Shown: positions 1-64,000 of the stretch, piece after piece | How positions within the stretch are numbered: the first letter of the stretch is position 1 | How the letters are laid out: each line of letters begins with the position of its first letter | Source: Chloroflexota bacterium | GTDB taxonomy: Bacteria; Chloroflexota; Dehalococcoidia; DSTF01; RBG-16-68-14 | Length of the DNA: 64,000 nt | Assembly (NCBI GenBank): GCA_029262675.1 | Contig: JAJCYW010000009.1 | Location: forward strand, 47,198-111,197 | Direction: 5' to 3' | The notes under the pieces: generated by a model | What the model saw: the letters and a program-made list of their open reading frames with translations, nothing else | What the model was told of the DNA's origin: nothing | The model's database searches: none | Made by a program: the position numbers and the translations under genes

Positions 1-141
1 GTGCTCGAGCTGGCCCGCCGCGGCCACATCCAAAGCCGCGTTCAGACGTATCCACTCGAGAAGGTCAACGAGGCCCTGGAGGACCTTGAGGCAGGCGCGG
101 TCGATGGTCGTGCCGTGGTCACGCCGGGAGCAAAGGCCTGA
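1..141 (+). CDS. Zn-dependent alcohol dehydrogenase (MDR family), 3' fragment; 5' end lies outside the window
   Basis: Frame 1 reads ...VLELARRGHIQSRVQTYPLEKVNEALEDLEAGAVDGRAVVTPGAKA then TGA at 139-141. This matches the typical C-terminus of MDR alcohol dehydrogenases. Confidence 0.45.
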   Translation: MLELARRGHIQSRVQTYPLEKVNEALEDLEAGAVDGRAVVTPGAKA

Positions 142-282
142 GCAGGACGGCGGCAGCATTCGTTGGCCTCGCAGTGACTTGACACTCGACTCACTGCGAG
201 TCAGAATCCGCGTGGCCGGTCGTGCGACAACCCGGCCATCACTAGGAGCCAATCGGGCAGGGCGAGCTAAGGGAGGCAGATC

Positions 283-1071
283 ATGGAGTTCAAGCAAGTC
301 ATTGGCAACAGGCGTTCCATACGGTTCTTCGAGCCGGAGAAGCCGGTCGAGCGAGAGAAGATCCAGACGATGTTGGAGGCTGCGAGACTAGCGTCGTGCG
401 CTGTCAACGCGCATTGGGCGAAGGCAGTCGTCATCGAACGCGACAAGCTGCCGGAAGACAAGTTGGAGCAACTCAAGACTCCGGTGACGGCGCTGAACGT
501 GGAGCTCGCTCCCGTCCACATCTACTGGTACGCCGACCTGAGCGTCGTCAACCGGATCGAGGGCAGCCGCCTCAAGGAGTTGGTGGACGTCGGAGCGCTG
601 GCGCCTACGCACGGCTGGACCCACAAGTTCGTGGATGAGCTCGTCTACCCGCAGATCCTGAAGCCGATGACCGAGAGCCCGGGCTACGCCGTTGCCGCCG
701 CCGCCGACTGCGGGATCGCCATGTGCCAGGCGCTGCTGACGGCCTTTGAAGAGGGTCTAGGCGCCTGCTTTAGCGCCTTCACTCCCAACATCGCCAAGGA
801 AGTGTTCAACGTTCCCGACGAGTGGATCCCTCTCTACGTTCTGCTGGTCGGCTATCCCGCGGAGTCGCCGGACGGCGGCGGCCAGCGGCCGCGACCGCCG
901 TTCGAGGAGCAGTATTTTGACGGTGCTTATGGCACACCGTTCCAGCGCGACGATGCCGTCGTAGAGAAGCTGAAGCAGGCGAACATGATCCAGCCGCCCG
1001 CAACGCCCGGCAACCCGGAGCGCATGGACGAGATCAAGCGCCTGGCAGAGCGCCTCGGCCTGCCCCTTTAG
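283..1071 (+). CDS. nitroreductase-family flavoprotein with a ~60 aa C-terminal extension; paralog of 38732..39565
   Basis: ATG at 283 preceded by AAGGGAGG. N-terminus reads VIGNRRSIRFFEP...KIQTMLEAARLA, the classic nitroreductase RRS-R motif. It is alignable along its length with the ORF at 38732. Confidence 0.7.
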   Translation: MEFKQVIGNRRSIRFFEPEKPVEREKIQTMLEAARLASCAVNAHWAKAVVIERDKLPEDKLEQLKTPVTALNVELAPVHIYWYADLSVVNRIEGSRLKELVDVGALAPTHGWTHKFVDELVYPQILKPMTESPGYAVAAAADCGIAMCQALLTAFEEGLGACFSAFTPNIAKEVFNVPDEWIPLYVLLVGYPAESPDGGGQRPRPPFEEQYFDGAYGTPFQRDDAVVEKLKQANMIQPPATPGNPERMDEIKRLAERLGLPL

Positions 1072-1078
1072 CGGCTGA

Positions 1079-1453
1079 ATGACAGACCTGCAACCGCTGA
1101 TGGACTACGCCACGGTGCAGACGTGGCTCGATGATCTGCGCCGGCACTGGGGCGACGACACTGACGGCGTCAACGCGGAGCGTCTCGATATCCTCGAAGC
1201 GTTCTGTAGGTTCGCGGACAAGGACCCCGACAGCGTGATCGACGAGTGTCTCCGGGTAAAGGACGGCGAGAAGGTGGTGCGGGCCAAGGGCCGTCGCCGC
1301 TACGCGGACCTGATCACGCAGTTCCAGGCCCAGGTCGAGGGATCGCGGCTGAAGCGAGGCAAGTGGGGCAATACCGTCCGCAGCTTCCTGATCCACAACG
1401 GCATCTTGCTCCAGGCCGGGCTGCAAGGCGGAGATTCCGCGGACGAAGGCTGA
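1079..1453 (+). CDS. hypothetical protein (124 aa), probably co-transcribed with the nitroreductase
   Basis: ATG lies 8 nt after the upstream stop on the same strand. No recognisable motifs. Confidence 0.35.
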   Translation: MTDLQPLMDYATVQTWLDDLRRHWGDDTDGVNAERLDILEAFCRFADKDPDSVIDECLRVKDGEKVVRAKGRRRYADLITQFQAQVEGSRLKRGKWGNTVRSFLIHNGILLQAGLQGGDSADEG

Positions 1454-1579
1454 CGCCGTCTCACGAGCAGGCCCAGCCCAACTCCCCGAGGTTTGGCGGA
1501 CTTCCGGCGCCTGTCTGCGGGCCACCTGTTTCGAAGGGTAGAACGAGTTCGTTTGCAGACGCGTTTGCAGATCAGCGAG

Positions 1580-2320
1580 CTAGTCGGGCGGTGTGAGGAG
1601 TGGGTCTGTCAGCCCGTTGTCCTTGATGAGTTGCTCCGGCGAACGCACGCAACCATAGTCGTAGCCTACCAAGCCATCCTCCAAGGTAAGTGTCCAGCCG
1701 AGGGGGCCGAAAACGTCAGCGCGCTCCGGTTCAAACGAGAGAACCACCACATATCTGGGGACTTCGCTAGCGGTGCGAGGCAAAGGCGGTACGCGGTACA
1801 CGCCGTGGACTCTCGATTCTGGCAACCGTTCGTTCAGTAGCCGAATCGTGCCTTGGACTCCACGATTTATTGGCACAAACCCGCCCTTACAAGTCACGAC
1901 GTAGAACGCCTCGACTAACGAGCCATCGACCTGTTCTGGTGGGCAGGTTGGCTCTGTGGCGAGCTGCTGCGGTGTCGCTCTACACGGGACATCTCTGGGT
2001 CGAATGAGCGAGATCAGCATTTCTAAGTCTAGAGACTCAAGCGCGTCGATGACAGCGTCAACGTCGGGAATCCCCGTGTCGGGTAGCGGCGTGGCTGTGC
2101 TTGAGGCAGGCACTTGTGTCGGTGACAGGTCTGGCGTCGGCAGCGGCGTCGTTGTGCTGGCCGGAGCGAGCACTTGTGTCGGTGATAGCTCTGGCTGTTG
2201 GAGCGGTGTCGGGCTTGCCAAGGGGCCAGAGTTGCTGTCCTCGCCGCCACCACACGCCGCGACGATGAGCCCAACAACTAGACCTGAGAGTACCCCTGTA
2301 CGTAGTGTCATGCTCGCCAT
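1580..2320 (-). CDS. secreted lipoprotein with Pro/Thr-rich tandem repeats, unknown function
   Basis: N-terminal signal with lipobox (LIVAACGGG). Repeated LSPTQV...P(T/A)STTTPLP units, mirrored by ~66-bp-spaced DNA direct repeats around 2060-2230. Confidence 0.5.
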   Translation of the reverse strand: MASMTLRTGVLSGLVVGLIVAACGGGEDSNSGPLASPTPLQQPELSPTQVLAPASTTTPLPTPDLSPTQVPASSTATPLPDTGIPDVDAVIDALESLDLEMLISLIRPRDVPCRATPQQLATEPTCPPEQVDGSLVEAFYVVTCKGGFVPINRGVQGTIRLLNERLPESRVHGVYRVPPLPRTASEVPRYVVVLSFEPERADVFGPLGWTLTLEDGLVGYDYGCVRSPEQLIKDNGLTDPLLTPPD

Positions 2321-2433
2321 CTCCTACTGTGATGGTCGGAGTGTAGCACGCAGTGATCAGGCAAGTGGCGAACCAAGTGTTGTCAGGTTGCTTCGCTCTC
2401 CGTAGTCGCGTGGGCGCGTCGCACCGAGGCCCC

Positions 2434-3246
2434 TTACTTCGTGAGAAGGCCGGCGTCGATGACGAACGGGGAGCCGGTGACGTACCTCGCGCGGTCGGAG
2501 GCGAGGTAGAGAACGGCCTCCGCTACGTCCTCGGGCTCGATCCAGGGCACGGGCAGTAGGTTGCCGGCCGAACGCTCGGCGATCTCCTCTGTCGTTGCGC
2601 CTTCGAGAGACGCCAGGCCATCGTTCATCGGCGTATTGACGCCGGTCGGGTGAATGGAGACGACGCGGATGCCGTGGGGCGCTAATTCGAGCGCCCAGGA
2701 CTGGGACAGGCCGGTCAGCCCCCACTTGGAGGCGGCGTAGTGGCTGAGCCGGTTCATCCCGCGCAGTCCGGCAATCGACGAGTTGTTGATGATAACGCCG
2801 GAGCCCTGGCGTATCATGACGGGGATCACGCGCCGGCCCACGAGCCAGCTACCCTTTAGGTTGATGTCGATCATCGCGTCCCAGGCCTCTTCCGTGAGCT
2901 CATGCGCGAGGCCGTAGGCGCAGATGCCCGCGTTGTTGAAGAGGATGTCGATGCGCTCGAACTCCGCGACCGTGCCGTCAACGGCGGCCGAGATGGCGTC
3001 GTCGTCGCGGACGTCTCCTTCGAACGTCAGGCAATCGGAACCGGCCTCGCGGCACTCCGACTGAAGGCTGCCCAGGTCGTCCCCGGAGCCCATCGCATAG
3101 CCCGGGTAGGGTAGGGGCTTGGCGACGTCGAACCCCGCGATCCGGGCGCCGGCCCGCGCGAGGGCCAAGGCTGTGGCGCGGCCCTGGCCGTGGGCAGCGC
3201 CGGTGATGAACGCGACCTTGCCGGCGAATTCGCGATCTGCCATCAT
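2434..3246 (-). CDS. SDR-family oxidoreductase of the carveol-dehydrogenase / mycofactocin-coupled subfamily
   Basis: GKVAFITGAAHGQGRATA Rossmann motif matching the M. tuberculosis Rv0687 subfamily (GKVAFITGAARGQGRSHA as recalled from memory). Insertion PLPYPGY after the second beta-strand, catalytic YxxxK (YAASK), and a C-terminal IHPTGVNTPM motif. Confidence 0.75.
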   Translation of the reverse strand: MMADREFAGKVAFITGAAHGQGRATALALARAGARIAGFDVAKPLPYPGYAMGSGDDLGSLQSECREAGSDCLTFEGDVRDDDAISAAVDGTVAEFERIDILFNNAGICAYGLAHELTEEAWDAMIDINLKGSWLVGRRVIPVMIRQGSGVIINNSSIAGLRGMNRLSHYAASKWGLTGLSQSWALELAPHGIRVVSIHPTGVNTPMNDGLASLEGATTEEIAERSAGNLLPVPWIEPEDVAEAVLYLASDRARYVTGSPFVIDAGLLTK

Positions 3247-3794
3247 GCTGTTCCTTCTGCTGGCGTCGACCCGTCCTTCCGGTACGGGTCCAAGAAGCCA
3301 TCAAGCTCGACATCGAGCGCGTTGTTGAAGACGTTGGTCGCGACCATCAGCGCGCCGAATGCGGTGAGCGCTACGATCTGTTCAGCGGTGAACGTGGCGG
3401 CGAGCCGTGTATACGTCTCATCGGGGACGCGGGCGAACGGCTTCGCGAGGCAGCGGCCAAACTCGACGACGGCCTCTTCGCGTTCGTCGAGCTCGTATCG
3501 GTCCGGGTCCTCGCCCGATTCGGTGATGATCTGCCGGAAGAACGTTGAGCAGACCAGGCAGTCATTCTCGCTGGAGATCGCGTGGGAGAAGAGATTGACC
3601 AGACGCTCGCCGAGGAACGGCTGGACGGTATCGCGCAGCGCGTACCACTCCATGAGCGCGTGGAATGCGGGCGGGGAGTGGAGCAACGTTCGCTTCATGC
3701 TCGTGATGCGACCGTGTTCACGGACCACCTCGTCGTGGGCTGCGCGGACGGCAGGTGTTGCTTCGTCGTACTCAACGGGACGGATGCGTGGCAT
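3243..3794 (-). CDS. carboxymuconolactone decarboxylase (AhpD-like) family protein
   Basis: Start taken at internal Met (MPRIRPVEYDE), which has a GGAGAG RBS. AhpD-like helical pattern with CxxC-like ...ENDCLVCS. Overlaps the SDR gene by 4 nt, which suggests an operon. Confidence 0.6.
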   Translation of the reverse strand: MPRIRPVEYDEATPAVRAAHDEVVREHGRITSMKRTLLHSPPAFHALMEWYALRDTVQPFLGERLVNLFSHAISSENDCLVCSTFFRQIITESGEDPDRYELDEREEAVVEFGRCLAKPFARVPDETYTRLAATFTAEQIVALTAFGALMVATNVFNNALDVELDGFLDPYRKDGSTPAEGTA

Positions 3795-3905
3795 GTGCTC
3801 GCTCTCCTTTCTGTGGAGCCGTCTTCGCGCCGGTCGAGAGGCGGGCGTCTCTGTGGTCGCTCCCATGTGCAAACACAGGCGGACCCGCGGCGACCAACAG
3901 GCGCT

Positions 3906-4433
3906 TCACGCCTCCTCGCTAACCTCCAGTACCATCTCGGGCAGTGATCGCCGCGGCGTTACTTGAGGTTCCTCCGCAGGGTATCCGAGCGGGAGGAGAG
4001 CGACTGGGCGCAGCGTCTCTTCCGCACCTAGAGCCGCCCGCACGTTGTCTTCACGAAAGGCCCCCACCCAGCATGCGCCCAGACCGGCGTTGGCGGCTGC
4101 CAGTTGTGCGTAGGCGCAGGCGATGGTCGCGTCTTGAATCGCGAACATCGTTTCGCCGTGTGGACCGTATTTCACTGCGGAGGCGGCAGGGTCAGACAGG
4201 AAGACCAGGACGACGGGAGCTTGCGCGACGAAGCCCTGGTCGAACGCGGCCAGGGCCAGCAATCGGCGGACCGACGAGGCCCGGGCGACGGCGACTCTGT
4301 ACGCCTGCAGGTTTCCGGCGGAAGGCGCTCTCCTGGCGGCGCGCAGGATGGCTTCCAGGGTGTCGCTGTCCACGTCGCGCTCCTGGAACGCCCGGATCGA
4401 ATGCCGCCCCTCGACTACGTCGACAAAGTCCAT
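3906..4433 (-). CDS. nitroreductase family protein
   Basis: Start at MDFVDVVEGRHSIRAF. Motifs RHSIRAF, ...LEAILRAARRAPSAGNLQ and C-terminal LPLGYPAE, all typical of the family. Confidence 0.7.
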   Translation of the reverse strand: MDFVDVVEGRHSIRAFQERDVDSDTLEAILRAARRAPSAGNLQAYRVAVARASSVRRLLALAAFDQGFVAQAPVVLVFLSDPAASAVKYGPHGETMFAIQDATIACAYAQLAAANAGLGACWVGAFREDNVRAALGAEETLRPVALLPLGYPAEEPQVTPRRSLPEMVLEVSEEA

Positions 4434-4464
4434 ACGCACCGATCTCCCTGTTCCGCCCGCGCGA

Positions 4465-5013
4465 TCACAGGGGCGCACCTTTCATCCCCATTCGACCCTT
4501 GACGTACTGAACTTCGCCCAGGTGCTCCGCCGTATGGCCGATGCAGAAGAATGACAGGATGTCCTCCCTGCTGGCACTGCTAATTATCGGGTACACGTCC
4601 TGGAAGAATGGAAGCGGTATCTCGTGGGTTGCCGCCTCCCCGTCCAGCCCGTCAGCGTACGTCTGGATAGCCTGACGGACAGCTTCAGCGTAATCTAGAA
4701 GGTCTTCCAGTCGTAGGTGGATCTGACCGATCTGCTCACGACTCAGGCCGCTCCCGAACGGGGGGCTCCCCGGTTCGGCTACCGGCAGCCGCTCCGCCCA
4801 GCCATCGGACGTGAACACGCTGGGTTGTCCTATGAGGAGGCCATGCACGATCTCGTCTTCCGATCGGTAGGCGTGCCACAGAGTGAACATGATGTGGTTG
4901 GGATGGTCCTCGGGCTGCCAGTGGAGCTGGTCGCCCGTCAGCCCTTCGCAGATGAGACGGGGGTACCAGTGCCAGAACTCTAGATTCTTGCGGAGTGAAT
5001 CGCCGACGCTCAT
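4465..5013 (-). CDS. DinB/YfiT-like (DinB_2) metal-dependent four-helix-bundle protein
   Basis: AAGGAGA RBS. His-rich pattern (HW..P..HPNHIMFTLWH ... H..EH) typical of DinB_2. First gene of a minus-strand tandem: DinB, nitroreductase, CMD, SDR. Confidence 0.55.
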   Translation of the reverse strand: MSVGDSLRKNLEFWHWYPRLICEGLTGDQLHWQPEDHPNHIMFTLWHAYRSEDEIVHGLLIGQPSVFTSDGWAERLPVAEPGSPPFGSGLSREQIGQIHLRLEDLLDYAEAVRQAIQTYADGLDGEAATHEIPLPFFQDVYPIISSASREDILSFFCIGHTAEHLGEVQYVKGRMGMKGAPL

Positions 5014-5106
5014 CGTGAGTCTCCTTCAACAGACAGGGTCTTTCTTGTCTGAACCCGGTCCTAGTCGACCGGCCCCCTATACGCTACCACTCGCTATGTT
5101 AGTCCG

Positions 5107-6486
5107 ATGAGCGCCCTGGCTCCAGGCGGAGTGCGGCTCCGCCTGGAGCGGCAGGTCTTTCAGTATTCAGGCAGCCGCCTGTTAGCTTCCATCGCGGTAT
5201 CATGGCGCATCATGGCAATTCGATTGCACAACGCGTTGCCCTTAGCCGCGCAGTTGATCGGCAGCTCGGCGCGGCGGCTGCGGGGACTGTCCGCCGTCGA
5301 CGTGCCGGCCGAGGGCGACCCGTTCATTATCGTCGCCGGCCCGGGACGCTCGGGCACGAGCGCTGTCGCACGCGTGCTGCACGAATCCGGCCTCTCGATG
5401 GGTTCGCACTTTCGAGACCCTACCGTGGAGAACGCCACCGGCTTCTACGAAGAGCTGCCGGTCTGTTACCTCAACGACAAGATCATGGCCGAGTCCGGCA
5501 TGGCGGGCATTGGTCACTATCCGATGCGGTCGACCGTCCTGGTCGCGGCCAGGCGTTATACGAGCCAACTAGCGGCTCTCGCGGATACAGACGTCGCGGG
5601 TTGGAAGGACCCGCGCTTCGGCGTCACGCTGGAGGCGTGGCTCCCGCATCTGCCAGGGCCTCCCAAGCTCATCATCTGCCTCCGCAGCTCGGAGGCGTAC
5701 CTCCACTCAATCTCGCAGATGTTCGGCCTCGTCGACCGCGACATAGCCGAACGCTGGTGGACAAAGATGCTGCGACGTCTGCTGGATGTTGCCCGCGACT
5801 ACGACCTCGACGCGACCTGCGTGGAGTACGACGACCTCGTGACACGACCCGCAGAGACGGTCGCGGAGCTCTCCAAGTTTGTCGGTAAGGAGCTGGATGC
5901 TTCCCACGTGGAGCCAAAGCTGCGCCACTTCGCGTACCACATTCCTCATCGGCTGGCGCCGCTCTACAACGAAGTACGCGCGCTGGGGCCACACGCCACG
6001 ACTCGTGAGGTTGAGCCCGCGCCCGCGACGCCCGAAGCCGTTGACGCGTACATGCGGCAGATCGGCGACGTGGACACGCGGGTCGAGTCGGCAAGAAACG
6101 ACTGGAGCCGCCGCATCGGCGCGCCGGACTTGCACCTGGTGTCCTACCTGGATCGAGGCCTCGACTCAGCACACGTCTACGCAGAAGGCAGGGAGGCATC
6201 GCAGGCCTACGTCGAAACGTTGAGCGAAGCGCAGGTCGAGTTGGGTGTGTTGATACCCCCTGCGGGTTTCGGGGCATACCACGAAGCGACGCGGGCCGCG
6301 GTAAACGACGCGAGACTCGTCGCGCAACTCACGCTCGAGGCGGCCGAGCAGCGCCGCGCCGTGGAGGACGTAACAGATGCCTACAGGCTCCGCCTCTCAC
6401 CAGAGGCCCTCGCCAAGAAGCAGAAACGGCGGTCAAGAGAACTCGAGCGTGCCCGGCGGGCGGCAGAGACACAACCTGCGCGTTAG
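5107..6486 (+). CDS. sulfotransferase-family protein (start uncertain; in-frame ATG at 5212 is an alternative)
   Basis: PAPS 5'-phosphosulfate-binding-loop-like GPGRSGTS followed by ...RDP..., the Stf0/Sulfotransfer_3-like layout. Long charged C-terminal tail. Confidence 0.5.
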   Translation: MSALAPGGVRLRLERQVFQYSGSRLLASIAVSWRIMAIRLHNALPLAAQLIGSSARRLRGLSAVDVPAEGDPFIIVAGPGRSGTSAVARVLHESGLSMGSHFRDPTVENATGFYEELPVCYLNDKIMAESGMAGIGHYPMRSTVLVAARRYTSQLAALADTDVAGWKDPRFGVTLEAWLPHLPGPPKLIICLRSSEAYLHSISQMFGLVDRDIAERWWTKMLRRLLDVARDYDLDATCVEYDDLVTRPAETVAELSKFVGKELDASHVEPKLRHFAYHIPHRLAPLYNEVRALGPHATTREVEPAPATPEAVDAYMRQIGDVDTRVESARNDWSRRIGAPDLHLVSYLDRGLDSAHVYAEGREASQAYVETLSEAQVELGVLIPPAGFGAYHEATRAAVNDARLVAQLTLEAAEQRRAVEDVTDAYRLRLSPEALAKKQKRRSRELERARRAAETQPAR

Positions 6487-6676
6487 GCCCCGCGCTAGCC
6501 TGCGGTTTACTTTCGTTCCAGTGCGTCCATCGCGCGTGGAGGGCGTCCGGGCTCGGCAGTTCCTGGAGCGAGCGGTTGGCGGCCGGGCGAGCTGTGCGGG
6601 CGGATGGGCCATCCGACTCTTCTAAGTCGAGCCTTGCGCCCCGTGCGCGACGCCGCCTGAGATGACACACTAAGTC

Positions 6677-8071
6677 ATGCAGATGAGCCAGCCCGTCAAT
6701 ATTCCGCTCTCGGAAACGGCCGAACCGTCCTCAGCGGGAGCGTTCTGGCGGCATGACCCTCCCTACCACCTCTTCCTGCTCACGAGCCTGGCCTTCGCTA
6801 TCACGGCCGGCTTCACGCTGGCGATCTTGGCGCCCCTGAGCATGGCCCTCGAGTGGGGGTGGGGACGGCATTACTTGCCGCTCACGCAGGCGCACGGCCA
6901 GGTGCAGGTCCTGGGCTTCGTGGCGCTTTTTATCATCGGCATGGCGTATCGGCTGATGCCGCGGTTCTCAGGCCGGCCGCTCACTCCTCGCCTGCTGGCG
7001 TGGGCATCGTGGCCGATGCTGTCGCTGGCGGTGGTGCTGCGACTGATCGCGCAGCCGGCCGGCGAAGGGCTGTGGCAGCGCACGCTCCTGGTGAGCTCGG
7101 GCTGCCTCGGCATGCTGGCGGCGACGGCGTTTGCCCTGGTGGTCGTGGGGACGCTAATGCACCGGCAGAGCCGAGCGGAGGCAACGGGGTACTTCTTTGT
7201 TCTGGCTGCTGCCTTCTTCGTGCTGCAGGCCGGGATTAACCTCGCGCTGGTCGTCCTGGCAGCCCAGCGCGGCGAGGACGTGATTAGAGCCACGGAAGCA
7301 GCCGGCCTGCTGCATGTCCAGTTCTACGGCTTCATCGCCATGTTCATCTTCGGCGTGGCCTCGCGCGCGATCCCGACGATTTCTGGACTGCCCCGGCCCC
7401 AGATCCAGGCCAAGGCGGTGGCCTTGGCACTGGCGGCGGCGGTGCTGGTGTACACGGTCGCCTCGCTCTGGATCGGCAGCGGCTCGCGGAGTGAGGCGCT
7501 GGTGCGGACGGAAGCGGTCTCGTTCGCGGCGCTTGGGCCGATCTTTCTCGCTGGCGTTTGGGTCGTGGGAATCTTCCGGCCGGCGGCCAACCGGCTCGCG
7601 GGGGCGTCGCAGCACCACATCTGGCTGATCCGGGCGGCATTTGCGTGGGCGCTGATCTCGGCCGGGCTGAGCGCGTACTACGGCGTACGGGCAAGCGCCG
7701 GAGGCGACTTTCTCCCGGTCTTCGGCGTCGATGCCGTGCGACACGCGGCTGGCGTCGGCTGGGCCACGACGATGATCGCCGGCATGGCGATGCTGATACT
7801 GCCCGAGTTCGCTATCCGCCGGACGCGCCATCCAACCGAGCGCTGGCCGGCGCTGACGATCCTCGTGTTGCTCAGCATGGCGGCGGCGCTGCGGGTGGCG
7901 GTGGCGGTGGCGGCGGCGCAGTGGCCGGACACCGACCGCTACTGGCCGATGGCGGCTGGCGGGATGCTGGCCGAAGGCGCGCTGCTGCTCTTCGCGGCGC
8001 TGTTCGTCGTGAGCCTGTGGCAGAAGCAGTCGATTGTGGCATCGATACCGTTGCGGCCGGCGGGGAAGTGA
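6677..8071 (+). CDS. NnrS-family heme-copper membrane protein
   Basis: About 12 predicted TM helices. Segment AHGQVQVLGFVALFIIGMAYRLMPRFSGRPL parallels the NnrS signature HAHEMLFGW...AVPNWTGRPPL (His ligands). Confidence 0.55.
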   Translation: MQMSQPVNIPLSETAEPSSAGAFWRHDPPYHLFLLTSLAFAITAGFTLAILAPLSMALEWGWGRHYLPLTQAHGQVQVLGFVALFIIGMAYRLMPRFSGRPLTPRLLAWASWPMLSLAVVLRLIAQPAGEGLWQRTLLVSSGCLGMLAATAFALVVVGTLMHRQSRAEATGYFFVLAAAFFVLQAGINLALVVLAAQRGEDVIRATEAAGLLHVQFYGFIAMFIFGVASRAIPTISGLPRPQIQAKAVALALAAAVLVYTVASLWIGSGSRSEALVRTEAVSFAALGPIFLAGVWVVGIFRPAANRLAGASQHHIWLIRAAFAWALISAGLSAYYGVRASAGGDFLPVFGVDAVRHAAGVGWATTMIAGMAMLILPEFAIRRTRHPTERWPALTILVLLSMAAALRVAVAVAAAQWPDTDRYWPMAAGGMLAEGALLLFAALFVVSLWQKQSIVASIPLRPAGK

Positions 8072-8446
8072 TCAGCGTCGGCGGCCGGGCCAACTCGTCA
8101 GTCACGTCGCTGCACGTGTCCTCGGAGCGCTCGGATGACGGCTTATACGGTGCTTTGCTCAGACGGCAGATGGCGCCACGGTTGCGGTAGGGGAGAAGAC
8201 GGCCGGGAAGGGCCGCCTCTATCATGAGCCGTTGGGGTTGGAGTGGGAGACGACGCTCGAACGTGCGGCGCTCTGCTTGGGAAGTATTGGGTCGCTGGCT
8301 TAAGAGTCGGGGATGATCCGGTTTCCGGTATCAGACCTGACTCCGTGGCGATGCCGGAGCCAGGGCCGCGGTCGTTCGCGGGCCCTCGTCACGCCTTCAC
8401 AATGGTGTGTTGTTCTAGTCAGGCCCGCATTTCGGCGATCCGAAAC

Positions 8447-8674
8447 TCACTGGCGGAGCCGGCGGCCGCGCTCCAACATCCAGACGCCAATGCCGCCTCC
8501 GAACAGGCCGAGCGGCACGGCCAACGCCGGCCCGAAGGCCAGATAGGTCACGATACCCACGGTGAGGCCAACCGCAACGAAGGCCAACGGAGCAAGACGA
8601 TGGAGGTGCGTGCCGCTGAAGCCGATGCCGTCGTGTTCGTCATCGTGCGGGGCGGACTCGTCTGGCTCGTTCAT
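8447..8674 (-). CDS. small membrane protein (75 aa), hypothetical
   Basis: Start at MNEPDES with a GGAG RBS. Acidic N-terminus followed by two hydrophobic helices. Confidence 0.3.
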   Translation of the reverse strand: MNEPDESAPHDDEHDGIGFSGTHLHRLAPLAFVAVGLTVGIVTYLAFGPALAVPLGLFGGGIGVWMLERGRRLRQ

Positions 8675-8988
8675 TCGATCTCCACTGCAGCACGTCGAAG
8701 AGGATCCACCTAGACCGAGGTTTGCCGTCCGGTGGAACTGGGGACGCGGCTCAAGCTGGCGAGTCTCGGTTGAGGAAGCCCCGTTTTCGGCACTCGGGCT
8801 TGCTGTGTACAGACCCGTCGTGGGCCCGTCGTAGCCCCCCGGCAGCCAGTGGCCTAGCGCCCTCTGCTTTCGCACCTGATTGTACCGCAGACAGCCGGCC
8901 GGCACATGTTCAGTTGGGTCCGCCTGGCCCGCGCCTGTCTTCACACTGGAGGTGCTACTTCAGTTGTCTATCAGGCAGAAGTCGTATT

Positions 8989-9085
8989 TGGAGCGGGAGA
9001 CGAGACTTGAACTCGCGACTCCTTCGGCTGCGTTCAGGACAGGCGGCTGCGTTCAGGACACGCCCTCTGGTTGGGTAGCGTCTGG
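8989..9085 (+). repeat. intergenic repeat family, copy A; minus-strand sense ends in a tRNA-like T-arm + acceptor + CCA; contains an internal 17-bp tandem duplication
   Basis: Core GCGACTCCTTCGGCTGCGTTCAGGACAGGC...CTCTGGTTGGGTAGC is shared with copies at ~16521 and ~32443. The reverse complement ends GCGAGTTCAAGTCTCGTCTCCCGCTCCA (5-bp T-stem, TTCAAGT loop, 7-nt acceptor 3' strand, discriminator T, CCA). Confidence 0.5.
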
Positions 9086-9218
9086 CCCGCTTCCCGTCGA
9101 TGGCCAGGATGCCTTGCCCTGCAAGGCGGACTGAACGACGCGGAAGTCGGTTTTCGTTCGGCGGGCGCGGGCCTGGCCGCCGAACGCCTACAGAGTCAGT
9201 GCGAGAGCGTCAGGTTTC

Positions 9219-10538
9219 CTACGAAGAGCGTGGCCATCGTTTGCCGACTCGCCCTGCTGGCGCTCGCGAGTGGGAAGTGTGCTGAGCCCTCGGGTTTCGT
9301 TGCGGTGGGCGCCGGCCCAAGGCCGGGCGCGTTCGCCGGACGCCGTTCGCATGGGGTTGCGCGGCGATGGGCTCACCGTCCAGTGTCATACGGGGCAACG
9401 TGCGGCCCAGACCACGCTCGATCTTGTGCCACTTCGGCAGGTCGGCCGGGCCTAGCAGCGTGATGGCACGGCCCGAGCGGCCCATGCGGCCGGTGCGCCC
9501 CACGCGATGCGTGAACAGATTGTGCGTCTCCGGCAGGTCATAGTTGATGACACGTTCGATGTGGAGCACGTCTAGTCCGCGCGCGGCGACGTTCGTCGCC
9601 AGCAGGACCGGCATCTTGCCGGCGTCAAACTCGCGCAGCACGCGGTCGCGTTGTGGCTGGCTTAGGTTGCCGTGTAGCACGCCCAGGCTATAGCCCGATT
9701 GCTCCAGCTGCAAGCCCAATCGGCGCACGCCGTGCTTCGTTCGGCCGAAGACAAGCGTCCCGCCCGAAGTCGGCTCGTCCAGAAGACGGCGCAGCGCCTT
9801 GACCTTGTCATCGCTCCGGAGCTCATAGATGACGTGGTCAATGTCGGGCAGCGTGTCTTGTTCCGCGCCCAACTCAATCACGACAGGCTCGCGCAGATAC
9901 TTTGCTGAGACCTCGTGGACCCAGGCTGGCGTTGTTGCTGAGAAGAGCGCCGTCTGGCGTTCTCGCGGCGTGGCGGCAAGGATGCGCTCGACGTCCCGTG
10001 CGAACCCGCGGTCGAGCATCTCATCCGCTTCGTCGAGCACCAAGTAGCGCACCTGGTTCAGTCGCAACGAGCCTCGGTTTAGCAGGTCGACGAGCCGTCC
10101 CGGCGTGCCGACTATGATCTGCACGCCCCTCCGGATCGCCTTTTCCTGGGGACCGATCGATCGCCCGCCGTAGACGATGGCTGAGCGTTTGCCCGTCCCT
10201 GCGATGAGCTGTGAGAGCACCGCGCCGACCTGTTGCGCAAGTTCACGCGTGGGCACCACGACAAGTGCGCTCGGCAATCGCTCGCCGGGCTTCGTACTCT
10301 GCGCGAGTGGTAGGCCGAAGGCAAGAGTCTTGCCTGAGCCTGTGGCTGCCTGGCCAATCAAGTCGCGGCGCTCAAGCAGTGGAGGGATCGCCGCCATTTG
10401 GATGGGGGTCGGCGTGTCTATTTGCATTGCGCTGAGCGCCTTCAGAAGCGAGGCGCTCAGTTGGAATTCGCGAAATGTTGTCAACGTGTGCCTTTCATGT
10501 GAGATTCCGATGGGATTGCGGGTAGCGAAACGCCCCAC
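9219..10538 (-). CDS. DEAD-box ATP-dependent RNA helicase
   Basis: Q-motif (F..TPIQ), Walker A AATGSGKT, DEAD, SAT, HRVGRTGR motifs. Basic Arg/Pro-rich C-terminal tail. Confidence 0.9.
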   Translation of the reverse strand: MGRFATRNPIGISHERHTLTTFREFQLSASLLKALSAMQIDTPTPIQMAAIPPLLERRDLIGQAATGSGKTLAFGLPLAQSTKPGERLPSALVVVPTRELAQQVGAVLSQLIAGTGKRSAIVYGGRSIGPQEKAIRRGVQIIVGTPGRLVDLLNRGSLRLNQVRYLVLDEADEMLDRGFARDVERILAATPRERQTALFSATTPAWVHEVSAKYLREPVVIELGAEQDTLPDIDHVIYELRSDDKVKALRRLLDEPTSGGTLVFGRTKHGVRRLGLQLEQSGYSLGVLHGNLSQPQRDRVLREFDAGKMPVLLATNVAARGLDVLHIERVINYDLPETHNLFTHRVGRTGRMGRSGRAITLLGPADLPKWHKIERGLGRTLPRMTLDGEPIAAQPHANGVRRTRPALGRRPPQRNPRAQHTSHSRAPAGRVGKRWPRSS

Positions 10539-10541
10539 GGT

Positions 10542-10931
10542 CTATGCCTTGGGGTGGGCTACCCATTTTCGTCCGACCCCCTCCATCCTGAGTCGCTGAT
10601 AGATCATGGTGCGGATACCATCAGAGCTCGTGAGGAGCTCTCCATCATGGTTATACAGGCGATACCGGATGTTCTCGTCAGCGTCTTCCGGAACAGATAG
10701 CAGCAACTCGCCGCCGGTGGAGTGAACGTCAACCCCTTCGGGGTAGTGCTCGAGACCTTCGCGGTCTGAGACAAGGTAGCCTCCAGAGTCGTACAAATGG
10801 AACGCCACCAAGTGGAGGCCATCAGCATCGCACGCAAGTTGCAAGATGTTTTCTGCTGAGCTGGCGTCCATGAACGTTGTGGATGTACCTGGTTGCCGAT
10901 CACCGAACCTCATTGCGCCCTCCATTTGCAC
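10542..10931 (-). CDS. hypothetical protein
   Basis: ORF sits immediately upstream of the helicase on the same strand. No recognisable motifs. Confidence 0.3.
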   Translation of the reverse strand: MQMEGAMRFGDRQPGTSTTFMDASSAENILQLACDADGLHLVAFHLYDSGGYLVSDREGLEHYPEGVDVHSTGGELLLSVPEDADENIRYRLYNHDGELLTSSDGIRTMIYQRLRMEGVGRKWVAHPKA

Positions 10932-11166
10932 TGAAACTAACAGACGTTAGCAGGAGTGCCGTCTCGACAGCGGTGTACGCTAGGTCCGAGAGGCGAGGGG
11001 TGTCGCTGGGCGCATCCAGCGCTTCCAGCGTCAAGAACTTGCGACACGACCAGTGTCGATCCGGGTCGATGCCTCGCTGTGCCGCGCGAGTAGCCGCGCG
11101 ACCTCGGGTTGGAGTGAGGGCAGCAACGGTACGTTGGACGCGTTGCTGCCCCTCACTCGGGTTCTC

Positions 11167-11382
11167 TCAGCTACTGAGCCGTACGTGGGCCGCGCGGCTT
11201 CTGTTCGGCTGCTTGGGGTCGGGCTCGGCGTCGAACTCGACCGTCTGGCCTTCGTTCAACTCATCGAACGTGGGCTCGTCGACCGAACTGCTGTGGAAGA
11301 AGACCTCTTCCGTACTGTCCGAGGGCTTGATGAAGCCGAACCCCCGGTCACGAACGATCCTGGATATGTTTCCTGTCGACAT
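11167..11382 (-). CDS. cold-shock protein (CspA family)
   Basis: MSTGNISRIVRDRGFGFIKP...EVFFH...GQTVEFD carries the RNP1/RNP2 cold-shock-domain motifs. AAGGAGGA RBS. Long upstream non-coding region (11383-12001), typical of csp 5'UTRs. Confidence 0.85.
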   Translation of the reverse strand: MSTGNISRIVRDRGFGFIKPSDSTEEVFFHSSSVDEPTFDELNEGQTVEFDAEPDPKQPNRSRAAHVRLSS

Positions 11383-12001
11383 GTGTGTTCCTCCTTGGAA
11401 CCTACTGGACGCCGGTCGGCGTCCTAAGAACGCTAATTATGGGCGCCACTCTTGACGCGCGGCGCGGTGGCGTTAGTTTGTTCGCGCCTCCGCCTTGGCG
11501 ACGTGCTTGTGCGTTGCCCGCGCGCGGACAATGCCGCGTGCGTGGGTCGTTGATGTGACGTCGCGGCGATGTTTGGCGTCACGCCAGACGCGGGAGCGCT
11601 GGACGGCCAAGCCGAAGCGGTCGAGGGGCCACGCGGCTCTCTCGTTATCGCGACGTTCGAGGTTCCGAGCGACGGCCCTCGGGGCGATGTTTCATGCGGT
11701 TGAGCGCCCGGGTGACGGTGGACTAGGTTTTTCTGAATATGAACCTTCTGAATCGCGTCCTGGCCGCCGAGTGCAGAAGGAAGGTGGGATTCTTCGCCTG
11801 CGGGTCGAAGACGAGGTGGCCTGTTGTACATACTGTAGCATGCGCAGGCTGGATAGGCCAGCGTGCGTCGGCAGTACGGGAATCCCGGCGAACTGCGCTC
11901 GCGCCTCACGTGGGCCACAAATACTTCCCAGAGGACCTGGTGAATGAGCGCCCTGGAATCGAATGACTGAGCGCGGGGTTCGCCGATGACGGGGCGACAA
12001 G

Positions 12002-12631
12002 GTGGCACCGTATGACTCCCCAGAGGGCGTAATTGGCCTGCTTGTGACCAGCGGGGCCGGCGGTGCGACCTACCTGAGCCGGCAGTACTCCTCCTACTTC
12101 ATGGAACAAATCGGGCTTGGGCTCGTAATCGGCCTGGGACTGTGGGTCGGCGTGAATGTTGCCTTGATCGTGACTCTTCGGAACGACGAGAGGCCATGGC
12201 GAAAGGAGCTGGGCGAAATCTGGGGTGAGGCGTTCTTCTACGCTGCGCTGCTCCAGGCGATTGTGTTCGTGGGCCTGATCTTCATGGCGATGTCTGTGAT
12301 GACTGGGTCCGCCTCTCTGCCCGACTCCTCCACACTGACACTTGATATGTTTGTCGGTGCCGGCTATCTTTCGTGCTTCGTATTCGGGGCCACAGCTCTG
12401 TACTGCGCGACGATGTCGGACACTTCGGCGCCGCGGTTGCTGGGCGGCATCCTCTCGCTCATCACGATCGGGTTGGCGCTATACATGCTCCTACTACACC
12501 GCGGAGCCTTGGAGACGTTCCAGGGTAACCATCAGTTCGCGTTCGTGTGGCTGGGAATCGCTTACCTGGGTGTCTTCTCGGCTGTCATCATGCACGCCTA
12601 TCGACTCTCCCTTGGCGGCATGAAGCTCTAA
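12002..12631 (+). CDS. hypothetical integral membrane protein (~6 TM)
   Basis: Multiple hydrophobic helices. Divergent from csp. Start uncertain (internal Met at MEQIGLGL). Confidence 0.35.
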   Translation: MAPYDSPEGVIGLLVTSGAGGATYLSRQYSSYFMEQIGLGLVIGLGLWVGVNVALIVTLRNDERPWRKELGEIWGEAFFYAALLQAIVFVGLIFMAMSVMTGSASLPDSSTLTLDMFVGAGYLSCFVFGATALYCATMSDTSAPRLLGGILSLITIGLALYMLLLHRGALETFQGNHQFAFVWLGIAYLGVFSAVIMHAYRLSLGGMKL

Positions 12632-12686
12632 CCGGGGCGGACCACCGCACGCGCCGAGGAGGAGTGCCGGCCTTGCCGCGGTCGCG

Positions 12687-13805
12687 CTACCAACGGGCCT
12701 GGTGTTCCTCGATGAAGCCCACCACGTCGCGCAGAGTCACCTCTTGCCCGTCATCCGTGGTGAACGTCCCACTGTAGTGGCCAAAGACCTGATGGACCTC
12801 GCTCTTGACGAGCAGCAGGTTGGTGCGCGCCACGCGCTCCTTAAACGGCGCGAACTCGAGACGGAGGCGACCATCGGAGGACGTCATGCGCCAGGGCCGC
12901 ATGAGATCGCCGCGGTCGTACTGGATGGCGATCTCATCGAGCTTGTGCACGTGTCCGTCCACGATGACGGCGTTGTCCGGGGCGCCGGCATCGCCGAAAC
13001 CGGCGCCCATGTTAAGACCGACAGTCTGTCCGTTCTCCAGGAACGCAGAGGCGCTGGCCCAGATCCAGGAGGTTTGGTAGGCCCAGACGCCGCGTCCCCA
13101 GTCCAACGTGCCCAGGGATTGGGTCGGCCGGAGTTCGATTCGCCTGTCTCCGTGTTCGATCCGTCCTTCGCTGGGGAGGCAGTTGACTTTCCGTGTGTAG
13201 AAGAAGCGCCGCCCTCCCGTCGGCGTCATGGTCACGACGGATTCATGTGAGGGCGGACAGTGGAGCGTCAGGTCGGCGGCGATCCCCGTACCGGAGCCGA
13301 AACTTGGCCAGCGCACCTGGACTCGGCGCGCCTCCGCCTCGGGCTCAAAGGCCACGCGGACGCGGCCGTTGTCGAACCAACTCTCCCCTGTGCCGCTGTT
13401 GCGAGCGAGGTGGATTCCCCGCCCCAACGGCGCCAGCAACGTTTCCTCAGTTAGCTCGTTCGTGGCGAAGTCCAGGATGTAGACGAAGATGGTGCCGACA
13501 TATCCCAGGTGAGCCAAGGTGACGGAAAAGAAGCACTCCGGTGCCGCGACCGCGTAGTAGTCCCAACGCTTGAGACGCAGGGCCTGAAGAGGGCGCAGCG
13601 GCACGGACCGGGCGAATTCGAGATTGCAGTCGAGATACGGCTGGCGGGCCCACCCAGCGTGCGCCAACTCGCCCCGTTCATCGAGGAGGATGCCGGGAGC
13701 CGTGACCTCGTTCAGCTCGTTTCTCCCTCCTGATTGCACAGCGTAGCGTCGGGCGCTGTGAGTCGCAATGGTGCTGGCGCGCTCGGAGGTGTAGGCCGTC
13801 AGCAT
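12687..13805 (-). CDS. DUF2804-family protein
   Basis: Motifs ...LLDERGELAHAGWAR...L.RWDYY...TLAHLGYVG..FVYILD match my recollection of DUF2804 (KEWDYY region). About 370 aa. Confidence 0.45.
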   Translation of the reverse strand: MLTAYTSERASTIATHSARRYAVQSGGRNELNEVTAPGILLDERGELAHAGWARQPYLDCNLEFARSVPLRPLQALRLKRWDYYAVAAPECFFSVTLAHLGYVGTIFVYILDFATNELTEETLLAPLGRGIHLARNSGTGESWFDNGRVRVAFEPEAEARRVQVRWPSFGSGTGIAADLTLHCPPSHESVVTMTPTGGRRFFYTRKVNCLPSEGRIEHGDRRIELRPTQSLGTLDWGRGVWAYQTSWIWASASAFLENGQTVGLNMGAGFGDAGAPDNAVIVDGHVHKLDEIAIQYDRGDLMRPWRMTSSDGRLRLEFAPFKERVARTNLLLVKSEVHQVFGHYSGTFTTDDGQEVTLRDVVGFIEEHQARW

Positions 13806-13967
13806 GCTCGATCCCGTCCTGGCCAGTCAAAGAAGCGTGAGTTGGCCGTTGACCAGTCGACCGGGCGAGGCGGCGTGGTGGCACCACGCTGGCCGATCGA
13901 TGACGTTGCGACTATGAACCTGATCGAGGGCCCAGCCGTGTCACAGACGCGCCCTACTGGACAATCG

Positions 13968-14586
13968 CGATCAGGCCGGCAATGTACTGGAGGATTAGGG
14001 CTGCGTCGATGGCGTCGACGCTGCTGTTCTGGTTCACGTCTGCAGCGTTCTGACAGGGCAACGAATCGATCAGCCCCGCGCCGAACTGCAGGAGCAGCGC
14101 TGCGTCGATGGCGTTGATCGCGCCGCTACAGTCAACGTCTCCGACCGAGCTGCCGGGCGGTGGTGCTTGGGTCGCTGTCGGTGGCGGCCGGTTGCTCGTC
14201 GTGCGTCACCGAGGATGACGCCGCCTCAAGCGAACCTCCCGGATCGAAGAGCGAGATATCGACGTTTCCCTCCTCGGCGCTGAATCGGGCGTCGACCTGG
14301 AGTTGCTCGTCCGCTGCTAGCCAGAGGGAGAACCAGTCATCGTCGCCAGGACAGGCCCACATGAAAAGCCCCGTGAACGGCACCCTATGGGCAACGCTGT
14401 CGTCCGCGAATCGTACCCCTCCAAGGAGTCGTCGACACAGGCTGCGGGGCCGGCGGGCTCTTGTCCTAGGGAAGGCATTGCGCCTCCAAGACCGAGGATC
14501 GAGCTAGAGGCAAGCCAGAGCGCGGCCACCGTGGCGATGCCGCCTCCAGCTAGCGACAGTGTCAGACGCCGAGTGATGGATCCCAA
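13968..14586 (-). pseudogene. frameshifted gene for a secreted protein: signal peptide, then a pre-peptidase-C-terminal (PPC)-like domain, then a dockerin-like Ca-binding module; the coding path needs two frame changes
   Basis: Three consecutive overlapping minus-strand reading frames. First: MGSITRRLTLSLAGGGIATVAALWLASS (signal). Second: ...DDDWFSLWLAADEQLQVDARFSAEEGNVDISLFDPGGSLEAAS (PPC-like). Third, with no start codon: ...GDVDCSGAINAIDAALLLQFGAGLIDSLPCQNAADVNQNSSVDAIDAALILQYIAGL, ending at the TAG near 13968. The third segment is homologous to the dockerin module inside 22325..26095. Confidence 0.45.
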
Positions 14587-14662
14587 ACCCTTCCGTGCCG
14601 GTCAGGTCAAGGTCACAATGAGCCGCGGCTCATCTCTGGCGTTTTGGGTCAGGTGAGAATAC

Positions 14663-16366
14663 TTGGCTATATTGATTGGTGGCTGCGGAGGCTCCAACGC
14701 CTCGGCCAAACGACCTTCAGAGCATAGATTCACTGCTTGCTTACCGAGGAGATCCAAATTGGCCGAGTACCTCTGGTGGAAACACGGCGTTATCTACCAG
14801 ATCTACCCCCGCAGTTTTCAGGACTCAAACGGTGACGGTATTGGCGATCTGAAGGGCGTGATCGATCGCCTTGATTACCTCAACGACGGTACGGAGCAGT
14901 CGCTCGGTATCGATGCGATCTGGTTCTCGCCAACGTATCCATCGCCGATGGCGGACTTTGGATACGACGTGTCCGACTACGAGGACGTGCATTCGGACTT
15001 CGGCGATCTGGCGACGATGGACCGATTGATCGAAGAAGCGCATAAGCGCAATATTCGGGTCATCCTTGACTTCGTCCCGAACCACACGTCGTCACTGCAC
15101 CCATGGTTTCTCGAATCGCGAACGTCAAGAGACTCGCCGAAACGCGACTGGTACGTATGGCGGGACGCGAAACCGGAAGGAAGCCCGCCCAACAACTGGA
15201 TCGCGGCGTTTGGCGGGCCGGCATGGGAATGGGACCAGAACACGCATCAATACTATCTGCATTCATTCCTCGTGGAGCAGCCCGATTTGAACTGGCGCAA
15301 CCCAGAAGTCGTCGCGCGGATGCACAACGTGCTTCGATTCTGGATGCGGCGCGGCGTCGACGGCTTTCGTATCGATGTGATGGACCGAGTCGTCAAAGAC
15401 CCGGAGCTGCGCGACAATCCACCACAGACCAATCCCCGGTACCGAGAAATGGCCCAGACCGCGCTCCAGATCCACCAGTACGATGTTAACTGGCCGGACA
15501 TCATCGACATCGTGCGCGGCATACGCAGCGTCGTGGATGAGTTCCCGGAGCGCATGACCGTTGGAGAAGTCTTCGGGCGGCCGAAACAAATCGTCGAGTA
15601 CTACGGTACGGACGGCCACGACGGACTCCACTTGGCGTTCAACTTTCCCTTCGTTCGCATTCGGGACAAACGTTGGACAGCGGAGCATGTGCGGAACGTT
15701 GTCGATGCCTTTGAGCAGGCGCTGACCCCAGGCGCCTGGCCGAACCACGTCTTTGGCAACCACGATGTAGACCGCTTGGTCAGCCGTGTGAATAACGACG
15801 GGCGGGGACAGGAGCGGGCGCGCCTTGCGGCGCTGTTGCTACTCACCGTGCGCGGCACGCCCTTCATCTACTATGGAGAAGAACTCGGCATGGAGAACGC
15901 GGTTATCCCGGAGGAGAAGCTCCAAGACCCGGCACGCATCTTCGCGCCCGGGCGCGATCCGGAGCGGACGCCGATGCCGTGGACCCGGAAGGGCGGTTTT
16001 ACAACGGGCGAGCCGTGGCTGCCGTACGGCGACCTGACGCAAAACGTCGCCGACCAAGCCGGCGATCCGCGTTCGCTGCTCACGCTCTATCGCCGCCTGC
16101 TCTGGTTCCGGCGTGCGTCTGATGCGCTGCGGGTTGGCGACTATACACCGGTCGACGTCGCGGCAGATGGTATCTTCGCCTACACGCGGACGACCGGAGA
16201 CGACCGTCTTCTTATGGTGCTCAACTTTACGACCGACATCGTTGACGTGGTTCTGCCGGAGGACTTGCGCGTGACAGCAACGGTCATCGGGACGCACGGC
16301 GAGCCGGCGGCAACGCAGAAGATGACGCTGGCTGGAAACGAAGGGCGCGTACTGCGCTTGGCGTAG
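14663..16366 (+). CDS. GH13 alpha-glucosidase / oligo-1,6-glucosidase-family (TreS-like) glycoside hydrolase
   Basis: WWKHGVIYQIYPRSFQDSNGDGIGDLKGVIDRLDYL...GIDAIWFSP...ILDFVPNHTS...DWYVWRD are GH13 conserved regions I-II. TTG start at 14663. Confidence 0.8.
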   Translation: MAILIGGCGGSNASAKRPSEHRFTACLPRRSKLAEYLWWKHGVIYQIYPRSFQDSNGDGIGDLKGVIDRLDYLNDGTEQSLGIDAIWFSPTYPSPMADFGYDVSDYEDVHSDFGDLATMDRLIEEAHKRNIRVILDFVPNHTSSLHPWFLESRTSRDSPKRDWYVWRDAKPEGSPPNNWIAAFGGPAWEWDQNTHQYYLHSFLVEQPDLNWRNPEVVARMHNVLRFWMRRGVDGFRIDVMDRVVKDPELRDNPPQTNPRYREMAQTALQIHQYDVNWPDIIDIVRGIRSVVDEFPERMTVGEVFGRPKQIVEYYGTDGHDGLHLAFNFPFVRIRDKRWTAEHVRNVVDAFEQALTPGAWPNHVFGNHDVDRLVSRVNNDGRGQERARLAALLLLTVRGTPFIYYGEELGMENAVIPEEKLQDPARIFAPGRDPERTPMPWTRKGGFTTGEPWLPYGDLTQNVADQAGDPRSLLTLYRRLLWFRRASDALRVGDYTPVDVAADGIFAYTRTTGDDRLLMVLNFTTDIVDVVLPEDLRVTATVIGTHGEPAATQKMTLAGNEGRVLRLA

Positions 16367-16520
16367 CTGCCACAAAGCCGTCGGGCGAGAGCCAGGCTTG
16401 CGCAGACCGCGCCGAGACGTCGCGCCGAATCTGGCGCGTCTCGTTCGGAAGGGAAATCGGTGGTTGGCTGCGAGGTCGCTGGTAACGCGGGGTCGTGGGA
16501 GGTCAAAACTCATCCATATC

Positions 16521-16582
16521 TGTGGGCTGCATTCGCAACTCCTTCGGCTGCGCTAAGGACAGGCTCTCTGCCTGGGAAGCAT
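16521..16582 (+). repeat. intergenic repeat family, copy B (degenerate at the tRNA-like end)
   Basis: GCAACTCCTTCGGCTGCGCTAAGGACAGGCTCTCTGCCTGGGAAGCA aligns with copies A and C. Lies between the GH13 stop and the glgA start. Confidence 0.45.
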
Positions 16583-16742
16583 CGGTTCGCGGTGCGCAAA
16601 GGTGGGGGAGAGTGCGGCTTGAGGCCGCTTGCGGGCGTGAAGTTCATGTGAACGTCCGGCTCCTCATGGTATGGTTCAGGCCTAGATCGTCGGGGCCGAC
16701 TGCCGCGGTCCAGCGTCTGGTCGGCCTAGCAGCGAATGAACG

Positions 16743-18200
16743 ATGACGTTGAGACCGCTTCGGATTCTATTCGCGGCTGCGGAAGCCTATCCCTTTGCCA
16801 AGGTTGGCGGCCTTGCCGATGTTGCTGCCTCCTTGCCGAAAGCGCTCACGGGACTAGGTCACGATGTCGTGACGGTCGTGCCCGGGTATCCGTCCGTCCC
16901 GAGAGCGCGGCTGGAGTTCAAATTGGAGATACCGATCGCCGAACGAGTCGAGGTCGCTACGGTCTATAGCTATGCGATTTGTGGCGGGCAGATGTTCACA
17001 GTCTCGAACGATGCCTACTTCGGGCGCGATCGGATCTATGGCTATGAAGACGATGACGAGCGCTTCATCTTCTTCTCGAAAGCAGTTGTCGGAATCGCGG
17101 CACGGACGGGCTTCGAGCCAGATATTCTGCATGGGCATGACTGGCACCTCGGGCTCGCGCCTCAGTACGCCCGCCAAGGACCACACCGCGATGCTCTCGC
17201 GGGAATGGGCATCGTCTTTACGATGCATAACGTTGCTTATCAAGGGCCGTATTCGGAGACCGCGGAGGACCTCATCGGGCTGCAGCAGGCATTCGACGGC
17301 AACCTTCCCTCGCGCGGTATCTCGTTCGCCGACAAGATCACGACCGTAAGTCCCTGTTACGCGAAGGAGATTCTTACGTCGGAACACGGACATGGTTTGG
17401 AAGAACGCCTGCGATCGCGAACCGCAGATCTCCATGGCATCCTTAACGGTATCGATAGCGATGAATTCAACCCCGAGACAGACGGCAATATCAGCGTGCC
17501 CTATAGCGCGCTGGACGTTTCTCAGAAGGCGCCGAACAAGCGCGCGCTCCAGGAGAGGGCTGGACTGACACTGGATTCGAGATCGCCGTTGCTTGCCATG
17601 GTCGCCCGGCTTGTCGATCAGAAAGGGTACGCGATCTTGCTCCGAGCGCTGGACAGAATCGTCGACCTCGGCGCCCAGGTCGTGGTTAACGGCATCGGCG
17701 AAGAGCGGTATGCTCAAGCGCTGGCTGAGGCGGTGGAGCGTCATCCCGGGCACGTCGCCCACCTAGCCACGGATGACGAGACTACGGCACGGCAGGTGTA
17801 CGCGGGCGCAGACCTGCTGCTGGCGCCATCGAACTTCGAGCCGTGCGGTCTCACACCGCTCATCGCCCTACGCTACGGTACGATACCTATTGTGAGACGG
17901 ACGGGTGGACTGGCAGATACAATTGTCGACTACCTGGAGGATCCTGCCGCGGGGATCGGATTCACGTTCATGAGGAAGTACGCAGGCCAGCTTGTGCGGG
18001 CGATAAACAATGGTATTGTCCTGTACAGGAACGTAGACGAGTGGCGGCGTCTGCAGAGGAGAGCCATGTCCGCGGATTTCTCTTGGAAGACATCGGCGTT
18101 GGAGTATGGGCGCCTGTACCGCAGTGCCATCACGGCGGCCTCAGGTGCGGGCCGCGACCGAATTCCGGAAGGCGATCTCCAACCGAGCCGGGGCGGCTAA
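16743..18200 (+). CDS. glgA: glycogen/starch synthase-family GT5 glycosyltransferase
   Basis: N-terminal KVGGLADV motif and C-terminal E..PCGLTPL..LRYGT motif, both characteristic of GT5. 485 aa. Confidence 0.85.
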   Translation: MTLRPLRILFAAAEAYPFAKVGGLADVAASLPKALTGLGHDVVTVVPGYPSVPRARLEFKLEIPIAERVEVATVYSYAICGGQMFTVSNDAYFGRDRIYGYEDDDERFIFFSKAVVGIAARTGFEPDILHGHDWHLGLAPQYARQGPHRDALAGMGIVFTMHNVAYQGPYSETAEDLIGLQQAFDGNLPSRGISFADKITTVSPCYAKEILTSEHGHGLEERLRSRTADLHGILNGIDSDEFNPETDGNISVPYSALDVSQKAPNKRALQERAGLTLDSRSPLLAMVARLVDQKGYAILLRALDRIVDLGAQVVVNGIGEERYAQALAEAVERHPGHVAHLATDDETTARQVYAGADLLLAPSNFEPCGLTPLIALRYGTIPIVRRTGGLADTIVDYLEDPAAGIGFTFMRKYAGQLVRAINNGIVLYRNVDEWRRLQRRAMSADFSWKTSALEYGRLYRSAITAASGAGRDRIPEGDLQPSRGG

Positions 18201-18738
18201 GGAGGATTACCGCAGATCGGACAACGCGCTGCGAAGCGGGTGCGGCGAGAGCCAGCGCGCTTCGATACGACGCCTCGTCTCCCACGGGACTCCCCCAATG
18301 TCACGACGATCTACATGTGCGTAACATTCCTTGCGCACTAGGCGATAGTACCTACGGAGATTGTCATCGCCCGCGTAACCGATATGGTAACGTTCACCCA
18401 TGCCTGGCATGTAGCCTGCCGGGCAGCCGTTTTGGGATGCTTTAACCACGGTTTAAGGACGCCTTAACCTTCTATCCGCTAGCATGACTGACAGTTGGAG
18501 CATTTCTCGCATCGACCCGCGGTAGGGTTCCCGCAGGCGCCAGGCAGCTCCCGGAGGAATACGGTAGGCGAGCACGTCAGGCGTTCCCCCTTTCAGCGAA
18601 CTTCCACATATTTCGGGTGGCCGTCGGGCAGGCCAAAAGAGGAGACAGGCAATCGGATTTAGGTGGGCTGTAGCGATCCTCATTCTTGCCGGCGTCGGTA
18701 TCGCGGGCGCCTCATTCGCGTTCTTCACGCTCCTCCAG

Positions 18739-20511
18739 GTGTCGGAGATGGTGATGCCGCGCGCACGCGATGTCGATCTAGGCACAACCGGCGCGCTTGT
18801 GACCGTCTATGGGACCAGTTCTGACGACAGGCTCGAGGGTATGGCGCTTGGCGACTTCAACGGCGACGGGAACCAGGACATTGTCGTAGCAGCACCCCGC
18901 GCGGACGGCCCTGACGATTCGCGGCGCGACGCGGGAGAAGTCTACGTCATCCTCGGCTCTGAAGCGCTCCCGACCGTTCATGACCTCGCCGAAGGTGCGC
19001 ACCAGACCGTGATTTTCGGAGCGGACCAGTTTGACAGGCTCGGCCGTTCGCTTGTCAGCGCTGATTTCAACGATGACGGTCTTGACGACTTCGCGCTCGG
19101 TGCCCGTGGCGATGGGCTGGCAAATGGGAAGGAAGATGTGGGCGAAGTATACATCTTCTTCGGCAAGCCTCGCATGCCCTCTTCCATCGACCTTGCCAGC
19201 CAGAGCCCGGACGTGTTGCTCATTGGCGCTGACCCGCAGGACGACTTTGGACAGTCGCTTGCCGTTGGCGAACTAGACGGCGACGGCATAGCCGACCTCG
19301 CTCTGGGAGCCGACAACGCAAACGGCGAAAACAATGAGCGCCAGGACGCTGGGGAAGTGCATGTCATGCTGGGCAGCCTGCGATTCCCCTCTCGCTTCGA
19401 CCTCGCCCAAGATTCGCTTGACGCCACGTTCATCGGCGCCGACATCGATGACGAATTCGGGTCCAACATCGCCATCGGCGACGTGAACGGCGATGGTAGC
19501 GATGACCTCGTGGTCTCTGCCGAAGACGCAAACGGACCTGAGAACGGCCGGGGCCAGGCGGGAGAAGCCTACGTCATCTTCGGTCCTGTCGAACCCAACA
19601 CCACAATCGACGTCTTGAATGTGGGCCCCGATGTGACCGTCTTTGGCGCGGACACCGATGACCGGCTGGGCGAAGCTCTGGCGGTGGGGGATGTGACCGG
19701 CGACGGCGTCGCAGACTTGGTCATCGGAGCGCCGAGGGCCGATGGCCCCAACAACGCCCGAAGCAGAGCTGGCGAAGCGTACCTCATTCGCGGTTCATCC
19801 AGCATGCCCTCAGCAATCGATCTGGCCGACGAGGGAAGCGCGCTCGTGATCTTGGGGACGGAGCGCGGCGATGACCTCGGCGGCGCCCTGGCCGCTGGAC
19901 TGGACCTAGACGGCGACGGCATCGGCGACCTACTAGTCGCGGCCGACAACGCCGCAGGTCCGGGCAACCGCCGCTTTAGAGCCGGGGAAGTTTATGTCAT
20001 CCTCGGCTCTAGCGAGTTTGAGCCGCTTCTTGAGCCGTTTATTGACACGGCGCGACGCGCTCAATCGTTCACGATCATCGGCGCGGATGATCACGACGAC
20101 CTGGGCTCGTTTGTCGGTGGAGGAGATTTTGATGGAGACGGTCAGGTCGATCTCCTGTTGGCGGCTCAAACGGGAAACGGACCTGAGGGACGGCGCACGT
20201 CGGCCGGCGAAGTCTACATACTCTCCGGCGGGGACATCGATAGGGATGGCGTGCTCGATATCACAGATAACTGCGTCGATGAGGGGAATCCCGAGCAAGA
20301 AGACGTCGATGGTGACGGTTTGGGTGACACGTGTGATTCATCGCCTACCGCGCAGTCGCGTTCGTCCTCGGCGCCGCGAGCGCTTGACGTAATGCACGTG
20401 GGACAGCTACTCTTGCCTGCATCTGTCCGCATTCGCTGCGGCCCAGAAGCACAATGTGGCGTCGCCGCGAGTGTCCGAGTAGGGCGGGGGAGCGGAGAGC
20501 GCCTGGCTTAA
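18739..20511 (+). CDS. FG-GAP (integrin-alpha-like beta-propeller) repeat protein with C-terminal thrombospondin type-3 Ca-binding repeats
   Basis: About 9 repeats of ...GD(F/V)NGDG..D(L/I)V(V/I)(S/G)A...A(D/N)GP...(G/A)GE(V/A)Y(V/I)(I/F)(L/F)G. C-terminal DRDGVLDITDNCVDEGNPEQEDVDGDGLGDTCD is TSP3-like. A hydrophobic segment lies in-frame upstream (see findings). Confidence 0.7.
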   Translation: MSEMVMPRARDVDLGTTGALVTVYGTSSDDRLEGMALGDFNGDGNQDIVVAAPRADGPDDSRRDAGEVYVILGSEALPTVHDLAEGAHQTVIFGADQFDRLGRSLVSADFNDDGLDDFALGARGDGLANGKEDVGEVYIFFGKPRMPSSIDLASQSPDVLLIGADPQDDFGQSLAVGELDGDGIADLALGADNANGENNERQDAGEVHVMLGSLRFPSRFDLAQDSLDATFIGADIDDEFGSNIAIGDVNGDGSDDLVVSAEDANGPENGRGQAGEAYVIFGPVEPNTTIDVLNVGPDVTVFGADTDDRLGEALAVGDVTGDGVADLVIGAPRADGPNNARSRAGEAYLIRGSSSMPSAIDLADEGSALVILGTERGDDLGGALAAGLDLDGDGIGDLLVAADNAAGPGNRRFRAGEVYVILGSSEFEPLLEPFIDTARRAQSFTIIGADDHDDLGSFVGGGDFDGDGQVDLLLAAQTGNGPEGRRTSAGEVYILSGGDIDRDGVLDITDNCVDEGNPEQEDVDGDGLGDTCDSSPTAQSRSSSAPRALDVMHVGQLLLPASVRIRCGPEAQCGVAASVRVGRGSGERLA

Positions 20512-22328
20512 TGTTCCGCCGTCTGCTGAGCTACTTAGTCCCTCAACGCTTCCTTATGGGTGGCGTCATTGGCACTATGCTCGCGAGCACTCTGGTCGCG
20601 ATGGCCGTGCCGTGGCCACTCAAGCTCATTGTCGACAACGTTCTCGGGCTACAGCCCCTCTTCGGACGCGAGATCGAGGGCACCGGCCAGCAGGTGCTAC
20701 TGGCGTTGGCCGCGTTCGGGTTCATTCTTCTCGCCGCGCTGAAAGGCTCGCTCACGGCTGTCCGAAGCCGCTGGGTGGCCCGCGTGAGCCAATCGGCGGG
20801 CCTCGAAATGCGACGCGACCTATACGCGCAGCTACAGAGGCTCTCCCTTCGCTTCCACGACACCAGCCGGACGGGCGATATTATCACCCGCATCACGACC
20901 GACGTGGACAGGCTTCAGAGCGCGTTCGTTTCCGGCCTCAGCCTATTCTCAGTAGACATGCTGACGGTCCTCGGAATCGCCGTCGTCATGTTCCTCGTAG
21001 ACTGGCAGTTCGCTCTCGTGGCGATGATCGTCCTGCCCAGCCTGCTCCTGATCTACACGAAATTCCGCGGCCGTGTGAAAGAAGCCGCGGTCGAGGCCCG
21101 GCAGAGCGAAGGCGGCATGGCGTCCGTCGCGCAAGAGATGCTCTCATCCATTCGAGTGGTGAAGGCGTTTGGACAGGAAGACCAGGAGCAGGAGCGATTC
21201 GACACGAAGACCAAGTCGAAAGCCGATGCGAGTGTTGAAGTTGCGACCTGGGAGGGGCTGTTCTCACTTTGGATCGAGCTGGCGACGGCAGCAGGTATCG
21301 CCGCCGTCCTCTGGTACGGGGGCTGGCGTGTGCTCGCGGGAAACCTGACGGTTGGGGAGATGATCCTGTTCAGCCAGTACCTGACCACACTCTATAGTCC
21401 GCTTCGACGTCTCAGCCGGCTGACGACCCTGGTGCAGCGCGCGAGCGCCAGCGCCGATCGTCTGAGCGAGATCTTCGACCTCGAAGCTGAGGTGCCAGAG
21501 GCCCCGGAGCCTGTGCATATCGAACGCGCGTCGGGCCGTCTGCAGCTAGAGCAGGTATCGTTCTCGTACTTCGGTGGCCAACCGGTGTTACAGGGCATCG
21601 ATCTCGATCTTGCGGCCGGCGAGACGCTCGCGCTCGTCGGCCCGACGGGTACCGGCAAGTCGACGCTCGTCAGCCTGATCCCCAGGTTCTACGATCCCGG
21701 AGAAGGCCGCATCCTCCTCGACGGCACCGACCTTCGACAGCTAGAGGTCAAAGCCTTACGCAGGCAAATCTCGTTTGTTCTGCAGGACACGGCTCTCTTT
21801 TCTGGCACGATCCGAGACAACATCGCCTACGGTCAGCCGGACGCCGGCGATGCCGCAATAATCGCTGTGGCGAAAGCCGCCAACGCCCACGCGTTCATCG
21901 AGGGCTTTCCTGATGGTTACGACGCTTCTGTTGGCGAGCGAGGCGTCACCCTCTCTGGCGGCCAGCGCCAGCGGATCGCGATCGCGCGTGCGCTCCTTCG
22001 CGACACGCCGATCCTGATCCTGGACGAGCCGACATCGGCCGTAGACAAGCAATCGGAGTCACTCATTCTCGAAGCCCTGTCGCGCTTGATCGAAGGCCGG
22101 ACAGTTGTGATCATCGCCCACCGGCTGGGGACGCTCGACCTCGTCGACCGCGTCGCGGTGCTGTTGGAGGGCAGGATTGCCTTTGCCGGCACGCCCAACG
22201 AGGCGATGCAGAAGCATCCAGACTTGCTGACGTCCCTGCAGGACTCTGGCAGATTAACCGCGCCGCAGGGTGCGGAGCGTGTGCCGCCGGTTACGGCGGC
22301 GAAGCCGAGAGGGAGAAGCCGTACGTGA
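20511..22328 (+). CDS. ABC exporter, fused permease + ATPase (MsbA-like)
   Basis: Six TM helices then an NBD with Walker A GPTGTGKST, signature LSGGQRQR and Walker B ILILDE. The start overlaps the upstream stop (TAATG). Confidence 0.85.
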   Translation: MFRRLLSYLVPQRFLMGGVIGTMLASTLVAMAVPWPLKLIVDNVLGLQPLFGREIEGTGQQVLLALAAFGFILLAALKGSLTAVRSRWVARVSQSAGLEMRRDLYAQLQRLSLRFHDTSRTGDIITRITTDVDRLQSAFVSGLSLFSVDMLTVLGIAVVMFLVDWQFALVAMIVLPSLLLIYTKFRGRVKEAAVEARQSEGGMASVAQEMLSSIRVVKAFGQEDQEQERFDTKTKSKADASVEVATWEGLFSLWIELATAAGIAAVLWYGGWRVLAGNLTVGEMILFSQYLTTLYSPLRRLSRLTTLVQRASASADRLSEIFDLEAEVPEAPEPVHIERASGRLQLEQVSFSYFGGQPVLQGIDLDLAAGETLALVGPTGTGKSTLVSLIPRFYDPGEGRILLDGTDLRQLEVKALRRQISFVLQDTALFSGTIRDNIAYGQPDAGDAAIIAVAKAANAHAFIEGFPDGYDASVGERGVTLSGGQRQRIAIARALLRDTPILILDEPTSAVDKQSESLILEALSRLIEGRTVVIIAHRLGTLDLVDRVAVLLEGRIAFAGTPNEAMQKHPDLLTSLQDSGRLTAPQGAERVPPVTAAKPRGRSRT

Positions 22329-25300
22329 GACACATCGCATTCGTTACCGCACTCATACTCGTTGCCGTCTTCGTACAGGTCACGCCTGCGCCCGCGGGAA
22401 CTCTTGTCGACATCGATCTCGCGATAGACACGCCCATCGCAAGAATCATCGGCCCCGGCTTCGCCGATCAGCTTAATGAGGTAGCGGTCGGCGACGTGAA
22501 CGACGACGGCATCGGCGATGTGATCATCGGCGCACCGAACGCGGACGTCAACGGTCCCCCTGTTCGCACGGACGCGGGAGAGGTGTACGTGGTGTTTGGC
22601 GGCGCGGGCGTTGCCGGAACGCTGGATCTCGACGCCGGCGCGGCGGACATCGTGATTCAGGGCGCAGAGGCATCGGATTCGCTCGGCCGTGCCGTCGCGA
22701 GCGGGGATGTGAACGCCGATGGCATCGATGACATCATCATCGCCGCGAAGGCGTCTGGCGACAGCAACGCGCGGCCGGCCGCCGGGGAAGTGTATATCAT
22801 CTTCGGCTCGACCTCTCTGAGCGGCACGAAAGACATTCTTGCCAACGACCAGGACGTACGAATCATCGGCGCTGATTCAGGCGATGACCTGGGGGCTGCG
22901 CTGGCAGTCGGTTTTCTCACCGGCGATGCGGACGGCGACCTCGTAATCGGCGCGGACAACGCGGATGGGCCGCCGGGCAGTTCGCGGCCTAACGCCGGCG
23001 AGGTCTACCTGATAGCGGGAACATCTGGGTTGCCCGCGATAATCGATCTCTCCGGCGGGCTGAGCAGCGCCAGCGCGATCGTGTACGGGGCTGAGGGCGG
23101 CGACGATGTTGGAACGGCTCTTGGGGTCGGCAACCTTAATGGTAGCGGCCCGGACGACTTAGCTATCGGCGCGGACGATGCGGAGGGTCCGGGGAACGCC
23201 CGCGCCGGCGCAGGCGAGGCGTACGGGCTGGCCGGGGAACTAGTCACGGGCGCCGTTGACCTCGCGGGGTCGGTCGCCAGGCTGACGATTCTGGGCGCGG
23301 AAGCAGGCGACAACCTGGGTACGGAGCTGGCGGTTGCTGACGTGAACAATGATGGCAAGGCCGATGTTGTCGTTTCGGCAGACACAGCCAACGGGCCAGG
23401 GAACGGGCGATTGGACGCGGGGGAGGCTTACGTCGTCTACGGCCGTTCGTCACTGAGCGAAACGGTAGATATCGCTTCGGATGAACAGGACGTGACCATC
23501 TTCGGCGCTGGCGTCCTCGATGGGCTCGGTGGCGCAGTCGCGGTCGGTGATACGACGGGCGATGGTGTGGCGGACATCGTGGTGTCGAATACCAATGGAA
23601 ACGGGCCACCAGGTGACTCCCGTCCAGGCGCTGGCGAAGCATACTTAATCGCCGGTTCCACAAACCTGCCGGCAAATCTGGACATAGCAACCTCCGCTTT
23701 ATTCATCACGATATATGGCGCGGGACCGCAGGACGATCTGGGGCGGGCCTTGGCCATCGGCAACGTAGCCGGGGGTAGTGGACAGGAGATCGTTGTCGCG
23801 GCATCGAAGGCGGACGGTGACCCGGATCCCCCAACCAAATGTCTAGACAACTGTCGAGCAAACGCGGGAGAGGTCTACGTCATCGGCCTTCCGGGCGCCG
23901 ATGCCACCGCAACGCCAACATCGACCTCGGCGTCGACGTCGACGCCGATGCCAACCACAACGCCGGGGTCGACTCCGGTTGTTACCGCGACGGATACGCC
24001 AGCGGCCACGGCCACAGTTCCGGCCACGCCGGGGGTCACGGCTACGCCGCCTGCTTCGTCGACACCGGCCGCGACATCTACGGCACCAGCGATTGCGACG
24101 CCGACGAATACACTGGAACCAACCCCGACGGCAACAGCGACGTCTGCGCCGAAGGTCTACGGCGACGCGAACTGCGACAGCACCGTGAACGCCGTCGACT
24201 CGGCGTTCATCCTGCAGTTACAGGCCGGTCTGATAAGCTCGCTGCCCTGCGAGGATGAGGCGGACGTCAACCGCGACGGCCTCCTCAATCCCATAGATTC
24301 CACGCTTATTCTGCAGTTCAGCGCGGGGCTGCTCAACAACCTGGGTCCTTCCGGCGCTTCAGCCACGTCTGAGGTCGCGCAGGCCGCGGGCGTGGCGCGC
24401 GCGCCGCTGGCACAGGACTCCCTCACGATCGATCTGGCGTCAGCGAGCCCGGCAGCGCGGGTGATCGGTGCAGCTATCGGCGACCAGCTGAATGAACTTG
24501 CGCTGGGCGACATGAATGGAGACGGCGTTCGCGACATCCTGATCGGCGCGCCTCGAGCGAACGGACCGGACGCGCGCCCGAACGCTGGCGCAGCCTTTGT
24601 TGTGTTCAGAGGCGCGGGCCTTCCGGCGACACGGGACCTCGCTGGATCTCCGCCGGATGTCACGATCTATGGAAGCGATGCGTTCGACGGGTTGGGCCGG
24701 TCGGTGGCGAGCGGTGACGTAAACGGCGACGGCGTCGACGACATCATCGTCGGGTCGCTCGGTTCCGGCGAGGGCAACGGACGCCCGGCGGCGGGTGAAG
24801 TCCACATCATCTTCGGCTCCAGCTCGCTGGGCGGGACGATAGACACGGCGAACGGGGGAGAAGACGTCCGCATCATCGGCGCGGACGTTGCCGACGACGC
24901 CGGCACGGCGCTGGCGGTGGCTGACATGAATGGCGATGGTGTCGCCGATCTGCTGATCGGAGCGGATGACGCGGCGGGGCCGGGGAACGCCCGGCCGAAT
25001 GCCGGCGAGATATATCTGATCTTGGGCAGGGCATCGTTGGGAGGAATCGTCGACCTGGCGGCCGGCGGCCCAAGCGCGACGGTGTACGGAGCGGAGTCGG
25101 GCGATGACATCGGCACGGCGCTGGCGGTAGGTGATATCGACGGTGACGGGCGTCTCGACCTGGTAATCGGTGCGGACGACGCGGCGGGGCCGGGGAACGC
25201 CCGCCCAGATGGGGGCGAGGTACACGTACTGTCCGGCACCGCGTTGAGCGGCACGGTCGACCTTGCCAGCAGCGTCAGGCGGCTGACGATCCTCGGCGCG

Positions 25301-26095
25301 GAGCCGACGGACAACTTCGGAACAAGGGTCGCGATCGGTGACGTGAACAACGATGGCTTGGTTGATGTGGTCGCATCGGCAGACATCGCCAGCGGCCCGG
25401 AGAATTCGCGGGGTGAGGCCGGCGAGGCATACGTCGTGTTCGGCCGGGCCTCGTTGAGCGGGACGGTCGACATCGCCGACGGTGGACAGGACGTGACGAT
25501 CCTGGGCGCGGATCTCATCGACAGGCTCGGCGGCGCGCTGGCAGTGGGGGACGTCACGGGCGACGGCGTCGCGGACATCGTGATAAGCAGCGACGACGGG
25601 GACGGGCCCACGAACGAGCGTTTCAACGCCGGCGAAGTGTACGTGATCGCCGGATCACCCGGCTTGTCGGGAACTGTGGACATCCTCACAGGCGGGCAGG
25701 GACTGACGATCTTCGGCGCCGACGTTGGCGATGATCTTGGACGCTCGATGACGGTAGGTAATGTGCTGGGCGACGGCGTACTGGAGATCGTCGTGTCGGC
25801 CTCCAAGGCGGACGGAGAAGCGAACGCCCGCAGCGAAGCTGGCGAAGTCTACGTCATCAATCTGGGAGGCGAAGCTGGACCTGGTGACGCACCCAACGGA
25901 AACGCTAACCATAGCCCTGGCGGACAGACCGCCGCCCCGGGATCAATCTATGCCAGCCTCGGCTCCGGCCCGAGCGCGGGATCTGGAAACGCCGGGCTAC
26001 CCTGGACAACGCTGATCGCGTTGTTAACTATGGGCGGCATCCTGCTGGGAGCGGGAGCTGCCGCACAGATACGCCTACGGGCCGGACATCGTTAG
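22325..26095 (+). CDS. giant (1256 aa) surface protein: signal peptide, ~9 FG-GAP blades, Thr/Pro linker, dockerin-like module, ~9 FG-GAP blades, C-terminal TM anchor
   Basis: N-terminal MRHIAFVTALILVAVFVQVTPAPA (signal). Repeated GDVN(A/D)DG...AGEVY motifs. Linker TPTSTSASTSTPMPTTTPGSTP.... Central module YGDANCDSTVNAVDSAFILQLQAGLISSLPCEDEADVNRDGLLNPIDSTLILQFSAGLL is a dockerin-type duplicated EF-hand. C-terminal LPWTTLIALLTMGGILLGAGAAAQIRLRAGHR. GTGA start/stop overlap with the ABC gene. Confidence 0.75.
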   Translation: MRHIAFVTALILVAVFVQVTPAPAGTLVDIDLAIDTPIARIIGPGFADQLNEVAVGDVNDDGIGDVIIGAPNADVNGPPVRTDAGEVYVVFGGAGVAGTLDLDAGAADIVIQGAEASDSLGRAVASGDVNADGIDDIIIAAKASGDSNARPAAGEVYIIFGSTSLSGTKDILANDQDVRIIGADSGDDLGAALAVGFLTGDADGDLVIGADNADGPPGSSRPNAGEVYLIAGTSGLPAIIDLSGGLSSASAIVYGAEGGDDVGTALGVGNLNGSGPDDLAIGADDAEGPGNARAGAGEAYGLAGELVTGAVDLAGSVARLTILGAEAGDNLGTELAVADVNNDGKADVVVSADTANGPGNGRLDAGEAYVVYGRSSLSETVDIASDEQDVTIFGAGVLDGLGGAVAVGDTTGDGVADIVVSNTNGNGPPGDSRPGAGEAYLIAGSTNLPANLDIATSALFITIYGAGPQDDLGRALAIGNVAGGSGQEIVVAASKADGDPDPPTKCLDNCRANAGEVYVIGLPGADATATPTSTSASTSTPMPTTTPGSTPVVTATDTPAATATVPATPGVTATPPASSTPAATSTAPAIATPTNTLEPTPTATATSAPKVYGDANCDSTVNAVDSAFILQLQAGLISSLPCEDEADVNRDGLLNPIDSTLILQFSAGLLNNLGPSGASATSEVAQAAGVARAPLAQDSLTIDLASASPAARVIGAAIGDQLNELALGDMNGDGVRDILIGAPRANGPDARPNAGAAFVVFRGAGLPATRDLAGSPPDVTIYGSDAFDGLGRSVASGDVNGDGVDDIIVGSLGSGEGNGRPAAGEVHIIFGSSSLGGTIDTANGGEDVRIIGADVADDAGTALAVADMNGDGVADLLIGADDAAGPGNARPNAGEIYLILGRASLGGIVDLAAGGPSATVYGAESGDDIGTALAVGDIDGDGRLDLVIGADDAAGPGNARPDGGEVHVLSGTALSGTVDLASSVRRLTILGAEPTDNFGTRVAIGDVNNDGLVDVVASADIASGPENSRGEAGEAYVVFGRASLSGTVDIADGGQDVTILGADLIDRLGGALAVGDVTGDGVADIVISSDDGDGPTNERFNAGEVYVIAGSPGLSGTVDILTGGQGLTIFGADVGDDLGRSMTVGNVLGDGVLEIVVSASKADGEANARSEAGEVYVINLGGEAGPGDAPNGNANHSPGGQTAAPGSIYASLGSGPSAGSGNAGLPWTTLIALLTMGGILLGAGAAAQIRLRAGHR

Positions 26096-26149
26096 GAGAA
26101 TGAGCATGCCATCGAACGTCAGTAGCACTATGGAGGACAGGTACTAGTC

Positions 26150-27172
26150 ATGGCGAAGAATCCGCTGTTCTTTCTCGTTGGATGCTCGCGATCCGGAACG
26201 ACACTGGTTCAACACATGATGGACGCGCATGAGCAACTGGCGGTTGTCCCGGAGACGCGCTGGTTCGTTCATTGGTTCGACAAGCGCTACGGCATATCGG
26301 AAGACGGATTCGTTACTCCCGATCTGGTTCCCAGGTTGCTTCAGCGGCATCGCCTGTTCAGAGATGCGGACATCGGCGTGACGCAGCAGCAACTGGAACA
26401 CTTGGTTTCGGATGGCGGGAAAATGCGGTATCAGGATTTCGTTTCAATCCTCTTCGATCGCTATGCCGAGGCACGCGGCGTCGCGCACGCGGGAAACAAG
26501 ACTCCCGGATATGTGCGCAGCCTGCAAACCATCCACTTACTGTGGCCGGCCGCCAAGCTTATCCACGTCATTCGCGACGGGCGCGAGGTGAGTCTCTCCA
26601 TCATCCAGAAGCGGACGATGAGAAACCGGCCGGGCAAGCCGGGTGGCCGCTTCGCGACATGGCAAGAAGACGCGGTGACGACGTCGGCGCTCTGGTGGGA
26701 GTGGAACGTCAGGCTCGGCCAGGAAGCCGGCAGAGCCATCGGCCCCGGCCACTACTACGAGCTTCGCTACGACGCGCTCGTCGCGCGCCCTGAGGCCGAG
26801 AGCAGAGCCCTGTGCGATTTCCTAGGTGTGCCGTTCGACGATGCGATGCTCCGCCATCATGAGGGGCGCGTGAAAGCGGATCCCCGCCTGGTCGAGAAGC
26901 ACACAGGGCTAGATAAGCCCGTGACCGCCGGGATGCGAAACTGGAACACAGAGATGCCGCGCGACGATATCGAACGATTCGAAGCCTCGGCCGGCGGTCT
27001 CTTGGAAGAACTCGGCTACGAGTTCGGCGTTCAGAACCATTCGCCGGAGAGTCTAGCGCACGCGGCGCGACTTCGAGGGCTGTTCATGGGACGGCCCTTG
27101 CCAGAAAACTGGCGCGCCTGGAATGGCACGCGCGGTTCAGTAGAGGCGCATGCAGACCACGTGGGAAACTGA
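26150..27172 (+). CDS. sulfotransferase-family protein (Stf0 / Sulfotransfer_3-like)
   Basis: N-terminal 5'-PSB loop FFLVGCSRSGTTL, plus ...HVIRDGREV and ...YYELRYDALV motifs typical of the family. Confidence 0.65.
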   Translation: MAKNPLFFLVGCSRSGTTLVQHMMDAHEQLAVVPETRWFVHWFDKRYGISEDGFVTPDLVPRLLQRHRLFRDADIGVTQQQLEHLVSDGGKMRYQDFVSILFDRYAEARGVAHAGNKTPGYVRSLQTIHLLWPAAKLIHVIRDGREVSLSIIQKRTMRNRPGKPGGRFATWQEDAVTTSALWWEWNVRLGQEAGRAIGPGHYYELRYDALVARPEAESRALCDFLGVPFDDAMLRHHEGRVKADPRLVEKHTGLDKPVTAGMRNWNTEMPRDDIERFEASAGGLLEELGYEFGVQNHSPESLAHAARLRGLFMGRPLPENWRAWNGTRGSVEAHADHVGN

Positions 27173-27287
27173 CGAGATCGGACGGCCAGCGGTCGTTCAA
27201 CTGCAAACAGGCGCGAGAGAACGGAATGGCACGGGATGCCCGTGGAATCAGGCCAAGGACGGCCGGACTGATGAACGGAGGAGAGAC

Positions 27288-29351
27288 ATGGTGCATTTGA
27301 AAGTCCGACCCAGGAATACGATCCTCTTGGCCGCCGCCGTCGCTCTCGGCCTCGTCGTGGTGTGGGGCATAAGCATCATTTACGCAACTCTCACCACGCC
27401 CACCATGGATCTTAAGTCGACGACAGCGGACGTCACGATCCTGGGAGCGACAGGCGGATTACCTCAAGGCGACGCCATCGGCAGGCGTCTTGCGGCGGGA
27501 GATTTCAACGGCGACACGATAGCCGATGTTCTCATCGGCGCGCCAAACGCGGACGGGCCGGGTAATGCTCGCCTCGACTCGGGGGAGGCCTACGTCGTCT
27601 TTGGGCGGAGCGTCGGATCGCCGATCACGGTCGACATCAATAGCGGCGGCCAGGACGTCACGATTGTCGGCGCCGCCACGGGGAACCGCCTTGGCACGGC
27701 CGTCGCAGCCGGAGACGTCAACGGTGATACGTTCGACGACGTCATCATCGGCGCATCGGAGGCCGCCAACGGAGCGCTGTTGAGCGCCGGCGCGGTCTAT
27801 GTATTCTACGGTTCGGCAGCGATTTCCGGCACCAAGGACATCTCCAGCGTCGCGCCGGACGTGACGATCAAGGGCGGCAGCGCCCTGGATAAGCTCGGCC
27901 AAGCGCTCGCCGCGGGCGACATCGACAACGATGGCGATGACGACATCATCATCGGCGCACCACGGTCGCCCGCCGGCGGCCGGGCAGAAGCCGGCCAGGT
28001 CTACGGCATCTTCGGCTCCGGTTCGCTGCCCGCGACGCTCACGACCGGCGCCCTGGGAACGGCCGGATTCTCAATCATCGGCGCGAGTTCAGGCGACACG
28101 CTTGGATCCGACGTCGCCGTGGGGCGGGTGGACAGCGACAGCAACGCGGACATCCTCATCGGCGCGGAAAACGCGCTAGATGCCATCGGGGTCATGAGCG
28201 GTGAAGCCTATCTTGTGCTGGGCTCCCCGGCGCCCGGCAGCTCGATCGATCTGGCTGTCGGAGGCTGGGCTCTGAAAGTCGTCGGCGCTGATGAGGTAGA
28301 CGAGTTGGGTTCCCGTGTGGTTATCGGCGATGTCAACAACGACGGCTTCGGCGACATGATCATCGCGGCACCGAACGCTGCCGGCCCCGGCAACGTCAGG
28401 AACGCGGGCGGGTTCGGCGCGGGCGAGGCTTACGTCGTCTATGGCGCCGCGACCGTGTCCGGCACGGTCAACATCGTGCCCGGCGGGGGGAGCATCACGA
28501 CCATCTATGCCGCCGAAGCCGAGGATGAGATGAGTCGAGTCGGTGCGGCGGACGTGGATGGCGATACCATCGCTGACATTGTGTTCAGCTCCGACGACGG
28601 AGACGGCGCCGGTAACAGCCGGACCGACGCCGGCGAAGCATTCGTGTCCTACAGTTCCTCCACGCTTCCGGCGGCTGGTACTGTGATCGACGTCGCTGGC
28701 ACAGTGCCGGGCTCGGTCACGCCTGCGCTTACCGTCTTCGCCGCGGAGGCGCTTGATGACCTTGGCGCCGGGTATCTCGTTGCCGACTTCGACGGAGACA
28801 ACGGCGGCGACCTGGTGATCGGCGCGCCGGGCGCGGACGGGCCTTCGAACGGTCGCCCTAACGCAGGCGAGGTCTACGTGCTGCTGGGAGCGGCCGGTAC
28901 GCCACCGGGGCCGACGGCGACGCCTACGATCACGCCGACGCCGTGCCCAGGGGGCAAGGTGCCAGCTAGCGGTGGTGGGTGCGGCACGCCCACGCCGACG
29001 CCTCCCAAGCTCCCGTTCCCCGCCGACACCGACGGCGACGGTTGCGCCGACGTGAACGAGAGCTTACCTAAGGCCCAGTCATCTAATGGCGGGGGCCGTG
29101 ACTGGCTGAACCCCTGGGACTACTACAACGTCAACGGTGACGGCGTCATCGATTTGTTGAACGACATCCTCGGCGTAATCCAGCACTATCAGCCAACGCC
29201 AGGAGGAGCTGCGCCGTACGGCGCAGCATTCGACCGCGGGCCGACTACAGGGCCTCACCCGTGGAACATGACGGCGCCAGACGGTGTCATCGACCTGCTG
29301 AACGACGTTTTGGGAGTAATACTGCAGTACAACCCGACGGGCTGCACATAG
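27288..29351 (+). CDS. FG-GAP repeat protein with an N-terminal signal-anchor and C-terminal dockerin-like Ca-binding repeats
   Basis: Start at ATG 27288 with a GGAGGAGAGA RBS. TM segment ILLAAAVALGLVVVWGISIIY. Repeated GDVNGD...AGE(A/V)YV(V/F)(F/Y)G blades. C-terminal NVNGDGVIDLLNDILGVIQHY ... APDGVIDLLNDVLGVILQY pair. Confidence 0.7.
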   Translation: MVHLKVRPRNTILLAAAVALGLVVVWGISIIYATLTTPTMDLKSTTADVTILGATGGLPQGDAIGRRLAAGDFNGDTIADVLIGAPNADGPGNARLDSGEAYVVFGRSVGSPITVDINSGGQDVTIVGAATGNRLGTAVAAGDVNGDTFDDVIIGASEAANGALLSAGAVYVFYGSAAISGTKDISSVAPDVTIKGGSALDKLGQALAAGDIDNDGDDDIIIGAPRSPAGGRAEAGQVYGIFGSGSLPATLTTGALGTAGFSIIGASSGDTLGSDVAVGRVDSDSNADILIGAENALDAIGVMSGEAYLVLGSPAPGSSIDLAVGGWALKVVGADEVDELGSRVVIGDVNNDGFGDMIIAAPNAAGPGNVRNAGGFGAGEAYVVYGAATVSGTVNIVPGGGSITTIYAAEAEDEMSRVGAADVDGDTIADIVFSSDDGDGAGNSRTDAGEAFVSYSSSTLPAAGTVIDVAGTVPGSVTPALTVFAAEALDDLGAGYLVADFDGDNGGDLVIGAPGADGPSNGRPNAGEVYVLLGAAGTPPGPTATPTITPTPCPGGKVPASGGGCGTPTPTPPKLPFPADTDGDGCADVNESLPKAQSSNGGGRDWLNPWDYYNVNGDGVIDLLNDILGVIQHYQPTPGGAAPYGAAFDRGPTTGPHPWNMTAPDGVIDLLNDVLGVILQYNPTGCT

Positions 29352-29358
29352 CCAAGCT

Positions 29359-30366
29359 ATGATGACCATTCCGACTGACAGCTCCGAGATCGTCGACCTG
29401 TTGCGCGAGCGCGTTCCCGAATTTGCCTCCGGCGCACTGCGAATCGAGTCGTGCGAACCGCGGTGGGTCAGGAAGAAGATGCGCAAGCACCTTGCGGAGT
29501 TCGAGGTTCGATTTCTTGGCCAGGGTGGCAGCCGTCAATCAATCTCAATCATCGCGAAGCAGTACCCAAAAGACAGAGGAGGCCACGCCTATCTCGCGAT
29601 GTGCTGGCTGCACGCGCAAGGCTTCTGGCCAGAGGCGTCGTTGAGCGTCTCGAGGGCGCTATTCTACGATCCGCAGCGATTCCTGCTCTTGCAAGGGAAG
29701 GCAGAAGGGGTGGAGGTGGCGTCGGCCCTGCAGGATGGCGAATCGACTCTGCGCCGTCGTTCGCAACAGGCGGCGCATTGGCTGGCGATGCTACACCAAA
29801 GCGATGGGGGCGGGTTCAAGCGTTCGCGTGCCAGTGCCGTGCGTTCGATTCACTCGCGGTTGAGGCGGCTCGCGAAGGAGTATCCTGACATCCAACCTCG
29901 TCTCGATCGCTTCGGCGAAGAGCTCGTGCAGCGGCTGCGGGACTCCCGGGAGTGCCCCTCCGTACCGACTCACGGCGACTACCATCCGAAGAACATCTTT
30001 GCCCAAGATGACCAGGTGACGGTCATTGACCTCGATCACTTCGGCTTGCGCGAGGCGGCCGCCGACGTTGGGTATTTCCTCGGTCAGATGGCGATTATGG
30101 CGTACCTGAAGCTCGGATCGTTCTCCGCTGCCCTGCCTGCAGTCGATAGCTTCCTGGAAGCGTACCACGACCGCGCAGACCTTCCTGTGCCCTGGGATCG
30201 CACGGCAACTCATGTCAGCCGTACCTTCGTCCAGAGCCTTCACTATGAACTCTGCGTCCTCCGCAACGGGCGGACGGACCTCATCGAAGGGTGGCTCCAC
30301 CAAGCAGAGCAATGGCTCCAATGTGAGAGCCCGGACGGAATCGAAGAGTTACTCGGCAAGTCGTGA
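29359..30366 (+). CDS. protein-kinase-like phosphotransferase (APH/CotS/maltokinase-like family)
   Basis: Brenner catalytic motif HGDYHPKN and metal-binding IDLDHFG. About 335 aa. The start lies 8 nt after the upstream stop. Confidence 0.6.
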   Translation: MMTIPTDSSEIVDLLRERVPEFASGALRIESCEPRWVRKKMRKHLAEFEVRFLGQGGSRQSISIIAKQYPKDRGGHAYLAMCWLHAQGFWPEASLSVSRALFYDPQRFLLLQGKAEGVEVASALQDGESTLRRRSQQAAHWLAMLHQSDGGGFKRSRASAVRSIHSRLRRLAKEYPDIQPRLDRFGEELVQRLRDSRECPSVPTHGDYHPKNIFAQDDQVTVIDLDHFGLREAAADVGYFLGQMAIMAYLKLGSFSAALPAVDSFLEAYHDRADLPVPWDRTATHVSRTFVQSLHYELCVLRNGRTDLIEGWLHQAEQWLQCESPDGIEELLGKS

Positions 30367-32342
30367 CACAACGGATTCCATTTGCACTCGTCCACCACGC
30401 CAACCAGTACCTGATCACGAACGGATACGAGAATCGCGAGGGAGTGTCTAACGTCCTCGATCGGCTCTCGTCGTTCCTTGAGCTTCACGAGCGCTTTAGA
30501 ATCCCATTCAACCTGCACATAAGCGGCACCCTCATCGAGGCGATCCTTTGGTACCGGCCGCGATTTCTGAATCAGGTGAAACGCCTGCGCGAAGCCGGGA
30601 TCGTGAAGCTCGTCGGTGGCTCGTACGGCCAGAACATCATGCCGCTCTCTTCGCCCGAGCATAACCGTCGGCAGCTCCGAGAGCTCCTGAGCGTCTATGA
30701 GCGACACCTCGATTGTCCGCCGGAGACTGTCAAGGTCTGCTGGATACCAGAGCGCGTCTGGAGCACTGAAGCCCTAGCTTCGGCTCTAACAGATGGCGGT
30801 CTTCCCAACGGTGGGTATCGCGCCGTCCTGCTGGACGATCGCTTGCTCTACGACATTGGACGGGCGTATGAAGGCAGTTCTCGTCAGCGCTTCGACGCGA
30901 CCGGTCCGGCGGACGTCCTACCGTGGCCTGACGGCGAGGCGGAGGGTTGGGATCCCGAGAGCGTCTGCGCGATCGCGATCGAATCAGGGAAAGGCCTGGT
31001 CGCCATACCGTTCTCGGCCGGAGTTCGTTACGCAATCCCACCGTCCCGTGAAGGTCATTGGAGCTTCCTGTCGTCGTTCGTCGCCCGACTGCGCGAACAC
31101 GGGCGGCCAAATTCGATCCTCGTATTCGCCGACGACGTTGAGAAGTCGGCCGGTATTGGAAGCTGGGATGCACGAGGTCCGGCTCAATACCGAGCTCTTT
31201 TGAAGTGGCTGGTGAAACATGAGGGGCTACGTCCTGTATTCCTCGACGAGTGGCTTGGCGAGCTGCCTGAGAAGATGCCGCAGAGGCCCATTGATGACGG
31301 AACATTCTACGAACTCGATCGTCAATGGGGAGCCAGCAACGACTATCGTGGTTGGTGGGACAGCGATGCCTGGCGCCCACATCGCGGCTACCTCGAGACG
31401 AGTGAGGCTGCGCTAGCCGACGCTGAGGACGCGGGAGCTGATAAGCGACTGCTGGAGCTTGGCTGGAAGCACCTGCTAGCCTCCTCGTACGAAAGCGGAT
31501 GGTTTGCTGAAACGGGAGGGTCGATTGGGCCAGCACCGTGGTCCCAGGCGCTGGCTAGTCACGCGCGGGCGTCTATAGTGATCGCAGAGGCGGCCAAGTG
31601 GCAGCATGATGTCGATGCGGCGCCGGACGTGAGGCGACTCGATGTTGATGCTGACGGTGAGGAGGAGTTCGTGCTGACCAACGACCAGATCTCTGCCGTC
31701 GTATCTCCAAAGCACGGCGGGAGGCTCGTCTACCTGTTCGAACGCGGAAACGACGGCGGGCGCCTGATGGTCGGTAACCCAACTGACGATTGGAACTGGC
31801 AGCAGGAGCTAAACCGCTACATGGATCAGCCTCCCAACCATCCGGGAGCCTTTGCAGACGTGGGTTTCGAGCACAACGCGTACGAAATCGACGATGTAAG
31901 CTGCGACTCGGATTCAGCAGTCGCTCGCCTCCGCAACACAACTCCGACTAGTCCTCTCACACGATCGAGCAAGACCTTCGCGCTCATGGCCGGCGAGTCT
32001 ATTCTCGTCGTTTGTTACCAGCTAGTAGGGCTTCGATTCCTGTCCACTGAGTTTTGTCTCTCGCCTGACTATCTCAATCTGCTCAGGGACGGGAGCCGGA
32101 ACGTCCGTGCGCTGCGCGGCCCGACGTGGCGAGGCTGGCGCCACGATAACGCTCGAGTCTGGGTTGCGCTGGTGGACGCGGAGCAAACGCAATGGGACAA
32201 GCCAAAGCAGCGTCGCGTTGGACATGGACTCGCTCTGCGTGTGACCGCTCAAACCCCGCACTTCCATGTCGTATTAGGGCTCGGGCGAGTCTCACGAGCG
32301 AAGATGAATCGCGCGATCGATTCTCTGCACAGCGTCCGCTGA
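30363..32342 (+). CDS. GH57-like glycoside hydrolase-family protein
   Basis: N-terminal ...ALVHHANQY and WIPERVW (GH57 region with the catalytic Glu, cf. W(L)xERVW). The GTG start overlaps the upstream stop (GTGA). Confidence 0.5.
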   Translation: MTQRIPFALVHHANQYLITNGYENREGVSNVLDRLSSFLELHERFRIPFNLHISGTLIEAILWYRPRFLNQVKRLREAGIVKLVGGSYGQNIMPLSSPEHNRRQLRELLSVYERHLDCPPETVKVCWIPERVWSTEALASALTDGGLPNGGYRAVLLDDRLLYDIGRAYEGSSRQRFDATGPADVLPWPDGEAEGWDPESVCAIAIESGKGLVAIPFSAGVRYAIPPSREGHWSFLSSFVARLREHGRPNSILVFADDVEKSAGIGSWDARGPAQYRALLKWLVKHEGLRPVFLDEWLGELPEKMPQRPIDDGTFYELDRQWGASNDYRGWWDSDAWRPHRGYLETSEAALADAEDAGADKRLLELGWKHLLASSYESGWFAETGGSIGPAPWSQALASHARASIVIAEAAKWQHDVDAAPDVRRLDVDADGEEEFVLTNDQISAVVSPKHGGRLVYLFERGNDGGRLMVGNPTDDWNWQQELNRYMDQPPNHPGAFADVGFEHNAYEIDDVSCDSDSAVARLRNTTPTSPLTRSSKTFALMAGESILVVCYQLVGLRFLSTEFCLSPDYLNLLRDGSRNVRALRGPTWRGWRHDNARVWVALVDAEQTQWDKPKQRRVGHGLALRVTAQTPHFHVVLGLGRVSRAKMNRAIDSLHSVR

Positions 32343-32442
32343 GCCGCGAGAGCCTTGCGGCCTCCTAAGCCTCCAATTTCAGAGGCCCTAAGCTTCCGCT
32401 ACGAAGGGTCAAAGGCGGGTGAATAGAGGTGATACTGAATCT

Positions 32443-32516
32443 GGAGCGGGAGACGGCGCTCGAATTCGCGACCCCTTCGGCTTCGCTCAGGACAGGCCTC
32501 TGCTTGGGAAGCAGAT
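32443..32516 (+). repeat. intergenic repeat family, copy C
   Basis: TGGAGCGGGAGACGGCGCTCGAATTCGCGACCCCTTCGGCTTCGCTCAGGACAGGCCTCTGCTTGGGAAGCAG. Shares both the 5' TGGAGCGGGAGACG block and the core with copy A. Lies between convergent genes. Confidence 0.45.
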
Positions 32517-32663
32517 GTGGGGCAAACGACGTGGTTCTCGTCAAGCTTTGGCAGCTATTAAACAGAGCGGAACCAGCAAGTACTACGGCTCGCAGAGATC
32601 GTCATCTCCCGCGCGGCAACCGAGATCGAGGCGACGCGGCCGCGCTCGTGGCTCACACGAGGG

Positions 32664-33941
32664 TCACTTAGCCCCGTCGGTGTCCGTGGCCTCGCCCGAT
32701 AGGTCGGGTTCGTTGGGCCGCCAGCCGCCGCCCTGAGCCTGCTTCTGCGCCTGTTCCATCGTCACCTTCATCGCGGCGGCGGCGCGCTCGTCGCCCTGAA
32801 TCTTCGCCACCACGGCGGCAGTCGCGCCGCTGATGAGGTCCTTCTTGTTCTCCTCGACGAAGTCGGCCGAGGCCTGCAAGCTCCGCGTATAGCCGTTCAG
32901 TTCCGGCGCGACGTAGCGAGCGAAGAGATCCCAAGACCTCAGTGTCGCCTCCCGGTTCGCCCAGTCGTGGACGAAGCCGATTACCACGCCGAAGCCTCCC
33001 GTCACCCCCTGGAGATTGCGAATCGCGGCGACCAGCTCGTCCGGCGTGCCGATGACGGACGCGCCGCCGCCCGCCGCGCCCTGGCCGGCGACCTGGGCCA
33101 GCAGCTCGTCGGGGTCATCGACGTGCGTGGCGCCGGGGCGGCCCAGCACGCGCACGGTGTATTCGTTGTGCCAGCGATGGAGACCCTGCCGCGCCTCGTC
33201 CTCGGCCTGCTTCTTCGACTCGGCAAGGTGCCAGCTCATCAGCACGCGCCAGTCCTTGCGCTCGACCGTTTGGCCGTGCTTCTCGGCCGCCTCTTCGGCG
33301 AACGACCACTGCGTCGGCAGCGCCGTAAGGCCTGCCGTCGACGTCGATGCAATCGATATCACGCCGATGCCGTACTTGCCTGCGATCTGCATCCCGGACG
33401 GTGAAATCGACGACGCGGTGACCGTCGGCATCTCTTCCTGGAGCGGCAGGATTTGCAGCTTGGCGTCGTGCAGTTGGAACCAGTCGCTCTCGTAGCTGAA
33501 GCGCTCTTCGCCGCGCAGCAGCCGAATAATGACGCCCAGCGCTTCGTCCTGCTGGTCGCGCTGGCCCATTGGGTCGATGCCGAGCGTGTGGGCATCGGAC
33601 GGCAACGCGCCGGGCCCAGAGCCGAACATAGCCCGGCCTTTCGTCATGTGATCGAGCTGCGCTATGCGCTGCGCGACGTTGAACGGGTGGTGATATGGCA
33701 ACGAGACGACGCCTGTGCCGAGCATGATGCGCTCGCTGCGCTGGCCCGCGGCGGCGAGAAACATCTCCGGCGACGCGATCATCTCCCAGCCGGAAGAGTG
33801 GTGCTCGCCGCACCAGAACTCGTCGTAGCCGAGCCGGTCCAGGTGCGCGACGAAGTCGAGGTCGCGCTGGAACTGGAGCATCGGGTGTTCGCCGAGCGGG
33901 TGATGTGGCGCCAGAAACGCGCCGAACTTCAGTCTGTTCAT
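32664..33941 (-). CDS. LLM-class (luciferase-like) flavin-dependent oxidoreductase
   Basis: Start at MNRLKFGAF, which has a GGAGGA RBS. FGAFL...HH...LGYDE.W..EHH, the classic LLM N-terminus. C-terminal ~80 aa extension. Confidence 0.75.
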   Translation of the reverse strand: MNRLKFGAFLAPHHPLGEHPMLQFQRDLDFVAHLDRLGYDEFWCGEHHSSGWEMIASPEMFLAAAGQRSERIMLGTGVVSLPYHHPFNVAQRIAQLDHMTKGRAMFGSGPGALPSDAHTLGIDPMGQRDQQDEALGVIIRLLRGEERFSYESDWFQLHDAKLQILPLQEEMPTVTASSISPSGMQIAGKYGIGVISIASTSTAGLTALPTQWSFAEEAAEKHGQTVERKDWRVLMSWHLAESKKQAEDEARQGLHRWHNEYTVRVLGRPGATHVDDPDELLAQVAGQGAAGGGASVIGTPDELVAAIRNLQGVTGGFGVVIGFVHDWANREATLRSWDLFARYVAPELNGYTRSLQASADFVEENKKDLISGATAAVVAKIQGDERAAAAMKVTMEQAQKQAQGGGWRPNEPDLSGEATDTDGAK

Positions 33942-34203
33942 ATCCGTTCCTCCGGGTGAATCATAGCGGCCATGAAGCGTTGCTAATTGGCCGGCGTCGC
34001 ATCGCTGAAACCTAGATCCGAACGCGGGACGCGGTTGGTTGCCGAAGCTTACTTGGCGCCGTATTGGGGCGTCAAGCTGAAAAGCGAATTGCGGCACGGT
34101 GTGGCATACTGGGCCTGAGCCGGTATTGTGCTTGGCATTCACGGGCAACGTGGCCCCGGGCCGGGCTGCTCGTATCATCTAAAGAAGGCTCAACGGAGGC
34201 ATC

Positions 34204-35379
34204 ATGACTACTGAGACACGATATGAAGGCGGGCTTGGCATCGAGCCGGGCAGCGATCCCTACGAATCGTATGAGCGCATGAGGCGGGACGCTCCCGTGA
34301 ACCGTGTGGGCGAGGGCTTCTGGGCCGTCGCCAAGTTTGAGGATGTTAACGCGATCCTCCGCGATTGGCAGACCTTCTCATCGATTGTCGGCGCGAAAGC
34401 GATCTCGGGCGAGGTGCCCGCGAGCGGCATGATATTCAACGACCCGCCAATCCATACGCGACTGCGCGGCATGATCCAGAAGGCGTTCACGCCGCGGGTC
34501 GTCGAGGAGCAGCGCCCGGCGATCCAGGCCTACTGCGATGAGCTTGTGGAGAAGATGCTGGCCGAGGAGGACCCGGACCTGGTCGCCTCGCTGGCGTACC
34601 CGCTGCCGGTTATGGTGATCGCCAACATGCTGGGCGTCGCTGACGGCGACATGGCGGTGTTCAAGCGCTGGTCCGACGTCATCATCCAGAACATTGGCCC
34701 TTCGCTTCTGAACGGGGATGACAGTGGACTTGGCGACACGAACGCTGAGTTCAACGCCTACTTTGGAGAACGGCTTGAAGAGTTGCGTCGCCAGCCCGAC
34801 GACAGCCTTCTGAGCGGGCTCATTCAGGTAGAGACCGAAGAGGGGAAGCTGACGCGGGACGAGCTGCTGATGTTCTGCCGGCTGCTCCTGGTCGCGGGGA
34901 ACGAGACGACGACGGGTCTGATCGTGAACTCAATGCGTGTCTTTTCGGAGTTCCCGGACGCTCTCCAGCAGGTCAAGGAGGACCTCGACCTGATACCTGT
35001 CGCCGTCGAGGAGGCGCTGCGCTACTACGCGCCGTTCCAGGCGACCATCCGCCGGGCGACGAAGGACGTCGAACTGCGCGGCCAGAAGATCGCGAAGGAC
35101 GAACGCATCCTCGTACTCCTCGCGTCGGCCAATCGCGATGAGGAGGCCTTCGAGAACCCAAAGGACTTCCGCCTCGACCGCGGCCGCAATAGGCACGTCG
35201 CGTTCGGCTTCGGCATCCACTCCTGCGTCGGCGCGCCGCTCGCTAGGCTGGAAGGCGGCATCGCGCTGGCCACGCTGCTTCCGAAGATCCGGAGCGTCAC
35301 GCTGCTGGACGATGATGCCGGCGAGATGCTGCTCCCTGGCGGCCCGAACTCACTGAGAGTCCACTTCGAACTCGAGTAG
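34204..35379 (+). CDS. cytochrome P450
   Basis: Heme-binding loop FGFGIHSCVGAPLA, EXXR (EEALRY), and I-helix AGNETT. GGAGG RBS. Confidence 0.9.
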   Translation: MTTETRYEGGLGIEPGSDPYESYERMRRDAPVNRVGEGFWAVAKFEDVNAILRDWQTFSSIVGAKAISGEVPASGMIFNDPPIHTRLRGMIQKAFTPRVVEEQRPAIQAYCDELVEKMLAEEDPDLVASLAYPLPVMVIANMLGVADGDMAVFKRWSDVIIQNIGPSLLNGDDSGLGDTNAEFNAYFGERLEELRRQPDDSLLSGLIQVETEEGKLTRDELLMFCRLLLVAGNETTTGLIVNSMRVFSEFPDALQQVKEDLDLIPVAVEEALRYYAPFQATIRRATKDVELRGQKIAKDERILVLLASANRDEEAFENPKDFRLDRGRNRHVAFGFGIHSCVGAPLARLEGGIALATLLPKIRSVTLLDDDAGEMLLPGGPNSLRVHFELE

Positions 35380-35521
35380 GGCGGGGGCGAGTGGCAGTTC
35401 GTAGGCGACGCGCGTCATCTCGCGGATACTGTGTCCGTGCTAGCCTGCGGTTCAGTTAACCGAGGGGCCGGTCAATTGCGGCCGCTGGTCAACGAGTTCA
35501 GGCGCGCACGGAGAACTCGGC

Positions 35522-36097
35522 CTAGAGCTTCACGAACTCCTCGACTTCACCGTCCGCTATGGAATAGATGATAAAGGGCTGCTCCTTCTTGCCGCTCATG
35601 CCAGGTGAGCCGTCCGGCATGCCCGGCAGCGCGATGCCGTCGATCTCCGGCTGCTCTTGGAGGAGCTTCCAGATTGCCTCTACGGGAACGTGCCCTTCCA
35701 CGTAGTAGTCGCCCATAATTGACGTGTGACAACTCCGCATGTCCTCCGGGATGCCGTAATCATCCTTGACTTCGTCGCCACTGTCCGTCATCACCTCGTT
35801 TATCTCGAACCCCTCGTCCTCCAGGTATTCACGATACCCTCCGCAACATCCTCACGTAGGCGACCTGTACAACGTGACAACGACATCCCGCCCGACGGGG
35901 GCGGGCGAGCCGGTGCTATCCGAGACCACACCTGGCACGTCCGACGTTGCCGCTGGCTCAACGTCCGTCGTCCCTCCGCACGCCGCGACGAGGAGGACGA
36001 CTAATGTGGCTACAGCGCCCAGAAGCAAGAATGAGTCCGGGCGACGAATCGTCAACCGGTTGGCTCTCGTAAGACGGTTCAAAGCGTTTTCCTCCAA
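35522..36097 (-). CDS. CopG/DUF411-like periplasmic metal-binding lipoprotein interrupted by an in-frame TGA at the first Cys of its CxCC motif (selenocysteine candidate or nonsense-mutated pseudogene)
   Basis: Minus-strand frame reads [lipoprotein signal ...LLVAACGG]...VVVTLYRSPT-TGA-GCCGGYREYLEDEGFEINEVMTDSGDEVKDDYGIPEDMRSCHTSIMGDYYVEGHVP...GIALPGMPDGSPGMSGK.... Same frame on both sides of the TGA (plus 35852-35854). Family consensus as I recall it is YKSPTCGCC ... SCHTA..GY.IEGHVP ... PGMPxGSPGM. Confidence 0.5.
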
Positions 36098-36563
36098 GTG
36101 TCCTGTACGTCAATCACTGAGACGAGTCGCTCGGACACCCTCTCAGATTCACCAAAGTTAGCCCACACCTATACTGTATGGGTTTCTACCCCAAGGAAGA
36201 CAAGGGCTGGTCGGCCCGTCTTCATGGTTCATCCGGCGGCTCAGCCGCGATCTGACTTACGATGTCAACCAACGGTTCTTCGACCTCCAGAATGCGGTGG
36301 CGTGCCGCTTCACGTCCTCCACGGTATCGCGGTTGATGTTCACGCCCTGGAGCCCAACGACGACCGGGTTGCTCAGGTTCATCACACGAGTGGCCGCGTG
36401 GGTTCGCCGTCTTCGGCGTGCGTGCCCGAACTACCCTGAACATCGGCAGGCTGGCGGAAGCGAAGCCTGGGCGATGCCAGCGCTTCCGCGTGCCAGGACT
36501 ACGTGGTGATCATGCCGGAGCTTCTAAATGGGTTAGCGTCGGCTGCCCCTGTGTCGCCGCGGT

Positions 36564-37328
36564 TCAGCTGCTGGCTTGCAGACTGCTGATCGGCGCGAGT
36601 TCCACTGCCTCAACCGAGACGCTGCTGCCTCCGAGCGAGAGCAGCAGAATGTGGCCGGGCTGGTCGGGGAAATCGAGCGCCAGCGGGACGCCCGGATAGC
36701 CATAGCGCGGCTGGTCCTGGGGAGTGAGGGTCATCGTGTGATAGTGGCCGACCAACGCGAAATCGACGCCTGAGCGTTCCACGTCGTCTTCGGTGAAGGG
36801 ACAGTGAAGAATGCCTCGAGGTGGTGCGGCATCCATATCCCAGCCGTGGAACAGCGCGATGTTTGTGCCATCTGGGCTGACGCGAAGCCGCCGCAGAGCG
36901 TTTTCCTGGAGCTCGGGCCGGTCATGCCCGATCCCCCAGATCTTGACGTCCGGCGCGAGGCTCACCGATCTCCATTGCGTGTCGCGAAAGATCTCTACGT
37001 TGGTTGGCCACGCCGTTCGTTTATAGAGGCTACCGGCGACGTGCGGATCGTGGTTGCCGGGAGCGAGCAGCACGGGTCTCGACCCCAGCCGGTTGAACTG
37101 CGCCGCGATGAAGTCGCCGGTCTCCGCGGTGGCGTGCTCGTGGTCATAGAGATCGCCGCCGACCGTGAGCGCATCGACGGAAAGGTTCAGCGCCAGGTCG
37201 ACGATGCGCTGCAGAGCGTTGGTACGAGAATCGAAGTCCGATGCACGGCCTCCATCCTCTCCTGAAGGGCCGGCCCAGCCTGGAGGGCCCGCAATGTGCA
37301 GGTCGGCGAAGTGCAGAATCTTCAGCAT
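36564..37328 (-). CDS. metallophosphoesterase (calcineurin-like phosphoesterase)
   Basis: Motifs ILHFADLH, GGDLYD, GNHD and GHYH. Confidence 0.7.
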   Translation of the reverse strand: MLKILHFADLHIAGPPGWAGPSGEDGGRASDFDSRTNALQRIVDLALNLSVDALTVGGDLYDHEHATAETGDFIAAQFNRLGSRPVLLAPGNHDPHVAGSLYKRTAWPTNVEIFRDTQWRSVSLAPDVKIWGIGHDRPELQENALRRLRVSPDGTNIALFHGWDMDAAPPRGILHCPFTEDDVERSGVDFALVGHYHTMTLTPQDQPRYGYPGVPLALDFPDQPGHILLLSLGGSSVSVEAVELAPISSLQASS

Positions 37329-37467
37329 CGAAACTTAGAATAACCTATGATGGCTCTCGACGGACCGGGTAAGTGCCGAACGGCCCGCGTGAATCGAGTA
37401 TAGTGGCACTGGGTAGCCTTTGGCCCAACACATAGGATCGCTTCTATATGGTTCATAGGAGGGTAGC

Positions 37468-38688
37468 ATGAGGAACGTCGCGATAGTCGGCGCCGGAATG
37501 ACGCGTTTCGCGAAGTATCAGGATCGCGGGCTCAAGGAGTTGACGAACGAAGCCGTTAGTGCAGCTCTTGAGTCCGCCGGAGTCGACAAGTCAGGATTTG
37601 AGGTCGCGGTCGTGGGCAACGCCGCCGCCGGGGTGATCACAGGACAGGAGTGCGTCCGCGCGCAGGTCGTTCTGCGCGAGATGGGGATCGACAAGATCCC
37701 GATGGTCAACACGGAGAACGCCTGCGCCAGCTCGTCGACTGCGTTCCAAGTCGCTTGGCTGTATGTCGCGTCCGGCCTCTACGATGTGGCGCTTGCTGTC
37801 GGCGTGGAGAAGATGTTCGTCGATGACAAGCTGAAGACGATGGCGGCCTTCAGCGGCGCTGTCGATGTCGAGCAAATTCGCGAACTCATGAGCAGCCTCA
37901 AGCCGCCTTCGGAGAAGAAGGCTGGCACGGAGAGCGGCGCAGGTACCAAGCGCAGCCTCTTTATGGACATCTATGGCGCCGTCGCGCGTTCCCATATGGA
38001 GCGCTACGGCACGACGAAGGAGCACTACGCGCGCATCGCGGTGAAGAACCACAACAACGGCAGCCTTAACCCGCACGCGCAATACCAGGAGCGCTACACG
38101 CTCGAGGAGATCCTGGCGTCGCCGGCCGTGTCCGAGCCGCTGACGCGTCTCATGTGCTCGCCCATCGGTGATGGTGCGGCTGCCGCGGTCCTGATGAGCG
38201 AGGAGAAGGCCAAACAGTTCACCACCGATCCCGTAATGGTTCGCGGCTCGGCGATCGTATCCGGCGCCGACGACCGTGGGGAGGTCGGCGGCGAAACGGG
38301 TCGCGCGGCACAGCGAGCGTTTGAGATGGCGGGGATGACGCCACGGGACGTCAACGTGATGGAGGTCCATGACGCCACGGCTCCGTCGGAGTTGTTCATC
38401 TATGAGGAGCTGGGTCTCTGTGAAGAGGGTGAGGGAGGCCGGCTGATCGAAGAGGGCGTGACCGAAATCGGCGGGCGTTTGCCTGTCAACACCAGTGGCG
38501 GGTTGCTGGCCAAGGGCCACCCGATCGGAGCGACTGGCATCGCCCAGATCTACGAGATCTGGTTGCAACTTCACGGCAAGGCCGGTGACCGCCAGGTAGC
38601 TGGCGCGAAGGTCGGCTTGACGGAGAACGGCGGTGGAATGATACGCGGCGAGGCCGCCGCGACGGCGGTTCACATTCTGGCCAAGTAA
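37468..38688 (+). CDS. thiolase-family protein of the SCP-x / lipid-transfer-protein type
   Basis: VAIVGAGMTRFAKY N-terminus and NTSGGLLAKGHPIGATG C-terminal motif, typical of SCP2-thiolase-like enzymes rather than biosynthetic thiolases. GGAGGG RBS. Confidence 0.75.
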   Translation: MRNVAIVGAGMTRFAKYQDRGLKELTNEAVSAALESAGVDKSGFEVAVVGNAAAGVITGQECVRAQVVLREMGIDKIPMVNTENACASSSTAFQVAWLYVASGLYDVALAVGVEKMFVDDKLKTMAAFSGAVDVEQIRELMSSLKPPSEKKAGTESGAGTKRSLFMDIYGAVARSHMERYGTTKEHYARIAVKNHNNGSLNPHAQYQERYTLEEILASPAVSEPLTRLMCSPIGDGAAAAVLMSEEKAKQFTTDPVMVRGSAIVSGADDRGEVGGETGRAAQRAFEMAGMTPRDVNVMEVHDATAPSELFIYEELGLCEEGEGGRLIEEGVTEIGGRLPVNTSGGLLAKGHPIGATGIAQIYEIWLQLHGKAGDRQVAGAKVGLTENGGGMIRGEAAATAVHILAK

Positions 38689-38731
38689 CACGGGCCAAGT
38701 AACATCTGCCCAGCGAACAGAGGAGGTTCCA

Positions 38732-39565
38732 ATGGAAGTCATGCAGGTTCTCGGTAACCGGCGGAGCATCCGCTACTATCTGCCACATCGGCCGGTGGAG
38801 CGTGAGAAGGTACAGAAGATGCTGGAGGCCGCCCGGCGTGCTTCTTGCGTGGGGAATGTCACCGTCGCCAGGGCGATCGTCATCTGGAAAGACCAGGCAT
38901 CTGAAGAGGTGATCAAAGCGATCACCCCGCCCCTTGGCTATCAGCAGATGAACACCGCACCCTGCTTCATCCTGTTCTACCACGACAAGCTGTCTTACGA
39001 AGGCAACAAGTGGATCGACGACCTGAAGAACCTAGCAACACAAAGGCGTATCGGCGAAGACCTCGAGCAGACGCACGAGCTCATTGAGAAGTCGCTGCGC
39101 CCGGCGTTTGGCGCCGCCTGGGAGCAGATGGCTGTCGCCCCTCTCGCGTTCATGGACGTCGGTCAGGTTGTAGCGCAAGCCACCTTCGCGGCCTGGGACG
39201 AGGGTCTGGGCACGTGCCTGATGAGCAGTCCGCGTATCGAGCAGATCGGAGGTCTGCTCAATCTGCCGGAGACAGCCATTCCGGTCTGTCTGATGTCGGT
39301 CGGCTACCCAGCGGAGTCCTGGGAAGCGGGCGGCCAGACGAGCCGGCCGCCGCTAGAGGACATCTTCTTTGAGATGGAGTACGGCAAGCCGTTCAAGTCG
39401 GACCCGGCGGTCGTGGAGGAGTTGAAGAAGGACGGCCTGATCCAGACGCCGGCGCCGCTGCCCTGGCGCGAGGCTGAGCTGCAGTACATTGCGCACGCTC
39501 TTAACATGGAGTTCCAGCTCGCGATGCCAGGCGCTCCCCCGGCAAGCGGGGACGGTAAGGAGTGA
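38732..39565 (+). CDS. nitroreductase-family flavoprotein with C-terminal extension; paralog of 283..1071
   Basis: VLGNRRSIRYYLP...KVQKMLEAARRAS. Colinear with the 283 gene, including SVGYPAESW/LVGYPAESP and the extended tail. Confidence 0.7.
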   Translation: MEVMQVLGNRRSIRYYLPHRPVEREKVQKMLEAARRASCVGNVTVARAIVIWKDQASEEVIKAITPPLGYQQMNTAPCFILFYHDKLSYEGNKWIDDLKNLATQRRIGEDLEQTHELIEKSLRPAFGAAWEQMAVAPLAFMDVGQVVAQATFAAWDEGLGTCLMSSPRIEQIGGLLNLPETAIPVCLMSVGYPAESWEAGGQTSRPPLEDIFFEMEYGKPFKSDPAVVEELKKDGLIQTPAPLPWREAELQYIAHALNMEFQLAMPGAPPASGDGKE

Positions 39566-40533
39566 CCGTCGTCGCGGAGGGCACGGGAGCCTTCTTGGCG
39601 CCTGACCCGGACGCCCACCGGCGCTATATCCGCGACCACAAGGAAAAGGGCCTCGTCTCCAAGGTGATGTCCGAGCACGAAGCCATCGAGCGCTTCGTCG
39701 AGGACGGCGACTATGTCGCGTACGACTGCAACCTCTGGGTGCGCGGGCCGGCGGCCCTCATGCGCGAGATCATCCGCCAGAAGAAGCGGGAGTTGTGGAT
39801 CGCGGCCAAGTTCACGGCCCACGACGCGACGATGCTCGTCGCGGCCGGATGCGTGAACCGCATCGACGTTGGCTGGATGGAAGTGGGCCGGGTGATCACG
39901 GAGGCCCAGCTAGAAGGCCGCGTGGAGCTCCACGAATGGAGCAACGGCGCGATGACCTATAGACTGCTTGCTGGCTCCTTGGGCCTGCCGTTTCTGCCGT
40001 TGCGTTACCTGGGCGGTACCGACGTGTTCAATACATCCGGCACAAAGCTGATCGATGACCCGTACAGCGGAAAGCCGATCTGCGTAGTTCCCGCTCTTAA
40101 CCCCGACGTCGGGCTCGTGCACGTCAACCAGTGCGACGAATTCGGTAACGCACGTGTCTTCGGCGCCGGCATCTCGCCGGTCGAAACGGCGATGGCCGCG
40201 AAGAAGGTGATCCTCTCGACTGAGGAGATCATCGACAGCGACGAGCTCCGCAGGCATCCCCAACAGACGAGGATTCCTTACTACGCGGTGGACGCAGTCG
40301 TCCACGCCCCGTTTGGCGGCTACCCAGGCACCGTGCCGGGGCTCTACAAGGCGGACATAGAGCACTTGATGGAGTCGGGCGCGGCCCAGATGCAAGGCAA
40401 GATGGATGAGTACCTGGAGAAGTGGGTGTTCAGCGTTTCGTCACACGAGGAGATGCTGGGGACGCACGTGGGCCAGGAGAAGCTGGACGTGCTGAAGGCG
40501 GAGGAGACGATCAAAGAAGGCTACTACGAATGA
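39562..40533 (+). CDS. CoA-transferase family I, subunit A (GctA/IpdA-like)
   Basis: GTGA overlap with the upstream gene. Subunit-A-like pattern ...AAKFTAHDATMLVAAGCV.... Confidence 0.7.
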   Translation: MTVVAEGTGAFLAPDPDAHRRYIRDHKEKGLVSKVMSEHEAIERFVEDGDYVAYDCNLWVRGPAALMREIIRQKKRELWIAAKFTAHDATMLVAAGCVNRIDVGWMEVGRVITEAQLEGRVELHEWSNGAMTYRLLAGSLGLPFLPLRYLGGTDVFNTSGTKLIDDPYSGKPICVVPALNPDVGLVHVNQCDEFGNARVFGAGISPVETAMAAKKVILSTEEIIDSDELRRHPQQTRIPYYAVDAVVHAPFGGYPGTVPGLYKADIEHLMESGAAQMQGKMDEYLEKWVFSVSSHEEMLGTHVGQEKLDVLKAEETIKEGYYE

Positions 40534-41393
40534 CAGAAACCCGAACGTTCACGGACATGGAACAGATCATCACGACCAGTTCCCGTCTGATGGACGGCGA
40601 CAAGCTGTATTTCACTGCCATCGGAGGGCCGCCTCTGGTTGCGGTCCTGCTCGCGAAGCGCCTGCGCGCCCCGGAGCTGGCCTACATCGTGGAAGACGGG
40701 ACCATCGCCCCGCAGGTCTCGCTGCCAGCGCCACCGTTTCTGATCGCGGCCAGCGGCGCCAGCTATCGCGCCGCGGCGTGGGCGGACATGAACACCGTCA
40801 GCTTCCATGCCGGCCTGGGCTACATCGACTACGGCGTCCTGGCGGCGGTGCAGGTGGACGAGTATGGCAACTTCAACTCGACCTTCGTCGGTCCGGCGTA
40901 CGAAAGGCCGGCGCGCCGCTTCGGCGGCCCCGGCGGCGCGAACGAGATCGCCTCGCTCTGTTGGCGGACGATCTTGATGACGCGCCAGCAGGGACGCAAG
41001 TTCGTCAAGAAGCTGGATTTCATGTCGTCGCCGGGCTTTCTGGACGGCAGCGCCGGCGCCCGCGAACGGGCCGGCCTCCCTGCGGATACCGGGCCCTGGC
41101 GCGTCGTGACGGAGATGGCCGTGTTCGACTTCGACGAGGAGACGCGGCGTATTCGTCTGAAGGCACTGGCACCTTGGGCGACGGTCGACGACGTGATCGC
41201 CGAGATGGAGTTTGAGCCCATGATCGGTCCTTCGCTGGAGAGCATCGAGGTACCCAGCGAGGAGGAGCTATCCGTGCTTCGGGCAGAAGTTGACACGACG
41301 GGCCGGACCGTGCGAGGCTGCTGGATCACGGTCGAACTCGATGGCGAGAATGCACGCCTCGTGGAGCAGGAGACCTCAGCCGAGGGGGCATAG
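40530..41393 (+). CDS. CoA-transferase family I, subunit B (GctB/IpdB-like)
   Basis: ATGA overlap with subunit A. ...YFTAIGGPPLVAVLLAKRL... and ...GGPGGANEIA..., the subunit-B pattern. Confidence 0.65.
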   Translation: MTETRTFTDMEQIITTSSRLMDGDKLYFTAIGGPPLVAVLLAKRLRAPELAYIVEDGTIAPQVSLPAPPFLIAASGASYRAAAWADMNTVSFHAGLGYIDYGVLAAVQVDEYGNFNSTFVGPAYERPARRFGGPGGANEIASLCWRTILMTRQQGRKFVKKLDFMSSPGFLDGSAGARERAGLPADTGPWRVVTEMAVFDFDEETRRIRLKALAPWATVDDVIAEMEFEPMIGPSLESIEVPSEEELSVLRAEVDTTGRTVRGCWITVELDGENARLVEQETSAEGA

Positions 41394-41463
41394 CACAGTG
41401 GCAGAACAGCCAGTCTATCAGGCCCGCGCAGCGCACGGCCCCGGCCGTCGCCGGGCAAGTCGC

Positions 41464-44322
41464 ATGCCCGTTGGCCGGCTTGGCATCTGTTTACTGATCG
41501 CGTTTCTTGGGCTCTGCCTTGGCTCGGCCGGCGTTCCGCTTGCGGCGGTCCCTCTGGCGGGGGCCGCCGCGACGGAGGGCGACGCGCGACCAAGCGAGTC
41601 TTGGACCGCTTACCCTCAGACCGGAGCGCAGCAGGACACCGAATTCGTCATTGTTCGCCAGCGCAACAAGCGGTTCGACCCGCCGGTGGTAGTGATCCAC
41701 GAAGGCGACACCGTCCTCTGGGTCAACGAGACAGCCGGCGGGTGGCACGACGTCCAGAGCTTCGAAGGCGAGTTCTCGTCCGAGCGGATGGATTTCGGTG
41801 ACACGTTCGTCCGCACGTTCGACGAGGCCGGCGTGTTCGGTTACTACTGTACACCTCATGTCGTCGATGGCATGCAAGGCGCCGTGGTAGTGCTGCCTCA
41901 GGACAGGCCGCTGCCCGATCCGCTGCCGACGCCGGCCCTACCCGCGCCTGACTCGCCGCCCACGCCCGACGTGCAAGCAGAAGACGGCCCGCCAGATGCC
42001 ATCGGTACGGTGGCCGGGGGCGGAGGCAATGGAGGCCTGGCCACGGAAGCCAGCCTCTACCTGCCGGAGGGTGTGGCAGTCGATGACGACGGTGCGGTCT
42101 ATGTATCAGACACAGAGAACTGCCAGGTGCGCCGAATCGATCCTGGAGGCAGGGCGGTTGGCGTATTGGGGCATGCGTCCTGCGGGTTCAGCATGGGTGG
42201 AGACGCCGACCTCGGCACCTGGCAACACACGAACTATCCACGGGGTGTGGCGGTCGGGCCGGATGGGCTCCTCTACGTCGCGGATACGATCAACTGCCGC
42301 GTGCGCCGAATCGAGGCGGCGGGGACGGTCATGACAATCGCCGGCCGCGGCTCGTGCCGGGCGAGCGGCGACGGCGGCCCCGCCGTCCATGCCGGCCTCT
42401 CGCCGTGGGGGCTGGGTTGGGACGAGCAGGGGAACCTGTACATCGCGGACGTATTCAACTGTCGCATCCGCAGGCTGGACAGCGAGGGCACGATCACGAC
42501 CGTGGCGGGCAATGGCGACTGCGGCTTCTCCGGCGACGGCGGCACGGCGACGGCAGCGAGCCTGTTCTTCCCTCGGGACGTGGCCGTCGGGCGAGACGGT
42601 GCGATCTTCATCGCGGACGCGGAGAACTGTCGCGTGAGGCGAATCGACCCGGCCACCGGCGTTATTGAGACCGTGGCCGGAGCGACCGTGGCCGGAGGTG
42701 AGTCCTGCGACGACGGTGGTGATGGCGAGGCGGCCGAAGCGGCCAGTCTCCAGCCATGGGCGCTCGCCGCTGAGCCGGGTGGCGCTGTGCTGGTGGCGGA
42801 CCGGGCCCACTGCCGCGTTCGCCGCTTCGTCCCCGGCGGCATCATCGAGACGGTCGCCGGAACCGGCCGCTGCGGCTACTCAGGCGACGGCGGCGACGCG
42901 ATCGACGCGGCGCTGCGCCAGCCATCGGACATCGCACTCGCGCCTGACGGCGTTCTCTACGTCGCCGATACAGGGAACTGCCGTATCCGGCGAATAGAGA
43001 CGAGCGGCACGATCACCACCATAGCCGGCGGCGGGGCCTGCGCGCCCGGAGGTGACGGCGGCTGGGCCGTTAGCGCCAGCGCTTGGCATCCCATGGGGCT
43101 GGCGATGGGCGAAGGCGGCGAATGGTACTTTTCCGAACTGGATACCTGCCGGGTGCGGCGTGTGGACGCCAACGGCATCATCTCGACGTATGCGGGCAAC
43201 GGGCTCTGTGGCTACGCCGGCGACGGCGGAGCCGCCGTCGACGCGAGGCTCAGCGACATGCTGGGCGGGCTGGCGTTGGCCGAAGACGGGACGCTCTACA
43301 TCGCTGAGGGCTACAACTGCCGCGTGCGAAGTGTCACTACCCGCGGGCTGATACATACTGTTGCCGGCAACGGCAGGTGCGAGTTCTCCGGCGACGGCGG
43401 TCCGGCGCGGGAGGCCGCCCTCAATTTCGTCGCCGATGTAGAGCCGGACGGAAGCGGAGGCCTCCTGATAGCGGAGCCGTTCAACTGTCGCGTGCGACGG
43501 GTCGACCTAGCGACTGGCATCATCGACACGGTTGTTGGTGACGGCTCATGTCATTTCAATGGGGAGGGCGTCCCGGCCGGGCAGGCTGGCGTGGAGCCGT
43601 GGGCAGTGGCCGCGGGCCCGGATGGCTCGATCTTCTTGGCCGACTCGGGTAACTGCCGGGTCAGGAGCGTCAACGCGGATGGGCTGATCGCCACGGTGGC
43701 AGGCGGAGATGAATGCGGCATTGGTGGCGACGGCGGACCCGCGCTCCAGGCACAGTTCTTGTTGCCCTACGATCTCGCACTGGATCAGGCCGGCAACCTC
43801 TACGTCGCGGATCTACGGGCGTTCACCGTGCGGAAGGTGGATGCGCAGGGTGTCATCAGCACGGTCGCTGGTATCGGCATCTCCCGCCCAATCGATATCG
43901 GCGGCTATGATCCACTGAACGGGCTGCTCTGCTCGATCCACGCCCTTCCGGTGCCGGTACCCTCGTATCTGGGCGACGGTGGTCCCGCGAAAGAGGCCGG
44001 GCTCTACTTCCCATACGGGATCGCGCTGGATACCGAAGGGCATCTCTATATTGCCGATACGTTTGACCATCGAGTGCGTCGCGTGGCCTGCGGTGGCGTC
44101 GTGCCCTGCGCGGATTCCGCGGCGTTGGTCGATACGCCAAGCGACGCGTCAGACGATGAGACGCCGCCCGTGGCGCTGCCGGAGACTGGGCAGGCCGCCC
44201 AGCAGCCGTATGGCGGGGTCTCGCTGGCCGGTCTGGCTGCCTTGCTTAGCGCTTCGCTGGTGCTGTTGGCGGCCCTGGTGGGCCTCCGCAGGCGGGGGGC
44301 CAGTCGAAAACGGCCGTACTAG
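41464..44322 (+). CDS. cell-wall-anchored protein: signal peptide, type-1-copper cupredoxin domain, 12 NHL repeats (two 6-bladed propellers), LPETG sortase signal
   Basis: MPVGRLGICLLIAFLGLCLGSAG (signal). Cupredoxin ligands H...C-x2-H-x4-M (GGWHDV ... YYCTPHVVDGM). Twelve repeats of (Y/F)(V/I)AD..NC(R/Q)(V/I)RR(I/V)D. C-terminal LPETG, then a hydrophobic stretch, then RRRGASRKRPY. Confidence 0.75.
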   Translation: MPVGRLGICLLIAFLGLCLGSAGVPLAAVPLAGAAATEGDARPSESWTAYPQTGAQQDTEFVIVRQRNKRFDPPVVVIHEGDTVLWVNETAGGWHDVQSFEGEFSSERMDFGDTFVRTFDEAGVFGYYCTPHVVDGMQGAVVVLPQDRPLPDPLPTPALPAPDSPPTPDVQAEDGPPDAIGTVAGGGGNGGLATEASLYLPEGVAVDDDGAVYVSDTENCQVRRIDPGGRAVGVLGHASCGFSMGGDADLGTWQHTNYPRGVAVGPDGLLYVADTINCRVRRIEAAGTVMTIAGRGSCRASGDGGPAVHAGLSPWGLGWDEQGNLYIADVFNCRIRRLDSEGTITTVAGNGDCGFSGDGGTATAASLFFPRDVAVGRDGAIFIADAENCRVRRIDPATGVIETVAGATVAGGESCDDGGDGEAAEAASLQPWALAAEPGGAVLVADRAHCRVRRFVPGGIIETVAGTGRCGYSGDGGDAIDAALRQPSDIALAPDGVLYVADTGNCRIRRIETSGTITTIAGGGACAPGGDGGWAVSASAWHPMGLAMGEGGEWYFSELDTCRVRRVDANGIISTYAGNGLCGYAGDGGAAVDARLSDMLGGLALAEDGTLYIAEGYNCRVRSVTTRGLIHTVAGNGRCEFSGDGGPAREAALNFVADVEPDGSGGLLIAEPFNCRVRRVDLATGIIDTVVGDGSCHFNGEGVPAGQAGVEPWAVAAGPDGSIFLADSGNCRVRSVNADGLIATVAGGDECGIGGDGGPALQAQFLLPYDLALDQAGNLYVADLRAFTVRKVDAQGVISTVAGIGISRPIDIGGYDPLNGLLCSIHALPVPVPSYLGDGGPAKEAGLYFPYGIALDTEGHLYIADTFDHRVRRVACGGVVPCADSAALVDTPSDASDDETPPVALPETGQAAQQPYGGVSLAGLAALLSASLVLLAALVGLRRRGASRKRPY

Positions 44323-45515
44323 AGCTCCTCGGCCGCTCTGAGAGAGACCACCTCGTTCGTTCCGTCCATGATCTGTAGGAGCTTGGCGTCGCGATAGAAT
44401 TTCTCGACCGGGTTCTCCTTGGAGATGCCGTAGCCTCCGAACACCTGGATCATATCGGCCGTTACCTGCATCGCCATGTCGCTCGCGAAGGTGCGGGCCG
44501 CCATGGCGGTCGGGAGGTGAGGCTTGCCCGTGCTCAGCAGCCACGAGGACTTCCAGAGCAGGGCGCGTGCGGCTTCGATTTGGCGGAAGGCGTTGAAGAG
44601 CGTCATCTTGACCACCTGGTGGTCGAAGATTACGGTGTCTCCCTGTACGCGTTCCTTCGCGTAGGCGAGTGCCTCTTCGTAGGCCGCGCGAGCTACGCCC
44701 ACGGCCAGCGTGCCAACGGCGGTGTTCCCGCCGGTGACAATGCGCTCGATCAGCATCTTGTAGGCGGGCCCGCCGGGCATGACGAGAAACTCCGCCGGGA
44801 TCCTGACGTCGTCGAAGAAGACCTCGCCCTGGTTGAGCGTCCGGAGGCCGAGCTTGTTCAGCGGCTTGCCGCGCGACATGCCCGGCAGATCGCCAGGGAT
44901 AGCGAAGGTCGCTGTGCTCTCCATGCCGTCGCCGTTTCCCACGTGGACCATGAGAAGGAAGGCGTCGGCCATCCAGCCGTTGCTCACGAACGCCGACTTC
45001 TGGCCGTTCACGACGTAGTCGTCGCCGTCTCTCACGGCGTTCGCCTCCATATGAATGGAGGGCTGGCCGAACTGGAAGAGGTCGGACCCGTGCTGCGGCT
45101 CGGTGATCGCCCACGCTCCTCCGTGCTCGCCCTTCGTGTCGTTCACGAACGCGTCTAGGTACTCGGCATAGAACGGGTGTCTGTCCTTGGCCGCCGCCGC
45201 GCTGCCCGCGATCATGGGAGCGACCAGCAGATGGCTGGCAAATCCGGCATCGCCCACCGCCAGCTCTTCCTGCACGATCGTGCTCGTCATGGCAGGCGCT
45301 CCCAGACCTCCGATATCGCGACCAAGCATCATTTTGTGGAAGCCAATCTCGTATGCTCGGGATAGTACGCGCCGCATGGTGTCGCTAGTGTAGGCTGCTT
45401 CGGGGTCCTGCATCAGATCGAGCTCCGCCGCTGCTGGGCGCAACTCCTTTTGCGCGAACTCACGTGTCATGTCGCGGATTTTCTCAATTTCCTCGGGTAG
45501 GGCGAAATCTACCAC
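44319..45515 (-). CDS. acyl-CoA dehydrogenase
   Basis: ACAD-like N-terminal (F.LPEE....R...REFA..E), middle and C-terminal domains with ...YRDAKLLQI..GTNEV. Confidence 0.85.
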   Translation of the reverse strand: MVDFALPEEIEKIRDMTREFAQKELRPAAAELDLMQDPEAAYTSDTMRRVLSRAYEIGFHKMMLGRDIGGLGAPAMTSTIVQEELAVGDAGFASHLLVAPMIAGSAAAAKDRHPFYAEYLDAFVNDTKGEHGGAWAITEPQHGSDLFQFGQPSIHMEANAVRDGDDYVVNGQKSAFVSNGWMADAFLLMVHVGNGDGMESTATFAIPGDLPGMSRGKPLNKLGLRTLNQGEVFFDDVRIPAEFLVMPGGPAYKMLIERIVTGGNTAVGTLAVGVARAAYEEALAYAKERVQGDTVIFDHQVVKMTLFNAFRQIEAARALLWKSSWLLSTGKPHLPTAMAARTFASDMAMQVTADMIQVFGGYGISKENPVEKFYRDAKLLQIMDGTNEVVSLRAAEEL

Positions 45516-45919
45516 TCTGACCTCCTTGGATGAGAACAGGGTCGTCTGTGAGAACTGGGTTGTTAGAATGCAGCCTACGCTTGCTATCGAATGCGTCCTA
45601 GGGCCAGGATGCCTTCATTTTGAAGGTCATATGGCCCGTCCCCAGCTTGGCCAGCGATGAAAGATAGCCTCGACCGCGGCGGATCAAGTCGACCCAGCGC
45701 CATGACGCTTGCTATCCTGAAATCAGACGGCCCCAGTAGCTACGTTGAATATGGAGTGATCTCCTGGAACGCGATGAGCTTCTGGGCCAAGATGGCCCTC
45801 GTCTTTGCGCGAGGGCCATCTGGACGCCGTATTCAACGTAGCTGGCTCTCTACCGCACCATTCGAGAGTAGCCTGCGCTGCCAGGAGAACGATTGAGTTT
45901 ACAAGGAGGCAATTAGGAA

Positions 45920-46543
45920 ATGAACGGGAAACGAGTATACTTCGGTGCCGCTGGGGCGTTGTCTTTTCTGCTGATATTGGTGTTGTTCGCCGCTGCCTGC
46001 GGCGGCGGTGACGAAGAGGCGGATCCGACGGCTACGGCGCCAGCAGGAGGGGATCCGACTGCCACGAAAACCACACTGGGCGAGCCGACAGACCCGCCTG
46101 CGGATCCGACAGACCCGCCTGCGGATCCGACAGACGCGCCCGCGGAGCCGACAGATGTGCCTGCGGACCCGACAGTTGTGCCTACGGTGCCAGTGATTTC
46201 GGATACGACGGTCGATGTGACGTTGACGGAGTTCGTTCTCGATCCGTCCGCCAACGCGGCGCCTGCTGGAATCGTTAGGTTCAACGTGAGCAGCGACGGT
46301 GCAATTTTCCACAACCTCAAGGTTATTGAGACGGACCTCGCTCCCAACGCACTGCCGACCGACGATACCATATTCTCGGTGGACGAGGAGCAAGTGGACG
46401 TCGTTGCCACTACGGCAGACCTTAATCCCGGCGAGCAGGAAACGCTCAGCGTCGAATTGGCTGCCGGCAGCTACGTGCTCATCTGCAACGTTCCAGGGGG
46501 ACATTACCAAGGGGGTATGACGGCAGCATTCACCGTCGAATAG
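45920..46543 (+). CDS. cupredoxin-domain lipoprotein with Pro/Asp/Thr tandem repeats
   Basis: Lipobox LFAAACGGG. Repeats PTDPPADPTDPPADPTDAPAEPTDVPADPT encoded by 24-bp tandem DNA repeats (~46078-46170). Type-1 copper ligands FHN ... C-x5-H-x4-M (LICNVPGGHYQGGM). Confidence 0.65.
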   Translation: MNGKRVYFGAAGALSFLLILVLFAAACGGGDEEADPTATAPAGGDPTATKTTLGEPTDPPADPTDPPADPTDAPAEPTDVPADPTVVPTVPVISDTTVDVTLTEFVLDPSANAAPAGIVRFNVSSDGAIFHNLKVIETDLAPNALPTDDTIFSVDEEQVDVVATTADLNPGEQETLSVELAAGSYVLICNVPGGHYQGGMTAAFTVE

Positions 46544-46615
46544 GCAAAACAGGATTCTAGGTGAAGACGGCCGGGGCTTGTGCCCCGGCCGTCTCGCTAT
46601 GTGCGCGGAACGGGC

Positions 46616-46845
46616 CTATCGGCCGACCAAGTTCAAGGTGGGGTAGAAGAAGACCCAGACGACATTGACGAAGTGCCAGTAGTAGATCGTGCCTCCACTC
46701 TCCAGTGCTCTTCTGCTGAGAAGTGGCCTCGAAGTCCGAGCCGGTGGAGCAAGCCGAGCATGACGATGCCGCTCACGACGTGTGAGGCGTGCCAGTGAGC
46801 ACGCCGTTTGCGGCCGGGCGTAGGGGCCGGATGGCCTGCCTGCAT
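46616..46845 (-). pseudogene. remnant of a cytochrome c oxidase subunit III gene (C-terminal ~60 aa, frameshifted)
   Basis: One frame gives ...HASHVVSGIVMLGLLHRLGLRGHFSAEEH (cf. COX3 HGLHVIIGTIFL...HF). An overlapping frame gives ...GGTIYYWHFVNVVWVFFYPTLNLVGR* (cf. COX3 C-terminus AAWYWHFVDVVWLFLY). No upstream COX3 sequence remains. Confidence 0.4.
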
Positions 46846-46897
46846 AGGCCGAACGGCCTAAGACGTATCGAATGGCGCTAGCTACAGTAAGCATGCG

Positions 46898-47143
46898 ATG
46901 GAGAAGTTACGAGTTCCGGTGACGCTGGCCACTACGGCCTGCGGGACGATGCTCGCGCGGACGCTGGCCCCGCACCCGGTCTATGCCGGCGACGAGAGTC
47001 GGGACCGGGTGCTGGGTGGCGCGGGCACCGGCGTCCTGCTGTTTGCGCTGGTTCTGCTCGCGGCAGTCGGCGCGTTCGCCGCGGGTATCCTCTGGCGGGA
47101 GCGTCAGGACGGGGATACGCCTGACAGCGAACAGCTATACTAG
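46898..47143 (+). CDS. possible small single-TM protein upstream of the GMC oxidoreductase (speculative)
   Basis: 81-aa ORF with one hydrophobic helix (VLLFALVLLAAVGAFAAGILW). No recognisable homology. Confidence 0.2.
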   Translation: MEKLRVPVTLATTACGTMLARTLAPHPVYAGDESRDRVLGGAGTGVLLFALVLLAAVGAFAAGILWRERQDGDTPDSEQLY

Positions 47144-47174
47144 TTCGGCCCGACCGGCTAGAGGGAGGCGGAAC

Positions 47175-48689
47175 ATGCATTACGATGTCATCGTCGTCGG
47201 CGCCGGAGCGTCCGGGGCGGTTACAGCCGCCCGCGTCTCGGAAGACGCGGCGCGCTCGGTGCTGCTGCTGGATGCCGGCCCGTACTATCGAACCGCATCG
47301 CAGACGCCCGCCGACCTGCTGAACGGCAACGACAACTCCTATTTCGCCCATGATTGGGGATACGAGGTAACGGCGAACGTCGCCGGTCGGGTCGTGCCGC
47401 TGCCGGCCGGGCGCGTCGTCGGCGGTTCTTCCGCCGTGAACACGGCCATCGCCCTGAGGGGGACGCCTGAGGACTACGATGGCTGGGCAGCGCTCGGCAA
47501 CGACGAGTGGTCATGGGATAAGGTGCTGCCGTATTTCCGCCGCCTGGAGCACGATCTCGATTTCGACGACGATAACCACGGCCAAGACGGGCCTATCCCC
47601 GTGCGCCGTCATACAGAGGACGAGCTGGTGCCCGTGCAGGCGGCCTTCGTCCGGGCTATGCGGGCGCTTGGCTACGCGGAAACGTCCGACAACAACGATC
47701 CGCAGTCGACGGGGCTCGGCTTTCATCCGATGAACAAGCTGGACGGCCGCAGGATGAGCGTCGCCATCTGCTACCTAGAGCCGGCGCGAAAGCGGCCAAA
47801 TCTCACCATCATGGGAGACTGCCACGTCCGGCGGATCGTCTTCGACGGCGATCAGGCGACAGGCCTTGAAGTGGAGGGCGACGCCGGCATGGAGACGATT
47901 ACGGGCGATCGCATCGTGATCTCCTGCGGCGCCATTGGTACGCCTGCGCTTCTCATGCGCTCCGGCATCGGGCCTGCGGACCACCTGCGCGAACTCGACA
48001 TTGACGTGGTGCGGGACCTGCCGGGTGTTGGTGACAACCTGGACGACCATCCGATGCTCGGCGCGACGTTCATTGCCAAGGAGGGGATGCTAGAGAGATC
48101 CGACCCTGTTGTGCAGGTCACGTATCGATACACGTCGAGCGATGACGAAGAGCGAAACGACATGCAACTCATGCCGGTTTCCCAGATCCCAACGCGCTCA
48201 GGCGGCTTCGTCTACGCAATCGGAAGCGTCATCTACCTCCAGAAGTCTAGAGGGCGGCTCACGCTGACGTCGGCGGACCCCCGCATCCCACCGCACGTCG
48301 ACGAGCGCTTCCTCGAAGCTGACGAGGACGTCCGGCGCCTGGTGGAAGGCCTGCGCATGGCATTGGACGTGGGCTCTCATCCAGCGTTCGATGAGCTGTC
48401 AGAAGGCCTGAGATTTCCCGACGCGGCGGTCGTGCTGGATGACGATGCGCTGGCGGAGTGGTGCAAGAGGGTTGCGTCGAGCGGCTTCCATCCGAGCTGC
48501 ACGGCGATGATGGCGCCCGCGGACGATCCCATGGGGGTTGTCGACCAGCACCTGCGAGTGCGCGGGATCGATGGTCTGCTCGTGGCCGATGCCTCGGTGA
48601 TGCCAAGGTGCCCGCGAGCCAATATCCACCTCACGTCCGTGATGATCGGTGAACGCGCCGGCGAGTGGCTGCGCGAGGGTGTCGTCTAG
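47175..48689 (+). CDS. GMC-family FAD oxidoreductase (choline dehydrogenase / cholesterol oxidase superfamily)
   Basis: Start at MHYDVIVVGAGASG with a GAGGGAGG RBS. GMC N-terminal ADP-binding fold, internal ...GGSSAVN..., and the C-terminal His/Asn active-site region. Confidence 0.8.
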   Translation: MHYDVIVVGAGASGAVTAARVSEDAARSVLLLDAGPYYRTASQTPADLLNGNDNSYFAHDWGYEVTANVAGRVVPLPAGRVVGGSSAVNTAIALRGTPEDYDGWAALGNDEWSWDKVLPYFRRLEHDLDFDDDNHGQDGPIPVRRHTEDELVPVQAAFVRAMRALGYAETSDNNDPQSTGLGFHPMNKLDGRRMSVAICYLEPARKRPNLTIMGDCHVRRIVFDGDQATGLEVEGDAGMETITGDRIVISCGAIGTPALLMRSGIGPADHLRELDIDVVRDLPGVGDNLDDHPMLGATFIAKEGMLERSDPVVQVTYRYTSSDDEERNDMQLMPVSQIPTRSGGFVYAIGSVIYLQKSRGRLTLTSADPRIPPHVDERFLEADEDVRRLVEGLRMALDVGSHPAFDELSEGLRFPDAAVVLDDDALAEWCKRVASSGFHPSCTAMMAPADDPMGVVDQHLRVRGIDGLLVADASVMPRCPRANIHLTSVMIGERAGEWLREGVV

Positions 48690-48758
48690 GGCAGGTGGGG
48701 AGGCCCGATCGCCACGCATGACGAAGAAGCCTGTCCTGATTCGTTGTTAGGGACACCT

Positions 48759-48899
48759 GGCCTTATGGGCCAAGACAAATTAGCGGTCACCCATCGATTA
48801 GGTAGAAGAGGAAGTCAAAACGGCGAACTCGCCACGAAGGCCTACGATGCAGGTTGGCCCAAACTACCCTAAATGACGTGCCATTTGGCCCTTTATGGC
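48759..48899. promoter_or_regulatory. AT-rich promoter region of the Mo-enzyme operon with repeated TTGGCCC / GGGCCAA half-sites (candidate operator)
   Basis: GGCCTTATGGGCCAA at 48759-48773. TTGGCCCAAAC at ~48854. TTGGCCCTTTATGGC at 48885-48899. GC content is visibly lower than the surroundings. Confidence 0.2.
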
Positions 48900-48970
48900 T
48901 TAACTTAGTAAGCGCTAAATTAAGAACCGATAGCCATGGAGCCATCGCGACTATCTGAGGGGGTTATGCC

Positions 48971-50557
48971 TTGAGCGATGCCACATTCGACGCAGTCATT
49001 ATCGGGGCAGGCCACAACGGGCTTTCGTTAGGTACCTACCTATCGAAGTGTGGCTGGGATGTCGCGATATTCGAGAAGCGCACTGAAGAGGGCGGCGGCC
49101 TCTGTACGGAAGAGCTGACGCGCCCCGGGTTTCTTCACAACGTTCACTGCAACTACCACACGCTGGTCGGCGTCTGTCCCGTCTATGACGATTTGGACCT
49201 GTACGATCATGGCCTGAAGTACGTCCAGCCGGAAGTGCAGATGGGGAGCGTCTTCCGTGACGGCACGGCGCTGACCGTACATACGGACATCGACAAGACG
49301 TGCGCGTCGTTTGCGCGTTTCTCGGAGAAGGACGCTGAGACGTTCCGCCGGCTGCACGATGAGGTGAAGGGCTACCTGGACCTGATCCTGAGTACGCTGA
49401 TGTACTCGCCGCCCATCCCGTTGCTCGATATTACGAAGGCGCTTGTCGTCTGGAAAATCACCGACAAGGCGGAGTTCCTGAGCGTCCATCTGCGCAACAT
49501 GACGATCAACGAGTTCCTGGACGAGCACTTCGAGAGCGACAAGATCAAGGCGATGCTTGCTTTCCAGGCAGCCATTTCCGGCTACGCGACGGACCTAAGA
49601 GGGCTCGCCGTGTCGTTCCCGCTCTTGGTTGGCAAAATGGATAATTGGCACGTCTGCGTCGGCGGTTCTCATCAACTCGCGCACTCGCTCTGGGAGGCGT
49701 TCGCGCATGCGGGCGGGAGCGTCTTCCTGAACACGCCGGTTGCAGGCATCGTGACGGACAACGGCAAGGCGACCGGCGTTCGCCTCTACGACGGCAGCGA
49801 GGTGAAGGCCCGGCACGCCGTCATCAGCACGATCGACGTGGAGCAGACGTTCCTGAAGATGTTGCCGCGCGAGAAGCTGGACCCGGAGCTCGTGAAGCAT
49901 GTGGAAGACGTCTCGCACATCGATTGGTCATATTACAGCGTTCACCTGGCCATGAGCGAAGCTCCTCAGTACGAGGCGGCATCATTCGACCCGGACATCC
50001 AGAATGCTTGGGTACTCAATGCCGGCTATGAGTCGCTGGATGACCTGAGTCAGGACTGGAAGACCGTCCGCGCGGGCAAGCTGGCCGATCCCAAGCCGAA
50101 CTGCGCCGTGAACTCGCTGTTCGATCCGACGGACTCGCCCGATGGCTCGTTTACGGGCCTGATGCGCCAGTTCGCCCCGATCGAGATCGGGAGCGGCGGT
50201 ATGGAGGCGTGGGACGAGATGGCTGGCCCATACGGAGAGCGCCTCATCGACGCGTGGACGTCGTACGCTCCGAACGTGAGAGGCGCGACGATCGAATGGC
50301 AGTCATACACGCCTCTGGACATCTCGCGCCGGATGGTGAACATGGTCCGCGGCGACTGGATGGGCGGCGTCATCGCGCTCGACAACCTGCTGACGGAGCG
50401 GCCAACTCCGGAGCTATCGCAGTACAAGACGCCGTTCGAGGGCCTGTACATGGCTGGGGCCACGCAGCATCCGCACGGATTCATCACGTTCGCGCCGGGC
50501 TACAACGCGCTGCAGGTAATCGCAGAAGATCACGGATTGGAGCGCTGGTGGCAATGA
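48971..50557 (+). CDS. FAD/NAD(P)-dependent oxidoreductase of the phytoene-desaturase (CrtI-like) family, copy 1
   Basis: TTG start with a GAGGGGG RBS. FDAVIIGAGHNGLSLGTYLSKCG (Rossmann GxGxxG) and ...EKRTEEGGGLCTEEL. About 528 aa. Confidence 0.7.
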   Translation: MSDATFDAVIIGAGHNGLSLGTYLSKCGWDVAIFEKRTEEGGGLCTEELTRPGFLHNVHCNYHTLVGVCPVYDDLDLYDHGLKYVQPEVQMGSVFRDGTALTVHTDIDKTCASFARFSEKDAETFRRLHDEVKGYLDLILSTLMYSPPIPLLDITKALVVWKITDKAEFLSVHLRNMTINEFLDEHFESDKIKAMLAFQAAISGYATDLRGLAVSFPLLVGKMDNWHVCVGGSHQLAHSLWEAFAHAGGSVFLNTPVAGIVTDNGKATGVRLYDGSEVKARHAVISTIDVEQTFLKMLPREKLDPELVKHVEDVSHIDWSYYSVHLAMSEAPQYEAASFDPDIQNAWVLNAGYESLDDLSQDWKTVRAGKLADPKPNCAVNSLFDPTDSPDGSFTGLMRQFAPIEIGSGGMEAWDEMAGPYGERLIDAWTSYAPNVRGATIEWQSYTPLDISRRMVNMVRGDWMGGVIALDNLLTERPTPELSQYKTPFEGLYMAGATQHPHGFITFAPGYNALQVIAEDHGLERWWQ

Positions 50558-51081
50558 CGGGCTCTGTTTCGACAAACGGGACCGTGCCGATTCGGGCGGT
50601 GGCAGGCGACGAAGCCAGTGGGCTGGCCAACATCATTACGCAGTACCTGGAACAGCTCTTGGGCGACTCGGCGGAGAAGCGCGCCGCGGCGTCGTCGCTG
50701 CGGGGCCGTCTTGGCATGAACGCGCGCGAGAGCGACGTGGCGGTGACGATCGTGTTCGCGGACGGCGCCATCGAAATCGAAGAAGGCCTGCAGGAGCCGG
50801 ACGCCGTGATCGGCGGCGAATTGGAATTCCTAATGCACATGATGGCGGGCCGGGCTAACCCGGCGTGGGAGATGCTGAACCGGAAGATGACGATCCGGCC
50901 AGGACGGCGGCCGCTCTTCGCATACCAGGCCTACAGCCTGATGCGGCTGCCGGGCGTACATGTGTGGAACGGGGTGCCGAGGCCGCCCACAGGCGTTCTG
51001 GTGGGCGCGGCGGCCGCGCTGGTGATTGGACTATCGATCATGTACGCCCGACGCAGGGCACCAGGAGGTGACGATGCCTGA
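50554..51081 (+). CDS. SCP2 (sterol-carrier-protein-2)-like lipid-binding protein with C-terminal TM helix
   Basis: ATGA overlap with the upstream gene. ...VAVTIVFADGAIEIEEG...DAVIGGELEFLMHMMAGRANPAWEMLNRKMTIRPGR is SCP2-like. C-terminal GVLVGAAAALVIGLSIMYA helix. Confidence 0.5.
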   Translation: MTGSVSTNGTVPIRAVAGDEASGLANIITQYLEQLLGDSAEKRAAASSLRGRLGMNARESDVAVTIVFADGAIEIEEGLQEPDAVIGGELEFLMHMMAGRANPAWEMLNRKMTIRPGRRPLFAYQAYSLMRLPGVHVWNGVPRPPTGVLVGAAAALVIGLSIMYARRRAPGGDDA

Positions 51082-52687
51082 GGCAACGTATGATGCAGTG
51101 ATCATCGGCGCGGGCCACAACGGACTCACGCTGGCGGCCTACCTCGCGAGGTCGGGGTTGTCCGTTGGGATCTTCGAGCGCAGGCACGAGGACGGCGGTG
51201 GTGTAAACACGGAGGAGGCGACCGTTCCCGGCTTCCACCACAACCTTCATGCTCAGTACATGGAGTTCATCGACTACATGCCGGTCTACCACGACTTCGA
51301 GCTGGAGAAGTGGGGCTCTCGGATGATCAAACCAGACACCCAACTGGGTATCACGTTCGCTGACGGGAGGCCGCCGCTCATTATCTACCGGCCCGATCCT
51401 GAGCTGGACAAGAAGACCCACAAGAGCATCTCCGAGCACTCCAAGCACGACGCGGACACGTGGCTGGAACTGAAGACGAAGATGATGGAAAGAGAGTTCC
51501 AGATAGCAGCCACGCTCTACAGCCCGGCGGAGGCCGAGGACGACGCCGAGGCGTCGGCTGCCATGATGAGCGCGGGCCTTAGCCTCTGGCAGGACCTGGG
51601 CCTAACGGCGAACGATATCGGCAAGGCGCCGAAGGTGCTGATCGATCGCTTCTTCGAATCGACGGAGATGCGGGCGTTGCTCTACCGCCAGTGCATCGAG
51701 TGGGGCGCAAACGTACACGCCGGCAACGGGTACGGCTTCCTGGTCTCCGTCCTCTGGCTCAGCGCGATCCACTATATGTCCGCCGGCGGCACGCATACGT
51801 TGGCGCACGCCATGGCGAACGCTGCGTTGAAGGCGGGCGCGTGCATGCGTTTCAGCAGCCCCGTGGTCAAGATCCTCTTTGAAGGCGGGCGCGCCTCGGG
51901 CATCCAGCTCAAGGACGGAACGAAGGTCAATGCGACGAAACTCGTCGCTTCGAACGTCGATCCCAGGCAGACGTTCGTGGACTTCATCGGCGAAGAGAAC
52001 CTGGAGCCGTTCCGCAAGGAGCGGTTGGCCGGCTGGCACTTCGGTCCGGAGCACGTCCTCGGCACGCCGTCGTTCGCGCTTCACGAAGCGCCGAACTACA
52101 AGTCCGCGAAATGGAACGAGGACATCAACCGCTGCTTCTACACCGTCGTTGGGTTCGAGACAGCGGAGCAAGTGTCCAACTACATCCTGCAGGCATACGG
52201 CGGCCAGATACCGGACCGGCCGGGCGCCGGCACGTGGGTCAACTCGCTGTGGGATCCCACGCAGGCGCCGGCGGGCAAGCACGTGATGAACGGCTGGTTC
52301 TTCTTCCCCAAGGCCTCATGCCTCAGCGAAGCAGAGTGGGATGAGGTACGTGCTACGTACAATGACAAGTTCCTGAAGCTGTGGGAGGAGTACGCTCCGA
52401 ACATGACGCGCAAGAACGTCATCGCGGACCGGCTGTATACGGCCTTCGACATCGAGAAGAAGATGTCGATGCCGGAGGGTGATTTCTCGCAGGGCCGCGC
52501 CGGCGGTATCGGCGTTGGTGTGGCTCGTGAGTACCAGTACCGGACGGAGTTTCCGGGCCTATACCTCTGCGGTCCGTCCGCCGGAGGTGGGGGCGTCAGT
52601 TCCGCCCCGGGCTACGGCTCGTTCAAAGTCATCTGCAAAGACCTCGACCTGCCAAAGATCTGGCAACAGGGGGGTCGGAACTACTAA
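51074..52687 (+). CDS. FAD/NAD(P)-dependent oxidoreductase of the phytoene-desaturase (CrtI-like) family, copy 2
   Basis: CCAGGAGG RBS. YDAVIIGAGHNGLTLAAYLARSG. Colinear paralog of 48971..50557. Confidence 0.7.
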   Translation: MPEATYDAVIIGAGHNGLTLAAYLARSGLSVGIFERRHEDGGGVNTEEATVPGFHHNLHAQYMEFIDYMPVYHDFELEKWGSRMIKPDTQLGITFADGRPPLIIYRPDPELDKKTHKSISEHSKHDADTWLELKTKMMEREFQIAATLYSPAEAEDDAEASAAMMSAGLSLWQDLGLTANDIGKAPKVLIDRFFESTEMRALLYRQCIEWGANVHAGNGYGFLVSVLWLSAIHYMSAGGTHTLAHAMANAALKAGACMRFSSPVVKILFEGGRASGIQLKDGTKVNATKLVASNVDPRQTFVDFIGEENLEPFRKERLAGWHFGPEHVLGTPSFALHEAPNYKSAKWNEDINRCFYTVVGFETAEQVSNYILQAYGGQIPDRPGAGTWVNSLWDPTQAPAGKHVMNGWFFFPKASCLSEAEWDEVRATYNDKFLKLWEEYAPNMTRKNVIADRLYTAFDIEKKMSMPEGDFSQGRAGGIGVGVAREYQYRTEFPGLYLCGPSAGGGGVSSAPGYGSFKVICKDLDLPKIWQQGGRNY

Positions 52688-52697
52688 GGAGTGCGCC

Positions 52698-53168
52698 ATG
52701 GCCGAGATCTACACCACCGCCTGGTACGACAGCATGAAGGATCTCCTCAACAAGAGCGATGAGGTCACGAAGAACGCACCGCAGGGTGTCTGGCGCATCC
52801 TGGCGGAGATTCGCGGCGATGGCACATCACCCTACATCGGCGGCGATGATGTCAAACGCTTCTCGATAGTGCTCGACGATGGCAAATGCGCGAGCTACCA
52901 GGAGCTGACAGAGGCGCCGCCGCGGAAGGACTTCGAATTCATCCTGGAGATGCCCGCCGGCCTCTTCGAGCGTATCGTCGCCAACCAGGCAGATCCGCTT
53001 GAGGCCGGGCTAAAGGGTGACGTGAAGATCGTCGGCGACATGCGGGTGCTGATCCAGAACGCGGAGCTAGTGAACGTCCTCTCTGAGATCTACCAGCGCG
53101 AGATCGAAACGGAGTGGCCTAACGGTACCCCTCCGTACGAGGCAGCGACTGCTGGAGGTGCGGCATGA
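52698..53168 (+). CDS. SCP2-domain protein
   Basis: AAGGAG RBS. ...FSIVLDDGKCASYQELTE...FEFILEMPAGLFERIVANQADPLEAGLKGDVKIVGDMRVLIQNAELVNVL is an SCP2 fold signature. Confidence 0.55.
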   Translation: MAEIYTTAWYDSMKDLLNKSDEVTKNAPQGVWRILAEIRGDGTSPYIGGDDVKRFSIVLDDGKCASYQELTEAPPRKDFEFILEMPAGLFERIVANQADPLEAGLKGDVKIVGDMRVLIQNAELVNVLSEIYQREIETEWPNGTPPYEAATAGGAA

Positions 53169-55945
53169 CCGAAGCAGGCCTATTGCTACACGCCCTCGCC
53201 GAAAAGAAGGGAGGCGGCAGCGAATCCTATGGCTCCTGGGAGGATCTGTATCGCGGGAAATGGACGTGGGACCGCGTCGTCAAAGGTACGTGCAACCGGG
53301 CTGACTGCATCGCAGCTTGCTCGTTGGACCTGTTCGTTAAGGACGGCATCGTGTGGCGAGAAGAGCAGAACGCCATCTACGACCAGACCAACGAGGCGGT
53401 GCCAGACTTCAACCCACGTGGCTGCCAGAAGGGCATCTGCTACAGCGACCTGATGTACGATGCGTCTCGCATCAAGTACCCGCTGCGAAGAGTTGGCGAG
53501 CGTGGCTCCGGAAAGTGGGAGCGCATCTCATGGGATGAGGCGCTAACGGAGATCTCCGACAAGGTCCTTGATGTCTGCAAGGAGGATGGCCCGGAGAGCA
53601 TCATCTACGACTTCGGCACAACGAACATCGACTTCGGACCTGGAACGCCCGCCGAGCAGCAACTGACCCGCCTGATCGGCACGACGTCGCTCGATGAGTG
53701 GGCCGGCGTGGGCGACCTTCCCATGGGCGCCATCCAGACCTGGGGCCTCTTCAACGCTGATGGGACCTCCGACGATTGGTTCAACGCCGATACGATCTTG
53801 GTCTGGCTGGGCAATCCCGTCTACACGCGGGTGCCGGACGTGCACTTTATGTTCGAGGCGCGCTACAAGGGCGCCGAAGTGGTAACGATCGCGCCTGATT
53901 ACAACGCCACCGTGGTGCATTCCGACCTCTGGGTGAACCCGCGCGTCGGAACGGACGCCGCTCTGGCGCTTGCGATGTGCAACGTGATCGTGGAGGAGGG
54001 GCTGCAGAAGGATCGCTACGTGCAGGAACAGACCGACCTGCCGTTCCTGGTACGCGAAGACGCCGGCCGCTTCCTCCGCCAATCCGACATCGCCAAGGAT
54101 GGCAAGGATGACGTTTTTTACGTCTGGGATCTAGCCACCAAATCGCTACAAGAAGCGCCAGGGACGATGGGACAGCCGGATGCGTCGCTCGACCTGGGTG
54201 ACCTCGACCCCGCGATGGAGGGCGATTTCGAGGTAGAGCTGCTGGACGGCAGGAAGGTGACCGTACGACCCGCCTTCCTGGCGCTCAAGAAACGTTTGGA
54301 CGAATACACGCCGGAGCGCGCCGCAGAGATCACAGGCGTCGCCGCCAGCACGATCCGGCGTTTGGCCCGACGGGTAGCTGAGAGTCCCGCCACGCTGATT
54401 TTCTGCTCGTGGGGGGCCTGCAAGCACTACCACATGGACCTCGTGCAGCGATCCATCATCCTGCTGCTCGCGCTCACCGGCAACACGGGTAAGCGCGGCG
54501 CCGGTATGCGCATCGGCGCTTGGTGGAACATGTCGCTCAGCTACGACAAGGCTGGCGTCGGCGCACTTGCGGCGGCCGGCGCCCCAGCAGAGCGGCCCAA
54601 GGTCCGCGACCTTGAGAACTTGATGAAGACGCTGATGAAGGCAAACTCGTCGATCAGCCCGACGATGCCGTTCCTCTATAAGCACGACAAGGGCTACGCG
54701 AAGCTGGTCGACACGCCCGGCTATCACGACCCCGATCTGAAGCGCCCCATTAGCGAGTACATGCAGGAGGCGTTCGATAAGGACTGGATGCCTGTCTATC
54801 CCAGGGACGGCAAGTCGCCGCGGGTCTTCCTCTACACGGGTATGAACCCGCTGCGCCGCTGGCCGGCCCCCGATGCCATTCGCGAGAATCTGTGGGCGAA
54901 TTTCGAGTTGATCGTGACATGGGATTTCCGCATGTCCAGCTCCGGCATGTACTCGGACATCATCCTGCCCGCGGCAGGATGGCACGAGAAGTCCGGCGTC
55001 AAGTTCACCCAGAGCTATGTGCCGTACATCTGTGTTGGTGAGCAGGCCGTGGAGCCGCTCTACGAGTCAAAGAACGAGTTCGACATCATGGCCAAGCTGG
55101 CGGCTACGCTGGAGCGGCGGGCCAAAGAGCGGGAAGAAGCCCCGTACAAGGATGTGTTCGGTAACGAGCACGATCCAACAGACATCGCCCGCCTCTGGAG
55201 CTTGGACGGTGAGTTCGGCGAGGGAGACGCGGAAAAGGCGCTGGACGTCCAATTCGAGCTCTCAGATCCGGTTGGAGATGCTACGTGGGCGGAGGCGGCT
55301 GAGAAGGGGGCGGTGCGCGTGACGTCGACGGGAGGCTATGGGCCGATCACCGCCATCACGAATGAAGTTGAGGAAGGTGAGACGCTCTACCCGTTCGCGT
55401 GGTTTGTCAGGGACAAGGAGTCTTGGCCCACGCTCACCGGACGCCAGCAGTTCTACATCGACCATCCGTGGTTCCTAGAGGCCGGCGAAGAGTTGCCCAC
55501 GCACAAGGAGGCCCCTCCCGCTGGCGGCGATTACCCGCTGCGGATGACAGGTGGACATACGCGTTGGAGCATCCACGCTATCTGGAGGAGCAATCGCACG
55601 CTCCTTCGACTCCAACGCGGCGAGCCCGTGATGTACATCAGCACGCAGGACGCGGCGGCGCGCGGCCTGGATGACCATGACCTGGCCTTGGTCCACAACG
55701 ATGTAGGCGGGTTCAAGGTGAGAGTGAAGCTGGCGCCCAGTGTTCAGCCGGGCCAGGTGGTCATGTATCACGCCTGGGAGCCGTACCAGTTCGAGCAGTG
55801 GTCGGGCCAGCAGGCTGTTAACCCATCGCCGCTGAAGCCCCTCCACCTAGTGGGGGACTACGTCCAGCTTTCGTATCGGTTTGCCCTGGCCCAACCCAGC
55901 AACATTTCTCGGGCGATGACGGTCGAACTGACAAAGGTGGAGTGA
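53165..55945 (+). CDS. molybdopterin (bis-MGD) oxidoreductase alpha subunit, type II DMSO-reductase family (NarG/EbdA/C25DH-like), paralog 1; no Tat signal
   Basis: N-terminal ...WTWDRVVKGTCNRADCIAACSLDLFVKDGIVWREEQ...NPRGCQKGICYSDLMY..RIKYPLRRVGERGSGKWERISWDEAL parallels the NarG FS0-cluster/N-domain. No RR motif. 926 aa. ATGA overlap with the SCP2 gene. Confidence 0.8.
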   Translation: MTEAGLLLHALAEKKGGGSESYGSWEDLYRGKWTWDRVVKGTCNRADCIAACSLDLFVKDGIVWREEQNAIYDQTNEAVPDFNPRGCQKGICYSDLMYDASRIKYPLRRVGERGSGKWERISWDEALTEISDKVLDVCKEDGPESIIYDFGTTNIDFGPGTPAEQQLTRLIGTTSLDEWAGVGDLPMGAIQTWGLFNADGTSDDWFNADTILVWLGNPVYTRVPDVHFMFEARYKGAEVVTIAPDYNATVVHSDLWVNPRVGTDAALALAMCNVIVEEGLQKDRYVQEQTDLPFLVREDAGRFLRQSDIAKDGKDDVFYVWDLATKSLQEAPGTMGQPDASLDLGDLDPAMEGDFEVELLDGRKVTVRPAFLALKKRLDEYTPERAAEITGVAASTIRRLARRVAESPATLIFCSWGACKHYHMDLVQRSIILLLALTGNTGKRGAGMRIGAWWNMSLSYDKAGVGALAAAGAPAERPKVRDLENLMKTLMKANSSISPTMPFLYKHDKGYAKLVDTPGYHDPDLKRPISEYMQEAFDKDWMPVYPRDGKSPRVFLYTGMNPLRRWPAPDAIRENLWANFELIVTWDFRMSSSGMYSDIILPAAGWHEKSGVKFTQSYVPYICVGEQAVEPLYESKNEFDIMAKLAATLERRAKEREEAPYKDVFGNEHDPTDIARLWSLDGEFGEGDAEKALDVQFELSDPVGDATWAEAAEKGAVRVTSTGGYGPITAITNEVEEGETLYPFAWFVRDKESWPTLTGRQQFYIDHPWFLEAGEELPTHKEAPPAGGDYPLRMTGGHTRWSIHAIWRSNRTLLRLQRGEPVMYISTQDAAARGLDDHDLALVHNDVGGFKVRVKLAPSVQPGQVVMYHAWEPYQFEQWSGQQAVNPSPLKPLHLVGDYVQLSYRFALAQPSNISRAMTVELTKVE

Positions 55946-55961
55946 GAAGCGAGGTGCAGTC

Positions 55962-56612
55962 ATGCGCGTAGGTCGAGTTGATACAAGAGATGAGGAGCTG
56001 CTGAGCCCTGAGTCGACGGCCTGGCAGGAAGCCGCCGTCAATGAGGTTGTGTTGTCGCCGACACCCCTCGAGTTGCAGCCTACCGATTACATTCGCGTTT
56101 CCCGAAACGGCCGTCCGTACGGCGCGGTTTCGAGCATGAGGGTGAGCGCCCTGCACAACGGCGACAGTGTGTTCTTCCACTTGGTTTGGCAGGATGACTC
56201 TGAAGATCGGGCGATCAAGGACATCAACCAGTTCGTGGATGGCGCCGCCGTGATGTTCCCGATAGTCGAGGATGCGCCGCTCATTGGCATGGGAATCCAA
56301 GGCAAGCCAGTGAACGTATGGATGTGGCGCGCCGACTGGGAACGGCCGAAGAACGTCGCTGCGGAAGGGATGGGGACGACTCAGCGCCGGGACGACCCGG
56401 CACTTTCGTCCGCGGTGCGTCATGCCGATGGGAATTGGGATCTGATCGTTGGCAGATCGCTCGAAGAAAGAGACGCCCCTCCGGGGACGATCGCACTGGC
56501 GCCCGGAGCGGCGTCGAAGATCGGATTCGCAGTCTGGCAGGGTTCCGAACAGGAGCGAGCCGGTCTGAAGGCATTCTCTCCCGCCTGGCAAGATCTAGAG
56601 CTTGATGCGTAG
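55962..56612 (+). CDS. EbdC/DdhC-like heme-b gamma subunit (EB_dh domain), without signal peptide
   Basis: GAGGTG RBS. ...MRVSALHNGDSVFFHLVWQDDSEDRAIKDINQFVDGAAVMFP...GKPVNVWMWRADWE matches the ethylbenzene-dehydrogenase gamma-subunit fold pattern. N-terminus is hydrophilic. Confidence 0.6.
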   Translation: MRVGRVDTRDEELLSPESTAWQEAAVNEVVLSPTPLELQPTDYIRVSRNGRPYGAVSSMRVSALHNGDSVFFHLVWQDDSEDRAIKDINQFVDGAAVMFPIVEDAPLIGMGIQGKPVNVWMWRADWERPKNVAAEGMGTTQRRDDPALSSAVRHADGNWDLIVGRSLEERDAPPGTIALAPGAASKIGFAVWQGSEQERAGLKAFSPAWQDLELDA

Positions 56613-56630
56613 CGGAAAGTAGGGCTCGCC

Positions 56631-57683
56631 ATGACTGAACGACAACTCGCGTTCGTCTTCGACCTCAACAAGTGCTTGGGCTGTCAGACGTGCACTATTT
56701 CGTGCAAGACGCTTTGGACGGACCAGCCGGGCATGGAATACATGTGGTGGAACATCGTCAATACGATGCCCGGCCGGGGCACGCCGCGCGATCGGGACCA
56801 AATGGGCGGCGGTTTCGATGCTGAAGGGCGCGCGCAAGCGGGCGTGCTGCCGAGCGCAAAAGACTTCGGCGAGGCCTGGGACTTCAACTACGATGAGGTC
56901 TTTTACGAAGGGAAGGGCCAATCGGCACACCTCCACCCGCGCAGTCCAAGCGCGAACGGCAAGGACGAAGCACCAGAGTGGGGGCCGAACTGGGATGAGG
57001 ATCAGGGCGCGGGCGATTACCCGAACAGCTACTATTTCTACCTACCGACGATTTGCATGCACTGCACGGACCCGGCCTGCCTGGCCGCGTGCCCGCGTCA
57101 GGCGATCTCCAAGCGGGAGGAGGACGGCATCGTCCTCATCGACGAAGACCGCTGCGACGGATACCGATTCTGCATGGAGGCCTGTCCGTACAAGCGCATC
57201 TACTTCAACCCGGACCGTTTCATCTCACAGAAGTGTGTCATGTGCTTCGCGAGGCTGGAACAGGGCGTCGCGCCCGCCTGCGTTCGCCAGTGTCCCGGGC
57301 GCGTTCGCCACTTCGGCTATCTCGACGATGAGGAGAGCGACATCTTTAAGCTCGTCAAGACGTGGAAGGTGGCGATCCCGTTGCACCCTGAGTTCGGCAC
57401 ACAGCCGAACGTGTACTATGTGCCGCCGCTCGCCCCGCCGCGCTTCGACGAGAACGGTGAGATCGATGAAGAGAACCCTCGCATCCCCATGGACTACCTG
57501 CGCTCGCTCTTCGGCCCGGCGGTGGATCAGTCGCTCGCGACGCTCAAGCTGGAGATGGAGAAGACGCGGCAGGGAGAGAAGTCAGAGCTGACGGATATTC
57601 TCATCGCTTACAAGTGGCAGAACATGTTCATTCCGTTTGTGGAGGACCCGGGTGAATTGAGCCGCCCGGCGCCTAAGTCATGA
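56631..57683 (+). CDS. 4Fe-4S/3Fe-4S beta subunit (NarH/EbdB-like)
   Basis: Four Cys clusters: CLGCQTCTISC, CMHCTDPACLAACP, CDGYRFCMEACP, CVMCFARLEQGVAPACVRQCP. About 350 aa. Confidence 0.85.
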   Translation: MTERQLAFVFDLNKCLGCQTCTISCKTLWTDQPGMEYMWWNIVNTMPGRGTPRDRDQMGGGFDAEGRAQAGVLPSAKDFGEAWDFNYDEVFYEGKGQSAHLHPRSPSANGKDEAPEWGPNWDEDQGAGDYPNSYYFYLPTICMHCTDPACLAACPRQAISKREEDGIVLIDEDRCDGYRFCMEACPYKRIYFNPDRFISQKCVMCFARLEQGVAPACVRQCPGRVRHFGYLDDEESDIFKLVKTWKVAIPLHPEFGTQPNVYYVPPLAPPRFDENGEIDEENPRIPMDYLRSLFGPAVDQSLATLKLEMEKTRQGEKSELTDILIAYKWQNMFIPFVEDPGELSRPAPKS

Positions 57684-58357
57684 TGCAAATCGAATCGCTC
57701 GGCACGCAGGAAGGAATCGTCGCGGCCGCCCACAGCCGCCTCTATCGGCTGCTTGCGGACGGCATCTTGTTCCCGGATCGTGACGCTTTCGATGAGATCA
57801 AGGCGGGGCGCGTTCGCGACTACGTTGTGGAGACGTGCCGGGAGTTGCCGTACGCTCTGGAGCCAGCGTTCGATGGGCTGGTGGCTTCGGGTGAGTACGT
57901 GGACTTTCAGTCCGAGTTCCTCAGGGTATTCGAAGTCGGCCAAGGCATGCCGCCATGCCCGCTCTACAGCGGGATCTATAGAGGCGGGAGAAAGGCCGTG
58001 ATGGAAGAGTTGGCGCGCTTCTATTCCTACTTCGGCCTGTCGATCGAACACGGCTCAGGGGAGCTGCCAGATCACTTGGCGACCGAGCTGGAATTCATGC
58101 ACTTCCTCGCATTCAAGGAGTTGACCGCCCTTCACCAGGAGAAGGACCCGATGCCGTACCGGCGTGCCCAGGCAGATTTTCTGGAGCGTCAGCTTGTATC
58201 GTGGGTGCCTTCGCTGGAGAAGAGACTACAGGGAGCGGCACCGCCTCCGTTCTATACAGCGCTTGTTTGGCTGACCAACGCGTTGGCTCGCGAGCACCTT
58301 GCGTTGCTCAATGGATCAGTCGATCGGAATGCCACGATTTCATTGGATGCAGTGTGA
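57680..58357 (+). CDS. TorD/NarJ/EbdD-family assembly chaperone (delta)
   Basis: ATGA overlap with beta. The all-helical ~225 aa protein in the position and size of NarJ/EbdD. Identification is largely by context. Confidence 0.55.
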
Positions 58358-59481
58358 TGACCGCAGCCATCTGCGTTGTTGGGCGAAAGAACAGCGGCAA
58401 GACGACCCTCATCGAACGTCTCTTGCCAGAACTGCGGGCTCGCGGCCGAAAGGTGGCGACGCTCAAGCACGATGCGCACGACTTCGAGATCGACCTACCG
58501 GGGAAGGACACGTGGCGTCACCGCCAGGCGGGGAGCACCACCACTGTGATTTCGTCCTCTTCGAAGGTTGCCATGGTGCGATCGACCGATCGCGAGACGC
58601 CGTTGGATGAGTTGCTGCGGCTAGTAGACGACTCATGCGATCTGGTGCTCATCGAAGGGCTGCGGCGCAGCGCGTGTCCGAAGATCCTTGTTCATCGACC
58701 GGAAGTCGGTGGCCCGCCAGGCGTTCTTGGTGAGGTCTGGGCCGTCGTCGGAGACGAGACGCCGGAGACGAATCGAAGCGCCACGCGGATCGCGGCGAAC
58801 GACGTCAAGGCGCTTGCCGATCTTATCGAGGAGCGGCTCCTGGGTGGAAGCGTCCAGGCTCCTGCCTGGAACCTGCCGGCGTTGTTGGCCGAGGCAAGCC
58901 GCCATCATGGCCATATCTGCCCCGGACAGGTGCTGGGAGTGCGGATGGCGATCTTGGGATGCGAGCGGCTGGGGATCTACGAACCGAAGTCATCGAAGCG
59001 CCTCATTACATTTGTCGAGACGGATCGATGCGGGACGGACGCGGTGCAGACCGTGACGGGCTGCACGCTCGGCAAGCGGACGCTCAAGTTCGTTGACTAT
59101 GGCAAGCTTGCGGCGACGTTCCTCGATTCGGAGACAGGCCGCGCTGTGCGGATCGTCGCCAGGGAGAGCGCGCGCGACGCCGCGCTACAGTTTGCGCCGG
59201 ACGAGATAGACGCGCATGCTGCGCAGTTGAGAGCGTACAAGGCGCTGCCGGAGGACGTCCTGTTCAGCGTGCAGGACGTACGAGCTACGTTGGCTGAGAC
59301 GGAGCTACCTGGCCGGCCTCACGGTCGCGTCGTCTGCGCAGAGTGCGACGAGGGAGTCAACAACGGTCGCGAGTTGGCAGTCGCTGGAAGAACGTTGTGC
59401 CGCGCGTGCGCCGGCGTGCCGTACTACCAGGAAGCTGAAGACATCGTAACAACACAGAAGCAGAAATCGGAAGCGCCGTAA
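58357..59481 (+). CDS. MobB (molybdopterin-guanine dinucleotide biosynthesis, P-loop) fused to an FmdE/FwdE-like Zn-binding domain
   Basis: N-terminus [22 protein letters not shown] (MobB Walker A). C-terminal half ...[16 protein letters not shown]... plus CAECDE...CRAC (FmdE-like with Zn-ribbon). The ATG overlaps the upstream stop. Confidence 0.65.
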
Positions 59482-59498
59482 GCGAATGGAGGGACACC

Positions 59499-62330
59499 AT
59501 GGCACGGAAGAAAGCGTCAGCGAAGAAGGGAAATCGAACGGCAGATAGCTATCGCGATCGCTGGCGCTGGGACTCGGTGACCTGGGGCAGCCACTGCGTC
59601 GACTGCTATCCGAGCAACTGCCCGCACCGCGTCTTCGTGCGCGACGGCAAGATTGTGCGCGAAGAACAGTCGGGGACCTTCCCGGTCATCGAGAAGGGCG
59701 TGCCGGACATGAACCCGGCCGGCTGTCAGAAGGGCGCCATGTGGAGCCAGATGCACGACAGCGAGGATCGCATCATCTACCCGATGAAGCGGGTAGGCGA
59801 GCGAGGTTCCGGTGAATGGGAGCGCGTGTCTTGGGACGACGCGCTCACGGACATAGCCGACAAGATCATCGACGCTATCCAAGAGTACGGGTCGGAGTCC
59901 CTCGTCCGCATCGGCGAGCCGGCTGAAGGCGGCACGCAGGTGCTGGTCTGCGCCAGCATGCTGATCAACATGATTGGCGGCATCACGACTGACGTTCAGG
60001 CGGAGATCAACGACTTCAGTCCCGGTCTCTACACTACCTTCGGGAAGTTCGACCCGGCCGCGAGCGTGGACGACTGGTTCCACACGGAGCTCGTGCTGAT
60101 CTGGCACTGCAACCCGATCTACACGAACATCCCCTGGTACCACTACGTGGCGGAAGCGCGTTACAACGGTGGCGAAGTCATGCTCTTCGCGCCGGACTAC
60201 AGCCCTTCCGCGCTTCATACGGACCTGTTCGCGTCCGTGCGCCCCGGCACCGACGCGGCGCTTGCGCTCGGGATGTGCCAGGTGCTGGTCGAAGAGGGGC
60301 TCTATCACGATGACTTCGTGAAGGACCAGACGGACCTGTCTTTGCTGGTGCGAACGGACAACCAGCATTTCCTGCGCGCCAGCGATGTCGACGGCGGTCG
60401 GGACGACCAGTTCTACTGGTACGACACGGTGACGAAGAGCGTCGTCGAAGCGCCGCGAGGCACGCTCGCGCTTGGCGACGTCGATCCCGCTCTCGCCGGA
60501 GAGTTCGAGGCGACGCTCGCGGACGGCTCGAAGGTCACGGTAACGCCGGTCTTCGCGCTGCTTCGCGAAATGCTGAACCGCGACTATACGCCGGAGAAGG
60601 CCTCGGAGATCTGTGGCGTGCATCCGGACGTGATGCGGCGGGTGGCGCGCACGGCCGCGCGCAAGCGGACCCGCCTGCTCATGGGCTGGAACTCCGGCAA
60701 GTACTACCACGGCGACCTGATGGAACGGACGATGGCTCTCTTCCTCGGCCTGACCGGTAACTGGGGCCGGAAGGGGACCGGGGCCCGTTCATGGGCAGTA
60801 GGTTGGTATGAAGGTTTGTTCGCGCCGCTGGCCAAGGAAAAGCCAGGCCGCCAGGCCGCGCGCGACATGAAGAACATGATGGACCAACTGCTGGCGGCGG
60901 CTAAAGAGGCAGATCCCACCATGACCGATGAGATCGCGGTGGTGGAGGGGGAGTACGAGGCCGCTCGCATGGGTGGCATGGTCCCGGCCGTGTTCTTCTG
61001 GTACTACCACTGCGGGTTCCGGGAGCGCTGGAACAAGCCGGAGTGGAACGACCCCAGCATGAAGCGTACCTTCGACGAGTATGTCGAAGAGGGTATCGAA
61101 CGCGGCTGGTGGGAGGGGTTCCGCACGCCGGACGAAAAGACGCCGCCACAGGTGATCTTCGAGATTGGGAGCAACGTCCTGCGGCGCACACGTGGCGGCC
61201 AGGACATCCTTCTGGAGAACCTGTGGCCCGATCTGAAGCTCATCCTCACCATCGACTGGCGAGTGAGCACCACGGGGCTCATGTCGGACTACATCCTGCC
61301 GGCCGCCCATCACTACGAAAAGCTGAACTTCTGCTACCAGACGCCGCACGTCATGAATCTGACGTTCTCTGACAGGGCGGTAGACCCGCCGGGTGAGGCG
61401 AAGTCCGAGTGGCAGATCGTACTCGCACTGGCGAAGAAGCTCGGGGAACGGGGGAAGGCGCGCAACTTTGTTGAGTACCAGCATCGAGGCATGCCGATTC
61501 GCCTCGATACTCTCTACGATGCCCTGAGCAAGAACGGTGCTTACGACGATGACGAACGCTTGGTAGACGAGATGGTGAAGGACAGCGCCACCTTCGGCGT
61601 GATCCCCAAGGGGACCAATCTCAAGACGATGCGCGAGAAGGGATTCGTGCGCTTCACCGACTGGGGCCTCAGTTCCATGACCCTCGCCCAGGCTTCTGAC
61701 CTGAAGCCGGACGAGGCGCACGCGCCGTTCCGCAGACACACGGAGAAGAAGGAACCGTTCCCGACGTTGACGCGGCGCGCGCAGTTCTACATCGACCACG
61801 ACTGGTTCCTGGAGGCCGGCGAGGAGCTGCCGGTGCACAAGGAAACACCGAAGCAGGGCGGCAACTATCCACTCGTGCTCACGTCGGGCCACCCGCGGCA
61901 CAGCATCCACTCGATGAACATGACGAACAAGGTGATCCTGGCGACGCACCGTGGCCACCCCTCGATGTTCATCAGCCCAGAGGACGCGAAGGCGCGCGGC
62001 ATCAAGAACAACGAAACTGTGCGTATGCACAACGACGTGTCATCGGTCGAAATCGATACAAAGGTGTCCACGCTGGTTCGCCCGGGCCAGGTGATCGTTT
62101 ACAACGGCTGGGAGCCGTATCAGTTCGAGCAATGGAAGGGTACGGAGAACGTGGAGCCTGGGATGGTGAAGTGGCTTCACCTGGCGGGTGGCTATGGGCA
62201 TTTGCAGTATCGCAGCATCCACTGGCAGCCGGTGCCAATCGACCGGGCGATCCACGTCGACGTCGAGAAGATTAAGTCGAAGCGAAAGGCGAAGGCCGGC
62301 GCGAAACGAGTAGCCGCCAAGAGGAAGTAG
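59499..62330 (+). CDS. molybdopterin oxidoreductase alpha subunit, type II DMSO-reductase family, paralog 2; no Tat signal; Lys-rich termini
   Basis: ...WRWDSVTWGSHCVDCYPSNCPHRVFVRDGKIVREEQ...NPAGCQKGAMWSQMHD..RIIYPMKRVGERGSGEWERVSWDDAL. Colinear with 53165..55945 to the C-terminal ...GWEPYQFEQW.... 943 aa. Confidence 0.8.
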   Translation: MARKKASAKKGNRTADSYRDRWRWDSVTWGSHCVDCYPSNCPHRVFVRDGKIVREEQSGTFPVIEKGVPDMNPAGCQKGAMWSQMHDSEDRIIYPMKRVGERGSGEWERVSWDDALTDIADKIIDAIQEYGSESLVRIGEPAEGGTQVLVCASMLINMIGGITTDVQAEINDFSPGLYTTFGKFDPAASVDDWFHTELVLIWHCNPIYTNIPWYHYVAEARYNGGEVMLFAPDYSPSALHTDLFASVRPGTDAALALGMCQVLVEEGLYHDDFVKDQTDLSLLVRTDNQHFLRASDVDGGRDDQFYWYDTVTKSVVEAPRGTLALGDVDPALAGEFEATLADGSKVTVTPVFALLREMLNRDYTPEKASEICGVHPDVMRRVARTAARKRTRLLMGWNSGKYYHGDLMERTMALFLGLTGNWGRKGTGARSWAVGWYEGLFAPLAKEKPGRQAARDMKNMMDQLLAAAKEADPTMTDEIAVVEGEYEAARMGGMVPAVFFWYYHCGFRERWNKPEWNDPSMKRTFDEYVEEGIERGWWEGFRTPDEKTPPQVIFEIGSNVLRRTRGGQDILLENLWPDLKLILTIDWRVSTTGLMSDYILPAAHHYEKLNFCYQTPHVMNLTFSDRAVDPPGEAKSEWQIVLALAKKLGERGKARNFVEYQHRGMPIRLDTLYDALSKNGAYDDDERLVDEMVKDSATFGVIPKGTNLKTMREKGFVRFTDWGLSSMTLAQASDLKPDEAHAPFRRHTEKKEPFPTLTRRAQFYIDHDWFLEAGEELPVHKETPKQGGNYPLVLTSGHPRHSIHSMNMTNKVILATHRGHPSMFISPEDAKARGIKNNETVRMHNDVSSVEIDTKVSTLVRPGQVIVYNGWEPYQFEQWKGTENVEPGMVKWLHLAGGYGHLQYRSIHWQPVPIDRAIHVDVEKIKSKRKAKAGAKRVAAKRK

Positions 62331-62523
62331 GCAGCCGCGACGGGCAAGAGAATGGAAGAGAAACTACGCGGCCGGCGACGCTGGATGGTCGAGTCGCAGA
62401 TAGCACGCGAACGTACTGAATCGCCGGGTCGTGGGAACGGCGGCCCGCCGATCACCCGCCGGCGCTAGAGGTCGAACCGACGCAGCGTCCGCTCGGCGAG
62501 ACCTCAGCGCTCAAGGAGGCGCG

Positions 62524-64000
62524 ATGTCACGTGGACCGGAGCGGTCGCAGGGAATGACACCTAGTGATGCGTCGCTCCCGCTGCTGAACGAAGTCGTCAC
62601 CCGAAGAAGGTTCCTCCAGGGAGTCTCAGCGGGTGCTGCCGCGCTGTATCTGACACAGCTAGGTTGCAGCGGCGGCGCCGACGGCATTCGCCGGGTGGTC
62701 GAGCAGAATCAAGCGTTCGGGAACTGGACAGACGTCTTTCGGCAGAAGTGGTCGTGGGACAAGGTGACGTGGGGCACGCACCTGATCGATTGCTATCCCG
62801 GGAGCTGCCTCTTCCGTGTCTACACTAAGGACGGCGTCGTCTGGCGGGAAGAGCAAGCCGGCCGCTATCCGGAGATAGAGGCGGGTGTGCCGGACATGAA
62901 CCCTCGCGGGTGTCAGAAGGGCTCCTGTTTCAGCGACGTCATGTATGGCGCCGAACGCCTGCGCTACCCTCTGCGGCGCGTGGGCGAGCGGGGGAGCGGC
63001 AAATGGGAGCGTATTTCTTGGGACGAAGCGCTCACGGAAGTGGCGGACGGCATCCTGGACGGGATCGACGAGGTCGGGCCGGAGTCGATCATCTACGAGA
63101 CGGGGCCGGGCAACGGCGGCATCGTAAACGGGCCGCTGCCGGGCTGGCGCCTGAGCCGCCTGATCGGCGCGACCGTGCTCGACACCAACGGCCTGGTAGG
63201 CGACTTCAACGTCGGCCTATTTGAGACGTTCGGGAAGTTCCACTTCGTCTCCTCTGTAGATGACTGGTTCCACTCCGACCTGATCCTGACCTGGCACATG
63301 AACCCGGTCTACACGCGCATTCCTAGCGCCCACTTCATCTATGAGGCGCGCTACCACGGCACCCGCGTCGTCAACATCGCGCCGGACTACAACGCCTCAA
63401 GCGTGCACGCCGACATGTGGGTGCCTGTCGAGCCCGGGACGGACGCCGCGCTGGCGCTGGCGCTCTGCCGAATCATCATCGACGAGGGCTGGATGAATCG
63501 GGACTTCGTCGTGGAACAGACGGACCTGCCACTCCTCGTGCGGCTGGACACGAACCAGTTCCTGCGAGAAACCGATCTCCGCATCGATGACGACGGCGCG
63601 CGTGACGACCAGTTCTATGTCTGGGACGAAGCTACCGGCGGGCTGTCGCCCGCGCCACGGGACACGCTCCGGCTCGAATCGACGCCCGCGCTCGAAGGGC
63701 GGTTCGCTGTTGAACTGGGCGATGGGACGGAGGTCGAGGTGACGCCCGCGTTCGTGCTGCTACGGGCGCGCCTGCAGGAGTACACGCCTGAGCACGCCTC
63801 CTCAGTTTCGGGTGTCAAGCCCTCCATGATACGCAAGCTCGCGCAGATGGTGGGTGAAGCAAAGCGAGTGCATATCCTGCAGGGCTTCAACACCAACAAG
63901 TACTACCACGGCGATCTAATCGAACGGGCACAGGCCCTGCTGCTGGCCTTGACGGGTAACTTCGGCCGGAAAGGCACGGGGATGCGCGGTTTCAATACCG
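62524..64000 (+). CDS. molybdopterin oxidoreductase alpha subunit, paralog 3, WITH twin-arginine (Tat) signal; 3' end outside the window
   Basis: ATG 62524 with an AAGGAGG RBS. N-terminus MSRGPERSQGMTPSDASLPLLNEVVTRRRFLQGVSAGAAALYLTQLGCSG has the Tat motif RRRFLQG. It continues ...WSWDKVTWGTHLIDCYPGSCLFRVYTKDGVVWREEQ... colinear with paralogs 1 and 2. Open to the window end. Confidence 0.75.
   Translation, partial: MSRGPERSQGMTPSDASLPLLNEVVTRRRFLQGVSAGAAALYLTQLGCSGGADGIRRVVEQNQAFGNWTDVFRQKWSWDKVTWGTHLIDCYPGSCLFRVYTKDGVVWREEQAGRYPEIEAGVPDMNPRGCQKGSCFSDVMYGAERLRYPLRRVGERGSGKWERISWDEALTEVADGILDGIDEVGPESIIYETGPGNGGIVNGPLPGWRLSRLIGATVLDTNGLVGDFNVGLFETFGKFHFVSSVDDWFHSDLILTWHMNPVYTRIPSAHFIYEARYHGTRVVNIAPDYNASSVHADMWVPVEPGTDAALALALCRIIIDEGWMNRDFVVEQTDLPLLVRLDTNQFLRETDLRIDDDGARDDQFYVWDEATGGLSPAPRDTLRLESTPALEGRFAVELGDGTEVEVTPAFVLLRARLQEYTPEHASSVSGVKPSMIRKLAQMVGEAKRVHILQGFNTNKYYHGDLIERAQALLLALTGNFGRKGTGMRGFNT

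Follow-up and report, generated by a model that had tools for sequence, protein, structure and literature searches.

Sterolibacterium denitrificans, a betaproteobacterium, possesses steroid dehydrogenases acting at C25 (S25DH1-4) and at C26 (S26DH1-3) (PMC6016249, PMC7411048, PMC11061730). These enzymes follow an alpha-beta-gamma Mo-bisPGD/FeS/haem b plan with a NarJ-like chaperone, hydroxylate isoprenoid side chains in a water-dependent reaction and occur with multiple alpha paralogues, all of which carry a Tat signal. Some of these alphas share one beta-gamma pair, as reflected in the alpha1-beta3-gamma3 composition of S25DH1 (PMC6016249). In the same organism, the product of a flavin desaturase is the substrate of S26DH2, a Mo-dependent C26 hydroxylase (PMC11061730). 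This organism's steroid delta-24 desaturase (delta-24-SD; WP_067170564/WP_067170561) and the limonene dehydrogenase CtmAB of Castellaniella defragrans are paired, paralogous COG1233 flavoproteins of ~55-63 kDa that oxidise the position adjacent to a C=C bond without oxygen. Further relatives are ethylbenzene dehydrogenase (EBDH, EbdABCD) of Aromatoleum aromaticum, with a solved structure (PDB 2IVF), and AhyA, an EBDH-like protein of inferred function with proposed aliphatic substrates.

The window analysed here, a 64,000-nucleotide stretch of DNA from an uncultured bacterium of the phylum Chloroflexota, contains at 48971-64000 a tightly packed operon of eleven genes on the + strand. Pfam and NCBIfam profile matches identified all eleven, in the order given in the preliminary description: flavo1, scpA, flavo2, scpB, alpha1, gamma, beta, delta, a MobB-FmdE-zinc finger fusion, alpha2 and alpha3. 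The operon thereby brings together, alongside lipid carriers, two enzyme types capable of oxygen-free attack on inert C-H bonds: EBDH/S25DH-like molybdenum enzymes and a delta-24-SD-like flavoenzyme. It is probably a conserved Chloroflexota system by which unactivated C-H bonds are oxidised independently of oxygen; the substrate would be hydrophobic, with an isoprenoid or steroid-like molecule as the likeliest candidate.

Tight coupling, often by ATGA or GTGA overlaps, had been described for these genes. ATGA overlaps are present at three junctions (flavo1/scpA, scpB/alpha1 and beta/delta), while GTGA overlaps are absent. The scpA/flavo2 and delta/mobB-fmdE pairs overlap by 8 nt and 1 nt, and the remaining genes lie 10-18 nt apart with GGAG-like sites, except that 193 nt separate alpha2 from alpha3. 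An AAGGAGG sequence lies 6 nt upstream of the alpha3 ATG, and this gene may have its own transcription; no terminator-like sites were found on the + strand in 48.5-64 kb. The true starts of both SCP2 genes and of the MobB-FmdE gene are internal to longer mechanically called ORFs.

The three Mo-bisPGD catalytic subunits, alpha1 (53165-55945, 926 aa; Pfam Molybdopterin and Molydop_binding), alpha2 (59499-62330, 943 aa) and alpha3 (62524-64000; the N-terminal 492 aa, the rest lying beyond the window end), are assigned by sequence, as had been claimed, to the type II DMSO reductase family and, within it, to the EBDH/S25DH kind rather than to NarG. EbdA is the closest solved structure for all three, with NarG and NXR scoring far lower. 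In phmmer searches of the PDB, alpha1 and alpha2 gave 585 and 748 bits against EbdA and 271 and 177 bits against NarG, and the NCBIfam narG model returned 320 and 210 bits against a cutoff of 1084. Identity to EbdABCD is 36-46% (40% between alpha2 and EbdA), with scores of 632-807 against an NCBIfam equivalog cutoff of 2000. Alpha1 is 47% identical to a Sterolibacterium S25dA orthologue from a metagenome-assembled genome (MAG; locus L032), the N-terminus of which matches S. denitrificans alpha4/alpha1. A neighbour-joining tree was built from 79 sequences (913 columns, 200 bootstraps) with a single, partial outgroup (PcrA) and without S26dA, AhyA, CmdA, SerA, ClrA or DdhA. Within that sampling, alpha1 and the Sterolibacterium protein were split from EbdA, PcrA, alpha2 and alpha3 in 200/200 bootstraps, and alpha2, alpha3 and EbdA were split from the rest in 200/200.

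These comparisons bear on whether the locus could encode a respiratory oxyanion (perchlorate, chlorate, selenate or nitrate) reductase, a nitrite oxidoreductase or a DMS dehydrogenase of the type II family. Alpha1 scores almost equally against PcrA and EbdA in the PDB (576 and 585 bits), and NarG and some NXR are known to face the cytoplasm (PMC10100899). Such an identity is nevertheless very improbable given the low NarG and NXR scores, the separation of alpha1 from PcrA in every bootstrap, and the lipid-carrier and CtmAB-type genes in the same operon; chlorite dismutase, NarI and NarK were not seen among the ORFs scanned. A lysine that PcrA lacks also argues against it: Lys450 is conserved in all three alphas and in 78/79 aligned sequences, PcrA being the one exception.

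The molybdenum ligand Asp223 is present in all 79 sequences, and the FS0 ligands are complete, with the cysteines conserved as in EbdA; His192 of EbdA is replaced by Thr or Pro. The FS0 motif of alpha2 is H-x3-C-x4-C...C, whereas that of alpha1 is all-Cys, C-x4-C-x3-C...C. The replacement of the first ligand, His, by Cys sets alpha1 apart from S25DH/S26DH and is shared by 48/48 of its closest homologues. No Tat signal was found in alpha1 or in any of these 48 homologues, nor a Tat-like signal in alpha2 or its 120 closest homologues, in contrast to EbdABCD and the S25DH/S26DH alphas; Tat export applies to every characterised relative that could be checked. Alpha1 and alpha2 therefore appear to be cytoplasmic, unlike every characterised relative found. 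On alpha3, for which export is predicted, a Tat signal (TRRRFLQG...LTQLGC) is present; the terminal Cys motif of this signal resembles that of S26DH alpha5-7. The Tat-less alpha1 and alpha2, the all-Cys FS0 of alpha1 and the Tat-bearing alpha3 are the most unusual features of the operon and were not part of the preliminary description.

A single set of partner subunits accompanies the three alphas, arranged alpha-gamma-beta-delta, which differs from the order in EbdABCD. Gamma (55962-56612, 216 aa) matches Pfam EB_dh (2.2e-28) and EbdC (2ivf_C, 8e-37), and the haem-ligand pair is matched in the alignment (Met108 and Lys201 to Met and Lys); EbdC provides its best solved-structure match, and both proteins lack a signal peptide of their own. 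It scored 165.6 against TIGR03477, for which the cutoff is 169.85. Thus neither of the two findings named beforehand as speaking against an EBDH-like enzyme, alphas inside NarG and a gamma ORF without an EB_dh match, was obtained. Beta (56631-57683, 350 aa; Pfam Fer4_11) contains the four Cys groups of a four-cluster FeS subunit and exceeded the TIGR03478 cutoff (516.7 against 480.7 bits), with 492 bits for the EbdB model. Delta (57680-58357, 225 aa) is a NarJ/TorD-type assembly chaperone (Pfam Nitrate_red_del, 3e-18; TIGR03482, 155.7 against a cutoff of 152.3 bits). The best NCBIfam matches of both beta and delta are to the EbdABCD system. The fusion protein (58357-59481, 374 aa) joins MobB (Pfam, 5e-41; TIGR00176, 141 bits, over cutoff), FmdE (8e-35) and zf-dskA_traR domains. 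The alphas may share the one beta and gamma, and the suggested likeness to Sterolibacterium is borne out by S25DH1, in which several alphas are served by one beta/gamma set (PMC6016249).

Flavo1 (48971-50557, 528 aa, TTG start; Pfam DAO/Amino_oxidase) and flavo2 (51074-52687, 537 aa) had been described simply as flavoproteins; on sequence they can be assigned more narrowly to the CtmAB/delta-24-SD family of covalent-FMN enzymes, which strengthens the idea of an oxygen-independent pathway. Both align over their full length with delta-24-SD alpha and beta at 28-31% identity (E 1e-46 to 1e-71); BLASTP of flavo1 against the beta subunit gave 31% and E 9e-71, and flavo2 gave E 2e-46 to 5e-47 against the two subunits. 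The two proteins are paralogues with 33% mutual identity, more than either shares with a subunit of the desaturase, and so are not one-to-one orthologues of delta-24-SD alpha and beta. In flavo1 the sequence GFLHNVHC lines up with His57/His58, which bind FMN, and the flavo2 motif GFHHNLHA departs from the published consensus G-F-L/R-x-N/S-T/L-H-A at the third position (His for Leu/Arg). The FMN-binding histidine is conserved in both proteins, as in both subunits of delta-24-SD and CtmAB, and the motif occurs in nearly all homologues, so that FMN is probably bound covalently in each subunit. Ferredoxin or reductase genes of the CtmE/CtmF type are absent here.

An SCP2-domain gene follows each flavoprotein gene, whereas the delta-24-SD genes are adjacent (locus tags 21262/21263). 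The claimed SCP2 domains hold for both scpA (50554-51081, 175 aa; 30.8 bits, Pfam cutoff 21.3) and scpB (52698-53168, 156 aa; 24.9 bits), with matches in 26/28 and 28/29 homologues, respectively. The C-terminal hydrophobic tail of scpA is retained in 26/27 homologues.

Many Chloroflexota make keto-carotenoids, and in NCBIfam both flavoproteins score best with the CrtO beta-carotene ketolase model. Together with the tail-anchored SCP2 protein, which suggests a membrane-lipid substrate, this could indicate a biosynthetic role in which the cell modifies its own carotenoids or isoprenoid lipids by ketolation or hydroxylation instead of degrading a substrate. We consider this unlikely, because the CrtO scores are 247 (flavo1) and 150 bits (flavo2) against a cutoff of 1000, and the characterised, catabolic delta-24-SD subunits likewise have a sub-threshold CrtO match as their best. 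In addition, crtB, crtI, crtY and other pigment genes are absent from the window, and 3-5 alpha paralogues per locus better suit diversification of catabolic substrates.

The proposed succession of flavin desaturase and molybdenum hydroxylase follows the same pathway logic as in S. denitrificans, from which the locus differs in combining both sets of genes in one operon together with SCP2 genes and a MobB-FmdE fusion. A narrower version of the favoured reading would make the operon a sterol side-chain pathway proper, with a delta-24-type desaturase and steroid C25/C26 dehydrogenases. The clade shared by alpha1 and the S25dA orthologue, the homology of the flavoproteins to delta-24-SD, the sterol-carrier fold of SCP2, the ...LGC end of the alpha3 signal (...FGC or ...PGC in S26DH alpha5-7) and a nearby GMC oxidoreductase and SCPx-type thiolase are all consistent with it. 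The distances weigh the other way: alpha1 shares just 47% identity with the orthologue, and the flavoproteins, at 28-31%, are about as far from delta-24-SD as that enzyme is from limonene dehydrogenase (34-38%). Moreover, 25-hydroxysteroid kinase or lyase, AcmA/AcmB and ring-degradation genes are lacking in the window, the GMC oxidoreductase is placed by its scores with MftG or choline dehydrogenase, not with cholesterol oxidase, and the clades are widespread in aquifer, sediment and soil MAGs. This narrower version is possible, although we rate it as rather doubtful. Since identities to characterised enzymes are 28-47%, their reaction type and substrate are not transferable to this operon.

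For the broader reading, an isoprenoid or steroid-like substrate, the proposed sequence of events would be as follows. A flavo1-flavo2 heteromer of the CtmAB/delta-24-SD type would oxidise an allylic position by desaturation or water-based hydroxylation, and the SCP2 proteins would carry the lipid, the scpA tail possibly tethering its protein to the membrane and passing the lipid on. The three alphas, as enzymes of the EBDH/S25DH type, would then place a hydroxyl group derived from water on tertiary or allylic carbons, alpha1 and alpha2 acting in the cytoplasm and alpha3 after Tat export. From FS0, electrons would travel along the four FeS clusters in the one beta subunit to haem b in the one gamma subunit and on to an acceptor. 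Cofactor maturation would fall to delta and MobB-FmdE. The operon itself contains no electron acceptor gene, leaving a cytoplasmic high-potential haem b subunit without an obvious partner. Upstream lipid-catabolic genes had also been cited in support; acyl-CoA dehydrogenase, SCPx-type thiolase, CoA transferase and P450 genes are indeed there but are generic. With the P450 and a luciferase-like monooxygenase encoded in the window, obligate anaerobiosis is improbable for this organism, and the oxygen-independent route may accordingly not be a necessity.

Identical gene order was found in the Chloroflexota MAG loci L001/L007, L002, L003, L004, L005 and L006, with protein identities of 57-95%. Because the order is kept in these six or seven loci, the arrangement is not due to chance. 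FmdE is encoded on its own in L001, ahead of a MobA-like gene, and the alpha3 orthologues of L001 and L002 are ~980 aa long. The preliminary description regarded such a system as undescribed for a high-GC monoderm. No published description of this operon was found; however, homologous operons are present, unannotated, in public MAGs, and several putative ahyA genes, EBDH-like, have been reported from Chloroflexota MAGs (PMC13170169).

Under that survey label, the operon would encode an AhyABC-type enzyme that hydroxylates the C2 methylene of n-alkanes anaerobically. Many environmental EBDH-like sequences, some from the Rifle aquifer, have also been placed near ahyA (PMC7803848), and alkanes or fatty acyl chains could also be cargo for SCP2 proteins. 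A Tat signal, however, distinguishes AhyA of D. oleovorans Hxd3 from alpha1 and alpha2, which lack one, and the linked CtmAB/delta-24-SD-type enzyme uses allylic positions, which n-alkanes do not have. With the function of AhyA itself inferred, alkane hydroxylation seems an improbable role for the operon.

The association of flavoproteins, SCP2 proteins and molybdoenzymes extends beyond the syntenic loci. The four-gene flavoprotein/SCP2 cassette was found in 80 metagenome loci, 24 of them flanked by 6 kb or more of sequence, and EBDH-like genes lie beside it in 11 of these 24. As about half of the long-flank loci are without such neighbours, the coupling is frequent but not obligatory. In Ca. 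Binatus soli (L050), too, the cassette has beta and alpha genes as neighbours, and further Dehalococcoidia loci carry an SCP2 gene next after genes of the alpha1 type. Three to five alphas per beta are common among the related loci.

The operon comprises eleven genes on the + strand from 48971 to the end of the window (64000), which cuts the last of them. Each gene was backed by Pfam and NCBIfam in the order that the preliminary description had given. Two flavoproteins of ~530 aa, flavo1 (48971-50557) and flavo2 (51074-52687), are each followed by a small SCP2-domain protein, scpA (50554-51081) and scpB (52698-53168), respectively. Downstream lie the molybdopterin (Mo-bisPGD) catalytic subunit alpha1 (53165-55945, 926 aa), the EB_dh haem b subunit gamma (55962-56612), the four-cluster FeS subunit beta (56631-57683; TIGR03478, 517 bits, above cutoff), the chaperone delta (57680-58357), a MobB-FmdE-zinc finger fusion (58357-59481), and two further catalytic subunits, alpha2 (59499-62330, 943 aa) and alpha3 (from 62524, with its first 492 residues in the window). 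The alphas match the Pfam Molybdopterin and Molydop_binding domains. Five of the gene junctions overlap, three by ATGA, one by 8 nt and one by 1 nt; the remaining gaps measure 10-18 nt and carry GGAG-like sites, with the exception of the 193 nt before alpha3. Scanning for promoters and terminators was uninformative and returned neither promoter-like sites nor, in the operon region, + strand terminator-like sites. Base composition is uniform along the window, with no sign of recent transfer, and neither tRNA genes nor Rfam matches were found in the 64 kb.

In PDB searches, EbdA, the alpha subunit of ethylbenzene dehydrogenase (EBDH), was the best solved-structure match for alpha1, alpha2 and alpha3 (585, 748 and 407 bits). 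PcrA ranked second, with NarG (271, 177 and 157 bits) and NXR far behind EbdA. The NCBIfam narG model scored 320, 210 and 180 bits against a cutoff of 1084, and the EbdA equivalog model 440-807 bits against 2000; the alphas are therefore orthologous to neither NarG nor EbdA. TIGR03479 gave 952 and 916, slightly below its cutoff of 985. By sequence, the alphas belong to the same type II DMSO-reductase group as EbdA. A NarGHJI system was rejected on the sub-cutoff narG scores, on alpha lengths of 926-943 aa versus ~1250 for NarG, and on gamma, whose Pfam match is EB_dh (2.2e-28) rather than NarI. NarK did not turn up among the ORFs scanned in the 64-kb window. An oxyanion reductase was considered the least likely of the alternative readings. 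The EBDH-type assignment of the preliminary description thus stood, as the alphas are not NarG-like and gamma matches EB_dh, and its TorD-like delta was recovered as a NarJ/TorD-like protein with a TIGR03482 score above cutoff. In gamma, the haem b ligands Met108 and Lys201 of EbdC align with Met and Lys.

The phylogenetic position of the alphas was determined with EbdA (residues 55-971) and PcrA, both rebuilt from PDB alignments, and 77 alphas from the window and from numbered homologous loci of other genomes and metagenomes (L001, L002 and so on). The steroid C25 dehydrogenase subunit S25dA was represented by the protein of a Sterolibacterium MAG (locus L032), taken as its orthologue because the N-terminus, MQVSRRNFLVGSAVAAAG...YSLKPR, matches S. 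denitrificans alpha4/alpha1 (PMC7411048 Supplementary Table 3). The neighbour-joining tree (913 columns, 200 bootstraps, one partial outgroup), computed without S26dA (alpha5-7), AhyA, CmdA, SerA, ClrA and DdhA, positions the alphas relative to EbdA and S25dA only. All 200 bootstraps separated alpha1 and the Sterolibacterium protein from EbdA, PcrA, alpha2 and alpha3, and all 200 likewise separated alpha2, alpha3 and EbdA from the rest. In pairwise comparison, alpha1 shares 47% identity with the alpha subunit found in two Sterolibacterium MAGs versus 36% with EbdA, alpha2 shares 40% with EbdA and 38% with its Sterolibacterium counterpart, and the three alphas of the window share only 39-52% with one another. 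These relationships bear on the alternative of a strictly sterol-specific pathway: alpha1 groups with the S25dA orthologue, many uncharacterised lineages lie between the two at 47% identity, and the other two alphas lie on the side of EbdA.

The Asp molybdenum ligand (EbdA Asp223) is invariant in the 79 aligned sequences, the three alphas of the window included. Lys450 is present in 78 of the 79, PcrA alone being without it, and EbdA His192 is not conserved in the alphas. The ligands of the FS0 cluster, which the preliminary description had proposed to inspect, are complete in all three alphas. The motif reads H-x3-C-x4-C...C in alpha2 and alpha3; in alpha1 it reads C-x4-C-x3-C...C, so that four ligands are present with Cys in place of His as the first.

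The alphas also differ in their N-termini. No earlier start codon is available in the ORFs of alpha1 and alpha2, whose N-termini show neither an RR motif nor a hydrophobic stretch, and alpha3 carries a Tat signal, TRRRFLQGVSAGAAALYLTQLGC, which includes TRRRFLQG. The absence of a Tat signal extends to all 48 of the closest alpha1 homologues (>=61% identity) and to all 120 of the closest alpha2 homologues, versus a signal in 61 of the 72 next-closest alpha1 homologues (42-60% identity). Cys is the first FS0 ligand in the same 48 of 48 closest alpha1 homologues and in 14 of 14 alpha1-subclade sequences of the tree alignment; within this subclade, loss of the Tat signal coincides exactly with the FS0 His to Cys switch. 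Characterised EBDH-like enzymes are described as periplasmic, and a Tat signal is present on all of the EBDH-like alphas in PMC7411048 Supplementary Table 3, namely S25dA alpha1-4, S26DH (steroid C26 dehydrogenase) alpha5-7, alpha8, CmdA, four EbdA sequences and a D. oleovorans Hxd3 protein, in contrast to alpha1 and alpha2 of the window. On sequence evidence, we infer a cytoplasmic site of action for alpha1 and alpha2 and export for alpha3. The lack of a signal peptide on gamma does not count as evidence for or against a cytoplasmic location, since EbdC, at 214 aa, has none either and aligns from residue 1-2 in both its PDB chain and its NCBIfam model; only the Tat signal of the alpha is informative. 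The alpha3 signal ends in a conserved ...QLGC (TQLGC), resembling the ...FGC or ...PGC ends of the S26DH alpha5-7 signals (PMC7411048). It does not fit the canonical lipobox pattern and was kept only as a conserved Cys motif.

For flavo1 and flavo2, the best NCBIfam match was the CrtO carotenoid ketolase model, at 247 and 150 bits against a cutoff of 1000, and PDB searches returned only distant CrtI/CrtN-type matches. [quoted passage not shown] Since characterised desaturase subunits share this sub-threshold match, it marks a family-level resemblance and not a function, and an assignment as CrtO ketolases was set aside. The same resemblance is the point at which biosynthetic lipid or pigment modification was weighed as an alternative role for the operon.

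The desaturase consists of two adjacent paralogous subunits of ~60 kDa, each with FMN bound covalently to the His of an N-terminal G-F-L/R-x-N/S-T/L-H-A motif, and the diene that it forms is the substrate of the molybdenum enzyme S26DH2, which hydroxylates C26 (PMC11061730). It is related to the limonene dehydrogenase CtmAB. BLASTP against the subunit sequences in the PMC11061730 supplement aligned flavo1 and flavo2 over their full length (~510-550 residues) at 28-31% identity (E 1e-46 to 1e-71). The two are 33% identical to each other, adjacent COG1233-type paralogues as in CtmAB and delta-24-SD, and being closer mutually than to the desaturase subunits they are not one-to-one orthologues of these. 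The FMN-binding His is kept in flavo1 (GFLHNVHC) and flavo2 (GFHHNLHA), aligned with His57/His58; one or two further residues of each motif depart from the published consensus, and a G-F-x-x-N-x-H core is kept in nearly all homologues. The pair may act by desaturation or by hydroxylation.

Both interleaved small proteins exceed the gathering threshold of the SCP2 family (PF02036, 21.3 bits), scpA with 30.8 and scpB with 24.9 bits, and the model is matched by 26 of 28 scpA and 28 of 29 scpB homologues. The two families are mutually distant, with a weak profile-profile match (hhalign probability 52%). Of 27 scpA homologues, 26 share its C-terminal hydrophobic tail. When metagenomes were scanned with flavo1, 80 loci with 57-90% identity came up, and nearly all with a long enough contig contained the flavo1-scpA-flavo2-scpB cassette with the His motif conserved. 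Flanks of 6 kb or more were available for 24 loci, and in 11 of these EBDH-like alpha, beta or gamma genes adjoin the cassette; the remainder have no such neighbours, and some carry two further CtmAB-like paralogues. EBDH-like genes also adjoin the cassette in Ca. Binatus soli (L050). These mixed neighbourhoods indicate that the cassette forms an independent unit, whose coupling to molybdoenzymes is frequent but not invariable. As a separate observation, an SCP2 gene directly follows alpha1-type genes in other Dehalococcoidia loci. A rearranged form was observed in the metagenome loci L113-L122 and L127, in which flavo2-scpB stands ahead of flavo1-scpA and two more CtmAB-like paralogues (28-36% identity) precede the cassette; no molybdoenzyme genes were found near it within up to 21 kb.

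Homologues of the alphas are numerous, with more than 3754 relatives of alpha1 and more than 2158 of alpha2 at E <= 1e-50, nearly all under generic names. Among 240 homologues, the only specific public names were two entries of 'steroid C-25 hydroxylase alpha subunit'. Where sources are named, the nearest are MAGs of Chloroflexi/Chloroflexota and Dehalococcoidia, with Binatia and 'Deltaproteobacteria' next. Scanning one genome per species with alpha1 yielded 54 loci. The complete order of flavoprotein, SCP2, flavoprotein, SCP2, alpha1, gamma, beta, delta, FmdE, alpha2, (beta2) and alpha3 is kept in the Chloroflexota MAG loci L001 and L007 (RBG_16_68_14), L002, L003, L004, L005 and L006, of which L002 is the closest relative (alpha1 identity 90%). 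A second beta (FeS) gene lies between alpha2 and alpha3 in L001, L004 and L007; the window has its 193-nt spacer (62331-62523) at this position, and L002 likewise has no second beta. In L010-L020 and L042, from other Dehalococcoidia, 3-5 alpha paralogues accompany one beta and two gammas in ~22 kb. Together with the relatives of the operon, these loci establish a layout of many alphas and few beta and gamma subunits as common in these lineages. Sterolibacterium S25DH1, an alpha1-beta3-gamma3 enzyme, supplies a biochemical precedent (PMC6016249), in support of the multi-alpha likeness to Sterolibacterium drawn in the preliminary description. The expansion is larger than that of the window in the Dehalococcoidia/Chloroflexia MAG loci L010, L017, L018 and L019, where five EBDH-like alphas, one with and four without a Tat signal, share ~22 kb with one beta, two gammas and one delta. 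The context downstream of alpha3 was taken from relatives and not from the contig of the window. In L001, the stop codon of the alpha3 orthologue overlaps the start codon of the next gene, which encodes a 481-aa polytopic membrane protein without a Pfam family (16996-18441, +); a CN-hydrolase and a radical SAM/SPASM protein come after it.

Family membership, ligands, synteny and signal peptides are established from the sequences, and the mechanism proposed on that basis as the most likely is as follows. The SCP2 proteins, one of them predicted to be membrane-tethered, would bring a hydrophobic substrate to the predicted covalent-FMN heteromer of flavo1 and flavo2, which would oxidise an allylic position. 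The molybdenum alphas would hydroxylate tertiary or allylic carbons with oxygen from water, and electrons would pass from FS0 through the four beta clusters and the gamma haem b to an acceptor. Delta and MobB-FmdE may assemble the cofactor. One beta, gamma and delta set would serve all three alphas, the exported alpha3 included, whose Tat signal would carry beta and gamma along as that of EbdA does.

Taken as a whole, the following joint reading is put forward tentatively, as possible but on balance doubtful. The operon would represent an uncharacterised class of EBDH/S25DH-type hydroxylases, cytoplasmic and located in uncultured Chloroflexota, with the alpha2 type also in Binatia and deltaproteobacterial lineages. 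Its alpha1 subclade would have lost the Tat signal and acquired an all-Cys FS0 at once, and a single beta-gamma-delta set would serve cytoplasmic alphas and a Tat-exported alpha. These molybdoenzymes would cooperate with a covalent-FMN flavoenzyme and a membrane-tethered SCP2 carrier to attack a membrane-embedded isoprenoid lipid from both membrane faces with water-derived oxygen. If this joint reading is true, a widespread and overlooked route for the turnover of recalcitrant lipids would operate in aquifers, soils and sediments.

The literature covered, which was incomplete, yielded no published account of the operon, of Tat-less EBDH-type alphas or of an SCP2-interleaved CtmAB-like cassette. 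The claim that nothing of the kind is described in such organisms was too strong, since Chloroflexota EBDH-like genes have already been noted as putative ahyA. That label (PMC13170169) also speaks for an alternative, an n-alkane hydroxylase like AhyABC. The component enzyme families are familiar; the novelty lies in their joining within a single operon in a different phylum, in a cytoplasmic location that is predicted, and in a changed FS0 cluster. In this operon the two oxygen-independent systems known to oxidise C-H bonds, one molybdenum-based (EBDH/S25DH type) and one flavin-based (CtmAB/delta-24-SD type), are coupled with lipid carriers. Only a few enzymes that hydroxylate unactivated carbon with water have been studied, all of them proteobacterial and periplasmic, and the reaction is relevant to anaerobic carbon cycling and to biocatalysis, for example 25-hydroxyvitamin D3 synthesis. 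If confirmed, the proposed mechanism would carry the Sterolibacterium logic of desaturation followed by water-based hydroxylation over to abundant uncultured bacteria, pose the question of the cytoplasmic electron acceptor for a high-potential haem b enzyme, and provide new, possibly easier-to-express (non-exported) hydroxylases.

The neighbours of the operon include a GMC oxidoreductase, an acyl-CoA dehydrogenase, an SCPx-type thiolase, two CoA-transferase subunits, a P450 and a luciferase-like oxidoreductase. Families of the lipid-catabolic kind noted in the preliminary description are thus present upstream, with a loose fit to lipid catabolism, and these genes suggest that the organism is probably not a strict anaerobe. 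The GMC oxidoreductase just upstream (46983-48689, +) scores 394.4 bits on the NCBIfam MftG model (cutoff 387.45) and almost equally on the choline dehydrogenase model, there below the cutoff. No other mycofactocin genes were found among the window ORFs scanned, and in L002 and L003 the homologue lies on the opposite strand.

Further upstream, at 18739-29351 (+), an ABC exporter and a sulfotransferase are interspersed in a series of FG-GAP-repeat proteins of very large size (590, 1256 and 733 aa), one of which has a weak dockerin match below the Pfam cutoff; the series looks like a cell-surface or secreted protein cluster with no relation to the operon. The flanking regions at 14663-18200 and 29359-32342 (+) encode alpha-glucan metabolism, with an alpha-amylase-family enzyme, a GlgA-like starch synthase, a GH57 enzyme and an APH-family kinase that is possibly a maltokinase. 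At 41290-44322 (+), a 1010-aa NHL/teneurin-like beta-propeller carries an N-terminal cupredoxin (plastocyanin/azurin-type) domain; nothing ties this copper protein to the operon, though it could in principle accept electrons from an exported enzyme. A 464-aa membrane protein at 6677-8071 (+) matched haem-copper oxidase subunit I and NnrS weakly and below threshold.

Follow-up and report, generated by a model that had tools for sequence, protein, structure and literature searches.

Two characterised enzymes are related to the flavoproteins described here, namely the delta-24-steroid desaturase of Sterolibacterium (delta-24-SD), in which His57/His58 carry a covalently bound FMN (PMC11061730), and the limonene dehydrogenase CtmAB, whose covalent flavin is also held by a histidine motif. 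Both are alpha/beta enzymes with subunits encoded by adjacent paralogous genes, and Zhan et al. suggested that homodimers, alpha2 or beta2, may act as the catalytic units within delta-24-SD. CtmAB hydroxylates limonene by means of flavin alone, while the product of delta-24-SD was shown in 2024 to be hydroxylated by the molybdenum enzyme S26DH2 (PMC11061730); the pairing of a flavin enzyme with a Mo hydroxylase is already characterised. Purified delta-24-SD consisted of two roughly 60-kDa subunits and nothing else, and SCP2 is never mentioned in that paper, which indicates that the known enzymes do not need SCP2 partners.

In the window (the whole stretch of 64,000 nucleotides that was analysed) a unit of four genes, A, S1, B and S2, was found beside genes of the ethylbenzene dehydrogenase (EBDH) type. 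An ORF check recovered all four on the + strand at the coordinates given in Table 1. The TTG start of A is supported by its N-terminus, MSDATFDAVIIGAGHNG, which agrees with the homologues, and is preceded by a GAGGGGG ribosome-binding site. For B, a TTG at 51026 was considered as the start and rejected, the conserved start MPEATYD being located further downstream, with an AGGAGG ribosome-binding site ahead of its ATG; the conserved start of S2 is MAEIYT. S1 overlaps A by 4 nt (ATGA), the stop codon of S1 lies in an 8-nt overlap with B, and a further 4-nt overlap joins the stop codon of S2 to the start of Mo-alpha1. The initial annotation had described start/stop overlap between each flavoprotein gene and its SCP2 gene; this is true of A and S1, whereas B and S2 are separated by a 10-nt gap containing an AAGGAG ribosome-binding site. 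The GC content at the third codon position of the unit (0.81-0.83 versus 0.41-0.44 at position 2), the homologue clusters (at least 120 protein clusters with 58-87% identity to A) and the conserved gene order argue that these are real genes and not chance ORFs. The intergenic region upstream of A is the probable 5' boundary of the operon; neither a sigma-70-like promoter nor an Rfam match was found within it.

Table 1. Features of the window in and around the four-gene unit.
Feature	Coordinates	Strand	Description
Acyl-CoA dehydrogenase	44319-45515	-	Pfam Acyl-CoA_dh N, M, C domains
GMC-family flavin oxidoreductase	46983-48689	+	Pfam GMC_oxred_N, GMC_oxred_C; directly upstream
Intergenic region	48690-48970	.	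281 bp, upstream of A
A	48971-50557	+	528 aa, TTG start
S1	50554-51081	+	175 aa, SCP2-fold, C-terminal tail-anchor helix
B	51074-52687	+	537 aa, paralogue of A
S2	52698-53168	+	156 aa, soluble SCP2-fold
Mo-alpha1	53165-55945	+	926 aa, molybdopterin subunit of EBDH type (type II DMSO-reductase family)
Gamma subunit (haem b, EB_dh domain)	55962-56612	+	Pfam EB_dh
Beta subunit (Fe-S)	56631-57683	+	Pfam Fer4_11; TIGR03478 516.7, over cut-off 480.7
Delta-type chaperone (NarJ/EbdD-like)	57680-58357	+	Pfam Nitrate_red_del
MobB-FmdE-zinc-finger fusion protein	58354-59481	+	Pfam MobB, FmdE, zf-dskA_traR
Mo-alpha2	59499-62330	+	943 aa, second EBDH-type alpha; best PDB match 2ivf, 748 bits
Mo-alpha3	62431-64000	+	third EBDH-type alpha, runs past window end; Pfam Molybdopterin

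The unit is found across many uncultured bacteria. S1 directly follows A in 74/74 loci, and the order A-S1-B-S2 is kept in 47 of 50 (42/44 once collapsed at 95% identity), in loci of several phyla with A identities of 60-90%. A and B occur together in every locus with enough sequence, and no locus with a single flavoprotein-SCP2 pair was seen among those examined; in two loci (L156, L157) the unit is split, with A-S1 on one strand and B-S2 and the Mo genes on the other. Inheritance has kept the four genes together as a unit, and to call them tandem duplicated modules, as had been done initially, is misleading: A and B share 33% identity, S1 and S2 can barely be aligned (hhalign P 0.011 over 35 columns), and the duplication is not a recent tandem one. 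Since the characterised relatives are alpha/beta heteromers, one enzyme complex is likelier than two parallel modules.

Both A and B match the Pfam families Amino_oxidase, NAD_binding_8 and DAO, in agreement with their first assignment to the phytoene-desaturase family. Direct sequence comparison was made with delta-24-SD alpha and beta (Table S2 of PMC11061730). Over the full length, A is 30.8% identical to delta-24-SD beta (E 4e-71) and 29.1% to alpha (E 7e-58), and B is 27.9% identical to beta and 29.2% to alpha, with E values of 1e-47 to 4e-71 for the two proteins. A and B are more similar to each other than either is to a delta-24-SD subunit, and their identity to characterised enzymes is only about 30%. 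Neither is clearly orthologous to alpha or to beta, and their reaction type could differ. His57/His58 of delta-24-SD align with His59 of A (PGFLHNVHC) and of B (PGFHHNLHA); this residue is invariant across all aligned homologues and falls within the published covalent-flavin motif G-F-L/R-X-N/S-T/L-H-A. A rough NJ tree placed A and B within a His-motif clade together with delta-24-SD alpha and beta; CrtO-like proteins of cyanobacteria, as well as other tandem COG1233 pairs, are without the histidine and fell outside this clade. Judged by these sequence comparisons, A and B belong to the covalent-flavin CtmAB/delta-24-SD clade of the phytoene-desaturase-like superfamily, and they are predicted to be flavinylated covalently at His59. 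The CrtI-type label given to them initially is thus right for the superfamily but not in the sense of a generic CrtI with non-covalent FAD.

Both small proteins pass the gathering score of Pfam SCP2 (21.3) with 30.8 bits for S1 and 24.9 bits for S2, as had been expected of them, and the domain was matched in 27/28 relatives of S1 and 29/31 of S2. The family profile of S1 retrieved the Thermus SCP2 structures 1wfr and 2cx7 from the PDB (E about 2e-4). For S2, the top 35 Foldseek matches of an AF2 model of moderate confidence (mean pLDDT 60) were all of SCP2 fold, the best being 1wfr (E 9e-7). The C-terminal transmembrane helix noted in one of the two proteins was confirmed in S1 (GVLVGAAAALVIGLSIMYA), and 36 of 63 relatives have a hydrophobic C-terminus. 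When the sequences were inspected by eye, no signal peptide was seen in A, B, S1 or S2. Neither among the A homologues nor among the S2 representatives was a natural flavoprotein-SCP2 fusion found.

Mo-alpha1 contains the Pfam Molybdopterin and Molydop_binding domains and has EBDH alpha (2ivf, 585 bits) as its best PDB match; its TIGR03479 score of 952 is slightly under the cut-off of 985. The gamma subunit reached 175 bits with the NCBIfam EbdC-like model and 165.6 with TIGR03477 (cut-off 169.85). The MobB-FmdE-zinc-finger fusion, whose gene is present in 16 related loci, is probably a molybdenum-cofactor maturation or insertion factor. The N-termini of Mo-alpha1 and of Mo-alpha2 (MARKKASAKK...) lack an RR motif and hence a Tat leader, and a twin-arginine motif was found in 0/25 full-length module-linked alpha subunits, so that the EBDH-type Mo enzyme is predicted to be cytoplasmic. 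Mo-alpha3 carries the Tat motif TRRRFLQG, and its alignment to TIGR03479 begins at residue 58. Examination of gene neighbourhoods placed EBDH-type genes within about 10 kb of the unit in 18 of the 26 loci with wide context (15/23 non-redundant), that is, about two thirds, and about one third have no Mo genes inside 10 kb. The genes lie near the unit in three different gene arrangements, which points to a functional rather than a merely inherited link. No description of SCP2 partners or of a Tat-less cytoplasmic layout was found in the literature; the initial remark that the arrangement was not recognised from characterised systems does not hold for the flavin and Mo pairing.

The nearby genes encode an acyl-CoA dehydrogenase, an SCPx-type thiolase, an enoyl-CoA hydratase, a CoA-transferase and the GMC oxidoreductase. 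An acyl-CoA dehydrogenase cluster occurs in 12 related loci, and the gene in the window is part of a beta-oxidation-type context that it shares with such loci. The GMC oxidoreductase scored 394 with TIGR03970 MftG (cut-off 387), its gene is also upstream of A in one related locus (L001), and it is a candidate for an alcohol-oxidising step. Steroid-ring, carotenoid or terpene genes were not seen among the neighbours, which do not name a substrate.

We consider it moderately probable that the unit encodes a heteromeric dehydrogenase with covalent flavin, which has two SCP2 subunits dedicated to handling its lipid and feeds a cytoplasmic Mo hydroxylase. It is unlikely that A/S1 and B/S2 are instead two independent enzyme and carrier pairs catalysing different steps, such as one desaturation after another or a desaturation plus an isomerisation. 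Both flavoprotein genes have an SCP2 gene of their own behind them, the split loci imply that the pairs can be transcribed separately, and the alpha2 or beta2 units proposed for delta-24-SD fit such pairs; however, a pair was never seen alone, the 8-nt overlap of S1 and B suggests translational coupling, and both characterised relatives were isolated as alpha/beta complexes. Also improbable is that A/B itself hydroxylates an allylic methyl group with water as CtmAB does, leaving another position or substrate to the Mo enzymes. The loci without nearby Mo genes and the flavin-only hydroxylation by CtmAB agree with this, as does the best NCBIfam match of A and B, the model of the ketolase CrtO (247 and 150 bits). 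CrtO introduces oxygen at an allylic carbon of a ring. Against this reading are the EBDH-type linkage kept in three arrangements, the overlap of the S2 stop codon with the Mo-alpha1 start codon, and the fact that in the sole characterised pair of flavoenzyme and Mo enzyme a desaturase precedes a hydroxylase.

We regard as still more doubtful that S1 and S2 are structural or assembly subunits reusing the SCP2 fold, for example in flavinylation, membrane docking or electron-acceptor coupling. The S2 family is narrow (out of 1.84 billion proteins, just 89 representatives reach E<=1e-3) and highly conserved, more so than that of S1, and S2 did not retrieve generic SCP2 sequences in PDB sequence searches, a pattern that fits a role in protein-protein interaction; the electron acceptor of delta-24-SD is not established. 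Nevertheless enzyme-attached SCP2 domains (SCPx, MFE-2, alkylsulfatases, UbiJ/UbiT) generally bind the hydrophobic substrate, the Foldseek matches of S2 include SCP2 domains with a ligand and those of alkylsulfatases, and a tail-anchored SCP2 protein is naturally placed at the membrane, the home of a lipid substrate. A role in carotenoid biosynthesis or modification (CrtI, CrtD, CrtO), or in lipid or quinone synthesis such as a UbiT-like O2-independent modification, is very improbable. Carotenoid enzymes do provide the best NCBIfam models and the PDB sequence matches (CrtD 4rep, CrtI 4dgk), and S1 has a weak UbiT SCP2 match (19 bits, E 0.0014), but these scores are far under the cut-offs (1000 for CrtO; 238 for crtI_fam, with 82 and 61 for A and B; 46.9 for UbiT). 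No phytoene synthase or cyclase gene (crtB/crtY) was present among the window ORFs scanned, the neighbouring genes are catabolic, and those cyanobacterial CrtO-like proteins that were examined lack the His motif. With every carotenoid NCBIfam model below cut-off and the His motif present, A and B were rejected as carotenoid CrtI, CrtD or CrtO.

For the heteromeric dehydrogenase that we favour, A and B would be paralogous subunits of one enzyme with a flavin on His59 of each. S1, tail-anchored in the cytoplasmic membrane here as in roughly half of its relatives, would extract the lipid from the membrane, and the soluble S2 may present it to the flavoenzyme and/or hand the product onward. By analogy with its characterised relatives, A/B would act without O2 on a hydrophobic substrate of isoprenoid type and oxidise an allylic C-H in it, either by desaturation or by water-dependent hydroxylation. 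Its product would pass to the EBDH-type Mo enzyme that is co-transcribed with it and that would hydroxylate the newly allylic carbon with water. The original interpretation is partly supported: its core, the sequence of lipid delivery, (de)saturation and Mo hydroxylation, fits the delta-24-SD clade with its S26DH2 precedent, the EBDH linkage, and the outcome of the carotenoid and SCP2 checks. The GMC oxidoreductase, acyl-CoA dehydrogenase, SCPx-type thiolase and CoA-transferase could then channel the product into beta-oxidation, and we hypothesize that the unit probably starts the O2-free breakdown of a hydrophobic isoprenoid-type lipid.

Four genes of the window encode two paralogous COG1233-type flavoproteins (A and B) and two small SCP2 proteins (S1 and S2), and they are followed by molybdenum enzyme genes of the ethylbenzene dehydrogenase (EBDH) type. 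Gene calls and Pfam bear out the pairing of flavoprotein and SCP2 genes that the initial annotation had read in this region, and the codon-position GC (GC3 of 0.81-0.83 across the four genes), together with the abundance of homologues, indicates that all four are genuine genes. Their start codons were set by the conserved N-termini of homologues. With these starts A overlaps S1 by 4 nt, S1 overlaps B by 8 nt and S2 overlaps the first molybdenum gene (Mo-alpha1) by 4 nt. Each flavoprotein gene had been thought to overlap the SCP2 gene behind it, which holds for A and S1 but not for B and S2, where a gap of 10 nt carries an AAGGAG ribosome-binding site. Promoter and terminator scans upstream of A found nothing, and Rfam searches, one of them limited to the region upstream of A, gave no match, the Moco riboswitch included.

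Coordinates of the four-gene unit, of other features of the window and of features in related loci (L numbers)
Sequence	Feature	Position	Strand	Remark
Window	A, flavoprotein	48971-50557	+	528 aa, TTG start
Window	S1, SCP2 protein	50554-51081	+	175 aa
Window	B, flavoprotein	51074-52687	+	537 aa
Window	S2, SCP2 protein	52698-53168	+	156 aa
Window	EBDH-type Mo genes	53165-64000		three consecutive alpha genes, one visible gamma/beta/delta set
Window	MobB-FmdE-DksA-type zinc-finger fusion	58354-59481		between delta chaperone and Mo-alpha2
Window	Mo-alpha3	62431 onward		
Window	GMC oxidoreductase	46983-48689		directly upstream of the unit
Window	putative ORF, 207 aa	45920-46543		between ACAD and GMC genes; no Pfam match
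Window	SCPx-type thiolase (Thiolase_C_1) and nitroreductase-family genes	37468-40533		beside the unit
Window	P450	34204-35379		
Window	luciferase-like oxidoreductase	32664-34178	-	
Window	APH-family phosphotransferase	29359-30366		
Window	very large predicted surface/secreted repeat proteins	18739-29351 and 41290-44322		
L002	SCPx-type thiolase (Thiolase_C_1) and nitroreductase-family genes	4739-9639		beside the unit
L006	APH gene	14525-15535		directly 3' of S2
L156, L157	rearranged unit with Mo genes	about 350-13900		A 60% identity
L099	three extra COG1233 genes	1-4319		directly upstream of A-S1-B-S2
L104	three extra COG1233 genes	1-5103		directly upstream of A-S1-B-S2
L105	three extra COG1233 genes	2618-8008		directly upstream of A-S1-B-S2
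L108	three extra COG1233 genes	2537-7840		directly upstream of A-S1-B-S2

Related loci were gathered by exact-protein look-up and by a metagenome scan, and their ORFs were scored with HMMs built from the window. The scan gave 80 loci (A identity 60-90%), which are the closest relatives of A and include near-duplicates, and for this reason non-redundant counts (95% clusters) are also given. S1 lies directly 3' of A in every locus (74/74), and the order A-S1-B-S2 is kept in 47 of 50 loci, or 42 of 44 when non-redundant. The three exceptions (L156, L157 and L158) are rearranged, B being kept in all of them and S2 in the first two. Named relatives belong to Chloroflexota, Binataceae, Acidobacteria and Myxococcota or derive from an Abyssobacteria MAG, the nearest of them being a Chloroflexota MAG. 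Judged by this gene order, A-S1-B-S2 is one conserved four-gene unit. In L156 and L157 the genes A-S1-ACAD are found on one strand and B-S2-Mo-alpha-beta-gamma-delta divergently on the other, with a Mo-alpha ORF of about 1200 aa.

The order A-S1-B-S2 had been described as tandem duplicated modules, a description that is misleading. A and B, encoded in one operon with S1 between them, are paralogues with 33% identity. Module duplication by homology of S1 and S2 was rejected, the hhalign match being too weak: the two have in common a C-terminal SCP2 signature alone (35 columns, P 0.011). Any duplication could only be very old. Since both characterised relatives of the flavoproteins work as alpha/beta complexes, the most economical reading of the unit would be a single heteromeric enzyme that has two SCP2 partners of its own. 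In four related loci (L099, L104, L105 and L108) the extra flavoprotein genes encode a protein of the alpha type and one of the beta type of the Sterolibacterium delta-24-steroid desaturase, abbreviated delta-24-SD, along with a third Amino_oxidase protein; an ORF of 118 aa that belongs to no known family lies between them. Their presence suggests multi-step flavin chemistry on one substrate.

Both flavoproteins contain the Pfam domains Amino_oxidase, NAD_binding_8 and DAO. A carries the motif PGFLHNVHC and B the motif PGFHHNLHA, to be compared with the published consensus G-F-L/R-X-N/S-T/L-H-A. In the blastp alignments His59 of A and of B corresponds to His57 in the alpha and His58 in the beta subunit of delta-24-SD. 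All 12 A and B homologues that were aligned have this histidine, while the last motif position among A proteins is C, A or S and not strictly A. The alignments with delta-24-SD, whose sequences were taken from supplementary Table S2 of PMC11061730, are full-length, with 28-31% identity and E values of 1e-47 to 4e-71; A matches the beta subunit with 30.8% identity (224 bits) and alpha with 29.1% (191 bits), and B matches beta with 27.9% and alpha with 29.2% (160 bits each). A rough NJ tree places A and B within a His-motif clade together with delta-24-SD alpha and beta and archaeal tandem pairs. Outside this clade fall cyanobacterial CrtO-like proteins, which have Cys at this position, and other tandem COG1233 pairs without the motif, for example that of Haliea. 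By alignment and motif, A and B are phytoene-dehydrogenase-like members of the clade of delta-24-SD and of CtmAB, the limonene dehydrogenase. Within it they appear to form a subfamily of their own and not to be orthologues of alpha or beta, being closer to each other (33%). A scan of genome contigs with a mixed A+B alignment returned, among the matches listed, mostly distant COG1233 proteins (22-34% identity) without the His motif and neither Sterolibacterium nor Castellaniella; the pattern used, [YF]D[AV][VI][IV]IGAG, is too generic.

The alternative to be weighed is a role in carotenoid biosynthesis as CrtI, CrtD or CrtO, and the initial annotation had itself named canonical CrtI/CrtD as the finding that would speak against its proposal. 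CrtO (NF045689) is indeed the best NCBIfam model for both proteins, with 247 bits for A and 150 for B, against a cut-off of 1000. The crtI_fam model (TIGR02734) gives 82 and 61 bits against 238, and the CrtD models at most 61 for either protein against cut-offs of 500-580. Neither phytoene synthase nor lycopene cyclase was seen among the window ORFs scanned or among the recurrent neighbours in related loci. With scores so far under the cut-offs we reject carotenoid biosynthesis and retain the assignment to the clade of CtmAB and delta-24-SD. In the cyanobacterial CrtO-like proteins of L010 and L041 the motif reads PGFKFNLCA, with Cys where the flavin-binding His sits, which may bear on covalent flavin attachment in CrtO-type ketolases.

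The small proteins score above the gathering cut-off of Pfam SCP2 (PF02036, 21.3 bits), S1 with 30.8 and S2 with 24.9 bits. As this call is marginal for single sequences their families were tested, and an SCP2 match at E<=0.01 was obtained for 27 of 28 S1 relatives and 29 of 31 S2 relatives, in agreement with the SCP2 assignment made earlier. Two SCP2 structures from Thermus, 1wfr and 2cx7, are matched by the S1 family profile along almost the full length (E ~2e-4). The S2 profile gave no significant SCP2 match against PDB sequences, with nanobody noise on top. The AF2 model of S2 has a pLDDT of 60 (core 76-83), and the top 35 Foldseek PDB matches of this model all contain the SCP2 fold, the best being 1wfr with an E value of 9e-7 and TM-scores of ~0.5. 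One of the two proteins had been said to end in a transmembrane helix, and S1 does show a C-terminal hydrophobic helix followed by basic residues, a tail-anchor pattern; a hydrophobic C-terminal segment is also found in 36 of 63 S1 relatives. No Rosetta-stone fusion of S2 with a flavoprotein was present among 89 S2 representatives, and none was seen on the side of A, whose homologues are all ~530 aa, so that fusion proteins lend no support to a physical link between the SCP2 proteins and either flavoprotein.

Downstream of S2 are found Mo-alpha1, gamma, beta and delta genes, a MobB-FmdE fusion, a second alpha gene (Mo-alpha2) and the start of a third (Mo-alpha3), and by Pfam all the gene types are present: alpha, beta (Fe-S), gamma (haem b) and the delta chaperone. 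The beta subunit exceeds its subfamily cut-off (TIGR03478, 516.7 against 480.7). The alphas, at 952 and 916 (cut-off 985), and gamma, at 165.6 (cut-off 169.85), come close to theirs without reaching it. The best PDB match of the alphas is EBDH alpha (2ivf), with 585 bits for Mo-alpha1 and 748 for Mo-alpha2, but both are far under the cut-off of 2000 of the EbdA equivalog model, with 632 and 807. From these profile matches, the downstream genes are of the EBDH / type II DMSO-reductase kind. The FS0 motif is C-x4-C-x3-C in Mo-alpha1 and of the H-x3-C type in Mo-alpha2. Neither protein extends further N-terminally than mature EBDH or has an RR motif, and a twin-arginine motif was present in none of the 25 full-length module-linked alpha subunits. 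Mo-alpha3 carries a Tat motif (TRRRFLQG).

EBDH-type genes lie within ~10 kb of the unit in 18 of 26 loci (15 of 23 non-redundant), in line with the pairing that the initial annotation had proposed, and about one third of the loci have no such genes nearby. The Mo genes occur in three arrangements: right after S2, after S2 as beta-alpha-alpha, and divergent upstream of A. The persistence of this linkage through rearrangement argues for a functional connection. The MobB-FmdE fusion recurs in 16 related loci and may be a dedicated Mo/W-cofactor insertion factor for cytoplasmic EBDH-like enzymes.

The closest known system is delta-24-SD of Sterolibacterium denitrificans, an alpha/beta enzyme of two phytoene-dehydrogenase-like paralogues related to CtmAB (Zhan et al., J Biol Chem 2024, PMC11061730). 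Each subunit holds FMN covalently on the motif His, and the diene produced receives a hydroxyl group at C26 from the Mo-dependent steroid C26 dehydrogenase S26DH2 (PMC11061730), a direct precedent for a flavin desaturase followed by a Mo hydroxylase. Shared with the window are the side-by-side paralogue genes encoding the subunits, the His motif in both subunits and the tie, functional and genomic, to an EBDH-family Mo hydroxylase, which in Sterolibacterium, the known case, acts on the allylic carbon that the desaturase has made. However, the delta-24-SD genes adjoin (SDENChol_21262 and 21263; alpha WP_067170564, beta WP_067170561) whereas those of the window are separated by S1, and the purified enzyme consists of two subunits only, with no SCP2 protein reported or needed. 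The steroid dehydrogenases S25DH and S26DH carry Tat signals, which the module-linked alphas lack, and are regarded as periplasmic. Sterolibacterium is a cultured host; the window type is hosted by uncultured Chloroflexota and by members of other phyla.

CtmAB of Castellaniella defragrans (Petasch et al. 2014, PMC4109377; Puentes-Cala et al. 2018 as cited in PMC11061730) is likewise made of two COG1233 paralogues with the same His motif, and is known to be a heteromer with covalent flavin. It oxidises an allylic carbon of an isoprenoid without oxygen, the reaction being hydroxylation and not desaturation. Compared by description, the small genes ctmC and ctmD placed after the flavoprotein genes recall the position of S1 and S2. 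Nevertheless ctmA and ctmB adjoin and are not split, the partners are CtmE, a 2Fe-2S ferredoxin, and CtmF, a ferredoxin reductase, and the system has neither a Mo enzyme nor a recognised SCP2 protein, both of which the window has.

In ubiquinone biosynthesis, UbiJ and UbiT are small SCP2 proteins that hold a very hydrophobic isoprenoid for soluble (flavo)enzymes, including those of the O2-independent hydroxylation route. The design idea is the same as that proposed for S1 and S2, but this is analogy and not membership. S1 reaches 19 bits with NCBIfam UbiT (cut-off 46.9), S2 gives no match, the context in the window is catabolic, and no ubi genes were seen there. With EBDH (EbdABC(D)) and the steroid C25/C26 dehydrogenases the window shares alpha, beta, gamma and delta components of the same type II DMSO-reductase subfamily. 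It differs in gene order (alpha-gamma-beta-delta and not the alpha-beta-gamma-delta of ebdABCD), in the MobB-FmdE fusion gene of its Mo operon, and in Mo-alpha1 and Mo-alpha2 having no Tat signal, which EBDH alpha, a periplasmic protein, has as do S25DH and S26DH.

By analogy with delta-24-SD and CtmAB we infer covalent flavin in A and B and an alpha/beta-type heteromer. Such a heteromer would oxidise a hydrophobic substrate of isoprenoid type at an allylic C-H. The lipid would be bound and handed over by S1 at the membrane and by S2 in soluble form, and the Mo enzyme, predicted to be cytoplasmic, would use water to hydroxylate the carbon so activated. The GMC oxidoreductase encoded upstream could then carry the product toward beta-oxidation, together with the ACAD, SCPx-type thiolase, CoA-transferase and enoyl-CoA hydratase whose genes occur here and in related loci. 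The recurrent neighbours of the unit brought up by gene clustering name no substrate: they are only regulators, beta-oxidation genes and a molybdate transporter. The initial interpretation of SCP2 delivery, (de)saturation and Mo hydroxylation is thus partly supported, by the enzyme family, the Mo linkage and the precedent, once its framing as duplicated modules is given up.

Other genes were also noted around the unit. The GMC oxidoreductase scores just above the cut-off of the model for the mycofactocin dehydrogenase MftG (TIGR03970, 394 against 387 bits), and the window showed no further mycofactocin genes. L001 likewise has a GMC gene upstream of A. The APH-family, luciferase-like and P450 genes lie about 15-20 kb upstream. 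The Sterolibacterium 25-hydroxysteroid kinase, a 'phosphotransferase', was enriched together with proteins of the phytoene-dehydrogenase-like and luciferase-like kinds (PMC8449060); the number of its gene, SDENChol_21286, is close to those of the two desaturase genes. The very large proteins include two of the FG-GAP type (590 and 733 aa), an ORF of 1256 aa and an NHL/teneurin-like protein of 1010 aa that contains a cupredoxin domain, with sulfotransferase genes among them; these repeat proteins and sulfotransferases appear unrelated to the unit.

The enzyme family and its partnership with EBDH-type enzymes are already known from work of 2014-2024 on two Betaproteobacteria, so the earlier remark that the arrangement was not recognised from characterised systems does not apply to the pairing of flavoenzyme and Mo enzyme. 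It would still apply to the SCP2 partners and the Tat-less coupling. In the searchable literature, which leaves most subscription journals outside, we found no description of a cluster of SCP2, CtmAB-like and EBDH-like genes, nor of a widely distributed subfamily whose flavoprotein genes are interleaved with two SCP2 genes, one product being often tail-anchored, nor of its coupling to Tat-less EBDH-type enzymes and its spread over uncultured phyla.

A wider reading can be put forward only tentatively, and we consider it rather unlikely: that the unit and the Tat-less EBDH-type enzymes constitute a widespread, unrecognised cytoplasmic route for O2-free activation of membrane isoprenoids, in which S1 and S2 form a lipid relay that takes the substrate out of the membrane and conducts it between a radical covalent-flavin desaturase and a molybdenum hydroxylase, replacing the alternation between periplasm and cytoplasm of Sterolibacterium. 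Candidate substrates would include sterol side chains, hopanoids, squalene, carotenoids, polyprenols and archaeal lipids, and the hosts would be uncultured subsurface and soil bacteria of Chloroflexota, Binatia, Acidobacteriota, Myxococcota and Abyssobacteria-like lineages.

The compact system of four genes and a Mo operon is practical to express and could give biocatalysts for regioselective, O2-independent functionalisation of lipids. O2-free attack on inert isoprenoid chains is known from very few cultured Betaproteobacteria, examples being the attack on limonene by Castellaniella and on sterol side chains by Sterolibacterium, and the dedicated SCP2 subunits and lack of Tat signals suggest a different answer to the problem of gripping a water-insoluble substrate. 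Anoxic sediments, aquifers and peat are places in which isoprenoids, sterols and hopanoids among them, persist. The sister subfamily described here is highly conserved (60-90% identity) over metagenomes and several phyla and is usually linked to EBDH-type genes, and this spread and linkage imply that similar chemistry may be common in such environments.

Follow-up and report, generated by a model that had tools for sequence, protein, structure and literature searches.

Distribution of Tat signals among three catalytic-subunit paralogs in an ethylbenzene dehydrogenase-type gene cluster of Chloroflexota

Where do three catalytic-subunit paralogs of an ethylbenzene dehydrogenase (EBDH)-type molybdenum enzyme work, if they are encoded in one Chloroflexota gene cluster and only one of them carries an export signal? 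In EBDH, the beta, gamma, and delta subunits have no signal of their own, and the cofactor-loaded alpha-beta-gamma complex is exported in folded form via the Tat signal of alpha. To our knowledge, the characterised hydrocarbon- and sterol-hydroxylating members of the family (EBDH, S25DH, S26DH, and p-cymene dehydrogenase) are all periplasmic and pass their electrons to cytochrome c. The cluster lies at the end of the window, the 64,000-nt stretch of DNA analysed here, which stops inside alpha3, so the genes downstream of alpha3 were read from relatives alone. Its features are as follows.

48971..50557, + strand, first of two FAD oxidoreductases, CrtI/amine-oxidase-like (Pfam DAO, Amino_oxidase, NAD_binding_8)
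50542..51081, + strand, first of two SCP2-like small proteins (Pfam SCP2, 29.4 bits)
51026..52687, + strand, second FAD oxidoreductase, CrtO/CrtI-like (Pfam DAO, NAD_binding_8)
52698..53168, + strand, second SCP2-like small protein (Pfam SCP2, 23.8 bits)
53165..55945, + strand, alpha1, type II DMSO-reductase-family catalytic subunit, 926 aa (TIGR03479, 952 bits)
55962..56612, + strand, gamma, EbdC-type heme-b subunit, 216 aa (PF09459, 100 bits)
56631..57683, + strand, beta, four-cluster Fe-S subunit, 350 aa (TIGR03478, 516.7 bits, cut-off 480.7)
57680..58357, + strand, delta, NarJ/EbdD-family assembly chaperone (TIGR03482, 155.7 bits, cut-off 152.3; PF02613)
58357..59481, + strand, MobB-FmdE fusion (PF03205 MobB, 5e-41; PF02663 FmdE, 8e-35; zf-dskA_traR)
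59499..62330, + strand, alpha2, second Tat-less catalytic subunit, 943 aa (TIGR03479, 916 bits; NF042978, 807 bits)
62524..62667, + strand, alpha3 Tat signal peptide (TIGR01409 TAT_signal_seq, 18.8 bits, cut-off 16.7)
62524..64000, + strand, alpha3, Tat-bearing catalytic subunit, running past the window end (TIGR03479 match)

The start at 50542 is approximate and was set from a 179-aa ortholog in the related locus L003 (mechanical ORF 50209-51081). Probable starts are MAEIYTTAWYD for the second SCP2-like gene, which has a 153-aa ortholog in L003 (MPAIYTRPWYDN), and MTAAICVVG for the MobB-FmdE fusion (mechanical ORF from 58201), which joins a molybdenum-cofactor guanylylation adaptor to an FmdE/zinc-ribbon domain. 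The first FAD oxidoreductase also lies upstream of alpha1 in relatives, with the same gene order in L003/L007; the second has a CrtO-like NCBIfam match of 1.2e-43, far under the curated cut-off. SCP2, CrtI-like, thiolase, acyl-CoA dehydrogenase, and CoA-transferase genes adjoin the cluster, which suggests sterol or isoprenoid/alkyl side chains as substrates. The beta subunit begins MTERQLAFVFDLNKC and has no signal, and delta, which is signal-less too, is the sole chaperone of its kind within the window, against three alphas. Complete alpha3 orthologs have 980-1002 aa (L007, L008).

N-termini, gene starts, and cofactor sites of the three alphas

Signals were called from motifs, hydrophobicity, and profile matches. 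The original prediction assigned a Tat signal to alpha3 alone and found no RR motif in alpha1 or alpha2, and our re-reading of the N-termini agrees. Alpha1 begins MTEAGLLLHALAEKKGGGSESYGSWEDLYRGKWTWD, with 32 residues ahead of the conserved WxWD anchor and a longest run free of charge and His of 5; alpha2 begins MARKKASAKKGNRTADSYRDRWRWD, with 21 residues ahead of the anchor and a longest run of 3. Neither has an RR motif or an h-region. Moderate hydrophobicity is seen over residues 1-12 of alpha1 (mean Kyte-Doolittle 1.22), in a short, His-broken stretch with no basic n-region, and the orthologs, at -0.56 to 1.08, are not hydrophobic there. Alpha3 has 75 residues ahead of WxWD, and its longest uncharged, His-free run is 23. 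Its N-terminal region contains TRRRFLQGVSAGAAALYLTQLGC, made up of an n-region, TRRRFLQ, the h-region GVSAGAAALYL, and a conserved QLGC; it is the only alpha to qualify as Tat bearing, and the signal is kept in the L007, L008, and L009 orthologs. As a lipoprotein site, the QLGC of alpha3, with Gln at -3, is a poor fit to the canonical lipobox. Both tails of alpha2, N- and C-terminal, are Lys-rich.

An upstream start is ruled out for alpha1, gamma, and alpha2, because their ORFs are maximal, the in-frame codons before them (14, 10, and 20, respectively, and then a stop) include no start, and the genes are tightly packed. This settles the check for alternative starts that the original prediction had called for. 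The ATG of alpha1 overlaps the SCP2-like gene's stop codon; 16 nt lie between the end of alpha1 and gamma, and 17 nt between the end of the MobB-FmdE gene and alpha2. A Shine-Dalgarno-like GGAGG precedes alpha1, gamma, and alpha2. Start positions are identical in the orthologs, and the same N-termini recur in dozens of independent assemblies; the Tat absence is therefore neither chance nor an assembly artefact.

Alpha1 and alpha2 contain both PF00384 and PF01568 (Molybdopterin and Molydop_binding), and the partial alpha3 contains PF00384. The TIGR03479 scores of alpha1 (952.4) and alpha2 (916.2) are below the curated cut-off of 984.75 because the signal region is missing: the alignments begin at profile positions 37 and 46, leaving 36-45 N-terminal positions unmatched. 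In alpha3, the alignment starts with residue 27, matched to profile position 1. None of the three passes the EbdA equivalog NF042978 (631.8, 806.9, and, for the partial alpha3, 439.9, against a cut-off of 2000). Alpha1 matches 2IVF_A at 2.4e-174, in an alignment that begins at residue 55 of the chain. D184 (alpha1 numbering), within VGD/IND/VGD, is invariant and aligns with the GD of PcrA (4YDD); we take this aspartate to be the Mo ligand. The FS0 cysteines are kept in all three alphas. The FS0 motif with His as first ligand (H-x3-C-x3/4-C) is present in alpha2 as SHCVDCYPSNC (H-x3-C-x4-C) and in alpha3 as THLIDCYPGSC; alpha1 has GTCNRADCIAAC, a C-x4-C-x3-C arrangement with Cys for His, as throughout the Tat-less alpha1 clade.

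The gamma subunit and Tat-less clades in relatives

Re-reading of the gamma N-terminus likewise found neither a signal peptide nor a hydrophobic segment, as had been noted originally. The accompanying expectation of a Sec signal on an EbdC-type gamma does not hold, since EbdC of Aromatoleum (2IVF_C, 214 aa, KAKRVPGGKELLLDLDAPIW...) is itself signal-less, with no hydrophobic N-terminal segment, and collinear with the gamma from residue 2 (8e-37; residues 2-214 aligned with 2-212). The heme ligands Met110 and Lys203 are kept and align with M108 and K201 of EbdC. The gamma passes PF09459 EB_dh (100.3 bits, cut-off 33.3) and is slightly below the cut-off of TIGR03477 (165.6 versus 169.85 bits). 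About 100 homologs and 26 gamma genes of related loci also lack a signal, some of them adjoining Tat-bearing alphas. A gamma without a signal is the norm in the EBDH branch, where beta and gamma are exported with a Tat-bearing alpha. Because EbdC and the gammas beside Tat-bearing alphas are signal-less too, the missing signal is uninformative on localisation, and the idea of the gamma as a localisation anomaly, which would make it evidence for a cytoplasmic location, is rejected by the comparison with 2IVF_C, the homologs, and the related loci.

Comparison with orthologous loci had also been proposed, and there the Tat absence on alpha1 and alpha2 is kept. All 48 close homologs of alpha1 (60-90% identity) lack a Tat signal, and those of <60% identity have canonical SRRxFL signals; the 120 best homologs of alpha2 (57-87% identity) are Tat-less without exception. 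Members of the two clades are encoded in Chloroflexota/Dehalococcoidia, Binatia, and deltaproteobacterial MAGs; none is from a cultured organism, and every relative found is a MAG. Across 87 loci with ~105 alpha genes, ~90 alphas are Tat-less and 13 Tat bearing, counts that leave out two apparent Tat matches, in L019 and in alpha1 of L007, which are read-through upstream of the true start. Tat-less lineages crop up repeatedly among 50%-identity representatives. The predicted Tat absence is the mark of two large conserved clades, signal-less over deep divergence. Within the alpha1 clade, a segment L-x-L-x-x-L or LRRL is kept and aligns with the signal end of the Tat-bearing sister clade. Alpha2 has no recognisable Tat-peptide remnant.

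Localisation of the complexes and rival explanations

The locus probably represents a multi-paralog oxygen-independent hydroxylase system of the ethylbenzene-dehydrogenase/steroid-C25-dehydrogenase type (type II DMSO reductase family), in which one heme-b gamma, one Fe-S beta, and one NarJ-like delta would work for three alphas. The explanation that we favour, and consider reasonably likely, is that alpha1 and alpha2 are cytoplasmic and alpha3 is exported, with beta, gamma, and the chaperone common to all; from signals and gene order we infer both localisation and sharing. With its Tat signal, alpha3 would take beta and gamma along for export. Alpha1 and alpha2 are members of two old, conserved clades from which the signal was lost, and their complexes would stay cytoplasmic, like NarGH. 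The same electron-transfer subunits would probably serve enzymes on both membrane sides. The Leu-x-Leu-x-x-Leu segment of alpha1 may be what is left of a site where the chaperone docks, and MTEAGLLLHALAEKK and the alpha3 signal are candidate delta-binding peptides.

The original prediction offered a cytoplasmic complex or mixed localisation as two alternatives. Synteny backs both; the choice between them falls away, since they are not mutually exclusive. Both can apply at once because alpha1 is translationally packed with gamma, beta, and delta and the nearest relatives encode no separate beta or gamma for alpha3: downstream of alpha3 in L007 and L008, no beta- or gamma-like gene is present. 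Thirteen loci have a Tat-bearing alpha downstream of a Tat-less alpha, often with one gamma-beta set between; the order alpha(-)-gamma-beta-alpha(+) is seen in L005, L012, L015, L016 (with a Tat-bearing downstream alpha), and L030.

Alternatively, though we hold this unlikely, the Tat-less alphas form cytoplasmic alpha-beta enzymes in which beta passes electrons to a soluble acceptor, and the gamma belongs to the exported alpha3 complex only. Pairs of Tat-less alpha and beta with no gamma are indeed common in Binatia, deltaproteobacterial, and Dehalococcoidia loci, alpha2 of L007 has its own beta2 and no gamma, and ETF genes adjoin the alpha1 ortholog in L001. However, in the window and in L003/L007 the gamma directly follows the Tat-less alpha1 and precedes beta, with gaps of 16-18 nt, just where a subunit of the alpha1 enzyme would be expected. 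Alpha2 may do without gamma, since many Tat-less alphas elsewhere adjoin beta alone.

A rather improbable reading is that alpha1 and alpha2 are exported too, piggy-backing on a signal-bearing partner (for example, in a higher-order assembly with the alpha3 complex), such that all three are extracytoplasmic. Hitchhiking is the export route of beta and gamma in EBDH-type enzymes, and the 13 loci with a Tat-bearing alpha downstream of a Tat-less one would suit co-assembly. Against this, many genomes have Tat-less alphas alone or with beta only and no Tat-bearing alpha nearby (L001, L002, L004, L021, L022, L042, and others), the EBDH crystal (2IVF) is a 1:1:1 heterotrimer with no precedent for two alphas per export unit, and the two Tat-less clades are stably signal-less across deep divergence.

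We regard it as very improbable that alpha1 and/or alpha2 are degenerate paralogs, no longer active as enzymes. Their scores slightly under the TIGR03479 cut-off and the replacement of the hallmark FS0 His by Cys in alpha1 would fit such decay, but the score deficit matches the absent N-terminal profile positions, and alpha1 and alpha2 retain the Mo-ligand Asp, all three FS0 cysteines, and both cofactor-binding domains. Orthologs are 60-90% identical over many genomes, indicative of purifying selection, and Cys at the first FS0 position works in Kuenenia NxrA (PMC8387239). That the missing signals are an annotation or assembly artefact (a wrong start, a frameshift, or a truncated gene) has a negligible chance: nothing was found in its favour, and against it stand maximal ORFs that run into a stop 10-20 codons upstream before any start, intergenic gaps of 0-17 nt with a ribosome-binding site at each start, and identical N-termini in dozens of independent assemblies.

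Returning to cytoplasmic alpha1 and alpha2 beside an exported alpha3, a wider proposal, which to us is evenly poised between right and wrong, is that uncultured Chloroflexota and Binatia have cytoplasmic EBDH/S25DH-type water-dependent C-H hydroxylases, co-operonic with an exported paralog and using common Fe-S and heme-b subunits. Oxidation of a hydrophobic substrate would then proceed in steps on both membrane faces, suggesting that pathway steps are divided between compartments. Such a split has already been put forward for anaerobic cholesterol degradation. An electron acceptor of high potential in the cytoplasm would be required for the cytoplasmic form. The signal-less alphas thus raise a bioenergetic question: which acceptor would take electrons from an EbdC-type heme b in the cytoplasm, or straight from beta? 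Two points weigh against cytoplasmic alpha1 and alpha2 complexes. The EbdC heme is of high potential, and its usual acceptor is periplasmic cytochrome c (PMC8840923, PMC7411048). Among the window ORFs scanned, there is no cytoplasmic electron acceptor or NarI-type anchor (no PF02665-type protein), so window genes do not account for where a cytoplasmic heme-b complex would send its electrons.

Relation to known systems

EbdABC(D) of Aromatoleum aromaticum (PDB 2IVF) resembles the window in its Mo-bisPGD/FS0 alpha, four-cluster beta, heme-b gamma with Met/Lys ligation, and NarJ-like delta, in its signal-less beta and gamma, and in the Tat signal that EbdA has in common with alpha3. It differs in that the window alphas are not EbdA orthologs by NF042978 (632, 807, and, partial, 440 versus 2000), three alphas accompany one beta/gamma set, alpha1 and alpha2 are Tat-less, the order is alpha-gamma-beta-delta, and the host is a Chloroflexota bacterium.

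Multiple alphas on few beta/gamma subunits, with side-chain beta-oxidation genes nearby, also bring to mind S25DH/S26DH of Sterolibacterium denitrificans, for which Jacoby et al. in 2018 reportedly described many alpha paralogs with few common beta and gamma subunits. The S25DH and S26DH alphas all have Tat sequences, which are the ground for their periplasmic assignment (PMC7411048), whereas two of the three window alphas have none.

NarGHI is a type II enzyme that stays cytoplasmic. NarG is not exported but keeps what is left of a Tat peptide, to which the chaperone NarJ binds (PMC10609526); the window encodes a NarJ-family delta, and alpha1 has a short N-terminal segment that is conserved. 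The similarity to NarG is distant, however (<=320 bits, TIGR01580), and Nar has the membrane di-heme NarI as its gamma, in contrast to the EbdC-type soluble heme b of the window. Non-export as in NarG would now extend to the hydrocarbon/sterol-hydroxylase branch.

AhyABC of Desulfococcus oleovorans Hxd3, a putative anaerobic alkane C2-methylene hydroxylase, is EBDH-like and genome-inferred. Multiple ahyA-like copies have been reported in Chloroflexota MAGs (PMC13170169), matching the paralog arrays of the window-related loci. The literature found does not discuss localisation or signal status of AhyABC, and a full-text search, mostly outside subscription journals, yielded no description of a Tat-less or cytoplasmic EBDH/S25DH/Ahy-like enzyme. 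The signal-less alpha clades would alter the reading of metagenome genes scored as 'ahyA', 'ebdA', or steroid C25 hydroxylase; some of the homologs carry the JGI label 'steroid C-25 hydroxylase alpha subunit'.

Gene array and family assignment

A single tightly packed array of plus-strand genes, which begins near 49 kb and continues to the end of the window, encodes three paralogous catalytic subunits (alpha1 to alpha3) together with their accessory proteins.

Genes of the array (window positions)
48971-53168, +, CrtI/CrtO-like FAD oxidoreductase paired with a small SCP2-like protein, twice in tandem, directly 5' of alpha1
53165-55945, +, alpha1, type II DMSO-reductase-family catalytic subunit
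55962-56612, +, gamma, EbdC-type heme-b protein
56631-57683, +, beta (Fe-S subunit), above the curated cut-off of its type II family model
57680-58357, +, delta (NarJ/EbdD-family chaperone), above the curated cut-off of its type II family model
58357-59481, +, MobB-FmdE-zinc-ribbon fusion, between delta and alpha2
59499-62330, +, alpha2, type II DMSO-reductase-family catalytic subunit
62524 to window end, +, alpha3, type II DMSO-reductase-family catalytic subunit

TIGR03479 matches all three alphas (E 1e-170 to 1e-286), with EbdA (2IVF_A) and PcrA as best solved relatives; since none reaches the EbdA equivalog cut-off, they are ethylbenzene dehydrogenase (EBDH)-like rather than EBDH. All three retain the Mo-ligand Asp, the cysteines of the Fe-S cluster FS0 and both cofactor domains, making decay unlikely to judge by their sequences. 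The closest homologs all come from Chloroflexota/Dehalococcoidia MAGs. Genes for an Ltp/SCPx-type thiolase, two CoA-transferase subunits, an acyl-CoA dehydrogenase and a GMC oxidoreductase lie 5' of the array, a setting of lipid, sterol or isoprenoid side-chain catabolism. The FAD oxidoreductase/SCP2-like pairs suggest that a carrier protein handles the substrate, a hydrophobic isoprenoid or sterol; their stop overlaps the alpha1 start, an arrangement kept in related loci L003/L007 and partly in L004. FmdE and MobA/MobB are separate genes at the same place in relatives (L007, L004, and L005) but fused in the window.

Export signals of the alpha and gamma subunits

N-termini of the alphas
alpha1: 32 residues before the WxWD anchor; longest run without a charged residue or His, 5; no RR motif
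alpha2: 21 residues before the WxWD anchor; longest run without a charged residue or His, 3; no RR motif
alpha3: 75 residues before the WxWD anchor; longest run without a charged residue or His, 23; RR motif TRRRFL

The TIGR01409 match in alpha3 exceeds its cut-off, and TIGR03479 alignments start at position 1 in alpha3, 37 in alpha1, and 46 in alpha2. Sequences, run lengths and TIGR01409 thus bear out the original prediction that alpha1, alpha2 and gamma lack a signal and that alpha3 has a Tat signal. The alternative in-frame 5' starts for which that prediction was to be checked are not present: the ORFs of alpha1, gamma, and alpha2 are maximal, no start codon was found in the 14, 10, and 20 in-frame codons back to the preceding stop, and each gene abuts or overlaps its 5' neighbour and has its own Shine-Dalgarno-like sequence, which excludes a missed start. 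The absence of these signals is near certain. The alpha3 signal ends in ..LYLTQLGC(S/R)GG (window 62650-62670, residues ~43-48), conserved in loci L007, L008, and L009, and Tat-bearing alpha1 relatives likewise end in ..LANLQFAC..; LYLTQLGC is lipobox-like, but with a non-canonical Gln at -3, and may mean that the exported enzyme is lipid-anchored, the host being monoderm.

The premise of a Sec signal on EbdC-type gammas, which had made the signal-less gamma seem unusual, does not hold. EbdC itself (EBDH structure 2IVF, chain C, 214 aa) starts KAKRVPGGKELLLDLDAPIW and has no hydrophobic segment; the window gamma aligns with it over its full length, residue 2 on residue 2 (E 8e-37), with M110/K203 on the EbdC heme ligands M108/K201, and the NCBIfam EbdC model (214 positions) is aligned from position 1. 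Database gamma homologs (~100) typically have 216 aa and begin with M-x-V-x-R-V, a hydrophobic N-terminus being seen in the most distant one alone (283 aa), and 26 of 26 gamma genes in related loci lack a signal, including those beside Tat-bearing alphas. In the EBDH branch, gamma and beta therefore depend on the Tat signal of the alpha, and the original finding is ordinary as far as gamma goes. SerC, DdhC and ClrC carry Sec signals, which are not applicable to the EBDH branch.

Recurrence of Tat-less alphas in relatives

The Tat signal is absent from all alpha1 homologs at 60-90% identity (48/48), and nearly all of those below 60% (Binatia, Deltaproteobacteria, Nitrospirae) have a canonical S/T-R-R-x-F-L signal 52-75 residues long. 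In the N-terminus alignment, the conserved (A)GL-x-L-x-A-L-G of the alpha1 clade falls on the h/c-region end (LxLxNLxF) of Tat-bearing sisters, so that the signal looks truncated rather than replaced; the equivalent segment of a deeper alpha1 subclade is ..LRRLA... Signal loss co-occurs with a His-to-Cys change in FS0: the first ligand is Cys in the whole Tat-less clade (P0001-P0048; GTCN[RQ]ADCIAAC, window 53285-53320, residues ~41-52), and the family-typical His is kept in the Tat-bearing sister clade (GTHLRTNCIAAC). Cys at this position is known from Kuenenia NxrA (PMC8387239). Alpha1-clade proteins P0492, P0495, P0504, P0012, and P0016 have an extra hydrophilic N-terminal ~30 aa (..GRFGSWQEVYQAM..) without a Tat motif, which looks like a second copy of the conserved YRSWEDIYR segment.

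For alpha2, the signal is absent in 120 of the 120 best homologs (57-87% identity), from Chloroflexota, Binatia, deltaproteobacterial, Myxococcales, and Solirubrobacterales MAGs. A Lys-rich N-terminus (window 59499-59540) and a Lys/Arg-rich C-terminal tail of ~25 aa (window 62250-62330; 8-12 of the final 25 residues are K/R) are shared by alpha2 and close orthologs (at least 75% identity; P0121-P0130), whereas more distant Tat-less homologs lack both; the tail might bind membrane surfaces or polyanions. The 87 fetched loci hold ~105 distinct alpha genes, 13 Tat-bearing and ~90 Tat-less, and most full-length representatives at 50% identity are Tat-bearing, with several separate Tat-less lineages. 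Distant full-length Tat-less alphas P0348 (1152 aa) and P0368 (1130 aa) have N-terminal extensions of ~210-250 aa that, from motifs judged by eye, look like a fused NarJ/TorD-type chaperone.

Chloroflexi bacterium RBG_16_68_14 has a syntenic locus (L003/L007) in the order FAD-SCP2-FAD-SCP2-alpha1-gamma-beta-delta-FmdE-MobA-alpha2-beta2-alpha3(Tat)-membrane protein, and a second lineage (L005, L012, L015, L016, L030) has alpha(Tat-less)-gamma-beta-alpha(Tat), with variants in L059, L069, L040, and L041. Comparison of orthologous loci, which the original prediction had proposed, finds Tat-less alphas recurring, with the Tat-bearing alpha 3' of a Tat-less one on the same strand in 13/13 loci that have one, a pattern rather than a statistic since similarity to alpha2 served to select the loci, which are also related by phylogeny. 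Other Tat-less alphas occur in alpha-beta pairs without gamma, and solitary ones adjoin ChsH2/DUF35, thiolase, acyl-CoA dehydrogenase or ETF genes (L001, L002, L004). The Tat-less alphas are a genuine conserved feature.

The closest relative, L008, has a 220-aa protein (8914-9576) and then a homologous membrane protein of ~490 aa (9578-11053) 3' of alpha3, where no beta or gamma was found. Such a polytopic protein (~440-490 aa, no Pfam match) lies 3' of the Tat-bearing alpha3-type gene, translationally coupled to it in L007; the window ends before this position. A CN_hydrolase gene is near the alpha3-type gene in L007 and L005. The sites concerned are L007 16996-18441, L008 8914-11053, and L005 1-975.

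Localisation and known systems

The overall picture of an exported alpha3 and cytoplasmic alpha1 and alpha2, with shared beta, gamma, and delta, is in our judgment rather likely. Maturation of the three alphas in the cytoplasm would fall to delta and the MobB-FmdE protein; alpha3 would take up beta and gamma and exit via Tat; alpha1 would stay cytoplasmic, probably with beta and gamma, since their genes lie directly 3' of it; and alpha2 may do the same or bind beta only. Cytoplasmic residence of the Tat-less alphas is quite likely, and beta and gamma common to them and alpha3 are somewhat favored. The original prediction had posed a cytoplasmic complex and mixed localisation with shared beta/gamma as alternatives; the proposed mechanism fits both at once. 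The main rival, in which Tat-less alphas piggy-back out with a signal-bearing partner, is weakened by their solitary occurrence in many genomes and seems improbable. None of the window ORFs scanned encodes a NarI-like anchor or an obvious electron acceptor; characterised relatives pass electrons to periplasmic cytochrome c (PMC7411048). An orphan alpha1 ortholog (L001 12796-16782) has ETF alpha/beta and OYE-type FMN/FAD oxidoreductase genes as opposite-strand neighbours, an arrangement that may hint at a cytoplasmic electron route.

EBDH and the steroid C25 and C26 dehydrogenases (S25DH, S26DH) are described as periplasmic (PMC8840923; PMC7411048), the latter two placed there by their Tat sequences (PMC7411048). 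Metagenomics has recently turned up multiple "ahyA" copies in Chloroflexota, with localisation not addressed (PMC13170169), and we found no description of Tat-less EBDH/S25DH-branch members in the literature searched, which omits key subscription reviews. NarG is a non-exported type II enzyme whose remnant signal peptide serves NarJ (PMC10609526); alpha1 can be likened to it within the hydroxylase branch, and its retained segment could by analogy serve the chaperone. The alpha half of the original finding is best described as a probable NarG-like loss of export within the hydroxylase branch, with an exported paralog alongside in the operons.

Elsewhere in the window, three large FG-GAP repeat proteins are interspersed with an ABC exporter and a sulfotransferase (18739-29351), and a 1010-aa NHL-repeat protein carries a cupredoxin domain (41290-44322); these repeat proteins probably sit at the cell surface and have no bearing on the finding. 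A DUF2804 gene (12687-13805, minus strand) has a counterpart near a Tat-less alpha pair in L002 (17307-18320), a possible recurrent association.
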